A stretch of DNA of 64,000 nucleotides from Pelomyxa schiedti (taxonomy: Eukaryota > Protista > Evosea), in contig JAHLWZ010000844.1 in assembly GCA_020536535.1 (NCBI GenBank), positions 16,251 through 80,250 on the forward strand, in the 5' to 3' direction. Shown here piece by piece: positions 1 to 64,000 of this stretch (its first letter is position 1; the number at the start of each line of letters is the position of its first letter). The translations under genes were made by a program, and so were the position numbers. The notes beneath the pieces are model-generated. The model searched no databases. It was given only the letters and a program-made list of their open reading frames with translations, and was not told the DNA's origin.

Positions 1-13
1 ACTGAGAGAACAC

Positions 14-1388
14 ATGCACACGCGGGCAGCAGTGCTGTGGGGCACAGGGCAGCGGATACAAGTGGAGAACGTGGAGCTTGGGGGGCCGCGGAGGGGAGAG
101 GTTGTGGTGAGGATGGAGGCCGCGGGCGTGTGTCACAGCGACTGGCACATTGTGACCGGCGACACGAAGCACCCAATGCCTGTGGCCCTGGGTCACGAGG
201 GCGCTGGCGTAGTCGAAGTATGTTCAATGGCAGGGATTGTTGCGCTTTACATTGTTGTTGTTGTTGTTGGTGGTGATGTGTTTTTCCTTTTTTTTTTTTT
301 TTTTTGTTTCTTATGGGAATGGTAGGTTGTTGGAGAGGGAGTGGATACAGTGACTGTTGGGGATTGTGTGGCACTCGTTTGGTCTCCAAGCTGTGGCAAG
401 TGCTTTTATTGTGTGAGGGACGAACCATCACTTTGTGTGACTTACGAAAAGAGGGTGAGGCCTTTCCTCCGAGGAGGTTTCTGGGAGTGATATTCATGCC
501 TATTATACAGATATGGGATGGTACAATGTTGGATGGAACTCCAAGGTTCACGTTGAACGGCAAGCCGATTTATCACCACTCCTCACTTGGTTGCTTTGCC
601 GATAGAGTGACTGTGCCAGAGTGCTGCTGTATACGAATGCCAAAAGAAGTTCCTGCAGATGTCCGAGCCCTGATAGGTTGCTGTGTAGCAACTGGAGTTG
701 GGGCTGCACTGCGCACAGCACCTGTCCACCCGGGAGACATAGTAGCTGTTTTTGGTGTTGGAGGTTCTTTTCTTTGGTCTTGCTCCCTATTGACAGGCAC
801 AACAGGGGTTGGACTGAGCATTGTTATGGGAGCTCGGGCTGCTGGTGCTTCAGCAATTATTGTGGTTGATAGAACTCGCGCCAAAGAACAGTTGGCACGT
901 CACCTTGGAGCCACTCACTTTGTATTATCTGAGGGAAATGTGCCTGAAAAAATACGCTCTCTAACTGAAGGAAGAGGTGCCGATGTGTGTTTTGAGGCAG
1001 TTGGTCTTCCGATTCTGCAACAGCTTTGTGTAGAATGCATAAGACCAGGAGGGACATGCGTGGTTGGCACCCAAACCTACTTGAATATTCCTTGAATTAA
1101 CTCCTACAGCTAGTTGGGTTGGCCCCGATGGGCTCTACACTGAAGGCTGAGGGTGAACCTTTCGCGCGGTACCAAAAGAAAATGCATGGCTCCAATTACG
1201 GATCGAGCAACCCAGCACGCGATTTCCCACTTCTGGGACAGCTGTACCTATCGGGCAAGCTTCCTGTCAATGACCTCATATCCCGACATTATACCCTTGA
1301 TCAAGTCAATGAGGCGTTCGCTGATATGTTATCCGGGTCTCTCTCTGGCAGAGGTGTTATTATGTTTCCTCCTGCCTCTAAACTCTAA
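14..1388 (+). CDS. Zn-dependent (MDR family, class III-like) alcohol dehydrogenase, ~5 exons, C-terminal PTS1 -SKL
   Basis: Catalytic Zn motifs GVCHSD and GHEGAG. Structural Zn CGKCFYC...LC in exon 2 (~326-453). Rossmann motif VFGVG|GVG split by an intron. C-terminal GSNYGSSNPARDFP...GRGVIMFPPASKL*. GT..AG introns restore the frame. Confidence 0.92.
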
Positions 1389-1457
1389 TTCCACTATGGA
1401 AACAAACAAAACTATATTTATTGCAATCTACAGGTTTTTCTTTTCATTTCTCGAACA

Positions 1458-2192
1458 TTATGATACAGTTATCTTTACCGCTCCCCTGCGCTTTTTCTTT
1501 GGAAGCAACACGGACAGTACTCCTTCATTCAGTGAGGCGCTCATAGCATTTATCGACTCTGGTTCTACGTCTGCATCGGGAACAGGGAAACATCGCGAGA
1601 ATACACCAAATTTGCGCTCCTCCAGCAATGGCATGTTCTGTGAGGACTTGTTAGGGTCGACAGATCTATCTGGATTGTTCTTGTTGCCGCAAATAGACAG
1701 TATCCCTTCAGCACTGAGGTCTACCCGGATATTGGCCTTATCAACTCCCGGCAGCTCCATCTTTATCTGAGGTAGAGGTCAACATTGTAAGTATAAGGGA
1801 AACAGTGATCTAACCTCATAGTGGGACTCGGTCTCCTTGAAGTCTGTATTTGGCCACCACAGACAATTCCTTGCACCAGGTTCCAGAACAGATTCTTTTT
1901 CCGCCGGTTCTGGTTTCTCTTCTCCCTTGTCAAATATCTCCCAGATAGCGGAATGCTTTGACTTTCCAGGCACCTCAGAATCGCCGGCATTGCTTTCCAC
2001 CTTCCTGTTCTTTACATTGGTCTGCTGCTCTCTTTCTGGATTCAGGTGTACCACAGACTTTGCGCGCCTGGGCCGCTTTTGTGTTGGCTGTTCACAGTCT
2101 CTATAGTCGGGCTCCCCATTTATTCCCTCATCCAGAGAGTTCAGCCTTCTCTCGATTTTCCTCAACTCGTTCAGTAAATTCAAGCCTAACAT
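1458..2192 (-). CDS. Small heat-shock protein (Hsp20/alpha-crystallin domain), 2 exons
   Basis: WWPNTDFKETESHYE|IKMELPGVDKANIRVDL...ERKFGVFSRCFPVP...ASLNEGVLSVLLPK plus a terminal IxV motif. One 48-nt GT-AG intron at 1767-1814. Confidence 0.92.
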
Positions 2193-2438
2193 AGTGCGTC
2201 TCTCGATTTTTTATTGTGAGTTTTTTGCCTTCTTTTGTTGTAGTTTTTGTTTGGCTGACACTAAGTCTCGTGGAAATCTCTTAGAATTTAACACTGAAGA
2301 TCAGGGAGTAAAAAAGGACAGACCTAATATTTTCCAGATAGGAGCAAGCCACACCCCGCCCACCCTATGGCCCCTCATCTTCGATGATCTGAGATTGAAC
2401 CTTCCGATCCAAAAAAAAGGGAAGAATTCATCAAAAAA

Positions 2439-4052
2439 ATGCCCTCGTTTTCGGTTGGGGGCGTTGCCGTTTGGGCACTTGTGTCGTTGCTTTTTGTAAT
2501 TGGCAGTAGTGGTGTCGGCTCGGTAACCACGACTGCTGTCGATTCGTACACCCTCAGCGGCTACCTCACCACCGGCTGCCCCGACTTTGTGTCCCTCCCC
2601 TTCGAGGTCCCCGACTCCTCGGTCAGCTACGTCGCGGTGTCTTACTGGTTCAGCGACGCCCTGGTGCCCCCCGGGGTCCCCGGCAACGCCCTCGACATCG
2701 GCCTGTGGGACGAGCGGGGGGTCGCGGTGGACGCGGCGCGGGTGAACGGGTGGCGGGGCTGGACGGGCTCCGGGTCCACGTCGACCTTTGGCGTGGGGAG
2801 CGAGGAGGCGGCCCTGGGCTACGTCAGCGGCCAGGTCAACCCCGGCGTGTGGAACGTGGTGCTCGGCCCGTACACGGTCGCCCCTGAGGGCCTCTGGTAC
2901 CAGGTCAATGTCACGTTGCAGAGGTATCTTCTATTCCCAAAGTGTTTGTGAAGTATGAGAGGCTCATTGAACACACATAGAAATACTACTGGCTCGGCGA
3001 CGAAGAGTCAAGTGCTTAAGGAGTACCCGCCAGATTCTGTAGCCGGAAGAGGGCGGGACTGGTACAGGGGGCAGTGCCATCTCCACACAGTCCACTCGGA
3101 CGGCTCCAGAACGCCCGAGCAAGTCGCCGCCGAGGCGCGGGAGCTAGGCATAGACTTCTTCGCGGCCACCGACCACAACACGATATCCAGCCAGACCGAG
3201 TGGGGCGGCCTGTGGGGCGACGACCTCCTGATCCTCTGCGGCGAGGAGCTCACCACCAGGAACGGCCACTGCGTCGCCTTCGCCACGGACGCGGGCGCCT
3301 GGTTCGACTTCCGCTTCCGCGCCAAGGACGGCGCGTTCCCCGACTTCGCGGCCAGCATCGGCGAGCGCGGCGGCGTAGTCATCGCGGCGCACCCCCACAG
3401 CACCTGCCTGGCCTGCCGCTGGTCCTTCACGTTCGACGACGTGGACCTGCTCGAGGTGTGGAACGGCCCGTGGACCCCCGACGACGAGCAGGCCGTCTCG
3501 ACGTGGGAGTCGATGCTGCTCTCGGCCTCGCCGGCCGGGTGGCGCCCGGCCCACGGCGGGTCGGACTCGCACGGCGAGGGCGTGCCGCTGGACCTGCCCA
3601 ACGTCGTGGTGCTGGCCGACGAGCTGAGCAGGGACGCCGTGGTGGCGGGGATGAAGGCCGGGCACAGCTACATCGCCGAGTCCACGGCGGTGTCCGTCAA
3701 CCTCACGGCCGCGACCACCGCGACGGGCAAGGAGCTGGTCGCGGGCATCGGGTGCTGCCTCTGCGCCCCGGCCGACACCAAGGTCTCGGTCACGCTCACC
3801 GTCTCTGGGGGGCCCGACGGCGGCACCGCGAGGATAATGACGGAGGAGGGGGTCATGCACGACGAGCTGCTCAGGGGAGGGGGAGGTGGCACAATAGAGA
3901 CCTTCTTGTGGGAGACCACTGTGTCTTTGGCTACGTATGTGCGGGCTGAGATACGGCACCCATCTATGAGGATGGTTGCAATGACCAACCCGATTTTCCT
4001 GGGTGAGGAAATGTGCAGCAAGTGCGCTGCTGCTGACCAGATAATTTTGTAA
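2439..4052 (+). CDS. Secreted PHP-domain metallohydrolase (CehA/McbA-like), 2 exons
   Basis: Hydrophobic N-terminal signal. PHP motifs WYRGQCHLHTVHSDG, ATDHN, GEELTT..GH, AAHP, LEVWNG, GGSDSH and terminal AMTNPIFL. One intron at ~2923-2980 joins ORFs 2439-2951 and 2955-4052. Very GC-rich coding body. Confidence 0.88.
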
Positions 4053-4138
4053 GAGCAAAGAGAATAGGGTGTTGTCTTTTCTTGAGAAACTAAAAGCACA
4101 CTTTTGTTTTTTCCCAAAACTTCTGAAATAATTATACA

Positions 4139-7100
4139 CTAACAAGCATCGATCAGTTCCTCAAGGACACTGATGACGGTCAAGAAGGCTAGGGAAAGGT
4201 TAGGGTGAGAAGCGGAGATGAAGACGTACAAGGCCTTTCAGATGGCTTCTGGTCCCAGCAGTCAACAATCAACTGGGCATATTCGGGTGGTGCTGTTGCC
4301 GGAATCTCTTCTCTGTTGCCAGCAATTACGAAGGAATCTTTCAAAATGAATTTGAGGAATAATGTTTGGGGAGCATACAGAAATCCTTCAGTGATTGATA
4401 CGGTTGCATTTCAGTGAGGATTTGCCAAAGCATAACCCCGTAACTAAATACGTCTGTTTCAACGCCATATTCGTTTGTTCCAGAGAGTACTTCTGCACCG
4501 AGTTAACACGAAATTTTCCTTTGGGTTTTTACCTGGAGCCATATCTGAAGTAGTGGTAGGGGGTAAACATAAGTAATGGATAAAGGTAAGTTTATTAGTG
4601 TAAGGTTCACACATATTGGGGTGCCAATTAGGACTGTCATCTGCCGGGCAGATGCAGCAGTCAGTGCTGGGGAGGCCGAGGTCATCCCTCGTGCACTCAC
4701 AGTCCGTGATGTGCCAAAATCGGAAACCTGAAAGCATGTGTTTTGACAATAAGTTCTCAGTACAAACCTTGCAAGTGAGAACAGCGTGCTTATTTATTGA
4801 CACCATCAGAACTTGTAATAAATATATCAGTAAGAAAAGCAAGTCCGAGGGAAGGAGAGATTACTGTTGTCGGGCTGCAAAGGAAATGAATTTTGTGCAT
4901 AACATCTTAAATAGGAAGACAGAAGTACAAACCTTCAAGTCTCTGTGAACCATATTGTTTGCATGCTTTTAAAATTCGTATTATCTTAGAAAAAAGTATC
5001 ACGAAATAAAATATTACCAAAAAAGACATGGCTGTAAGAAAAAAGCAATTAGCAACTACTGTTGACTTCAGAAACACACCCAAAGCAATATCCTTCGCAA
5101 TCTTTAACTTAATTATCCAGGCTAGGTCCTTGTTTTTCTTTTTTTGTTGTAAGTAATGGAAAAATGGGCCGGAATGACAACTTTTAGTACAGATGACAAG
5201 TTCCCCAATGCCATGTACTCCTTGTGTTTTATCCAGTCAGAATTTTTTAAAAATATGGAAGATATGTATAGGCAATGAGGAATTCTATACTCACTGTTAT
5301 AATGCATAACTGAGTAAAGGACATCAAACAAAAGTGTAATGAGGATAAAAAGTAAAGGAGAAAAAAGTCAGAACTCGAGAAAGGGTAAAATTCAGAAACC
5401 TTTCGCGGAATTGTCACACTATCATTGGCATGTAAGAAGGAAAAATCAGTTAAAAGATGTACATACGCTCCAATAAAATTAACAACGTGGGTGTGCCTCA
5501 ATTGAGTGAGAAGTTTGATCTCTCTAAGAGGGGTAAGGAATGTAGGAATACGATCAGTGTGATGAACCTTCTAAATTCAGCAAAAGTCGTTTCAGTAGGA
5601 TTTTGGTCCTTGAGAAGCTTGATTGCCACAGGAGTGTGACGCCAACTCCCTCTCCTGTAAAATCATGTGTTAGGTGTATTAAGCGGGAGAGGGCTGCCAA
5701 CCAAACTGCCGCAAAGCTTCCTTCTCCAATCTTATCCTCAAAAAGCAAATCAGTGTAATCAAGCTGACAGGGAATTGTGAGATATTTACAGGAGAAATTT
5801 ACAAGCTCACTTGCGTTGACAGGCACGTTGTTACTGTGAACTTGATAGAGTGGCAAAAAGTTGCTTCAGTGTCACTTAAAGTCTTTCTATGACTGAAAAC
5901 ACCAGTTTTATAATCTTCACATACATTAAGAATCAAAATCGGTATGAGTGAAAGAAACCAGCTGCAATAAGTCCAAACTGAGCATCAATTTTTGTTGTGC
6001 AAGACACAACCAGCTTAACCTGAAACTCTGTATCTTTTCCCTATGTACCTAAGTTATCCAGCCCTCTCTCAAAGAAAATGTTTACCTTGGAGACCACGGA
6101 TTGAGGTGGGTCAATTGTCAAAGTGTAACGGTCATCAGATGGAATAACAAAGGAAATCAACATCGTGGTACCACTGTTTTTTACAACGAGTGTATCTGTT
6201 ACTTCCTATAAGAGTTGGAGGTAAAATAAACAACTCGCGGTTCACTACCTTATCAATGTCATAAGGCTCAGTTCCACCAAAAGTCAATATAGGGGGTGTT
6301 ATCTTTTTTTGTTTTGAGGGGAACAATGTAACAAAATAAGTGCATACCACTAGACTCGGTGAAGGTGGAAGAAGGGGTAACGAAAACTGTGGGGGGGAAA
6401 GAACGGGAGGTAATTTGGACGGTGAACTCGTACGTGCAAGACCATCATCACTAATTGGTGACGCATTATAGGTCCTGGACTTTCTTTCTGACATTTTTGC
6501 AATAGATTTGCTGTGGTCTAAGCCAAGACGGCGGCTGAATGGACAGAGTTGCTTCTGTTTATTTTGACAAAAGGAAAAGATTGTGAGGTGTAGTACGGGC
6601 TTTTTGGCGTGTGTGTCAGTGGCGATCCAACTTAATGGGCTCCCACAAGGGACTCCTTCCAGGTCTACATCAAATCCTGCCATTTGTGAGAAAAACAAAG
6701 GCGAAAATTTCTCAATGTTTACCTGTGAAAGATGGGACAATCTTCTTGGTTGAAATTCGTGACTGTGTCCCACTGAGTGACCACACAGAAACGTGGGGAA
6801 GTGCGTGGTACGGCGTAATGAAGTCAATGTGGTGCCTATAGTACTGGGCTCTAAACCTTCCACTTTGAAACAAAGCTGCTGTGTCAATTTTCCGGAAAAT
6901 GTTCCACACAAGGTCCAAAGGCACCAGGGTGGACAGTGTTGACGCTGATGTGGGAAGTCTCTGAAGTTCAGGCTTTGTCTCTTCTGATTCTGGTTCCCCT
7001 GGTCCAGAGTAACTGAACATCTATGAGGCTAGTACCAGAAAATGCTTTGAACACACCTGGAAAGCACTTCCAACAACTCTGGAGTTCCTCCCGCTTGCGC

Positions 7101-9096
7101 TTTTAGTATGGGCGATTCACCATATTTGTTTTTGATGTCTGTGTTTAAATTGAGATGCTACAAAACATTAGGAAACACACAAGGATTGGCATCAGCCAAC
7201 ATCAACGAATTTATAAAATCCAAACGTACACCCGATATGGTGCATGAATTCATCAATGCTGTATCACCGGCGTCCGATTGTGCATTTACATCAATTCCTG
7301 CTGACAGCAGTGTGTGGAGAAGCTAGTTTATGGTGGTTAAAGGATAAAAAAACAGAGGTAGGCGTAAGGGACACTTACAGCCGTCGATGTGGAATCGGAT
7401 TTGAAAGTTTTTGCAAGAAAATGAAGTGCAGTCTGCTTTCTTGTTGTTTGTTGTAACATGTTTGCACCTTTCTTTATGAGAAATTCCGCGACAGTAAAAT
7501 GTCCTTGCGAGATTGCTGCCCTTTTGTTTGGGAAAAAGTGTGTTAAAAGTATACCAGAGGCATCAAAACGGAACTCATACAGCATTGGTGTCATGTCCAG
7601 ATCATCCTGCACAATTGAGTGATGAGCCAACTGGGTTAATGAGGGAGAAAGCTCACACCTTAGGGTCGATATCAGCTCCTCTCTTTAGGAGATCCCCAAC
7701 AAGGTCACGATTGCCTGCATAAGCGGCAGCATGTAATAGTGTTTGACCATCATCTGCCTTTGCATTAATAGTGCCATCCTTGTTTGAGTAAGCAAAGGGG
7801 TTAAACAAAAACGGGAATGAGTGATACTTTGATACTTGCATCGATTTTTTCACCCAAAGGCTTAGTTAAACCTCGTGGCGATGCAAGGATGAGACGTATA
7901 GCTTCTTTTAGTGCTGGCGCTGTTGTTGGAGTGACAAATGCTACCCAGCACATCTCAAAATTGCCTTCAACTGCAGCTGTGAATCCTAGGAAGGAATATT
8001 AAATTGATCTCATGCATGAAATGAGCAACCAGTTTGAGAAGCCGCAATTTTGGAAGAGGGAACAGTATTGAGGGGTGCTTGCTCTCGGTATCCAAACAAC
8101 CAAGCAAACACCTTTGGTGAGCTGGGAAATGGGTCATTAAATGTCACTGATACAACTCCTCCTGAGGTGGAGTTTGTACGTTGCTGGCCACTTTGCACCA
8201 TTATTGCTCGAGTGGGTAGATTTGCGAAAATCCCTTCTGCCATTGCAATACCAATTTTCACAGTTGCACTGCTGTTAGTATGGGTCAGTGGGATGGATTT
8301 CTGTAAAGAAGGCGCACTTTGTCATGGATTCCAATCGCGGAGTCGCAGCGGCAACAAAAGTGGAATCAGTTGGTGGTGAGCATTGTATTACAATTGAAGG
8401 AACCGTAAGAAGTGTCATTTTTGGGGATAAGAGTGGAGAGTGTGCAGGTGACAGAGTGCTAGTAGGAGTTGTACTGCTTGGTGGTGTTCGTGGAGACCGT
8501 GGTGAAGAGCTGAGAATTGGTGTGCTGGAAGGTGTACGGGGAGTAGGCACAGCAAGGAAGGTCGGGCTTGCTCTCGATTCGTCATTTGATTGAGTGTGCT
8601 CAGAGAGCATTTGGGGTATCTTGTCCACCTCATAGCAGTAATCCGGTGAGGGTGTTCGTGTAATAATAGTGGGAGTTGTTGCTTCCGTGGATTTGCGTGA
8701 ACAATCCGAATCGGCGGACGATTCGCCCGATTTTTCGTGTCCGTGTTTGTGTCTGTGATGTGATTCCCGTCTGGGTTTGTGGTGCCTGCTTTCGCTAGCT
8801 CGTCTTTCGTGCTCCACGTCGTTGGTGTCCGCTACAACCACAACAGGCACAGTCACCACACTAGCCGCCGCCGCTGGAGGAGGTGATAACGGCGGCGACG
8901 GGGCTTCAACCGCAGGAGCTACGATACGCGTTGGTCCCGAATCGCCGGTGGTGGTTTCATGTGCAGAATCGTTCGCTTGCGCAGTCGTGATTGTTGTCGC
9001 GGGGGTGGTCGTAGCGGTGGCGGCACAGCTGTCTACGTTACACACACCAACATGCGGTAGATCCGGTTTGGAGGCACTCCGGTAGCGAACGAGCAT
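4139..9096 (-). CDS. Multi-exon TKL kinase, copy A: low-complexity N-terminus, 2 H-type-lectin-like domains, ankyrin repeats, Ig-like module, kinase
   Basis: Ankyrin motifs GQTLLHAAAYAGN, KQTALHFLA and GDTALM. Kinase motifs IGEGSFAAV, VAIK, HRDLK|PDN, SDFGTSR, GTPI|YMAP|E, DVFSYG and LIVDCWDQKPSERP. Likely start MLVRYRS (9096). Ends ELIDAC*. Confidence 0.85.
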
Positions 9097-9250
9097 TTGT
9101 TTGATTGCCTTTCTGGAAAAAAAGTACCAAAAGATCATTTATTGGCTGTTCAGGCAGTGCTGCCTCGCTCTGACAATTTTGAAAGGAAATTTGTAGATTC
9201 GGAGTAACTTTGGTTATCGTAAAGGCTCTGTGTCTGCAGTGCACACAGCT

Positions 9251-13030
<3,780 letters not shown>

Positions 13031-13344
13031 CTTGACGGTGCTACCTCGTGGGCAAGGGAAATTAAAATGCAGTTCAGTAGATCACAAGATCTGAATTTGA
13101 TGATTGAAACAATTCTGCGAAAGGAAATTTTCCAAAACAAGCTTGATACTGCTTGGCTGGGGCGACTTACGTTTACTGCGGGCTTGAATGTTGAACGAGA
13201 ACAGACATACAACCAAAGTAAAACCCTGCATGTACTGATGATCAATTAGGAATACCGGCTGGGTTGATAACGTCGCACAGTGTGGCGAATTGGCTGATTG
13301 GCTCCTTCCAAATCGGAGATTTCTGGCCTGTTGCTTTTGTTGGG

Positions 13345-13377
13345 GTGTCACATCACACACTGGGTGTGATGTGGCAC
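13345..13377. repeat. 14-bp inverted repeat (hairpin) with a 5-nt loop, upstream of the HELLS-like gene
   Basis: GTGTCACATCACAC-actgg-GTGTGATGTGGCAC: 13 of 14 positions Watson-Crick paired plus one G:T pair. Confidence 0.75.
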
Positions 13378-13559
13378 AGGGTGCACCTGTTTGGCGGCTC
13401 AGACTCGCTGCTGCCCTGTGCACATGGTGCTATCTTGAAAGTGGGAACTGGATAGCCACGGTTCAAGATATCAGAAGAGCCAGAAGACTCGAGCTCCCCT
13501 TTCTTTGTGATGAATGAGGACAGCAGCCGGCGTGTCGGGAGAATGCCGCTTTTCTGAAC

Positions 13560-15344
13560 CGATTTTGGCACAGGGAAGGACTTCGAGAGCAATGGCAAAT
13601 GGCTGGTGTGCACAGAAAGCATCCTCGTTCTTCCCCCATTCCGAGCCCCGCACTCGTGCGAGAGTGTAGCGTCTGAGAGCTGGAGGTGTCCCAAATTGTG
13701 GCTGTGTGGTGCTGGAGATTTCTCACCACCGTCTTTTCCAGAAAACCAAATAATTACGTCGCTCAGGTGATTCTTCTAGGCTCTAGTATGTCACAGTGGC
13801 ATGTGATTTTTTGTTGATTTGGAAGCAAGCTTTTCCAGCAGAAGACTGGTTCCCACAAGGGAGACATTTGCCCTTCCATCTTCCCTTCTTCAGAACATGA
13901 AGAAGACGTGGTACTGTTCCCAGGGTATCCTCTGGACGCAACGTACCCTCTAGTGGGCAATGTGTTCACTGTAGCCCACCTGTGGACCACCACGAGCATC
14001 GTAATCATCAACAGAACCAGCTGTTACTTTGGGTTTTTGGCTTTTGAAAGGGAATCGCCCTCACCCTCACAACAAGCCTGCATCCTGCTCCTCCACTTTT
14101 TTTTTTTGGTGAAGTTCCTCTTGTTTATTAACTTAACTTAATTTAGACACATGGGTAAGATTTAAGTTTGTTTTATTTCGTTTTCGTTCATCTCACATCA
14201 ACACAGGTCATTGAAGATAATGATGAGGAGAAGCGGGCACAGCGGTAGTTTCCATTTATCTTCTCCATTTTTCTTTTCTCACGTTTGAAAATCAGATGCT
14301 GTTTCATAAGTTAGTTGAGAGGCAGACAGGAACAGAGAACCTGGAGGCAGAAGCAGGTGCACACCCAGAAGAGTGTGTGCAGCTCGGCTCCATTCCACTG
14401 GTATTCCTCTTCTTTGAGTCCCCCAATAGACTCACCTCCAATCTCTAGGTCCTTTCCTGCCCAGGAGAATGGTGTGTGCAGCTCTGCTCCGCTTTCCTTC
14501 TCGAGTTCTCACACTCTAGGTAGTGTTGCAACTTGTCGGCGGCTGAGATGACCCTGTCATCGCCACGGCAAATCCGTATCGTCACCCATCAGAAGAAAGA
14601 ACCTGTTCCTCAAATCTATCTCTGCGTTGCTTATCATCCCTGCGATTGTAGCTGGAGGGACTTTCAACGAAAATCTTGTCATAAAGGCCCTCTCGGTTGC
14701 CACTGCTGCAGAGGTTCATCACCCGTTCTCGAGGTCGTATTGCCCAAGTCTTTAGCAAGTTGAGTTCCAGTTCAGTGGAGAGCCTATTTGGGGAGGCATT
14801 GGAAAGGCACAAGGGCTGGATGGACTTCTGCTTCAGATGTTGAGGTTTCGTGCCTTTCAAATCAAAGACCTTCCACTGGTGGGGAGGCCCTTGTGGATTT
14901 GGCCAATGAATTAACTCTCTCCCGGCCAGCAACAATCTCAAAACAAGTTACGGAAACGATCCCAAAAAGAAACCCCAGTTACCAGGGAACATAAGATTCT
15001 GTCCATGCCGGTAGAATGCGGAGGAAAAAGGTACAATACAGAGCTTCACATGAAGGAGCATACAATTCCTGTTGATGTGGAATCGTACCCACGGCTTGCC
15101 TTCTGGTTGCATCATCAGTATCTCCAACACCAACATAAGAGAGCTCATGAAAGAAATATGCAGCGAGGTTACTTCACAAATCCACAGAAGGGTGGCCACT
15201 GCTTTTACAAGTGAACTTGCACCGCTCGCTCCCTGCGAACCAAGGAAGCTTCCTCCTGCACTGCTTTCTCGTGACGAGACTAAAAGGCAACAGTTACTTA
15301 AACACCACAATTACCGGGAGCCTCAGTACACAGACGAACTGTAA
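13560..15344 (+). CDS. Possible multi-exon hypothetical protein; exon structure unresolved
   Basis: Several GT..AG-bounded open segments (e.g. AGGTFNENLVIKALSVATAAE|QVEFQFSGEPIWGG, ELMKEICSEVTSQIHRRVATAF...YTDEL*). No recognisable domain and the 5' end is uncertain. Confidence 0.35.
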
Positions 15345-15762
15345 CACGGTGACCACCAAACCACTGTGACTACCCTCATCAAAGTTGCTCCTTTGCTCCA
15401 CGTCATTCCCCTTTGTAAGGTGCCACTGTAACCAACAATGCAAGAACCCTGTTTTTTTGAATTGCTCGACCGGGTGTGTGGCGCAGGGGAAAAGGCACTC
15501 GCTACAGCCAGACGGTTCACAAGCTCCAAGTTGGGTTCAGGGAGTGTTTCCCAACTGAAAGCTAGTTATGGTCACTACTGCCGACTACGAAACAGAACTA
15601 CAGCCATCATTTCGAACTACCAGAGTGTGGTTCCTCTGGGAGCAAAACTTTCCGCGCCAAATTTTTTCTGTTTTAAGGGAAAATTTAGAAAAAAGGTAAA
15701 AATAACAAAAAAAAGAAGGGCAGCTGGGGAAGGCTACCGGCAAAGAGGTGGCAGACAACAGC

Positions 15763-15876
15763 GGTGCAGTTTGGAGCGGTGGTGCATTTTGGAGAGTGGG
15801 TGCAGTTCGGAGCGGTGTCAGTGGGTGCATGCAGTGTTTGGGTGCATTTGGAGCGCATTTGGAGCATTTGGTGCAT
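15763..15876. repeat. Degenerate intergenic minisatellite with a GGTGCA(G/T)TT(T/C)GGAG core
   Basis: Three copies at an 18-bp period (15763, 15781, 15799), then truncated copies GGTGCAT, GGTGCATTTGGAG and GCATTTGGAG. Confidence 0.7.
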
Positions 15877-16286
15877 CATATCATTTTGGGGATAGTATAG
15901 AGTGGGAGTGGGTGTATTGTATATTGCAAACCTGATATTCCAGGCGGGGGAAAATATTATTAATGCCTCGTGCTCAGCACCACACGATTTCTGAGTCTAC
16001 CTTTAAGGAAAAGAAAACAAAAAATCGAGTGCTGTTGAGTTTGTTTATCCCACCCTTTTTACGAACCCTGGTGTTTCTTGTGACGGTTCGGTTATGAAAC
16101 GGCTTCAACACCCAAATCACAAATGTTCCATCAAAACCCACAACCCGAAAGGAGTCGAGGACTCTAGGAATAAGAAAAAGGGGGAATTACAAAAAGCTAG
16201 CACATTTTGGAAGCTCCAAAACGGTTCCACCAACGGAAGAACAAACCGAACTACCTTCCCAACTTAGTTGTTGGAATAAGTTTGTA

Positions 16287-18361
16287 TCAGTATCCCGTTA
16301 CGCCCCAAGGGTCAAGTTCAACTACAAAGAGGTACTCCCCACCCATGGACTGAAGCCATTCAATGGGAGACATTCGAGTTGCAAATCGCTCCCGTAGCTG
16401 GTTGTACAGGACTTGCATTTCCTTCAGCCAAACATCGGGGTCTGGTGGGGGTGGCACCAGTCTAGGGGGTGGCAGCGGTGCCAAAGCAGTAGAACTTGAT
16501 TGTGTTGGTGTTGATGCCGCTGTGGAGGATGTGCAAGTGGAAGTGGTTGTGCTTGTGATTGTAATTGTAATTGGGCTTGTGCTTGCGCTGCTGGTGGCGG
16601 CGGCAGCGGTTGTAGTGGATGGTGATGATGGGAGTGTGTGGGTAGCTTTGGTGTGTTTTGCTATGATGCTTGGGGGTATCACGATGCACTTGTAGCGGAG
16701 CTCCGATCGCCCAAAGATGACCTCCCGGAGCAGAGTTTCAAACCCAAGGTGAAACTCGTGTGGAGGGATTATTGTTAGTACAAAGCAGGGAGCTTCGGGG
16801 TCGACTGGGAGTTCTATTGACTTGGATGGGGGTGTTGCGGTAGTTTTTGGAGGGATGTCGATGATGATTGTGTTCTTTTTTTGGGCTTTTCTTTGTTGGG
16901 GACAAGATTGCTGGAATGCCGCTGCAATGTCAAACATGTGTGCCTTGCATTCAATTATTGCTGCAACTTTTGGTAACTCGTGCTGAGGTTGTCTGATTGG
17001 GGCCGGCCAAACAAGTAAGATAATGTCCGCTTCGCCATCACAGCCAACCCACCTCACATTAGTCACTGTTGTGCACCTGTCTTCCTTGAGTCCCAGCTTT
17101 TTAAGTGCCAACAAAGCGGCAATGCGCTTACAACGTTGTTCAAGTGACTCCCCTCTCGTGTTGCAGGAGTGGCCCGCCATAGTATCTACTTGGTTCCATT
17201 GGTCGAGGTATGGCTTCAGTGCAGAATACGTTTTTTGCCAGGTAAGCCATTGAGGATCCGTCTCTAAGACACGCTCATATTGCGAGAGTGAATGGCGCAG
17301 TCCCTCAATGATCTGTTCTTTCTTTGAAAGTATGCTTGCAATCTGTTGTTCAGGGGTCATATCGGGTTTTGGGGGATCTGAAGATGAAGATGCACTGGAC
17401 GAATTACTTTTTTGGCGTTTCCCTTGCTTCGAAGTCATTCCCTAACAATTTACAACACAATTATTGGAGAAAGTAGTGAAAGTGAAATGCCAAGTGAAGG
17501 GCATCATATTCGGGAAAAAAAAAAAGAAAAAAAGAAGTGCAGCAAAGAATATAAGATACAAGAATATACCGCGATCATCTGAGCCTTTTTGGCCGAGTTT
17601 TCCGCCGTGAGTTCCTTCACGAAACTCTCTTCTTTAGCAAGGTTCTTCCTGGTCCTCTCCGCCTCCTCCCACAACTTTCCCCTCGGCAGCTTCTCAAAAG
17701 CCTCCGCAATGTCGGCGATATTGTCCCCCACACTCGCCCCTATCTCCGCGAGCGGCACCTCGAGAGCGGCGGCGTTGGCCCTCATGTGGTCGCGCACCCG
17801 CTTCCTGACCTCGCCGCGCTCGCCCTCGTCGCTGCCAAACACCCGCGCTGCGTGCACGAGGAACGCCACCCAGTCGTCGAACGTCTCGCCCGAGTACAGC
17901 CCGGTGGGGGGGTACTTCCCCAGGGTCTCCCTCACCCTGGCCCGCAGGCCCCCCTGCCTGTCTATCACCTGCTCCAGAATCACCTTGGCCATGTGCCCCA
18001 GCGGCTCCCCGATCAGCGGCACCGCCGCCGCCGCGGCTCCACCGGCCGCCATCGAGGGCGCGCTCGCGGGGGCGGCGCAGGCCCCCGTGGTCTCTCCGGG
18101 GGAGGCCGCCGTCATGCGGAGGGAGGACGGGGGGCGGCCCTGCCTCCTGGTCGCGGTCGATGCGGAGGCCGGGCCCGGAGAGGACGAGGAGGAGTCGAAG
18201 AGGGCCTCGAGCTGGAGTTTCTGCTGCGGGTCGACGTGGATGGGCTCGGCGCTGGTCCAGTAGGCCCCGTAGCTCTGTGTTCGGCTCCTAAGGGCGGTGT
18301 GCTCGGTGGCCGCGAGGGGCGGGTGGCCGTGGAGGCCACAGGGGCTACACACTGCTCCCAT
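16287..18361 (-). CDS. ~650-aa protein with N-terminal acylation motif, coiled coil and PD-(D/E)XK restriction-endonuclease-like domain, 2 exons
   Basis: A phase-0 GT-AG intron at 17442-17569 joins ORFs 17504-18361 and 16287-17438 in frame (AQMIA|GMTSK). N-terminus MGAVCSPC. Nuclease-like motif RGESLE...GEADIILL...AIIECKA...AFQQ. Confidence 0.7.
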
Positions 18362-18727
18362 TCAATCGGCTGGTGCGGCGAGGCGCCTTGAGTGACGAAT
18401 CGTATTGGTTTGTGATTAATTAACTGGTTAGGCGAACCGCGAAGGAAAAAAAACAAATTGCAATTGAAGTCTGTGGATAAGGCCCGTCTCGAGGGAATGG
18501 ATCAAGTTTCGCAGGAAGAAAAACTCCGTGCACTTCTAAAACACAAGGGTAGCAAAAAGGTAAGGAATTAGTCTAGCCGTTTGTTAGTTTCACATCAACT
18601 ATAGTACAGATAGTGGCAGGATCAGTGGCAATGTATGTGTCCTGGTGTTTATTGCTTTGAGGTGGTTAAAAGGGTTTTGCTTTTATTTTTGTACATTCAT
18701 ACAGGCAGGCTTGTACCAGTGATCCCT

Positions 18728-20228
18728 TCATGGGAATTGCACATTACTTGCAGATTCAGATGGCTGAAGGTTACTATAGGCAGCAGGTGACTTGGTTTCC
18801 ATTGTGTGAACAGCATTTCTTTGTCCCAAAAGCAACATCATTATAATGAGTGGTATAAGTTCCAGAGTTGTGTAATATGTAAAATCTGAGACGCACATAT
18901 GAGTATTAGAGTATTTTCTACTAGAGGGTTTTTGCTGGGGCACACCAAACCACGAGACGGTTGTAGAAACGTCTCGATTATTTATAGGTGCAACATACAG
19001 CTACTGAATGGTTACTTGGCAAAAAAAAAGTTGAAAATAGGTTGAGTGCCATACAATGATAAAGGATCGCACAAGAAAACAAATTGTGCACATTAACGAT
19101 AGTATAACAACACGTTGAAGGACAGTGAGACCTCGTGTATGTATGTTGAAAGCTTGCATTTGCTTCTTCCGGAACAGCAGTGTACCATATACTAAGAAAG
19201 TAATTCCTAGAGCGACATAAATGAGTGCTGTTATCTACCTCAGATGAAAAAAGCCAGATAAGGGCAAGGAAAACGGTTTAATGAATTGGAGCTGACTCAC
19301 AAGAGTTGTGGACCAAAATAAAGTCTCAATGACTTCGACTACACACACTTGAAAGTAGCAAACCAGGTTCCAGAGTAAGGCTCCAAAAAAATATGTATAC
19401 ATAGCTGCATTTAGAATCTGCAACGTTTTTTAATCAGTAAACACTTCTCGCTCGTACGCACTAAAAGGACAGGTGTGGACTTCCTGTGGGTTGTATGTGC
19501 ATCAGATATTACTGGTTTCCCATGATACATCTCTGCCCTTTGTAAAAGCATAAAAAAAGTGCCATAAATTAATATTATCTTTTCACAGGGGAGGGATGGT
19601 ACCCACCAGCACATTAGTACTATGAAGTAACATGTAAAAAATAAGAAAGCGGGAAGGTGCTCAAGCAGTAGTAGCTCTGTAGTGCGGTCAGCTGAGCTGA
19701 AGGAATTTAACGGGTGATTTTCCATCCAAGGGAAAGTTACAAAATATACAACCCGTCCTGTAGTTCACTTAGAAGGGGTGCTCAATGGAATGGTTACAGT
19801 ACCAAAGCAGGCAAATATAAATGTAGCATGAAACCAGACCTTGTCACTGAGTTATTAACAAAACACAAACAACAACATAGATAACAATAAAATGCCACCC
19901 ACAATACCTGCCATGATGGCCTTGCCGCATTGGAAGCTGACAAAACCCGCCGAATCAAAGAGACGGCAGAAACTGTAGATAGCAGGAAATAGAATCCGCC
20001 AAGTATGTAGTGCAGAACTGCACACAAGTCGGTGATCTGGCCATCATCAGGCGGGGGCGGGGGTATCGACTCCGAAAATGATGGGACGGGGCTGCGAGGC
20101 CCCCAAAACGAAGAAGACGAGCTTGAAAACGACGCGGAGGAGGACAATGCCGAGGAGACAGAGCCCGAGGACGAAGACAATGATGGGATCGAAAAGGGCA
20201 AAAACAACAACACGTCTATGGCCCTCAT
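18728..20228 (-). CDS. Multi-pass membrane protein, THH1/TOM1/TOM3 (GPR137-like) family
   Basis: Multiple hydrophobic exons. Signature LLEHLPAFLFFTCYFIVLMCW|AEMYH, a ++V.IVSL.CTICFL.RS segment and YYTTLELIP near the C-terminus. Confidence 0.8.
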
Positions 20229-20472
20229 GAAAACACACCAAAGTCTGGGAAGTGAGTTTGGGGCGTGGTTCTTGAAAAAAATGAAAAACCGAAACGAACA
20301 GCGGGGAGCACAGAACACCCATAATACTAACGGGAGGACACAAAGGTCGTTTTGCGGAAGGCGAAGCCAATCAGATCTGGGTGATGAAATTTTGGCCAAC
20401 TGACAACAAATGATGATACCCAAAGAAAACGTATTAGCTTGTATCAGACATTTTTTTTCTTGTTTTGTTAAA

Positions 20473-21841
20473 CTACAGGCTATTATTACACTGGTCAAAT
20501 GAAACTACAGATTGGCTTGGTGAAATCAGAGGAAGGGAACCACTGTGGTTTCTTCTGCTGGAAGGTGATGTTGCTTTCACTATTGGTGGAAGTTCTGGAA
20601 TATAGTTTGTTTGTGATGACTTGGTGTGTGCCAGTATGGCAGTGGAATCTGTTGCTGCTCGGCAGTATCTGCCTCTTCTGGCGGAAGTGTGATTAAAATT
20701 GGTACCAAAATTACAGTTATCTACATCAGTGCTTGGGGATGTGCTGGTCAGTAAAGGTGAGGCTGATCTGTTTGTGCCGTGGGTGACACCCATTGTGGTG
20801 TGTAGAGGATTGGAACTTTGAATGTGTGGGGATGTGGAAAGTGCGAGTAGGTGGTCTGTGGTTGTTGTAGTGAGAGTATTGTTGGAGCTTGACATTGTGG
20901 TGGTGATGCGCGGGAAGATGTTGTTTAATTTGTTGGGTGGGCCTTCTGAAGCTGTGTTCCTTGGAAGCACTGGAGAACATTGGCTCCTGCTCCTGTTGCG
21001 AGTGGCTCCAACAACTACGGGAGGTAGTGCACTTCCTCTGGAGGCAGAAGAAGAAGTCCCGTGAGCTGCGTTGAAGTGTCCACACTGACCCGTGGAATTA
21101 GTCACAGTTGCTGGTGAGTGTTTGTTGGATACCGAATCCAGCGCATTTCCTGAAGAAGCTGAAGCTGTAGTGCCGTTGATTCCTTCAGCTGAAAGAGGGC
21201 GTGAATTGGGCTTGCCGGTGGTTGCTTTTGAACTACATGTAGGGTCCAGTTTCATGGCGTACTCATTGTACTCGAGGGTATCCACCCATAAGTTGAAGTC
21301 CAGATATGAACTCAGGGTAGTCTTCTCGAGTGCTGCTAATTCAGCAAGAGGAATTCCTGAGATTCTAGAAAACCCTGATTGAAGAAATTCAGCGTCGATC
21401 TGGCGCAAGAAATCCTCCATCAGTATCCTAGGCCCAGGGTTGGAAAGAAAAGAATAGAAAATAAAAGGGGGTTTACTTGGCACTGATGAGAACCAGGGCT
21501 ACTGTAACATCTCGAATGGTTTCCATAGTGAATTGCGACTTGCATCTATGACCCAGCACACAGGCCACAACAAAAGAAGACTGAGGAACGCCGAGTTCCG
21601 AACTGAATCGTCGCAGTAATTGTGGGACAGGCACGGAGCACAGCACGGCGCCGGAGCACGAAAGGTCGATCTTCCGCCTTGCTGTGAATCGCTCAGCCTC
21701 CATGGCAATGAGCTGACTGGCAGAGGACGAGGCGCAATTGTGGGACTGGTCACTGTCGGCCTCCAGGGTTGGCGAAGGAGGTTTCACTTTAGACCGCCAG
21801 TCAATGAGAGAAAACAGGTAATTCGAAGCATAGAACTCCAT
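20473..21841 (-). CDS. Pho80/Pcl (P/U-type) cyclin-like protein with a long low-complexity tail, 2 exons
   Basis: Spliced VALVLISAK|ILMEDF...FSRISGIPLAELAALEKTTLSSYLDFNLWVDTLEYNEY matches the Pho80-family cyclin box pattern (AK..DD...GG+..ELN.LE..FL..LDF.L.V). Confidence 0.72.
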
Positions 21842-22169
21842 GGGCTGCAGTTGTGTTGTTGTGGTTGGCTTTTTGTTTGTTTTTTGTTGTGGTGGCAAAG
21901 GGGTGTTTGGTTGTTGTCGGGCTTTTCTCAGGGAACCAAAGGAGCAACGAATTTTGGAAAAAACACCGAAGCCTTTTTTTCGCACACGTTGCGGGGTGGA
22001 TCATTTCACTGCCAAGAAAGACTAATTTCGGTTTTGTAACCCGATTGAACAAGCACCATCCATACATAAATGGTATAGTGATCACTAATTTCTGTGTTCC
22101 CGTGCGCGGGGTTTGTGTTCACTCACAGGGATGTATGAGAAGGATTCGAGGGGCGAACTTGAGTGGATC

Positions 22170-23628
22170 CTACAACTGTTGGTGTGACAGTTCAACGAAC
22201 CTCTCTTTGTACGCGGATAACCACTCAAGCTGACTTGGCGAAACGTAAAACTGGAGGAGATCCTTAAGTTTCTCCCAGTTGGAATCGTCTGTTCCAGGGC
22301 GGAGAACGTGGCTGTCTATTTTCCCGGCAAGACCCGCTTTGGTGTCTATTGTGTTGATTAGTTCCTGACTTTTTTGTGTGTGTTTGTTTGGTATGTACTC
22401 ACTATAGGTTTGTTGCCAAGCACCTCTATCCACGCGGTCTCGTCCAACACTACGGTCGACCATGAGGCATTCATCTGGGCACTTGCCCCATGATGTCACT
22501 CGGGAACCAAAGAGTATTTGGTCATAATACCAACGAGGGGAGGTTGCCTTGTCGCCGACTTTCCACTTAGCCCCATATCGTTGCTGAGCTTGCTTTAGCT
22601 GATACTTCACTTCGGCTTCAGCCCAAGCAACTGGATTTTGGCTTCCGGGGTACATTGTTGCTGGCTGCATTATATCGTGCCAAACGGACGCAGTTGCCCC
22701 AATATAACATATAGGGAACATATTGGCAACTTTGCTATCACCCCGGCGATAGGCATTAGCATAGAGAAGGTGGAGCGGCTTGGTAGACTTTTGATTATCA
22801 AAGTAAATTTCTGATAGTGGCCACATATCTTGGAAAGAGTGGGAACCGTCAGAAGAAGTAAAACGTATGGAAATTCTCACCAGCATCCGAAGTGAGGATG
22901 TATGGGTCGTCACCCAAAAAAGAAGGAAGACTCATCATGAATCCATACAACCGGGCCACTTGAACGGCTGTAATCTCCCATTCCCCATCTTCACTGGGAT
23001 CGGTGAACCCTTCATACACCAAAGCACCCGCTTTCCTGCACATGTCTAGTGCAAACTTCACATAAGGCGGGTCATTATCATGTGTGGCTACTTGTAGGAC
23101 GGGAGTGTAACCTGCAGAAACCGAATTATTAAGTTGATTCTGGTACCAAACAGGAGGTAGGAATTTCTATAATCTTAATAAAAAGAGATTTTAGTGTGGA
23201 CTTCCATATGGACCTAAGTTGGACCACAGCAGAGAGGTTATGGGAGTGAAAAACAGGTAGAATGAATCCACCGTCGAGGAAAACATAGCGACCCTGGCCG
23301 AAGGGGAATCCCCATCCGCGCTCCTCGTCCCACAATTCCCGGTCGCTAGGTCACACTCCTGGTCCATTTGCAGTTCCGAATCTCCCATGCACTCCCGATA
23401 GACCGAGTCGCACGCGCTTTCTGCCGACACAGAACCCGCCTCGAACCCACCATTATGGGCGCACTCGCACACTCGCACTCTACACAGGCACAGGCTGGAC
23501 TTATCATGCGCCCTCGAGAAGGCCAAATCGCAATCCACCTCGCACCCCTCACCATTTGCTCCAACCGTTCCCACAATGGCGGAGAGCAAGAGGCACAGCA
23601 ACAGAACGGCCACGTCACGTTGCATCAT
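22170..23628 (-). CDS. Secreted/luminal protein: signal peptide, Cys-rich domain, glycosyltransferase-like (DxD) domain
   Basis: Signal peptide VAVLLLCLLLSAIVG followed by a Cys-rich segment. YILTSDA|DMWPL (DxD across an intron), FPICYIGA, WYYDQILF, DRVDRGAW, IDSHVLRP. Confidence 0.6.
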
Positions 23629-23776
23629 CCGTAGATAGTTATCTCAATGACCACTTCAGAGAAAACTTCGATTTGTGTGGACTCACTCGAGGCCTGATGT
23701 TTGAGGAGCGAGCCATAACAAAATTTTTTCTTTTTCCTTCTTATGAAACAAAACACAAATGTAGGTTAGTATTGAA

Positions 23777-26700
23777 TTAGAGGAGCTGCAACTGCACAAG
23801 CTGTTCAAGGCATTTTCCTAAGGCCAGGAAGGCTGTTTTTAAAGAATGAATACATTACTCAGGGGGTGGAGTAACACACGAGGGCGTTTTGCTGGGTCCT
23901 GATGCCAACAGTCACTGATCAATTTGGCATATTCAGGTGGCGTTTCTGATGGAATTTCTTCTCTTTTCCCAGACATGACAAATGTATCTACCAATTGTTA
24001 AAGATATTACATAAGCGACTCGATCTTACAGAAATCCTGCAGTCTTATATATGGGGGATATCCAGTAACGATTTGCCATAGCAAAACCCCATAACTAAAC
24101 ACATCTGTTTCAATTCCGTAGTCTTGTGTTCCAGATAAAATTTCTGTGTATTGTGAGGCGAGAGGAATCACAGGGTTTTTTTAACCTGGGGCCATATCTG
24201 GTTAGGAAGGGGTGAAGTGAGACATTAGTGCAATGCTTAGTGTATATTGCTTATACATATTGGGGTGCCAATTAAGACCGTCATTCGCCGGAGTGCCGAA
24301 ACAGTTATTTCTGGGGAGGCAGCAGTCATTCCTCTTGAACTGACAGCCCGTGAGGTGCCAAAATCGGAAACCTCACAATAATAAGCTTTTGATTGAAGAA
24401 GAGGAAGGGAAAATTACTTTGCAAGTTATGTCACAGTGCTTGTTGATTGAAACCATCAAAACTATTGATACATAAATAATTTACAGTGAAAAAAAGGGTC
24501 GACACTGTTGTCCGGCTACAGGAAGGAAAAAATTTATTTGGTTGAAGAGAGAAGTAATGGTTACCTTAAGGTCTCGGTGCACAATGTGATTTGCATGCTT
24601 GTATAATCGTAAGGGTATCGAATACAAAGGAAACACTCTTACCAAAAAAGACATTGCTATTATGTGGGGGTTAAGTGAAAATAGAATGAAAAAACCACTT
24701 ACCTAGGGCTATATCCTTGGCAATCTTCAATTTGATTACCCATGCCAGGTCCTGGTTTTTCTTGGTGGTGTGAGAAAAAACCCAAAGGAAGGAAAACTCT
24801 ACAATCAAAACGGAAGACAAATTTCCAAGTGCCATATACTCCTTTTTCCCAATGTAAGAAAGAAAAGAAAGGAATACCTAGAAATAAGAGGTAACAAAGA
24901 AAGCACACCGTGATAATGCAAAGCTGAAAAAAGTTGGATATGGAAAAGTGGGGTGAGTTTTTCTTTAACGCAAAAGGAAAAACCTTTAAGGGAATTGTAA
25001 CACTGTAATATCATTTGGAAGTGAGAAAATGATGAGCTTCGAGATTTTTTACATACGCGCCAATGAAGTTGACAATGTGGGTATGCCTCAGTTGTGTGAG
25101 AACTTTGATTTCTCTGAGAATAAAAAATTTTGAATGAGAAAGAGAAAGACAGGAAGAAACCTCTTAAATTCTGCAAATGATTCCTCAGTGGGATTTTGGT
25201 TTTTGAGAAGTTTTATTGCCACAGGTGTGTGACGCCAACTCCCCTTCCTTCAGAGTGTGTGAGAATTCGTTTCACTTTTACTTGATTTGCAGTGTATGAA
25301 TATTGTGACAGGAGAGTGTGGAGTGGAAAGAGAATGAACCAGACTGCTGCAAAACTTCCTTGTCCAATACTCTCCTCAAAAATCAGATCAGTATAATCAA
25401 TCTAAGGCTATCAGACAAAATTTTGAACATTGAGTGAGGGGTGACGTTGGTAATCCCTTCCCTCTCCTTCTGTTACAGCACACAACAATATTTTGATAGA
25501 CACTATTCACACCTGAGTTGAGAGACACGTTGTTATTCTGAGCCCTATAGAGTTGCAGAATGTTGCTTCAGAATCACTCAATGTCTTTCTGTGACTCATA
25601 AATCCAGTTTTGTGATCTGAATTGTGTGAGAGTTGAGTCTGGGAATGTGGCAGTGCAGTTGGGAAAACGAGAAGGGAGAAGAGAACAGAAGAAAAGAACA
25701 ACCGGCAGCAATCATTCCAAACTGTGCATCAATGGTTGTCGTGCAAAACACAGTCAACCTCGCCTTGAACTCAACATCCTTTCCCTGTGTTGTGTGACAT
25801 CTGACGTGAGAAGATTTATAGCAGGAGGCAATATGTGGATTGAAAGAAAAACAAAAAAAAACCTTGGGGATTGCAACTTGGAGTGGATCGATTTTCAAAG
25901 TGTAACGGTCATCAGAGGGAATGATAAACGAAACCAAAATTCCACTCCCGTTGTTTCTGACAACAAACGTGTCTGTCACTTCCTTTTGGTACATAAGAAA
26001 AACAAACCAAAAACCAGGAAAAAACCTTGTCAGTATCACAGGGTTCAGAACCTCCAAATGTCAGTTTGGGTGGTGTTACCTGTTCAACAGAAAGACGGTT
26101 TCAACTTATTCACGTGAAATACAGAAACATACAGTGAGATTTGGAGAAGGCAGAAGCAGTGGCAACGAAAACCGAGGTGGTGCAAGAACAGGTACCGGTT
26201 TTGGAGGTGACTTTGGCCTCAATAACTGGTCACCCTCATGCACGGGAGAAGCAGTGAGTGGCGTGATGATGGACCTCCTTTCAGACATGTACGCAAGGGC
26301 CTTCTTGTCCAATCCTGTTTGGGTGTAGCATGGGCACAGTTGTTTCTGTAACACATATGAGTCATAGAGTTCCTAATTTCAAAAAATAAATACCGGCTTT
26401 TTTATATGTGTATCAGTGGCAATCCAACTCAGCGAGTTCCCAACTGTAACACCCTCTCTCTCGAGATCTACATCAAACCCTAGTGACATCCAGTCAAATT
26501 GAGGTAAGGGGTAGGTGGTGCGAAGGTATTTTACTTGCCTTTGAGACTTGGAGAAATCTTCTTGGTTGGAATTCGTGACTGTGTGCCACTGAGTGACCAC
26601 ACAGAAACATGAGGGAGGGTGCGATACGGTGTGACAAAGTCAATGTGGTGCCTAGAGTAACTGGCTCTAAATCTTCCACTTTGAAACAGAGAGGCAGTGG

Positions 26701-29334
26701 GACCAATCTTTTGGAAGACACTCCACACAAGTTCCAATGCCACAACTGTGGAAGGCGGTGATAGTGATTCTGGAAGGGAAATACGCTGTTCATTCTGAGT
26801 AGGCTTTTCATTTTGTGGGTTGCACATTGATGTCGGTCTGGAGTAATTGTGCAACATCACTAACAAAATATCTTCAATAAGTTGCAGACCTGGAAATGGC
26901 ATCTATCAACTTGATGTTCCCACTGGCCTTGGCCTTTGTAATGGGTGACTCCCCATTGTTGTTCTCAATGCCTTTTTGTTTGAAAACAGTTGTCAAATTT
27001 GCCAAAATGCCAAAGGAAAAAAGAGAGTCATACAAGGATTTGCCTCTGCAAAGATGAGAGAAGAAATGAAGTCTAAATGCAGTTCCGGCGCTGTGCAGGC
27101 CATCATCAATGCCGTGTCTCCGGTGTCCGTTTGTGCATTCACATCAATTTTGGACACCAAGAGTGTGCTGAGAAGCTGTTCTCTACGTTAATGCGTTCAG
27201 TCTAAACAGTATGGCAGCCAACCTGACTTGAAGAGGAATCGGCTTTGAAAGATTTTGCAAGAAAATGCAGTGCAGTTTGTCCTCTTTTTGCTCGATGTAA
27301 AGTTTTGGCACCCTTTTCAATAAGTAGGTTGGCAACATCAAAATTCCCAGATGAGATTGCTGCACTTTTTTTGCAGAGAAAGAGAGAAAGCACTATTATT
27401 TATTGGTTTTTTTTTCTAAGTGCATACAGTAAGGGTGTAATACCCAGATAGTCCTGTGTGATTAAAAAAAAATTCCCATCAAATGATAAAGTTACAAGTC
27501 TGTGAGCATACTTTGGGATCAATTTTCGCCCCTTTGTCCAGAAGATAACTCACAAGTTCAGAGTTCCCCGAATATGAAGCAACATGCAAAAGAGTTAGAC
27601 CAGTATTTCCTTTTGCATTTATGGTTCCCTCCTGATTGAACATGAGTTACAAAATGAAAAAAAATGGGAGATGGAAGGCACGAGAAGGGGGAATTGGATG
27701 ACTGGGGATGGAGATGACACCTTGATGCTGGCCTCAACCTTTTCCACCAACTGCTTGTTCAACCCTCGTGGCGATGCTTGTATGAATCCCACGGCATCTT
27801 TCAGTGCTGGTGCCGTGACAGGAGTGGCAAATGCAATCCAACACATCTCAGAATTCCCTTCGACTGCAGCTGTGAACCCTGGTTTTGAGATTGAGTGTGA
27901 GATTGGAGTGAAAGTGATGGAGTGAGTGAGTGGGTGACGATTGACTCAAAGCCAACCAACCTGTTGAGGAAGCGAGAATTTTTGAGGTGGGAACAGCACT
28001 GAACGGTGCTTCGTTTGAATACCCAAAGAGCCATGCAAGCACTTTTGGTGTGCTTGGAAACGGTTGTGTGAATGTCACTGACAACACTCCCCCTGATGAT
28101 GTGTGTGCTCGTTGTTGACCACTGAGGAATATTGTGGTTCTTGTTGGTAAAGTATTAAAAATACCCTCACCAGCTGCAAGGTTAATCATCACTGCTGATG
28201 ATCTTTTTAACATTAGAACCTAGTCTATGATCATAGAGTATGGACTTACTTGGTCATAGCTTCCAGTTGTGGATGAACCGCGGGGATAAAACCTGGCTCA
28301 ATCGGTGGAGTGGCAACTGCAGAAGGAACCGCTTGGTACATGCTTATTGGCTGTGGTGACGAGGAAACTGGTGGTTGTGGTGAAGGTGAAACAGGTGCAT
28401 TGAGTAGTGGTGTTGCAGAAGGAGAATAATTACACATTACCGTTGGGTGTGTGGAAAGTGAAGCCGGTGGCTGTGGTGAAACCGAAAGAGGTGGCTGTGG
28501 GGCAATTGAAACTGGCGGCTGTGGTGCCATCGCCACCGGCGGCTGCAGTGACGGCGACGGCGAAGGTGATGGTAAAGGTGAATGTGAAGGTGATGGCAAA
28601 GGTGAAGGTGAAGGCGAAGGTGAGTGTGAATGTGATGGGGTGAATGTTGTTGGCATGGGAGGAGTCATGGGCCTCGGGGCCACAACAGGCAGCAGCAGCA
28701 AGCCGCCGTCGCCGCTGCAGTGCGATAACGAAGGGGACAGCGGCGCCTGCGTGGGCGTCGACACGCGGTCCAGCGAGCAGGGCGTGATGCAGCGCAAGTT
28801 GGGCGACGCATCCGCCGAGCTGCTGAAGGAATGTTCGGGAGACTGGTACGGAGTCGTCAGGCTGTCGGTCCCACAAGTCCGAGTGCTTGACGTGGTGGTG
28901 GACGAGGAGAATGACTGGGAAGAAGAAGAAGAAGAAGAATAGCACCCGCCGGGTGTCGAATCATTTGTCTGGGAGTTGGATTCCCAGTCGGAATGAGGAA
29001 GAGGAGGAGGCGGCGGCGGAGCGGGTGCGGGCACAGTCAGGCGCAGGTGTTGTGATCTGTGCTCGCGTTGCTTGCTTTTCAGGATTGTGGTGGTCTGCCA
29101 GCCGCCCGTCGAGGCCCTCGGCTGCTTCGCTTCGTCGCCCAGTGGGGGTCCACTGCTTGTTGTTGGGCCTCCTAGTTGCATGGCACTAACACTGCGGGTG
29201 TACTTGGGCTGTGAGATCGGCGCCGAAACTGTGGGAAGGCATGGGCTGCTGCTGTTGCTGCTGTGAGTGTCAGTTTCGGAACCAGAGGGAATTGAAATGC
29301 TGCCTCGGTTGCGTGCGACCAACCAGGAGGTCAT
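23777..29334 (-). CDS. Multi-exon TKL kinase, copy B (lectin-ankyrin-lectin-Ig-kinase)
   Basis: Same exon order and motifs as copy A: SGQQRAHTSSGGVLSVTFTQPFPSTPKV, LTLLHVASYSGN, HHIDFVTPYRTLPHV, IGQGSFAAV, VAIK, HRDLK, SDFGTSR, LISDCWHQDPAKRP. Ends LVQLQLL*. Confidence 0.85.
27691..28122. repeat. Near-identical duplicate of 33674-34132 (lectin-1 exons plus intron, kinase copies B and C)
   Basis: Base-level near identity including intron sequence. Further shared blocks at 26894-27000 / 32867-32975 and 25503-25988 / 31380-31897. Confidence 0.9.
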
Positions 29335-29536
29335 TGTGTGGGCCCAGGTTTCGCGAAAACAATTGGTTCAAGGTCTCAGAATCAAGATCCCTCGGCTTGA
29401 CAAGTTGGGTGACTTCCGTTTGCTATCAAACTTCAAAAAGTTAATGTTCTCAGAACGGAGGAAACCGATCGGTTTCGCTTAAGACTTTGGGAGCTAATAT
29501 TGGAACTAAGAGGGTCACAGCATTTGTTTTGTATTA

Positions 29537-32500
29537 TTACAGCAGACAGGATTTTACAAGGTGGTCTAGGACAGCAGTGATGGCCGGAAAGGCTGGCAGC
29601 TATGTGAGAAGAAATCAGAGAAAGGAAAGCAAACGCACGAGGTCGTCTTGTGGGATCGTGATCCCAACAGTCGACAATCAACTCGGCATATTCAGGTGGT
29701 GCTGTTTCTGGGATTTCTTCTCTCTTTCCAGAAACAACAAAGGAATCTATATTCCCCAGGTGAGCCAAATAAAAGGGGGGGTTGGAGTTTCTCACAAAAG
29801 TCCTTCATTGTTCTGTAAGGGAGCATTTCAGTGAGGATTTGCCATAGCATAATACCGTAGCTAAACACGTCCGTTTCAACACCGTAATCATTGGCTCCAG
29901 ATAAAACCTCTGTGTAGTGTGAGTTGAGAATACAAGAACGTAGTTAAATTTAGGTATCTACCTGGCGCCATATCTGTTTTCGTTTCAATGATGTAGGGAG
30001 GAGGAAATGCATGGAAGGGTCAGAAATAGGCAACAAATTTCTTCAATACATATTGGGGTGCCAATTAGAGCTGTCATCTGCTGCGCTGATGAAGCTGTCA
30101 GTGCTGGGGAGGCTGAAGTCATTCCTCTTGAACTGACAGTCCGTGATGTGCCAAAATCGGAAACCTGGAAATATGTGTAACAAAAAAAAGGGGAAAGGGG
30201 GCATATCACCTTACAGGTCACATCCGCATGTTTACTGATTGACACCATAAGAACTTAAAAAATATTGATCAGACGAAAAATCACGGAAAGTAAAAGTAAA
30301 CAGGATGATGTATACTATTATCTGGCTGGATGAGAAAGTATGTTGATGAGTTAAGCGGGTATATGAAGGAAGGAGCGAGTACCTTCAAGTCTCTATGCAC
30401 CATGTTGTTTGCATGCTTTTTATTTTTGAGATTAATTGTCTCAGACAAGAATTGGATGATACCAAAAAAGACATTGCTGTTGTGGTACGAGTGTAGTGTG
30501 AAAGTCTTGTTAAAATCGGACAAAGCTTATGGAGAAGAAAGGATTCTGACCTAGTGCTATATCCTTGGCAATCTTCAGTTTGATGATCCAGGGCAGGTCT
30601 TTGTTTTTCTATTATTATGAATTTGATACAAATGAAGGAACAGTAAGCTTCCAGATGAAGGGAAGTGAAGAGACATTTAGAAAAGATGACAAATTTCCCA
30701 GTGCCATGTACTCCTTTTTTGAGAAAAAAAAGATTGGGTCAAAAAAGTAGTGGGAGGGTTTAGTGAGGGTGATAAGGCACACCGTTACAATGCACAACTG
30801 GAAAGAAAGTTAAGCAGAACACATAAATACAATTGAAAATGCAATATTTCAAAAGAAATGAAAGGGACCTTGGATAGAATCATTACACTACAAATTTGAA
30901 TGGGTGACAAATGAAAAGAAGAGGATAAACATACGCTCCTATGAAGTTGACAATGTGGGTGTGCCTCAGTTGTGTGAGAACTCTGACCTCTCTGAAATTA
31001 AAATTGCAGAGGGATTAATGAGAATACGAATTACACAATTTTAACCTTTTAAATTCAGTGAAGGAGGCCTCAGAGGGATTTTGGTTTTTGAGGAGTTTGA
31101 TTGCCACAGGTGTGTGACGCCAACTCCCCTTCCTTTACAGTATGAGATGATAGTTTAATTTCTATTATTTCTTGGTTTTGTGTGTCATGTGCATGAAGAG
31201 TGCATGCAAACCAAACCGATGCAAAACTTCCTTCTCCAATTTTTTCCTCAAAAAATAAATCCGTGTAATCAAGCTACTATTGTAAGACAAAATTTTACAT
31301 ATGTTGGGGCTTCATTTATCACCCAACTTCCCTGTTCCCTTCAAATTTTTGATGATATACTAAACAAACTTTGTTATAACTATTCACACCTGAGTTGAGA
31401 GCCACGTTGTCATTGTGAATTGGATAGAGTGGCAGAATGTTGCTTCAGAATCACTCAATGTCTTTCTGTAACTCATAAATCCAGTTTTGTGATCTGAATT
31501 GTGTGAGTGGGAGAGCTGAGTGTGGGAATGTGGCATTGTCACAGTGTGGCATCGTGGCAGTGCATTTGGGAAAAATGAGAAGGGAGAAGAGAACAAAAGA
31601 AAAGAACAACCGGCAGCAATCATTCCAAACTGTGCATCAATGGTTGTCGTGCAAAACACAGTCAACCTCACCTTGAACTCAACATCCTTTCCCTGTGTTG
31701 TGTGACATCTGACGTGAGACAAGGTATGATAGAAGACAAGGCGGAGAAAGTAGAAAGACAAAAGAAAAAAAACCTTGGGGATTGCAACTTGGAGTGGATC
31801 GATTTTCAAAGTGTAACGGTCATCAGAGGGAATGATAAACGAAACCAAAATTCCACTCCCGTTGTTTCTGACAACAAACGTGTCTGTCACTTCCTTTGGT
31901 TTTTGGTTGTGTATCAATTATTTTTTCTTGCCAGCTTCGAAAAAAGGAAAAAACGAACCTTATCGATATCAACAGGCTCACCACCAAAATCCAGCTTGGG
32001 TGGTGTTACCTGTAAAACGAGTGGGGGAAAGAATATTCCTTCAACAATCGGGAACATACAGTGAGATTTGGAGAAGGCAGAAGCAGTGGCAACGAAAATG
32101 GAGGTGGTGCAAGAACAGGGACAGCTTTTGGAGGTGACTTTGGTCTCAGTAATCGATCACCTTCACAGGCAACAGAAGCAATTGTTGGTATAATAATGGA
32201 TTTCCTTTCAGATATATATGCAAGAGACTTCCTGTCAAATCCTGCTCGTCTGTAACAGGGACACATTTGTTTCTATTAGTAGGTTTGTTGTTAGATGTGG
32301 TGCCACCAAGAATCACTACCAGCTTTCTTGAATGTGTATCTGCCGCAATCCAACTCATTGAACTGCCAAGTGGAACACTGTCCTCCAAGGCCACATCAAA
32401 CCCTGTTCCAACTCAGTCAAACTTAAAGAATTGGGATTTTCTTTGCCTGTGAGAGTTGATGCAATCTTTTTGGTTGGAATTCGCAACTGGAACCCACTGA

Positions 32501-35026
32501 GTGACCACATAGAAACGTGAGGAGGTGTGCGAAAGGGTGTGATGAAGTCAATGTGATGCTGACAGTTTTGAGCTGTGAATTTCCCACTTTGAAACATGTT
32601 TGAACTGTCCCCTATTTTTTGGAAGACATTCCAGACAAGCTCCAATGCCACAACTGTGCAAGGTGGTGACGCTGGAGAAAGGGGAAGAAGTTGCTTGCTG
32701 AGCTCCACCCTTTCACTCAGTGAGTTGGTTGTTGCCGTGGATTCGTCTTCTCCCTCCATTGAGCCTGACATAAACATCGATGTTCCTCCAGAGTAACTGT
32801 ACAATGTCAACAACAAAATGTAAGAGGTGAACGAGAGAGGGGGATATAGATTGTTTTTACGCACCTGGAAAGGGCATCTATCAACTTGATGTTCCCACTG
32901 GCCTTGGCCTTTGTAATGGGCGACTCCCCATTGTTGTTCTCAATGCCTTTTTGTTTGGAAACAGTTGTCAAATTGCCAAAAGGGAGAAAAAAAAAGGAGG
33001 CACACTAGGATTTGCCTCTGCAAAGATGAGAGAAGAAATGAAGTCCAAATGCAGGTTTGGAGCTGTGCATGCGATCATCAATGCCGTGTCTCCTGAGTCC
33101 GTTTGTGCATTCACATCAATTTTGGAGCACAACAGTGTGCGGAGAAGCTGTTAACAATTGTTGAGGTTGCTGGATAAAGTCTTCTTCAACTTACAGATGT
33201 TGAAAGGGAATCAGATTTGAAAGATTTTGCAAGAAAATGCAGTGCAGTTTGCTTTCTTCTTGTTTGGGGTAAAAGTTTGGCCCCCATTTTGATGAGTGCC
33301 TCTGCCACAGCGAAATGCCCTTCTGAGATTGCTGCCCTTTTTGTAATTACTTCTTTGAATGAGGGAAAAAAAAGATACTACAGCAATGGTGTCATGTCTT
33401 GGTTGTCCTGCAATATAAAGATTGTATGTATGATTTTAGACTCTTTTTGTGGGAAGAGGTATGTGCCTTGAGTTCCAGGCAAGGTCCCTTCTTCAGCAAC
33501 TCAGAGACAAGGTCAGAGTTCCCCGAATATGAAGCAACATGCAAAAGAGTTTTTCCGTCGTCTGCTCTTGCATTTATGGTTCCCTCCTGATTGACACATG
33601 AGGGACAAAATGAAAAAAAAAAAGGAAGGTTCGAGAGAGGGAGGAAACGAAAAAAAAAAGGATGGGGTGGTTGGAATTGGATGACTGGGGATGGAGATGA
33701 CACCTTGATGCTGGCCTCAACCTTTTCCACCAACTGCTTGTTCAACCCTCGTGGTGATGCTTGTATGATCCGGATGGCATCTTTCAGTGCTGGTGCCGTG
33801 ACAGGAGTGGCAAATGCAATCCAACACATCTCAGAATTCCCTTCGACCGCAGCTGTGAACCCTGGTTTTGAAATTGAGAGTGAGATTGGAGTGAAAGTGA
33901 TGGTGAGAATGGTGAGAATGGTGAGAGTGAGTGAGTGGGTGGGTGACGATGGACTCAAAGCCAACCAACCTGTTGAGGATGCGAGAATTTTTGAGGTGGG
34001 AACAGCACTGAACGGTGCTTCGTTTGAATACCCAAAGAGCCATGCAAGCACTTTTGGTGTGCTTGGAAACGGTTGTGTGAATGTCACTGACAACACTCCC
34101 CCTGATGATGTGTGTGCTCGTTGTTGACCACTGTGAAGCATTCCCGACAGCGCAGGAAAGCAGCCAAAAAGTTCTTCCACAGTTGCAATGCCAATCTTTA
34201 CAGTTGAACTACATCCATGATGAATGTTAGGTACCAGCCAAGAAGGCCAGGCAAACAAAAAAGGGAAAAGCCAAAAGGTTACAACTACACACTCCAAAAA
34301 TAGCTGCTGCCTGGATGCTGTTGAGCCTACACTTGCAATTGACGTCACTTCAGTTGGAGACAACGTGGCCGGCGGCCTGGAATTAAGATTTGAAACGGCC
34401 GGCACGTGCACCTTCGGGTGCGAGCATGCCAAGTCCGGCGACTGCGGCGGCGTCGACGCGCAGTCGGCCGACGAGCTCGTCATGGTAGCCGCCGCAGATG
34501 CGCACGACGACGACGACGAAGACGACGAAGACGAGGAGCCCGCCCACAACGACGAACCATTTTCCGCGCCGATTTGGTTTTGCTGCTGCTGCTGCTGCTG
34601 CTGTCGAGGTTCGGGCTGTGACTGGTATGAGGTGCTGGGGCTGCTTCTGGTGCAGGTTTTATCTGATAAGACTGAGGGCGGTGTTGGAGTGCCGGGTGTG
34701 GGCTGTGAGTCGTCAGAATCTCGCGACGTGGTGGCTGGTGTTTGCTTTTCCTTGTCTCTGTCTTTGTCGTGGTGCTTGTGCTTGTGCGACTGGTGTTTGG
34801 TGCCGGACGATTTGGCTTCGCCACCGCTGCTGCCTTTGTGCCTGTGTTTGCTCTTCTCGTGGCTGTTGGGTCGCTTTGTTCCACTTTCGGCCCGAACTCG
34901 GCCTTCCTCGTGTGGGGTGTGCGACTTGCTCACGGGCTCAGATTCACCCATTGGGGGCGTTGGTGGTTTGATGTCGATGTTATCTGGTGGCGAAGGAGTC
35001 CACTCCACCGTGTTGGTGGCCGCCAT
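29537..35026 (-). CDS. Multi-exon TKL kinase, copy C (lectin-ankyrin-lectin-Ig-kinase), tandem with copy B
   Basis: GKTLLHVASYSGN, KQTALHFLA, GDTALM, MFQSGKF..HHIDFITPFRTPPHV, IGEGSFASV, VAIK, HRDLK, SDFGTSR, LIVDCWDHDPTRRP. Ends VKSCLL*. Confidence 0.85.
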
Positions 35027-35179
35027 CACTGCTCGATCAAGACCAATCAGTGGTTACGTGAAGGTGTAAGCTTCGGTGATTTCCTTGGATCGAACCGATC
35101 CTGAGCTACGTAGAACGAAAATGACAGCGTTCCGGTCTGTTGATTATTTTATTCCAGCCAGTTGCCAAAAAAAAAAGCT

Positions 35180-36389
35180 TCAAACAGATTTGGATTCTGG
35201 GGTGTGTGTGGGCGTGCGATGTCGACTGAAATACACAACAACAAAAATGAGGCACACAAGTCCACCAACTACTAGATTCACAACGAGGGTGCCTCGGAAA
35301 GCCGGTCTGTTCTTGTGGAGTGTGTGGCGTCTGTGCTCGTTGATGTGCTGGTTTGTGAACGGCTGTCTACTGGGTTGCAAATCTTCATTGGTCTGGGCTG
35401 CTTGTTCTTGTTTGGTGTTGTTCGCGGGAGCATATCCTTGGGGGAATACTTCCGCTCTTGGTACATAATCGTCTGTTGGTGGGAATTCCATCTCAGTAAA
35501 CGCGGTCATGCTATCAAACTCAACAAGTGCTGTGTCTTCGACTTCAATAAAACATGCGTTCTCAACAATTTCTTGACCACGAGTACGCTTCAGACACAAA
35601 TTTCCCAATGCGAACTCAAGTTTGTGAAGGTCGTCGTATATGTTTATGGCTGGCATCTTGAACCAGTAGCCAAGACTCATGTGGAACACGTACTCTGTGA
35701 GGTATGAGACGAAAAAAGGGGAGTTAAAAAAAGGAAATGCAACCTGGATCGTATTGAATACCCGTTGTATTGGCAACAAACATCTGAAATTCGCGGACCA
35801 CATCCAGCACAGGGTCGGGGAGAGACAATACAACTGCAACCACGCTTGATCCAACAGCGAGGCCTTGTACAGATGGAACAACGTGTAATGGAGTCATTGA
35901 CAGTCTACTAGAAATAGAGTGAAGCTTTTGCCGAAATTCAGCAGAGTTGGAAAAAGAGAGCCATTCTTGTTCTGTCATGCTCAACTCCCATTGGGTGTAG
36001 AGGGGGAAGATCTTGAATTTAAGATAAAGTGTTAAGTTTCAGCCAAAAACTCTGAAGTATCTTCTTACAAGATGCACAAACCGTCATGTGATACGACGAA
36101 GGAGGTAATGGCGCAAGGAAGTACCTGCCGTACGTATGAGTTTTCGTTGCGCACTTTCAATGAATCAATCACGAATTAGAACCTACTTCAAACGAGAAGA
36201 CACTATAGCGTCATACAAAGGAGCCCAGTCATCAGGATTTGACAGCATCGACACAATCGTAACACCCAGAAGACGTTGGAATTTGCCGTTATCATCCAGT
36301 TTCCCACCCGGTAGCACGTACGCACCAGATCTTCCCATGCCCATGCACACACTCCACGCAGTAACAACCCAGATCCACCAGCACTTCAT
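35180..36389 (-). CDS. 2H-phosphoesterase, DUF1868-like, with signal peptide and C-terminal TM helix, 4 exons
   Basis: GKLDDNGKFQRLLGVTIVSML. Small exon 36082-36124 encodes YFLAPLPPSSYHMT (HxT motif 1). EYVFHMSLGY is HxS motif 2, followed by VEFDSMTAF. TM helix LVVNLVVGGLVCLIFVVVYF. Confidence 0.8.
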
Positions 36390-36519
36390 CTGTTTGTGAT
36401 TTTTGAAATGAAAAGGACTTCCGTGTTTCATCGTTTTTGATGAAATGACAACGCAGCAGGGGATTAGTGTCACGCATATCGGAACAATGCTGTGAGATCA
36501 TTATTACCTTTAATCCTGG

Positions 36520-37673
36520 ATGGCGCAGTCGGGTGCACCTACGCCGACAACGTGGGCGGAGATCCAACAAGCGATAGACACTCTACGACAACAAAATGAC
36601 CGGTAACAGACGTGCCACACTGTTGAATGAGTTTTTCATTTTAACCGAGCGCAGGTTGTCAGAAGCTCAGCAAACTAACTACAAACTTATATTACAAACT
36701 CACGAGAATTTGAAACGAGTTAGTACATTGTAAATTCCTTGTTGTATCAATAAGTGAATGTTTTCAGGCATTGGAGATGCTTCAACTCTTACAAAGAGTG
36801 GTATGTGAGACTAAGACCAAAGATGTTGAACCCTCCACGAACGTACAAGTGACGCAGTCTTCTGTAACGCCCCCTTGCAGCACTGCTGTAACTAACGCGC
36901 CGGAACGTGCACACTCCACTAGTTCAATCAGCTCTACTCACACGACGTCAGGGAGTAGTTCCTTCTCTCCATCATGTGCGAAACTGCCCCAGCAACACTT
37001 CAGCCCTGCTCCTCGCTCCCCTATGTTTAATTTTTCACCACGGGGCATCCAAAACTCTTCTCTTCCCAGCCCAATTTCACCACAACAACAATTCCATGCA
37101 CGCTTATCAAAACCTGTGAATACCCTCATATCACCACCTCCGGCAAAGAAGCTTGCACTAGGGTCAACTAGTTTACCACGGCCACTCTTTGCCTACACAA
37201 ACAGAGAAAACGCTTTCTGCTCTCCTTCCTTGCATTCACGTGTCCTCCTTGCCAGTCAAAATGGGGATTTTTATAGTGATGAGCTTCAGAAACTGCTCTT
37301 CTCAATTAGGAGTCAGAAGGAATTCTTAGAGCTGAAGGTTTGCCCACTCGAATTGCCTCTCACTGAATTCCTTTCTAAGGTAGATTCCACCGAAATTTTA
37401 CTTCCCCTTGCCACACAATGGCTCAGTGACTGCAACAGTCCCGAGAAAATAAAATTCGCTACCGTCTTCCTACATGAAGTGGCAGCTAAGTACCCCAGTG
37501 TCTTCCAAAAGCCAGAAACCGCACACCTTACCTTAGCTGCCAGAGACCACATTGGTGCCCTCCTCCATGACCGTAACTCCCTGTGGGCTGAAGGCAGCAT
37601 TCCTCTCACCACCGAAGAACTCTCTGAACTAGCCAATTTCCTGGACCAGTGCTGTCTGTCCCTCCAGCCCTGA
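36520..37673 (+). CDS. Hypothetical protein: N-terminal coiled coil, S/P-rich linker, helical C-terminal domain
   Basis: MAQSGAPTPTTWAEIQQAIDTLRQQNDR|LSEAQQ...NLKR|ALEMLQ... spliced via GT-AG introns into ORF 36771-37673. Confidence 0.65.
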
Positions 37674-37727
37674 AAAAAAAACAAACACAAAACCCATTCA
37701 ATCGTCATCACCAAACTTTGCAACTTC

Positions 37728-38993
37728 ATGGCCTTGATACACTGCATAGGGGCGTTGGTGTTACTGCCCCTGGTCACCCTCGTAAGCCTTGTTACTGCAC
37801 TATGGCGCGGCTGCACAGCGGCCACACGCCGATTGCTTGGGAGGAAGACGAGCGCGACGGCGACGACGCCCATTGTTGTGGCCATCACTGGCGCTTCGAC
37901 TGGAATTGGTCATGGATTGGCTTTGCACTACGCTTCTCAGTGAGCTTTTGTTTTCTTCCAATTCACGTGGGTTTGGTGTTGGGTTTGGTTGGCATTGTGG
38001 AGTGGGTGGGTGGTTGTGTGTTACTATGACTGTGGAGAGTGGAATTTGATGTTTTGGTAATAGTTGCATCAAGGAGTGCCGCGCGTAAAGTGACCCTTCT
38101 TTTGATTGCAAGAAACACTGAGAAACTCAAGGATATAGCCACTAGATGTGAGGAAATGGGCGCTGTTGTGTTTACTGCTGTGTGTCTCTAAACTACGTAC
38201 ACCATCGGGATTCAGGATTCTTCTTAGGCCTTGGATGTTGCTCGGCGGAAGGAACTACACAACTACCTGCAAGATTTTGATTCCCGGTTCCCAATAGATA
38301 TTGTATTTGCCAACGCAGGCGTCAGTGCAGGTAACCTTCCCATTCCTCGATCCCGAATTGCTGAAGCGGTAAAGCCCAGGTAACATCTACGGGTGTCCAA
38401 AATGATGAGGATGTGTGGCAGCGCATTTTCCATACCAATGTAAACGGAGTTCTAAATACTGTTATGCCCCTCATTGACCGCATGAAATGCCGTAAAAATG
38501 GCGCCGGTGGGCATATTGTGTTGATATCGAGCTTATCTGGATTTGCACTTGGAGGTGGTTCTTATGCCCCGTACTCAACTAGCAAAGCAGCCTTGACTTG
38601 CATCGGCAAGGGTCTACAGCTACAAATGCGTAACACTCCGGTTAAAGTGGTTGTTGTATGCCCTGGATTCGTTGTCAGTGCAATGACAGGCACTATACGT
38701 CGTGGTGGGGTTTACCAATAACAATAACAAATAGATGCAATACCAGAAACTCCAATGCCGCAGAAGCTTACAACCAAAGAAGCAGTGAACCAAATTATTG
38801 CCGCAGTGGGTGATCCTCATTGTGCCACAAGGTATTAATACCTTTGGAAAATCGCACCATTCATGGCCCCCTTACTAGATTGCACCTCTTTCCTTGGCCA
38901 TTTGCGCTTCTCTCATTGTTTGGCCTTATTCCCTATGAGGAGTACTTCACCCTCTACTCTTTGCTGAAAACCTTTCGTAAGAAGTTGGCTTGA
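37728..38993 (+). CDS. Membrane-anchored short-chain dehydrogenase/reductase (SDR)
   Basis: N-terminal TM helix, TGASTGIG, FANAGVS, TNVNG, ISSLSG, YSTSK (YxxxK) and VCPGFV. Ends FRKKLA* (KKxx). Confidence 0.9.
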
Positions 38994-39104
38994 AGTCTAA
39001 AACACAAAAAATGCCAGAAGAAAGTTTTTTTTCCCTCCCTATTTTCTAGTCTTCCATCCTGACAACAAATGTACAAATTGTGGGGTTTTTTGGCCTTGGG
39101 TGCC

Positions 39105-40017
39105 TCAGAGTTGTTGCTTCACATTCACATTGCCAAACATTGGTCCAAGAGAAGCCAGAGACATCATCTGGGACTGAGGGGGCTGTGATTGTGGAGGCGG
39201 TGGTGCAATTGTGGGAATCACCTCCGGAGCTTCTTCTTTATCACCCCCAGGGGATGCTGCATTGGGGCACTTGTGACCACGTTTCAGTTGCAAGCACTGT
39301 GTGTATGTGAACAAATTATCGGGAATCAGTTAATAAGGGATGTTGAACTACCTTACTGCAGCGGTATAATCCTCTTGGCCGCTTTGCGGGGGGTCTCTCC
39401 ACAGGTTGCTCAGGGGAGCCTGTGGGTCTCATGCGGGGTGAGCCTGTGGCTCCCAGTCTGGGCACATTCATCATGGTAACGGGTGGGGGTGGAGCCATTT
39501 GCATTGAGGAGTTCATAAGGCCCATGGAGGGCATCATCATGCCGGTTAGACCCGGTGATTGCTGCAAAGTGGCCGGAGTGATGAACTGTTGCATGGGATA
39601 GCCGGGATACATAGGGTTCATTCCCATCATCATTGGGTTTGCTGCAGTTGCAGGAGGCGGGACTGCGGTTGTGGCCTGGGACATAGGCCGCAAGCGCTGT
39701 GGAGAAGGTATTGCAACAGGCATTGAAGTTGGCTGAGTAGCAAGAGTTGGGGTGGGATTCACAGTGGCGCCATACATAGGACCGCCGGTACCAACTCCTC
39801 CCATTTGCCTGGGATGGTGTGCCATGGGTGACATTGCCATGTGTTGTTGCTGTTGCTGTTGTTGCTGCTGATGGTACTTGGCCTGCTGATGTGCTTGTGC
39901 TTGTACCTGGGCGATGGCAGACGGAGTTGTAGATGTCAGTACAAATGGAGCTGTCATAGTAGTGGTTGCGGGAGGAGGTGGAGGAGTAGGAGAGTCAGAG
40001 TCGCTTGGGTCTTGCAG

Positions 40018-40048
<31 letters not shown>

Positions 40049-40676
40049 ATCTGCTGGGCTTGCAGCTGCATCTTTATGTGCTGTTGGTAGGCGGCTTGTT
40101 GTTGCTGGTACTGCATTTGCATGTACGCCTTGTCCGCAGGCATTGGCACTTGTTGGGCATGGGGCATCTGCCTTTGCTGTAATTGTTGCTGTTGTAATTG
40201 TTGCTGCTGAAGTTGCTGTTGGCGTTGCTGAGGTAGCATTGCCGTGGGCTGCACAGGCATCATGACTTGCTGTGGCTGCTGAATTGGTTGCCCCTGTGGC
40301 ATCATCTGCCTCATTTGCATTGCTTGCTGCTGTTGTTGTTGCTGCTGCTGCTGTTGTTGTTGTTGGGCCTGGGCCTGGGCCTGGGCCTGGGCCTGGGCTT
40401 GGGCTTGGGCTTGGGCTTGGGCCTGGACCTGGCCTTGTTGCACTGTTTGCATTTGTGACTGTGCTTGAACTTGTGCCGGCAGCATCTGTCTGGCCACCCC
40501 CTGTGGTTGAGCTAATTGCTGCTGTGGTGGTGCTTGTTGTATTATTGGCTGCTGTTGTTGTGGTGGAGGTTGTGGTTGTAACTGCTGTGGTTGGATGTGC
40601 TGAGGTTGAGCTGGTGGTTGTTGTTGTGGTGGTTGTGCAGTCTTTGGCGACGGAACTTCTTGTTGCCGTGGTGGGA

Positions 40677-40714
<38 letters not shown>

Positions 40715-41795
40715 ATTTGCTGCTGCTGGGCCTGTGGTTGCTGAGGCTGGGCAGGAGAACGAGGGGGTTGGTCCTTGGGACTGGGAACGGGGTTGGGAGT
40801 GGCAGAAGGAGAATGGGAGGGAGCGATATTGGGATTGGGGGTGGAATTGGGAGCAGGGGCGGGGGCGGGGGCGGGGGCGGGGGGCTCCGCGGCGGCTACG
40901 GCGACGGGGATGGGCACTGGAACGGGTAACTCAAGTGGGTGGGGCTGAGAAAGCAGTTGGGGCTCACTTGACTCCTGTTCTCCGCCTTGGTCATCCGGCT
41001 CATGTTCCTGCTGGTTTTCATGGTTCTCATTCTCTTGCTTGTGTTCATCCCCATTTGCGGCTGTAGTGGCATTCACATTCGCATTTGAAGTTGCATTTGC
41101 ATTTTCATTTGAATTTGCAGTTTCGTTTTCGTTTTCGCTTGCAGTTGCATTAACGTTCGCATTCACGGGTCCCTCCTGTTCACGAGCTTCTCCTTGGTCT
41201 TGGTAGTTTTCTTGGCGTTGTTGGTTTTGCTGTTGTTGTTGCTGTTGTTGTTGTTGTTGTTGTTGTTGGTGTAATTGCTGTTGGATCAGATACTGTTGCA
41301 TCTGATGTTGTCGTTGGAGTTGGGCCTGAGCCTGTTGCATCTGGTACTGTTGTTGTTGCTGTTGGCGCTGCAGTTGCATTTGCATTTGCATTTGCATTTG
41401 GTACTGGGGGTCTGCAACTTGCTCGCGGCCTTCGTCCTCCGACTCGTCGCCCTCGTCCTCCCCGCCGCTCTGCCCGCCCTCGGGGTCGCTGCCCCCACTT
41501 TCGTCGTCGTCATCCTCCTCGGTTGGGGGTGTGTTTGTGATATCAGGCTTTTGTTGCTGTTGCTGCTGCTGGTCAGCGTCGTAGCGCTGCCGTGTGTTGC
41601 TCGAAGTGGCCTGTGGTGCAACATAGGTGGGTTAGTGGGCGGTTTTACGGCATGGGTGGGCAGGGGAAAAAAGAGGGGATGGGTGGGGTGGCAAAAAATG
41701 GTATTGGGAGCGAACAGATGCGAAAAAAGCAAGCGAAAGGCACGAAAAAAACAAAATAAAATATGTAAAAAAAGGTGTCGGCACGTGCGGACCAT
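39105..41795 (-). CDS. Gln/Pro-rich low-complexity protein with a C-terminal C-x2-C-x6-H-x-C zinc knuckle
   Basis: 693-aa polyQ ORF, open upstream to an acceptor at ~41612. Probable ATG-only first coding exon at 41793-41795. Spliced PPAKRPRGLYRCSK|CLQLKRGHKC. Confidence 0.7.
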
Positions 41796-42073
41796 TTTAA
41801 ACAGTTTGGTTTTTTAAAATTTTTAATTTTTTGTTTTTGTTTTTTAATTCTCCGTTGGTAATTATGTGTTCCTGATTGGAGGAAAGACAGGGGCACCCAA
41901 GGCCCCATCGTCCAAGGCACCCCCGTACCACTCCCCTGAGGTGGCTTCCCCAGTCTCAAGCCATTCTCTACCACCAATTTTCGTTTTCTCCGATCTGCTG
42001 GTTGGAACGGCGAAAATCCTCCGCTGAACTTTCGTTGTTTTGGGCCCTTGTTTCTTGTTTTCTTCATTTGGAG

Positions 42074-45000
42074 ATGACGAGCAAAGCGACGGTGGACGCG
42101 ACACCCGCTACTGCCAAGCAGCCGACTACATCTTCGTCGGCCAGTGCGGCAACCGCCGCGTCGCCGGCGGTGGTTTCGCAGGAGATCACTATGAAGCTCG
42201 AGCCCGTGGAGGGCATTGTGGCCACGTTGGGGAGAAGGACCAGATACACCGCAGTCGACGTCACCCAAAATTTAATTGTCATGGTGTGTTTAAAAGTGCC
42301 TCGTCTGGCAGATTCCCTCTTTTCCTCTCTTTTTACTTTCATTTTTTTTTTTTTTTTTTTTAACCGTTGTGTGCCAAAAGGGTGCGAATACGGGAACTAT
42401 CAGTTTCTTTTCTCGTGAGGACTCGTCTTATATTGAATCCGTTACCATTGAGGAGATCCCGGAACGAATAACTCGCATTAAATTCGCTCCGCAATCTGCT
42501 GTTCAGCCAACGCCCACGAGCTCCGTGGCTGCTTCGTCTGGAGTACCTGGCGTGACCACAGTGACACCAGGGGGGCCAAAAGTGCTGCCCCAAAGAGTCG
42601 TCGTGGCAGTTGCTTCTCAGGGCGTCATATTTTTGGTCGAGTGCATGTTCCAATCACTTAGGTGAGCGACTCACTTTGTTGTACTCGTTTGTGTGTAACT
42701 GACGTCACTTTAGGGATAAGTGCGCTCATGTGCTCACAAAAATTACTCTGCACAGAGAAGGAAAACAGCCAAAGTAAATAGATTAGTACCACGGCATTAA
42801 CCACTTACCCCTCCTAGCGCGACTGTGGACCCTGAAATTACTGCACTTGAATGGGACAAACTTGGGGAAAAGCTCTTTTCTGGGGATGACATTGGACAAG
42901 TCATCATGGTGCCTGGTCTGAACTTGTATCACTCAATCTTTCAACGGATACCAAGCTTTAGTTTACATTTCCCCAAGGTCAAAAAGTAGAACTCCCAAAG
43001 TTTTTACTGGGGCCAAAGTTATTTTCCGGGCAACAAGCCGCATTGTTCAGATTTGCATTGATTCCTCAGGCACTCTTGTGCTTGTGTCAGATTTGACAAG
43101 AACTTGCCTGGTGGAGCCTTTTGAAAAAACAGAGAGATCCAGACAAGTGAGATTTCTTTCTATGGTGCAAAGAAAGTGGAGTACTTACTGACTGGCAGAT
43201 TGGAAAATTCCTCCGTGAAGGACCTTATGGAGCCTGCTTCGATCCCTCAAATAGCACACGTGCAATACTGGCAAGGCCAAGCAGAAGGCTCTTTTCTGCT
43301 GCAGTAGAGACCTGCAGTGTTCAAAATACCTTGATTTTCAATACTGTCTCAGCGTCCCCTTTTATGCTTCCTAGTATTTCACAATAATTTGAAAAAACCT
43401 TGCCCTCATCAAGCACTAGAAAGTCCTGATTCAACTGTACCTCAATCATCATACAACTTCTCCCGCCTTATTGCCCTAAAAGACAAATATATCATTTCGT
43501 GGGGTGAGGATGGACTCACTTTCATTCGTCTATCTCCAGCTGCCCCTATTGCCTGGTATCCAGAATTTTCTGGTATGTCAAATGACAATTACCAAGACAT
43601 TTTAAGGTGAACCACCAATCCAACAGATGTTTGTGATATAGCACTCCATGAAAACACAATTTTTTTGATATATGGCTCATCCAAATCTGTGGCAAAACTA
43701 TTGATCATATGTAAAGAAACAGAACAAACGCAACTCAGTTCCTCTACCCCACCCCCAGTCACCACCCCAACCATCACAACCCCAATTGCCATCCAACCCC
43801 CACAAGTAACTCCCCTCGCACCACAGGTAACTTCCCCCACATCACAAATTACTCTACCTGCAAGACCAGCAACCCCACCATTTGTAACTACGAAATTGAC
43901 CCTTCCCCAGCCGCCAGCAGCTTCTCCAGGAGACTCCAGTATAGAACAAACACCACTCCCAAGCTCTGTGCCAAATCCAGTCCCCAGTGACATATCGGTC
44001 ACACATAATACCACACCAACCATTCCTGATGCCCCGAACCAATCTTCGAGTCCCACTCCCATTCCTCCCTCGGATCTTTCTTTCAATCCCAATCGCATGG
44101 AGACACCAAATTCTTCAGCTGGAACCTCTTTTACTCAAATGCCACCTGCCACAGATACTTCCACTCCAACAGACAAGTCCTCTGAAACCAATAATACAAT
44201 TCAAAGTCCTCTTAGTCCTCCCACTGCTACTACCCCAGATACCTCTGACACTCCCACCCAACCATCCCTTGGCACACAAACACCGAGCTCTGACCCTCAA
44301 GCCCAAATTCCCGTTCTACCAGTGCGAATCCCTGACACCCCAGTCCCAATTTCCATTCTAAATATCGATCTACCCACTCCAGTCCCTGAAGCTGTGACCC
44401 TGAGTACTGACAGCCCAACTCCAATACCCGAAACTCCAGCTACAAGTTCAGATACATCATCCCCAATTCCCACCACTGATGGTTCTGTGACTTCTACCGA
44501 TACGGTAGCTGATCCCGCAAATGAGCCAGAAACTGAAACGAGAACAGCCACACAAATTGGAATAACCACAGGGATTGGGAGTGAAACCAGCACCAATACT
44601 GACACCGACACCGACACCAACACCAACACCGACACCGACACCAACACCAACACCGACACCGACACCAACACCAACACCAACACCGACACCGACACTGACA
44701 CTCAACCAGTTTCCGCTTTTACTGACAATTCCAGCACAGGTCCCATTACCACACCCATATCCAACCAACACCACATTGACAACGACAATCTACTTCCAAT
44801 TGAAACGGATATTACACCCTCCAAAATCTTAGGTATTGTTGGTACAACAAGCAACACTTGTCACACAGATGACGAAGCTACAATTCCAACAGATACTCAG
44901 AAATTCCTTGACACTGGAGTTCCAGCTTCTTCCATCCCACCCCCAATTGAGGCATCGACGGATACCCCAAAAATAACTGCCCCTGATATTCTCACCAGCA

Positions 45001-48000
45001 CACCTTCCTTTGAGACCTCTGTAACTGGTGTTACAAGTGACCCCAACACAGACAGACCTGACACTGCCAATGACACTCAAATTAATGTGGGTAGTGCCAC
45101 AGATACAGATGCGACCTCCCCTACTCCCACCCCAATACCAATCGCCGATACCGATATGGGCACTAAAACTGAAGCACCGGCATCCACAAGCAATACCACT
45201 ATTTCCGACTCGGAGACAGCCACTTACGCACTTACTGGCACCACGGAGCACATTGAAAAGCAAGTTTCAAATGAGCATCCACCATCTCCCGTGAAAACAG
45301 AAAAATCTCTAGAACAAGGAAATACCAGTACAGAAAGCACCACGGTTACTGCTGCCGTTCCCGCTGAAGAATCAACTCCAAAGCTCCAATCAACGTTGCA
45401 CTTCAGCCTCCCCCCTGCCCACATTGAGCTACCAACTCCCCCAAGTCAGACGGTAGAATTTCCCGATGTACCGGACACCCCTACAACCAAAAAAATGCCG
45501 GCAGAAATAGATCACCAAACAACGGAGGTACTTACATATTTGCACTCGAATCCCGACATTTCCGGTCAGCATGAACCTCAACAACATGCAGACCCGGTGT
45601 CCTGGGGCACAGCAGAGTTACTAGTCACTCAAGCAGACACTGCAACCACCTTGGTGCCATCTTTACTGGGCCACACTCACCCAAGTGTTTCGACATCCAG
45701 GGAGGAAATAGTAAAGGAAAAACTGGAGGAACAACTTCAAGCACCGGGCACCCTGACGTTGATTTCCGTCACTGAAACATCTTCCTCAGATACCCAAACT
45801 CTGCCTGTGACAAATAATACAACTCCTTCAAGCAACCTAGGGGTGGAAGAAAAACTCCCTCACATTTCATCTGAAGTAGATAGAAAGGTTGTAGACATCC
45901 CCAACTCTTCACCACCCCAGGAGGAAGGTTCTAATGCGGTAGAGGTGGCAACTACCCTTACTCCACCAGATTCATCACCCCAATTAGGCAAGGGGTTGAA
46001 TGCAAAAGAGATACCTCTGGAAACTCTCCTTCCCGAGTCCCCATCTTGTCATCTGCTGGAGAAACAGCCTGAAACTCAGGCAGCGGCCACTACTGCAACA
46101 ATTTCCTCTGATCTTTCAACTCCATCCACCCAACCGTTACAAACAGAAATTTCCTTCGCAACTCCACCAAAAGACACCCCTGTGAGTGACAAGGTACTCC
46201 AACAGTACATGCCCAACATCGCTGAAGACCCAAGTTCAGCTTCCCTAGAGAGTCATTTTACGAACAACACTCCATTGCAACCAACCACAACATCACCAAA
46301 TGTACAAGATGAAACTGAATCGCCCTCCAACACTCGACTGTCACAACAAATATCAAATCCGGTACAAGATACAGCAGAAAAGGAGCTACCTGTGATCAAA
46401 CCCCAGAGTACGGACACAAACGAAAATCTTACTGATTTGAGACCCCATAAAGTAGTGGAAAACCACACTCTGGAGAATCTCCCTGCAACCCCAATCCCTG
46501 AGTCACATATAAAACTTCAAATTCGTTTCGCAGAAAATGAAAACCAGCCAACCCTGGTGCCACACCTGAGTGACCAACACAATTCAAATCACGAACAAAA
46601 AACGGAACAAATTAACACACCCCAAGATACAATTCCTCCGTCTCTGGTAGAACATGAACCACAGCCACCAGTCACAGATTCAAATCTGGACCCACAGGGA
46701 ATTTTCCCACCCAATAACCAAGGAGAGGATCAACCCGTTCAAAGTGAATTGCACTCAGGGACTCAAATGCAACCCGAGAACCCTGCCGAGCTCACTTCAC
46801 CTGAACAGCCACAGGTAGATAGGCCTGTTGTTGTCACACCAACACCGCACCTCGACAAGCTGCCACCTGAACCGAGTGGCAGTACTCTGCCCTGTACAAC
46901 AAAAGAGTTGCACGAAATACCAGTAGAGCTGAATCACGTTACTGGTGAAGATACAAGTTCATTGAACTGTAATGGCATCACCAATCATGACGAAGAGAGA
47001 CCTCTACATGTGACCCCGTCAATACAAGCGAGTGCTCATCCAACACAAGAAACAGACAAGAAAATCGTTCAAAGCAAACTGGCATTGAAAAACAAGAAGA
47101 CAAACGAAAATGAAACTGTGCGAGATGCTTCTTCATCACCGATATTGAAATCAGTGACACATCCTCCTGTAACCATTGATTTACTCCCCACTCCTCCAGT
47201 GGCTGCCGCAAAACCCTTACCAGACAATACCATCAGTCAAAAACTACCACCTGTTACTTCAACAGTTAGTGAACTTGTCATAACCACCCCTGATTGCACA
47301 TCAAGTCAGGCACCTCAGAGTCAGTCCAAAGCCAGTACCACGCCAACAACGTCACACAAGAATACCACTCAGATACCAACAATCCCGACGGTTGGAAAGC
47401 AACAAGGGGTACTCCCAAAAACATCGAGCACCACGAAGCCACACACCTCAGTGGCAGCTCCAACTAAGCCTGCACTCCCCACTCAGCCCACAAGTGCCTC
47501 TTCTGTGCAGGTGAAAACTACCTCAGCTCCACCCGCAAGCAAACAACCTGTGAAGACCCAACCAGTTGCATCCAGCAATGTCCCAACAGTGCAAAATCAA
47601 CCCAAACCAATTGTAAGCCAGCTTCCATCCTCCACAGTGAAGGAGTCACCAACAGTCACTCCTCAAAACAAGCAGCCGCCAGGTAAATCTTCTTCTACAC
47701 CACCTCGCACAGCAAATACAGTACTTTCCGGAACCATGACCAACTCCTCTGTACTCCCAGCTACCTCATCAGTTAAGCCTGCCACCACAAATGCAACCAA
47801 TCCTCCCCCAACCCCTCAGCCCATTGTTTCATCTAGCTCTCTTTCTGCACCTAAACCATCAACTCACCCAACTCAAAACACTGTTCAACCTGCTATGCCT
47901 TCCACACCTCAGCACTCACCATCACCTCTTCAGGCGTTTCCTTCACCTCCTGTGAGCAATGTGGTGCCCACTACCACCCAAGGTACAACCACCCAGGCTA

Positions 48001-51000
48001 CACAGCTGAAGATGGCGAGCACACCCATAAACGAATTTCCCTTTCCTGGTATTTCAATCCCTCCTCTTGCCACACATTAATCTTTTCCAGACAGCAGTTT
48101 AGGTAGCATTGCCCAGTGTTTCCCCTCGCTTCCTTAGTAACTTTTAAATAGACCCAGCTAAACCCAGTCTTACTGACCCACAACCCCCTAACAAGAAAAA
48201 CCCCACAAAAAGTCGCCGTACTACTCGAATAGCATTCATTGCACCACCAAGCAAGGGTCCACAACCAGCCTGTATGCGTTTATTAGACTTTGATCACTTT
48301 ATGTTGACCTCACAGTAGCGAAACCCTTGACTGCCATAATACCGCCACACCCGGAGTCTAAGCAGCAGATCACTCCCGACTCCTCTGTACACAACTCTGT
48401 CTCTCAAACTCCCACATCACCTATTGTAGAAAGAAGCACACCCACACAAGATACAGTATCACTTCCTCCAACCAAGTCACTTGATACAATGCCTGAATTG
48501 AACCCTACTGATCAACCTCTGGATCACACAATGCCAGACCAACAGTCTACTTCCCCAGTGCACACCAAACTGGTTCCAACGCCATATGACCCTTCATCGT
48601 TTTTCTCTGGGGTTGCTTCAATTCGCAAGAAAGTGTCCAATTGGAAAGCTCCGACCTCGGTTGTGGGACCAACCCCGTCAGTCCCACCTCAGACTGTGTC
48701 CCCCCCAATACCTATTTCCCCTTCCCCAGCCGTAGTCTCTCAGCCTACTCCATCCCCACCTACAACTCCTTTTGTAACCCAAGGCCCAGTTTCTCTTCCC
48801 ACACCCATCGGTTCAAGTTTAATCGGTGTGTGCCCTCCACCAGTACTCTCCACCCCGCCAAATCAATTACTCGAACTTTCATTACCAACACCGCCAGCAC
48901 CAAGTCAAATATCAACAACCCCAACACCTCCACAACCTCTCCCACCACAAGCAACGTCACAGGCAACGCATGTTATCCTCTCGAACATTGTGATGCCAGA
49001 GCTTCCAATAGACTTAACTCCCGAGAATCCTCCAGAACCACCACACAAAGAATTTATTCAGTTGACGGAGCGCGTTTCCCAAACTCTTAAAAACACTCTT
49101 GAAACACCATCTCAGAGTGTTCGTACAATGCTACAACAATGGATGTCCCAATACAATCAGAAATGTATGGACAATGCCGGTTCACCACTTCTGCCAACTC
49201 TCAGTGTGCATTTCGAAGTCATACTTACATCCTGTTTTGAAAATGAAATTGCAAGTGACTGGAACTCTGTGTCAGCTTTGGCATTCCTGAAAAATACCCA
49301 CTACACACCCTACCTGAATAGAAAGCGTGTGTTTGCAGCGTGTGAACACCGGAATTTCACTGCATGTGCTCTGGAACTTATAAAACAATCTCCACAAAGG
49401 GGTGAGGAAGAGCAATGTCTACACCTCCTTGACAAGGACGATCTGGATGGTGCCTTTGCTCAGATCTCTGAAAATGTGTTGCTATCATTGCAATTACTTC
49501 CTCGCCTTATTTCAAAAGATCGCAAGGTGAGCAACAGAAAAGTATTGGCCCCCATATTAATAATCATTGAACTAGGCGACTATTCGGTACTGTGTGAAAA
49601 AGTACCCACTCATTAAACCCTGGCATATTCAAGCAGTTTCCCCAAAGGAAATTTATCTTAAGTATTTGAATTCACTGTTCAAATTGCAGCCTCATCTCCA
49701 AGTTTGTTTTGGTTGTGTTATGCCTTGTCTCACTTTCTTCCAGTCCGAGACTAGCCTTTCGTATCACTGGTTCAAATTACTTCTGGAAGATAGCCCTCCT
49801 CCCAGGTTACTACCCTACAGGTTTTTCTCTGGTACAAACCCATTTTTAGAGGAAAGCTTTTTACAGAAGACAATATCCCGTTATGTGGTGCCCACCTTGT
49901 GGAGTGGCGTCGGCAACACAAACTTATACCGCTTTTGAATTACTTCTGCAAAACCCTCGCCCCCCAGCAACTTTCCCACCTTATCAGTACCTGCACGAAA
50001 GTTGGTTTTTGGCGTGGAGTTTACCAGGTGCAACTTGCTGCTGGAAATACACATGATGCCCTATCAACAGCCCTTTTCTGTGATAACGTGGATGGTGTAG
50101 TTCCCTTGGTATCTGGAAATTCTTCACCACAAGATTGGTCTTGTGTCCTTTCTGCTCTATACGCCTTAGAACAGAAGCCGGTACACCGCCAGCACACTCA
50201 CAACCTCACTCTCGCGGCATTGCTTCCACTCATGCTTTCTGCGCTGGGTGCCATCAAGACCATTGACCTCCTGATCGAGTTTGAAGCACACCATACTGTT
50301 CCCCAAACAACATCCCCTCTTATAAAGACTCCGCCAACAGCAGCACATACCGTCGTCCAGCTCTCCGCATCGAATTACTCCGCCATTGTCAACCACGGCT
50401 ATATCTCCGAAGTGGACCAATCCAAAATAAGACGCGAAATCCTCGAATCGCTCAACGCCTACCTTTGGGCCCGCGCCAAGTATGCCATAATCTCCCCGCA
50501 GCTCATCGCAATCCTCGAAGCCGAGAAAAGCACAGACCCCAGCAGCAGCCCCATCACCAACAACGGTACCGGCACCGCAGCATCAGCATCAACATCCGCA
50601 TCCGCTTCACCATCTCCACCATCCGCATCCAGCTCCAGCCCTACGGCAGTGGCCGTTCCCTCGTTCCTCAGGAGGAGCACATCCAGGCAGCAACAGCAGC
50701 AAATGAACCAGCGGCCGGCTTCCGTGTACAGCAGCGGCAGCACCTCGTTCCTGGAGGACATGTGCGTGAGCCACTGGGGAGTAGCCTTCTCGCCGCAGGA
50801 CAAGTGCGCCTACTGCAGCCTCCCACTCTATGAGAACCCCGAGACAAAGTACTCTGTGGACTACCACTACCAGCACCAGCACCACACGCCACTTGTGGGC
50901 CACAGCGTGGCCATGCCCCAGACCGTGGTGTTCCCATGCGGCCATGTGTTCCACCAGTTCTGCTGCGTCGGTTCGACTCCGGGCAATGTGGCTGACTTGT

Positions 51001-51041
51001 CCTGTGTATCCTGCCTGGTTTCAACAATGACCCACTTGTAA
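42074..51041 (+). CDS. HPS5/TECPR2-like protein: N-terminal beta-propeller, very large Thr/Pro-rich insert, alpha-solenoid and C-terminal RING-H2
   Basis: YTAVDV...[63 protein letters not shown] and NFSRLI match the HPS5/TECPR2 propeller pattern. C-terminal CAYC...[13 protein letters not shown]...CVSC. Confidence 0.78.
44592..44702 (+). repeat. Coding hexamer repeat ACC(G/A)AC encoding (TD/TN)n
   Basis: About 18 tandem ACCGAC/ACCAAC units, in frame with the HPS5-like ORF. Confidence 0.9.
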
Positions 51042-51217
51042 CAGTGACCCTCTTTCACCTGTTGTTGTAATTGAAAAAACCCAGTGTTTGTTACCCCCTT
51101 CTCTGGCAACGTAGATAGCCCTGCTTGTTCCTTTTTTCATTTGCGTGAAGCTAACGAGCCAAAAAGTAGCACTAAATAAAACAAGTGACATACTCTATTT
51201 TATTGTTTGTTTTAAGC

Positions 51218-52761
51218 CTAAGAAGAACCCTCGTCCATGGGTTTGGGGGTTTCAGCAGTTGGTGTGGGGGTAGTAGTTTCCGCTGTTTTCGGGTGGGTTT
51301 CCTCCGTCATTTCTGAGGAGGTTTCGGTTGTTGGTGTGGTAGTCGGGGTAGTTGCTGGTGCTGTTTCGGCAGCCGCTGTAGTGGTAGTTGTAGCGGCGGC
51401 AGTTTCTGGGGTTACAGCGGATGGGGGCGGGGGGTGAAGATCAACAACTATGCATGTCATGTTATCACAACCGATTCCATTTGAGGGGTCTGAGGCCAAA
51501 CAGCGCATTAAAACGGCCTCACAAGCGCCATTGAGGGGGAGTGTTGGGTTCTCAGCAACCCACTTGCTTACAAAATCTACAGCGTCTTGATTGGACAACA
51601 CATCCCATACACCGTCACAAGCCAGAATCAGGAAACGGTCCGCTTCTGTGAAACGTTGAGTGTGCGAGTCTGTATGGGTACGAAATACCGACGAGATCTT
51701 GAACAATTACATCAGGAACACAGGTGATAATCTGGTCTTTATCAGGTAGGGTGGTATTCCTCTTATAGTCGTGGTCACCTCCAAGGGTTGGATAAATAAA
51801 AACGGAAACAGTTTAATTACCAATGGCACGTGAAAGATTGAGATTTCCATTGACGCGACCTTGTTGCACAAAGCCACCGGCCTTCTGTATTCTCTCCAAC
51901 TCCAGGGGGTTTAATGGTTTGTGGTCATGTGACATCTCTACTGCTTTTCCGTCTCGGCCAAGTACGCACCTGGAATCCCCTTGTTTGTGTTGGGTGTTGA
52001 TTTGAGGGAGTGGAGAGTATGCGCTGGTTCGTGTTGATATTAAAATATTCTTATCACAAGGCTGGAGGGAAAAATCTACCAGAATTGGCACAATAGATTT
52101 TCCCATCAATTATGAGTGCACATACGGCTGTGCAACCAACGCCCTCCGGGTGAATGTCAGAACCTAAAATTGGTATTGGATGAAAGAAGTGTGATAGAGC
52201 TCCCAGTTGGTAGTACCGTTTATGTCCGAAAGAGCCTAATATGCATTACTATGGGAGAGGGAAAAGGAGGAAATACCTTTAGGCCTTCAGGGGACTTCAA
52301 GTCGTGATCCACCTTGATAAACGCTTCCTCAAGAGCTTGCTCATACTTGTGGGTCTCCCACGAGGGAACAGACATAAGGGCCGTGGGCATGTTTTTGCCG
52401 CAATACTTGGCAACCACAGATCCTGTCATACTTTTATTCACTTTTGTTGGCTCATAAAGAAAAGGAGACTTACCACCATGACCATCAAAAACACCAAAGA
52501 AAGAACTTGTTGGTGTTAAAGAAGCTTCGCAACTGTGTGCATCTAAAAATCAAAAGGGACAAATTGTAGCGTGAGCGAATGCATTATTCATCGGCGCATT
52601 CAGTGTTGCATGTTTCGGGAGCACAAAAAGGGTGGGAAAAAAAAGGCACCTTCCATTCCCGTGCGCCACCCTTGCATCGCCGAACAACCAAAACGCAGTT
52701 TTTCATTTGAACCAGTGATAGAATCCTTCTCGGTAATAGGTGTAGACAACAGTAACCCCAT
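51218..52761 (-). CDS. PP2C/PPM protein phosphatase (Ptc2/PPM1G-like)
   Basis: [22 protein letters not shown]|[40 protein letters not shown]|[19 protein letters not shown]. Confidence 0.95.
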
Positions 52762-53046
52762 TGGTGCGTGTTGATGCCGGAAATGCGAGTGACGCGATGC
52801 TGCTCTTTTGGTTTTTTATTTTGTTTTGCTTTGTTTTTTTTGATTCCGGGAAGTAAAGAAAACAAAAAATTAGTCAATGGACAGGGCAGTTATTTTTGAC
52901 TCCTGGGCTTTTTTTTCGCCATTGGAATTCTAACCGTAAAGATTCCCCTTCCGCGTAAGGGACGCAATTGAATTTTCGTGTTGGTTAAAAAGACACAGGT
53001 TGGTTGTGAGTGTTGATGAAAAGTTGGGTATGCAAAAAAAAAATCA

Positions 53047-53779
53047 TCAGAGTTGTTGTTCCGAGGCTGTACGCAGCAGCACACAAGACTATATACAAAC
53101 AGTCATAAAATGCATAATGAATTATAAATGGTGCGGAATTTACCTTGCGTCCACCTTGCGGTGTGCCTTTGGCAAAAGCAAATTGTGTGCCTCCACTTAC
53201 CCAGCCTGATTGTGCCGGTGTTGTTGGAGGTGGTGTTGCGGGGGGTGGAATTGGAATCGGTGTCTGTGGGAGATGTTAGTTGTTGAGGTGTGAAAGATAT
53301 AGTCGTAGAGGGATCCGCACTGTTCTTTTTACATATGCAAAGTAGTGAGTGAAAGAGCTTTTCCCATCGGGCCATCTTGCCAGAACAGCCGGCAAGAATG
53401 TTGTTGTTAGAATATCTGTATCCGGCGAGCCCTCAGTGTGTTCCATGACGCAAAACATTTCTGGTTGATGGACCCCATTGGTTTCTTTTAGCTTTTCGTC
53501 GATCCTCTGCTTCAAATCAGCCACCGTACTTGTTCCTGACATTCCAAACATTTTGAAACTTCCATCTTCAAATCCGACTCGGCAAAGGACCTGGATAAGA
53601 GGTAATAAATTTGCAACGCGTTACTGTGACGTACCAGCTCAGGTGCTGCTGTTGAAGGTTGGGGCAATCGTATTGTGAGCGGTGGTGCTGAGGTGGCAGG
53701 TGGTAATGTTTGCGTAGCTGGTGTTTGTGGTGGAGGGGGAGTTTGCGGGACTGCTGGTGGAGGTTGTGGTTGTGGCTGA

Positions 53780-53810
<31 letters not shown>

Positions 53811-55991
53811 AGGAGGGCGGTGGTGACGAGGTTGGCGGCGACACAGGTGGGCCGCTTGGTGAAGTTGTGGCAATTGGTGTTGCTTGGGAGGGGGCCTGAA
53901 TTGGGGTGCCTAGCTCACTCGGTTTTGGAGGTGCTTTTGGAAGAACTCTACCTTCTGATGAACCTCCAGGTGGAGGAGGCTTTGGCCTAGACACTGGTGT
54001 AGGTGTTGATGCATCTTGTGGTTGTGAGGGTTGTACTTGCGGTGGCGGCTGTGGCTGTGGATGAGCTGATTGTGTTTGCGAACGAGGTTTTGGAGGTGCT
54101 GGTTTTGTAGAATCTGATGAAGGTGTTGTAGAATTTGCATTCACTGGATTCAATTGTTTACTTGCTTTTAGTAATTGTGATGGGAGAACAAGAGGAGCCC
54201 GAGTTGCTGACGGATCAGGTTCATTTCCATTTACCGGCAATACGGACATAGAAACGGGCCTGCGCACTGAGGGTGGTGGTCTTGGTTGTGAAGACGGGGT
54301 AGTGTTTGCTTCACTCGCCGGAGGGGCAACTATAACCCGTCTTGCGCCTGGAGGTGGGGCAGGTTTAGGGTTGACAGTGTTTGTTGGAGTAGGTGTTGTG
54401 ACTGTGGACTCGGAATCTTTCTCCTTTGTGTTTGCCTGTAAATTTCTTAGGTTAAGAAAGTGGTGGCAAAAAGGAGGGAATGCCTCCATAACAAAGAAGC
54501 GGAAACATTGAACACACATCAGATTCAACACTGGCCAGTGCAGCTCTTTTTCTTAGGGCCTCTTCCATGAGAGCTTTTTGCATCAACCCTCCTGTACCCA
54601 TCACTTTTCTTGGGGCAACCACAGTTGAAGTACCGGGTTCCTCACTTGTAGTAGTGCAGGAGACGTCTGGTGGTGGAGGCTCCTCTGGCGGTGGTGCTGC
54701 TGATGATTTGAAAACAAAGAAATGGGTGTCCCTTCCAGATTGACCAGGCCATGGTTTTACATGCTCATAAGCATTTATCTCTGGCTTAAGAGGTGATTCC
54801 CAAAGACCTGTTGTAGATTGAGAAGATCGAAGGAAGTTGTCATTTCCAAAAATCAATAGAAACCTGCCCCTTCATCGATATGTTCGTAAAGCTGTATAAA
54901 TGAGGGGAAAGTCGTGGAATGGCCGAATTACCTGGTAATCAGGTGTTACTGTATGCCCTGTCTTTATCCATGTATTGCTTGCTTTCTGCTTGACTTCATC
55001 AACTGTGGAACACTCATTCATCAGAAAGGTTTTGAAAGTTGTGTCTTCGAAGCAAACTTTGATAGGATGCTGTGGGAAAAAAACTAAGAAAGAATTTGCC
55101 CTGCTGGGTGCCATACTGTTTTGAGGACTTTGAATAAAAATTTATGGGTTGCCGAGCATGTCCCATCGGGCCATTTCAACATAATATCCAAGGGTTTTGA
55201 GTCTGGTGGCACAAGAGTCTGCCTAATCCCTTTCATATTCTTAAAGAGAGTGGATTAACTTAACACTCACAAGAGTTGTCACTGGTACTCTCAAACGCAA
55301 CCAAAGAGAACTTGGAAAAGTCCGTTTTTTCCGGGTCTTCCTTGGTAATTTTCGCTTCTATCATAGCTCGTAGCTCCGCACCAGTCATAGTTTCTGTTAG
55401 GACAAAGGCTTTGACTCTGTCATCATCAAGGGAAACTTTAGCTAATGTCTTTGTTGGTGAGTTGATGGATAGACAAATTCAATAAGTACTTTACAGTTCG
55501 GGTCCTCTGGTGTGGGAGGGAGAGAGGGGCTGTTAAATTGTGTAACAATATGCATATCCACATACTTTTCTTTTTTGGGGGTGGTAGAGGTTTGGCTGGA
55601 GGAACTGGAGGCTCCCCAGTGGGTGTAGCTGCTACAGCAATTGAACTAGGTTTCTGTGGTGGCGTGGGTAGTACAGTAGCTTTTGCCGGCTTGGCAGGCG
55701 GAATAGGAATGGGTTTCCCACCTACTTCACCTTTTTTTTTTTTTTTTTGTTTGTTTGATTGTTTTGTGGAGTTTTTATTTTAGAAAAGAAAAGAAAAGTT
55801 GTGTATGCACCAAAGAGGAAAATGAACATTGTTGCTTATGGGGAGGACATTTTACCTGTTGCAGTGGCTACAGCAGCGGACTTTGGCGGCGGCGTTGGCA
55901 TTGCCTTGGCCTGTTACCGTCCCACAATACTGTTACGACAAGTGCGAAGAAGGGGGAAAAAAAACGGAACCGGTTTGTTGGTTGCGGCCAT
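53047..55991 (-). CDS. Proline-rich protein with three Ras-association/FERM-N-like ubiquitin-fold repeats
   Basis: Three related units: KVSLDDDRVKAFVLTETMTGAELRAMI...KWPDG...HKFLFK; KVCFEDTTFKTFLMNECSTVDEVKQKA...PWPGQ...HFFVFK; RVGFEDGSFKMFGMSGTSTVADLKQRI...RWPDG...HYFAYV. The 3' end is approximate. Confidence 0.65.
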
Positions 55992-56284
55992 GGTCGTTCA
56001 ACCTTTGGGTTTTTTTTGTTTTTTTTTTACTGTCCCTGGTTGTTTTGATTCCCTCAAAGTCCAAAGCGTCGTTGTGTGATGACCTTTCACGGAACGGTGC
56101 TCAGGGGGTATTTTTAGCAAAATGCGCGGCGCCGTAAAAACGAAATCGGTTTTGTGATACGACATCTTCGAAGACCACATAATCTGACATTTGCTGAACA
56201 AAAAAACATCACCCAGAATTTATAAGGAACGCCGGAACCAGAGCAAAACGGAAAACAAACCCCAAACAAAAGGGATCTTCGAAG

Positions 56285-59200
56285 ATGCTTGCCACAGCTT
56301 TGGCGTTGGTAGTTGTTTGCCTGGAGATCTCCACTGCTTTATCCCCAGGAGTTGGCGTAGTAACAGTGTTTTATTATTCAAGCTGGGACCCCGCATACAT
56401 CCACTACGACGATGGAAGTGGCTGGACTGTCGTTCCTGGCGTTACTATGGAGCCAAGCACTAATGAGACTTATCCTCAGTAATGCACACTTTGCCACTTG
56501 CCACCTGTTTTTTTTTTGTTTTGTTTTGTTTTTTTTCTTTTTCCTCTTACCTTCGTTTGCAGGCCTTTCTGGTGGGAGAAGAACTTACCAGCAAATAAAC
56601 TCACTTTCGTTTTCAACAACGGAGCTGGTACTTGGGACAACAATGGTGGAAACAACTACATCGTCTCGTCACCTGGAATGTGCGTACGATCAACGCCGCA
56701 CCTGCCAATTTAGTTATAACTAACACTCATCAAGTTACACTGTGCTAAACGGTGTTTTGACGACGGTTTCCGTCTATCCTGCCGGCTGCGCATCCAACTG
56801 CAACAACCATGGGACATGTTCTTCCTCATATACATGCACCTGTGATTCCGGTTGGTACGGTGAGTACTGCAGCTGTGGTGGATCGAGTCCATGCAATGGC
56901 CATGGGTCATGTGCCACAGGTTGGTTTTTCTTGGTTACGTTGTTTTCTTATCTTCTGTAAGATGGCAGTTGCGTCTGTACGTCTCCCTGGGGAACATGCA
57001 GTGACTCAGACATGTGTGACACCGATCTTTCCAGTGATACTTCGAATTGTGGTATGCCGATCTGAAATGCATGTCGATCTTTCCTTATCATTCCTCTCCT
57101 TTCAGGGGCCTGTGGAAAAGAGTGTGTTGTAAAACAGGGAATTGCTAATGCAACTTGCCAAGACTATGTTTGCACCCTTGCTTGTGAATCTGGATGTACA
57201 TTCCCCTTGGTTGATTTGTGTGCTTACTTGCGCCTTAAAAAGATCTTCTCTGTGATGATGGAGAAGATTGCCAATATGGGGATTCCTGCAGCCTTCCACC
57301 ACTTGATGGGTGTGAGATTTTTACTGACAATCAATGTGCTGGGGATGAAACTGAAACCGACACGTCCTATGCCAACCATATGTGGTTCACACCTCACCCT
57401 GGGGACGCCGATTACCGCAGCTCTTTCCAGGACTACTGGAGGTTTATCCCCATTCTTTATTCGAACTTCCGTTCACAGTATCCACAGAATGACAGCATAT
57501 CCTCGCGTTACATATAACGCGGCTAGAACTCAAGCAACTGTTCAGATAATCACAAATCACGTAGACTCTACTGTAACGTACACGTATTCTTTTGATGGAG
57601 TTATGCAATCTTCCAACACAAAAGTATACAGTACTCCAAATGGTAGGCCTATTCTCTTTTTCTTGTGTTTTAATGCTGTGAAGACCAGGGACCTGTTGCC
57701 GTTATAGTCTATGCCTCGGATGGTGCTAAACTCCATGTTCAGGATGTCGATTTTGTTTGGGATGCTCCCACTGTATGTTCATCCCTTATCCTTCAGGGAA
57801 TAACAGTGGCAGGTATCTCGGACAGATGGGGATTTCCGTGGTGGGCAAAAGGGGGCAATAGTGGAAATGTTCGGGTGGCCAGATGCAGAAATACAGGCTG
57901 AATGCGAAGCAATTGCTAAAATGGGTTGGGCTGGCATTAAAGTTTATCCTCATCAAGAACAGGTATTAATTAACTGTTGACCAAATATGCAACACTAATC
58001 TTCCTTAGATTATGAGCTTGCAGCCCTATGACAATGTAATGAATCCTTGGTATTTTATGTACCAACCAGTAAGCTATCGTTTTGAGGGACGTATGGGTAC
58101 CACAGAGGACCTCCGCAATATGGTATACAAGCAATAATGGTAGTGCACACATTTTGCACTCACCCTACCCCTCAGATATACACTTGTCGAAAATATGGCC
58201 TAAGGGTTTACGCAGATGCTGTTATCAACCACATGGTTGGCAGTGGAAATGATGCCAATCCAAATCATCGAAGCAATGACAATGGTTGCAACTATTTCCC
58301 CAATAAAAACTCCAGTGCTGCAGACGTTTCTCCATTTTACTCACAAGGTAGTAAATTCTCTCTTTGTTTAAAGCTAACTTAGAATTCCACAGGCTATTCC
58401 TATACATACAACACACACACGGATCAAAATCCTCTGCAGGTTCGAACTAACGGCTAAGGTGTACTTATGCGATATTAATTATGGCTACAGGAATTCCCTG
58501 CAGTTCCTTACGGGCCACTGGATTTCCACTGCGAAAGGCCTCTCAATTCTTGGACTGACCCACTTGAACTAAATGCAGGCTGGTTGGATGGATTGGTGGA
58601 TCTCAATACAGAACATGAATATGTACAACAGAGGATTGCTGATTTCTTGACCAGGCATCAAATTTTCATCTCTGTTGTTCTTTCTAACTTAATTAGTCTT
58701 TTGTCAATTGGTTTCTCTGGCTTCCGAGTTGATGCAGCCAAACATATTTCACCTGGTTTGTATGTTGGTGATTGTATGGGAGTAACATTAAAACAGATGA
58801 CCTGGTGGGAATATTCAGCAAATTGAAAGTTAATATGGGTGGCTCTCTTCCTTCTGATTTTGTAACATGGCTTGAAGTAAAGCGCTAGTTTTCTCCTCCA
58901 GACCAGTTGACTTTTTTACAAGATTATACTTGGTGGGGAGGCCAATATGCTCATGTGTAACGAATATTCCGGTTACAACTATGGTAAATACTTCGAAGAC
59001 GCTTTGTATGCCGCAGGTTTCACCTCGACTGAAGTGTTCCAAATAAAGATCTGGAACTCTGGGTATCCAATTTTGAGGCCTTTCCTGCGGTTAATTCTAG
59101 TAGCTATCCAAAAGAGCCGGAAGTGGATTGCAATGTAATCAGTCGAACACGCAATGCAGTTCAAAACGATGATGCTGATCAACAAAATCCTGATTCGACC

Positions 59201-59700
59201 AGCAGAGATATGGGAGACTAGTAAGTGAACAACCGACCTGATGCAAACTTGACTCTTTTTTTAAAGCGGTACCATTCTTATTTTGGCGAAGGACATTCCC
59301 AAGCACCGTGGTTTTGAGGAGCAATTGTTCTCTGCTCCTCGCGGTGCAAATGACAACGACAATGACTATCCCATCCGTTTGCTCCTTTCCTCTTACTACT
59401 GGTACAACAACAACGGATACGGCATTCCTGATGGGCAGTCACTGTGCACTTCTTGTCGGTACACTTGCTCTGGTTGTCAGGATACCCCCGCTTACACCGC
59501 TCACTCTGATAGCTCCTGCGGTTATGACACCCCTGACTACACAAGTAAAAGACAAAACAACTCAAACAACTCCTCACATGCTTCACACAGGGACACACCG
59601 TGACAAGTCTGTCATTCTGGCTATGAGAAAATGGATGCACATGTCAACGGACCTGTCTAACACAGACATGGGCCTCCCTTCCAACTGTGTTGCCTACTAA
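56285..59700 (+). CDS. Secreted modular GH13 alpha-amylase: signal, starch-binding CBM, EGF-like and Cys-rich repeats, catalytic domain
   Basis: CBM25/26-like AYIHY...WT.VPG.M...FVFNNGAGTWDNNGGNNY. EGF-like repeats CNNHGTC and CNGHGSC. GH13 motifs VEMFGW, WYFMYQPVSY, VYADAVINHM, GLVDLNTE, GFRVDAAKH and TWLE. Confidence 0.92.
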
Positions 59701-59771
59701 GTAATTTATTCACTGTTCCAAAAACTCAACAACACCAAAAATACACTGTGAAAAAAAAAATTCAAATTCTT

Positions 59772-62629
59772 TCAATTTCCCTCGTCACTGTCATAGTCTT
59801 CATCATCGTCGCCCATGGGTTGCATTCGGGGTTGATTCTTAGGAGGTTGTGCCTGTGGTTGTGAGGATAGAAGCATGGCCCGCGCAACAAAGCCGGAAGC
59901 AGAGGAATTACTGGGTGCAGTTTGTATTAGCTGAGGCGGGTAATGCTGAGGTGGCTCGGCACAGAGTGAGGATGGTGGTGGGAGAAGTGGAGGCAGCGGG
60001 AGCTGAGCGGGAGTGGGTGGCTTGGAGGGTGCAGTGGTTGGTGTTGTTTGGACCTGCAACAGTTGTGGTTGTGGCTGTGGCTGTGGCTGTGGCTGAGGCG
60101 GGGGGAGTGTTTGGGGTGCTATGCCCGGCTGTTGTTGGCTGATTGTGGGTGGTGGTAGTGGTGTGGGTGGAGGAGGGGGCTGGGTGGATGTGGCCTGGAG
60201 CGGCGGTGGTCCCTGTGCTTTGTGCGGTGCTGGTGTCAGTTGCGGTGACTGTTGTGCAACTAGCTGTGGTGACTGTTGTGGGGACGGTTGGGGAGAAATT
60301 GGAACCCGAATCGGTTGTGGGTGTATTGCCACTGGCTGGGCTATGGCGTGTTGTTGTTCAATGGGCCTCAAGGGAGGGGACGAAACAGCAGACAAAAGTG
60401 GTGTTTTCTTAGTGGTACTTGGAGGTGTTCCCTAGATCAGATTATTAGAGGCAGTAATATGATTGTGGTTACCTCAACTTCTTCTTCGCTTTGGGCATCC
60501 TCTAGCTGACATTGAGCATCCATAGCTATTTCTGGGCTGTGTTGTTTGCTACCAGAAGGTTTTTTGCTCTATACTTAATTACTCATGACTCCATTCCGAG
60601 GTAAAACTCACCTGCGCGTTGTAAGGTGTAACATCGAAAGCAATCCGTTCATAGGTCTCTAATTCATTTGCGCCAGGCATCTCCTGCATCAAATACACAA
60701 TTGACGGGTGGCTTAGACCAAACATCTCTGGTCCTGAAAAGCATAAATAGAAATTGAAACAGGTGACACATATACCACTTAGTTGTGTAAACATTCTTTT
60801 CCCAGTAAGCTTTTCTTTTACGTCGTTTACCCGCTTCCCGACCTCAGCCCAGGCACCAGAGGGAGTATTTGCTTCAATTGGTGCCGTTCCTATTAAGAGC
60901 AAAGTAATGCTAAAAGCAACATTCTCGTGAAGAATTACCTTCACACGTGACTCTGAAAATTGGCTCTTCTCCATTATCTAAAATTTCACTCACATACAGT
61001 GTTTTTGTAGAAAACTCTTTCATGCTTGGGTACCACCGGGTACTCTAAGGTAACATTAGGAGGAAACAAAAACTCATTTATCTTAAACGTACTTTGAATC
61101 CCACAGGATAGATATAGTGTTTACCATGATACTTTTTCCGTTTTGTTACAATCTGTCCTAAGCTTAGAACACTCAAACATCTTAAGGAGAGTTAATGATA
61201 TTTGACAGTAAGTACGACTACTTGAGAGTGATAGGGAAAACGATGTTTCCATTTGCATCTCTCGGAACATCGACAGCAGGTTTTGCTTGCTGTTTCCCAT
61301 TAGTGGGTGGTGGTTGTTTTTTACGTTTTCTTTTGGCGAAGTCTTCTACTGTTGGAACCTGAGACAAAAATTGATTTAAATCAATACATTTTGAGTACCT
61401 TGACGGAATCAAACGGAATGGAGAGTTTTGCAGCAACAGCAGTGCATCTGACCAATCTATTTTTGGCCACTTTTTTTTCTTCTTCACACAGCTCGTCGGA
61501 TACGGGGTCAAGTACAGAGAGACCATAACTTATAAAACGAGCATCCATTTTTATACCTGCCCTTTACAGTTAGCATTTGTTCCCCGGGCGACATATGAAG
61601 TCCACACCAGAGTCATTTGAAGCGAGAAAGCTCGCTTGCCTTGGGTCCTCCTGGTTGCATCATTAAAAGAGCGTAAATTTCATTAATTTCATTAGTGCCT
61701 GTTTTTGTTCTCCTTTTTTTAGATAAACAAAAAAAAAAAAAAAAATTACCTCCACAGCAGCCTTGTGAGTTTTCCTGCTCCTCTGCATGTACGGTAAAGT
61801 GTCATCTACACAAGTAGGGAAAAAGGTGATAGGATAGTTCCAACCGTCGCAGTGGAGCCACTAGCATAATCGCCCTTGCTAGGGCGCTTCCTCCCAGCGT
61901 ACGGCGTGCCACTGCCTCCTGTGGTACTCCCTGTTGATGATGATGTTGTTGTTGTTATTGCAGCTGCCGTTGCAGTTGCAGTTGCGCCGGTGCCGGTGCC
62001 GGTGCCGGTGCCGGTGCTGGCCGGAGCGCATGTGCCTAGTGCTCCACCCGACGACGAGACGAACTGCGCGGCGGTGGCTGAGGCGGCCGCTGCAACGGCA
62101 AGGGACGCGGCGGACGACCCAACGGCCGCCGCCCCCCCTCCGCCGCCGCCCGCGTCGCCAACCCCGTTGGCGTTGGCTCCCTGGTTGCTGCTGGTCCTGC
62201 GCGTCCTCGTCGGTTTGTTTTGCTGCTGTGCCGATGTTAGGTGCATGCCGCACAACACGCCCTTGTTTTTTTTCTTGGAAGCATGTACTTGTGCCGGTTG
62301 TTGCGGGGAACCGTTGGTGTGTAATGCTTGTTCCCATAATCAAGGGGCTGTGCAAGAGGCAGAGGCCGGTCTAAATGTGTTTCTGTGCTGAGCACCATCG
62401 AAGTTGGCTCGAAACTAACACAAGTGGATATAATAATGACCACGCAACTGGTGTGTTACATTTATATATGGCGGGATTATTGAAACAAACAGTACATAGA
62501 GGAAGGAGGAACAGTTTGTTAGTTCTTATTCCCCTTCCCACAGCTTCGACTACCAATCCCCCATCTCGGGGATGCGAGAGGGGGGGCGGTGGTGTGGGGG
62601 GGAGGGTACTCCTTCTCCTCCTGGTACAT
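59772..62629 (-). CDS. FYRN/FYRC (FY-rich) domain protein, TBRG1-like
   Basis: PRDANGNIVFPITL, VLSLGQIV, HYIYPVGFK|STRWYPSM, SEILDNGEEPIFRV, TPSGAWAEV and SGPEMFGLSHPSIVYLMQEMPGA. The 5' exons are approximate. Confidence 0.85.
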
Positions 62630-64000
62630 GATTCTCCAGCAAAACACCAAGGTTGGATGTATTATTTATTTGTACTGAATTGACCACTGGAAATATGTAC
62701 ATAGAACATAGACTAAATTTTGTCTTGAGAACAGAAGCCAAAACCCACTCTCCTCCCTTCCAAACAAACCCAGGAACAAGAAAAGAAAATGCTGACGGTA
62801 TGAAGAGGAAAGAACTGGAGCTCTTCTTCAAGAAGTTGCCGTTGTTTTTTCCGTTGTTAGTGATATATTAGTGCTTCTGGTGCTGCCACGTAGAGGCCCT
62901 TCTTAGGATATGACTACTGAGAGGCAAGTCATCATCGAACGAGTAATTCAATTAAGAGGGCTACTCTGCTGCTTGTTGACATGAATCTTCTTGACATGTT
63001 TGCTCCCTGTGAATTTACCCACAGTACTTTATCACAAGGAACTTCCGGAAGTCTCTTCAGCATCCCTCCCCTCTGGTAACTTGTCAAGTATGTACACTCA
63101 ACAGGTTTGGGTTGGTTCCTTTGACACCTTCATAGGAAGAATTCTATCGTCTTATACCGGAATCATTGAACCTTTCATTATTCCTGGTGACAGTGATGGC
63201 TTTTCCGGTGTGCCAATACATAGAAGAAGCCCGCTACAGAAAGGAAATGTCTCCTGTAAACGTGGAATGAATTAGTTCCTTGAGAACAGTGCGAATTAAA
63301 TTCTGCCTGAATGGATTCGAGGGAAAAGCAGAAGGCCAGACCACACTCTCGTTCATTCTTAGGGACTACAACCCAAACTGCTGTTCGATGGAAAATGGAG
63401 CAAGCTTCTGTCAACTACTACTGGAGAATAAATGTTCCAGGGAACCCATAATTATTGTTTGACCCCTCACCCATCCCCGGGTGTGATAATGGCTAGCCCT
63501 CCTCTTTCTCCATTCTCGTAAAACCACCATCAGAGTTAGAAACTCTTCAGTGGGTTTTCTTCAGATTGGGTCGAGCACCCACGTGTCGGCCTAACGGCTC
63601 TCGATCCACCTGAGGACCTCTGAGTGTAGCAGTCTGTACCTTTTTTTTTTTCCCTCTTTAATGCAACTGGCCCCAGTTGCAAAAATTTCGATTTTTTCCC
63701 GAGGATTTTGATTTAAAAGCGCAATTAAAAGAAAAAAAATATTAAAACATAATAAACCAAACAAATTAAGTTGGGCAACAAGTCAGGCAACACCAACAGC
63801 AACACAGGTTGGTTATGTGTTGCTTGTATTTCTTCTCTTTTTCAAGCATGTTTTTGTGGTTTGTTTTTGTTTTTTCCCGAGTGCCTGCTTATTGTTTGTT
63901 TACAATTTTGCATTGTGAAGGTACAAAGCCTCCGGCCTGATGTACTGCCTGCACAGTAAAAGACGAGTACTTGTTTTTCAACACACTATACTCGAAAAGA

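What the first reader, a model, noticed from the sequence alone, without database searches (positions are those of the whole stretch)
4139..35026. Candidate new family of cytosolic lectin-ankyrin-lectin-Ig-TKL kinases (three paralogs)
Seen: genes at 4139-9096, 23777-29334 and 29537-35026 share one architecture that the ORF track hides. Each has an unrelated low-complexity first exon, then domain L1 (xSGQQR...V.VTF..PF.S.PKV.AWLFG...P.SKI.AS.|GF....EGN.EMCWxAF), about 4 ankyrin repeats and domain L2 (FQSG.F...HIDF.TP....PHV..WSLSG...P.KKI...|GFDV.LE....G..+SWIA). A Pro-rich linker, a beta-rich Ig/MSP-like module and an intact kinase (VAIK, HRDLKPDN, DFG, APE) follow. L1 and L2 are homologous to each other. 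Known: the SG...V.F..PF...P.V...GF...WIA pattern resembles H-type lectin (discoidin C-terminal) and phage gp53-like beta-sandwich domains. The Ig-like module plus HRDxKPDN kinase resembles the cytoplasmic part of Entamoeba transmembrane kinases. Inference: I see no signal peptide or TM helix, so these may be intracellular glycan-sensing kinases that oligomerise through the lectin domains, for example sensing bacteria, symbionts or damaged vacuoles. I do not know this architecture from the literature.
Basis: partly seen in the sequence, partly recalled or inferred. Interest (0 to 1): 0.82.

Follow-up and report, generated by a model that had tools for sequence, protein, structure and literature searches.

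The report
Cytosolic double H-lectin–ankyrin TKL kinases
Three neighbouring genes of the anaerobic amoeba Pelomyxa schiedti encode soluble kinases in which the intracellular half of an amoebal receptor kinase is joined to two divergent snail-lectin-type domains flanking ankyrin repeats, a sensor cassette that related amoebae also attach to Rab, Ras and Rap regulators.

Summary
The window is Pelomyxa schiedti (Archamoebae). Three minus-strand genes (9096-4139, 29334-23777, 35026-29537) share one architecture: a Ser/Thr/Pro-rich first exon, L1, 4-5 ankyrin repeats, L2, a Pro-rich linker, an Ig-like module and a TKL kinase.

- **Expression:** a 3543-nt spliced transcript contig covers gene 1 from end to end, including microexons of 9, 10 and 15 nt.
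- **L domains:** L1 and L2 are homologous, divergent H-type-lectin/gp53-like beta-sandwiches. This rests on a profile search, the only PDB sequence hits (Helix agglutinins) and fold searches. The aromatic sugar-pocket loop of discoidin and HPA is deleted (L1) or lacks aromatics (L2), so lectin activity is unproven.
- **Ig-like + kinase unit:** it aligns end to end with the cytoplasmic part of Entamoeba, Tieghemostelium and Pelomyxa transmembrane kinases. Here no signal peptide or TM helix is found.
- **Wider family:** a fourth kinase paralog exists. The H-lectin–ankyrin cassette is Archamoebae-wide and is also fused to VPS9, RasGEF, C2-RapGAP and F-box–Ras outputs. The L1–Ank–L2 unit arose once and is shared by RasGEFs and kinases.
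- **Existing records:** GenBank already holds the proteins under generic names, and genes 3 and 2 are mis-fused there. First readers of this scan noted the same cassette elsewhere in this genome.

Verdict: a new variant of known kinds; its function is open.

The parts
4139..9096 (-). Gene 1, complete: 29 exons, 1154 aa (GenBank KAH3746169.1 = P0002)
   Evidence: Exact mapping of P0002 onto the window. A spliced 3543-nt transcript contig has matching joints.
8320..9096 (-). Gene 1 exon 1: Ser/Thr/Pro/Ala-rich low-complexity region (aa 1-259)
   Evidence: The transcript contig covers 8318-9055 without a break.
7828..8270 (-). Gene 1 L1 domain (aa 261-393) on two exons (8270-8028, 7983-7828): N-terminal helix, H-lectin-like sandwich, two C-terminal helices
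   Evidence: Weak Pfam H_lectin match (E 0.011 on the exon, E 0.0048 on the protein). Family profile E 6e-48. Model of an intronless paralog domain.
7059..7778 (-). Gene 1 ankyrin repeats, about 4-5 (aa 394-563)
   Evidence: Pfam Ank families, E 1e-15 to 2e-17.
6597..6927 (-). Gene 1 L2 domain (aa 593-687) on two exons
   Evidence: Family profile E 4e-33. BLASTP against L1 gives E 2e-5.
6348..6554 (-). Gene 1 Pro-rich linker (aa 688-756)
   Evidence: The transcript piece covers 6348-6554.
5811..6302 (-). Gene 1 Ig-like (PapD/MSP/ASH-like) beta module (aa 757-876)
   Evidence: AF2 model is all-beta, pLDDT 62. Foldseek matches subtilase Fn3-like, MSP/VAP, HYDIN PapD-like and OCRL ASH domains at E 4e-4 to 5e-3.
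4142..5763 (-). Gene 1 TKL kinase domain (aa 877-1154), with microexons
   Evidence: PK_Tyr_Ser-Thr 194 bits. Nearest solved kinase is CTR1 at 4e-46, then RAF, ABL and LIMK. Microexon letters are present in the transcript.
23777..29334 (-). Gene 2, same architecture. Exon 1 29334-28249; L1 28201-27959 and 27876-27721; Ank 27631-26889; L2 26836-26537 and 26477-26394; linker 26345-26130; Ig-like 26076-25513; kinase 25401-23780
   Evidence: Mapping of the second half of P0001. The exon 1 ORF is 362 aa from ATG 29334 and ends with the same MTK motif as gene 1.
29537..35026 (-). Gene 3, same architecture. Exon 1 35026-34295; L1 34207-33968 and 33859-33704; Ank 33586-32867; L2 32798-32445 and 32400-32320; linker 32272-32057; Ig-like 32006-31390; kinase 31273-29540
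   Evidence: Mapping of the first half of P0001. The kinase exons missing from that model are intact with AG/GT flanks. There is a double stop after the C-terminal tail.

Best explanation
Shown: these are expressed, soluble TKL kinases of Pelomyxa schiedti, three in the window and a fourth elsewhere. The cytoplasmic unit of an amoebozoan transmembrane kinase (juxtamembrane Ig-like module plus kinase) has lost its ectodomain and TM helix. It carries instead an N-terminal L1-ankyrin-L2 cassette behind a disordered Ser/Pro-rich exon. L1 and L2 are divergent members of the H-type-lectin/phage gp53-like beta-sandwich superfamily. The double-L cassette arose once and is shared as a unit with two RasGEFs. 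Single-L-ankyrin cassettes drive VPS9, RapGAP and F-box-Ras proteins across Archamoebae.

Inferred: the cassette plays the part that the ectodomain plays in receptor kinases. Solved domains of this fold (HPA, discoidins, phage fibre tips) are homotrimers. I therefore expect each L domain to oligomerise, possibly on binding a still unknown ligand at a common cytosolic or endomembrane site. That would bring the kinase domains together for trans-autophosphorylation. The ankyrin repeats would hold a protein partner. The ligand need not be Gal/GalNAc, since the canonical pocket loop is missing.
For: - Single mRNA across all modules; the gene model matches it.
- The L profile hits bona fide H_lectin proteins: P0015 at E 3.6e-14, a protein with Pfam H_lectin at 72.9 bits. 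Of the 70 best hits, 31 carry H_lectin.
- The only PDB sequence hits are Helix agglutinins, E 0.017-0.028, aligned over the whole domain.
- Foldseek's top 4 are HPA/HAA. VIA gives Z 6.6 for phage tailspike ends, 6.2 for discoidin I, 5.5 for HPA and 5.3 for gp53. The ESM Atlas's nearest clusters are Gp53-like_C and H_lectin.
- The Ig-like + kinase unit aligns over 93-100% of its length with kinases that have a signal peptide and a TM helix some 50-110 residues upstream: Entamoeba marina and invadens, Tieghemostelium, Pelomyxa P0144.
- No TM-grade segment is found here.
- Output diversity of the cassette.
- The tree has L1 and L2 clades with mirrored topology.
- Discoidins are cytosolic trimeric H-lectins with the pocket at the trimer interface.
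Against: - Oligomerisation was not modelled or measured.
- Single L domains stay below Pfam's H_lectin cut-off (16-17.5 bits against 24).
- Fold Z-scores are middling (below 8), and the Ig model has low confidence (pLDDT 62).
- The TM and signal-peptide test is only a hydropathy scan.
- Genes 2 and 3 have no RNA check.
- Some soluble relatives of the Ig-kinase unit without the cassette exist (P0139, P0150), so the unit does not need this cassette to function.
Confidence: 0.55

Rival explanations
1. One reading: true cytosolic lectin kinases. L1 and/or L2 bind glycans of bacteria, endosymbionts or damaged vacuoles, and binding switches the kinase on.
For: - Homology of L to H-type lectins.
- Dictyostelium discoidins are cytosolic H-type lectins recruited to damaged Mycobacterium vacuoles.
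- P. schiedti lives with prokaryotic endosymbionts (abstract of PMC10579272).
- Sister cassettes are fused to endocytic and small-GTPase regulators: VPS9, RapGAP, RasGEF.
- An Arg aligned with HPA Arg63 is kept in L2.
Against: - The pocket aromatics needed by discoidins (DscA W235/Y241) lie in a loop that the profile-HPA alignment shows as deleted in L1. In L2 the loop is shorter and has no aromatics.
- The position aligned with HPA Asp26 is Gln or Phe.
- No binding data exist.
Confidence: 0.25
2. The cassette is a protein-binding adaptor rather than a sensor. L and ankyrin dock on a common protein, for example a small GTPase or a coat or cytoskeletal component. This places kinase, GEF, GAP and F-box outputs in one pathway, without ligand-induced oligomerisation.
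For: - Nearly all partner domains act on Ras-superfamily GTPases or are GTPases themselves: VPS9, RasGEF, Rap_GAP, F-box-Ras.
- Ankyrin repeats are protein-binding modules (general knowledge).
- The sugar pocket is not conserved.
Against: - Solved domains of this fold are trimeric ligand-binding tips (titles).
- No partner is known.
- Strong conservation of the L core (the FQSG, PxV and GF...W motifs) across all outputs fits a structural or oligomeric role at least as well.
Confidence: 0.17
3. Artefact: mis-assembly, pseudogenes or chance ORFs that make no such protein.
For: - The GenBank model for genes 3 and 2 is wrong.
- One related locus on contig C133 carries stops.
Against: - A spliced transcript covers gene 1 fully.
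- All exons are open with GT..AG borders in all three genes.
- Three DNA runs cover the locus.
- Orthologous cassettes occur in three other Archamoebae transcriptomes or genomes.
Confidence: 0.03

Closest known systems
Discoidin I/II of Dictyostelium and Helix pomatia agglutinin (H-type lectins, Pfam PF09458)
   Same: The same beta-sandwich core and sequence motifs (F..PF...P.V, GF, W-I-A). Discoidins are also amoebozoan and cytosolic, and they act in sensing bacteria after vacuole damage.
   Different: Here the domain sits inside large signalling proteins and has an added N-terminal helix and two C-terminal helices. It lacks the aromatic pocket loop (W235/Y241 in DscA). It is not paired with an F5/8C discoidin domain. 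Trimer state and sugar binding are unknown.
Transmembrane kinases (TMKs) of Entamoeba and other Amoebozoa
   Same: The Ig-like juxtamembrane module plus TKL kinase aligns end to end at 29-38% identity.
   Different: TMKs have a signal peptide, an ectodomain and one TM helix. These proteins have none of these and carry a cytosolic L-Ank-L cassette instead.
Phage tail-fibre and tailspike C-terminal domains (Gp53-like_C, PF21882; LKA1 gp49, phi297 gp61, AP22 gp53, R-pyocin fibres)
   Same: Best structural matches: Z 5.2-6.6 in PDB and TM 0.79 by the matched row in the ESM Atlas.
   Different: Those are extracellular trimeric receptor-binding tips of viruses. No sequence-level family match to Gp53-like_C was found for L itself.
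Plant lectin receptor kinases (G-, L- and C-type lectin RLKs)
   Same: A lectin-fold sensor joined to a TKL/IRAK-like kinase in one chain (general knowledge; G-type examples appear as distant kinase hits).
   Different: Plant lectin domains are extracellular and of other folds. Here the whole protein is predicted to be cytosolic.
Sister proteins with the H-lectin-ankyrin cassette in Archamoebae (VPS9, RasGEF, C2-RapGAP, F-box-Ras)
   Same: The same cassette. The RasGEFs share the duplicated L1-Ank-L2 form.
   Different: Different output domain. The kinase output was found only in Pelomyxa schiedti.

Membership tests
H-type lectin domain (Pfam PF09458) | Sequence match to the family profile at or above the gathering score (24 bits) | tested here: inconclusive
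   Single L1 pieces score 15-17.5 bits and P0002 scores 17.4 bits. P0001, with four L domains, sums to 40.8 bits. Cassette relatives P0016, P0033 and P0035 pass at 25.7-33.8 bits. The L profile finds true H_lectin proteins at E down to 3.6e-14.
H-type lectin domain (Pfam PF09458) | Six-stranded beta-sandwich fold of HPA and discoidin | tested here: met
   The AF2 model has pLDDT 78.5, with the core at 82-97. Foldseek's top 4 are HPA/HAA with probability 1.0. VIA gives discoidin I Z 6.2 (rmsd 2.8 over 76 residues), HPA Z 5.5 and SLL-2 Z 4.8.
H-type lectin domain (Pfam PF09458) | Gal/GalNAc pocket with conserved aromatic residues (DscA W235/Y241; by equal spacing, HPA W83/Y89) | tested here: not met
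   In the profile-HPA alignment the W83-V88 stretch is an insertion that L lacks. L1 has a 10-11-residue turn between GF and W. L2 has 14 residues there without aromatics.
H-type lectin domain (Pfam PF09458) | Homotrimer with binding sites at subunit interfaces | not testable with these tools
   Only monomer prediction is offered.
TKL group protein kinase | Complete catalytic core (GxGxxG, VAIK, HRDLKPxN, DFG, APE) and closest similarity to TKL kinases | tested here: met
   Motifs are present in P0002 and on the exons of genes 2 and 3. PK_Tyr_Ser-Thr scores 194 bits. CTR1 is the best solved match at 4e-46, followed by RAF, LIMK and MLK.
Amoebozoan transmembrane kinase (Entamoeba TMK type) | Cytoplasmic Ig-like module directly before the kinase | tested here: met
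   Alignments span query residues 1-25 to 394-397 of the 398-residue unit in P0155, P0170, P0173, P0158 and P0144.
Amoebozoan transmembrane kinase (Entamoeba TMK type) | Signal peptide, ectodomain and single TM helix | tested here: not met
   No 19-residue window reaches 1.8 in genes 1-3 (maximum 1.67). TMK relatives give 1.8-2.4 at the N-terminus and before the unit. This is a hydropathy scan only.
Ankyrin repeat | Pfam Ank families above cut-off | tested here: met
   Ank_4 63 bits, Ank_2 58 bits and Ank 55 bits in P0002.
PapD-like / MSP / ASH Ig-like domains | Family-level sequence match or a confident fold match | tested here: inconclusive
   No Pfam hit. The model has pLDDT 62. Foldseek gives E 4e-4 to 5e-3 to subtilase Fn3-like, MSP/VAP, HYDIN PapD-like and OCRL ASH domains.

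The most novel reading that the evidence does not exclude
The H-lectin-ankyrin cassette is the recognition arm of an Archamoebae-wide cytosolic pattern-recognition system. One sensor fold detects microbial or symbiont surface molecules, or exposed luminal glycans. It is wired directly, by gene fusion, to kinase, Rab5-GEF, Ras/Rap-regulator and F-box ubiquitin-ligase outputs. In Pelomyxa the kinase arm would police its permanent prokaryotic endosymbionts.
Probability: 0.2. Interest if true: 0.85.

Novelty: new variant of a known kind. Interest (0 to 1): 0.56.

Why it matters
Every domain here is known, but the combination is not. I found no paper describing an H-type-lectin fold inside cytosolic signalling proteins and fused to a receptor-type kinase unit.

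The same cassette drives Rab5-GEF, RasGEF, RapGAP and F-box-GTPase outputs in four genera of Archamoebae. That marks it as a general input module of unknown ligand in a lineage that includes Entamoeba's free-living relatives.

A 2026 preprint shows that Dictyostelium discoidins, which are cytosolic H-lectins, sense bacteria after vacuole damage. Against that background, sensor-effector fusions of the same fold give a directly testable route to how amoebae couple intracellular microbe or symbiont detection to signalling. If L turns out to be only a trimerising scaffold, this is still a clean natural example of a receptor kinase turned soluble by swapping its ectodomain for an oligomerisation cassette.

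The work also corrects two GenBank gene models.

Tried and rejected
- **Word-based protein search with the 553-aa open stretch of gene 3** (L1 region): blank, a length-window effect.
- **Pfam on single exons:** only weak H_lectin hits. There were none for L2, the Ig-like module or the kinase microexon pieces. The intronless L1 domains of paralogs on C769 and C255 gave no H_lectin hit either.
- **RNA runs:** none is labelled as RNA. One run of unknown kind proved to be cDNA by its spliced contig.
- **Literature:** searches for H-type lectin with kinase and ankyrin, with Amoebozoa, and for H_lectin with ankyrin found nothing on this architecture. The P. schiedti and M. balamuthi genome papers do not mention it. 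A search for HPA pocket residue numbers found nothing, and one paper search timed out.
- **TM anchor in gene 1 exon 1:** rejected as unlikely. The hydrophobic stretch scores 1.67, contains Pro and is absent from genes 2 and 3.
- **GenBank fusion of genes 3 and 2:** rejected.
- **Not done:** Work was exon by exon by reference, or with GenBank proteins returned by the tools.


Full report
**Organism and locus**

The window is contig C844 (16251-80250) of a 52-Mb assembly. Exact look-ups show that the proteins encoded here are GenBank entries of Pelomyxa schiedti, an anaerobic archamoeba. KAH3746169.1 (P0002, 1154 aa, 'tyrosine protein kinase') is gene 1. KAH3746176.1 (P0001, 2149 aa, 'STY46') covers genes 3 and 2 together. 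The genome paper (PMC8887013) reports 7.4 introns per gene and single-cell Smart-seq2 transcriptomes. It does not mention lectins or these kinases.

**Observation**

Six-frame reading of the minus strand shows the same order of conserved pieces in all three genes. Mapping P0002 back gives 29 exons from 9096 to 4142.

Laying public runs on 4100-9150 showed three DNA-like runs and one run (X4) with a single 3543-nt contig. That contig skips about 24 introns of 40-52 nt with GT..AG ends on the minus strand. It also carries three microexons as 'letters between':
- 9 nt, which reads M-A-P of the APE region;
- 10 nt, which reads P-D-N of HRDLKPDN;
- 15 nt, which reads LCIIT.

Its joints agree with the P0002 model. 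So one mRNA carries the first exon, L1, ankyrin, L2, linker, Ig-like module and kinase.

**Genes 2 and 3**

- The first half of P0001 follows gene 3 but jumps from 30928 to 30161, leaving out kinase subdomains V-VIb.
- It then runs past the gene 3 end into a wrong frame of the gene 2 first exon.
- The omitted exons are all present and open with AG/GT flanks.
- Gene 3 ends with a double stop near 29537.
- Gene 2 has its own 362-aa first-exon ORF from ATG 29334, ending in the same MTK motif as gene 1.

All searches used single-exon references or GenBank proteins returned by the tools.

**What L is**

- Single exons give only weak Pfam H_lectin matches (E 0.005-0.03, profile positions 2-24), because an intron splits the domain.
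- Genome-wide search found at least ten further loci with L-like exons, and L1 and L2 queries cross-hit.
- Two paralogs (contigs C769 and C255) have intronless L domains.
- I aligned 31 single-exon pieces and whole domains into alignment A2.
- Against PDB sequences, this profile hits only four chains, all Helix pomatia or Helix aspersa agglutinin. E is 0.017-0.028 and the alignment spans the whole lectin.
- Against 1.84 billion representatives it finds 93 proteins. Among the best 70, 31 carry Pfam H_lectin at E <= 1e-5. One example is a bacterial subtilase with six repeats, with profile E 3.6e-14 and H_lectin at 72.9 bits.
- Cassette relatives in Mastigamoeba and Mastigella pass the Pfam cut-off themselves.
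- The AF2 model of an intronless L1 has pLDDT 78.5, with the core at 82-97. It consists of a helix, a beta-sandwich and two helices.
- Foldseek ranks HPA/HAA first to fourth, with SLL-2 and a phage tailspike close behind.
- The Foldseek-independent search gives phage tailspike ends (Z 6.6 and 6.4), discoidin I H-lectin domain (Z 6.2, rmsd 2.8 over 76 residues), HPA (5.5), AP22 gp53 (5.3), pyocin fibres and SLL-2.
- The nearest ESM Atlas clusters are Gp53-like_C and H_lectin.

The Z-scores are middling, but sequence and structure point to the same family. Direct BLASTP of L1 against L2 gives E 2e-5. I conclude that L1 and L2 are divergent H-type-lectin/gp53-like domains.

**Is it a lectin?**

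A 2026 preprint shows that Dictyostelium discoidins are cytosolic trimeric H-lectins recruited to damaged Mycobacterium vacuoles. Binding needs the pocket aromatics W235/Y241 in DscA. By equal spacing from the C-terminus these match HPA W83/Y89; this mapping is my inference.

In the profile-HPA alignment the stretch W83-V88 is an insertion that the L family lacks.
- L1 has a tight turn of 10-11 residues between the GF and W motifs.
- L2 has 14 residues there without aromatics.
- The position aligned with HPA Asp26 is Gln or Phe.
- An Arg aligned with HPA Arg63 survives in L2.

So the canonical Gal/GalNAc pocket is not kept. Bacterial H_lectin repeats also vary in this loop, so binding of another ligand is not excluded.

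**The rest of the protein**

- Ankyrin repeats pass Pfam.
- The kinase is complete, and its best solved relatives are CTR1 (4e-46), RAF, ABL, LIMK and MLK. It is therefore a TKL kinase.
- The 120-residue module before it has no Pfam match.
- A shallow-alignment AF2 model of that module is all-beta with pLDDT 62. It matches subtilase Fn3-like domains, MSP/VAP, HYDIN PapD-like and OCRL ASH domains at E 4e-4 to 5e-3. It is Ig-like, but family membership stays open.

Searching with Ig-like + kinase finds proteins that align over 93-100% of this unit. These include kinases of Entamoeba marina and Entamoeba invadens, Tieghemostelium, Mastigamoeba, and Pelomyxa itself. Several of them have an N-terminal signal-like segment and one TM-grade helix some 50-110 residues before the unit. 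The three window proteins have no segment at that level.

**The wider family**

The L profile hits with names come from Pelomyxa schiedti, Mastigella eilhardi, Mastigamoeba balamuthi and Rhizomastix libera. L is followed by ankyrin repeats in all of those scanned. The C-terminal outputs vary:
- VPS9, some with an N-terminal C1 domain;
- RasGEF, with two L domains;
- C2-RapGAP;
- F-box plus a Ras-like GTPase;
- an alpha/beta hydrolase;
- kinase.

The kinase output occurs only in Pelomyxa: P0001, P0002 and P0004. P0004 is a fourth paralog on contig C852, mis-fused in GenBank to a Ras and a Sec23-like gene.

A maximum-likelihood tree of L domains puts all archamoebal L in one clade (support 99/95) apart from bacterial H_lectins. 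The double-L proteins form one clade (96/95) that splits into an L1 clade and an L2 clade. Both subclades have the same inner order: RasGEF C769, then RasGEF C179, then the kinases. So the duplication happened once, and L1-Ank-L2 moved as a unit between RasGEF and kinase genes. The tree is midpoint-rooted and the domain is short. No rows that met the length and E-value filter were left out.

**Mechanism**

Shown: the architecture, its expression, the homologies, and the loss of the pocket loop.

Inferred: the cassette replaces the ectodomain as the input of a receptor-type kinase. Solved domains of this fold are homotrimers (and the entries). The most economical model is therefore ligand- or site-dependent oligomerisation that brings kinase domains together. 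I give this 0.55.

**Novelty**

The sequences are public but generically named. I found no description of the cassette or of the kinase fusion. First readers of this scan had noted the same cassette at other places of this genome: F-box-Ras, RasGEF, VPS9 and another TKL kinase. My Pfam scans of the GenBank proteins agree with those notes. I rate it a new variant of known kinds, with interest 0.56.

Noticed in passing
window 23777-35026 (minus strand): GenBank KAH3746176.1 fuses genes 3 and 2. It skips intact kinase exons of gene 3 (between 30928 and 30161), reads past the gene 3 double stop near 29537, and uses a wrong frame of the gene 2 first exon (28819-28442).
   Followed up: yes
window 4495-4613, 4811-4933, 5220-5400: Kinase microexons of 9, 10 and 15 nt (MAP, PDN, LCIIT) are present in the spliced transcript contig. 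Introns here are only 40-52 nt. The same microexons, with AG/GT flanks, are present in gene 3 at 29971-29963, 30325-30317 and 30797-30783.
   Followed up: yes
window 27959-28129 and 33968-34138: The L1 first-half exon encodes an identical 57-residue stretch in genes 2 and 3, although their first exons differ. This suggests gene conversion between the tandem copies.
   Followed up: partly
L001 (G000:C852:5000-14999): A fourth kinase paralog lies here, 64% identical to gene 1 over L1 to Ig-like. GenBank KAH3745950.1 (1967 aa) joins it to an upstream Ras-family and Sec23/VWA-like gene, which is probably another mis-fusion.
   Followed up: partly
L005 (G000:C133:34000-43999): This is a copy of the C179 RasGEF-type L1-Ank-L2 cassette, with stop codons and broken L exons. 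It may be a pseudogene or an assembly error.
   Followed up: no
G000:C231:29496-30384 and C1546, C1557, C1026: These loci hold canonical H_lectin repeats above the Pfam cut-off (up to 32.6 bits), unrelated to the ankyrin cassette. Several repeats sit in tandem on C231.
   Followed up: no
window 33395-35053 (minus strand): A 553-codon open frame runs through gene 3 exon 1, two introns, both L1 exons and the first ankyrin exon without a stop. A plain ORF list therefore merges coding and intronic sequence here.
   Followed up: partly
P0006, P0010 (Pelomyxa VPS9 proteins, other contigs): The VPS9 versions of the cassette carry an N-terminal C1 (diacylglycerol/phorbol-ester) domain. This hints that the cassette family works at membranes.
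   Followed up: no
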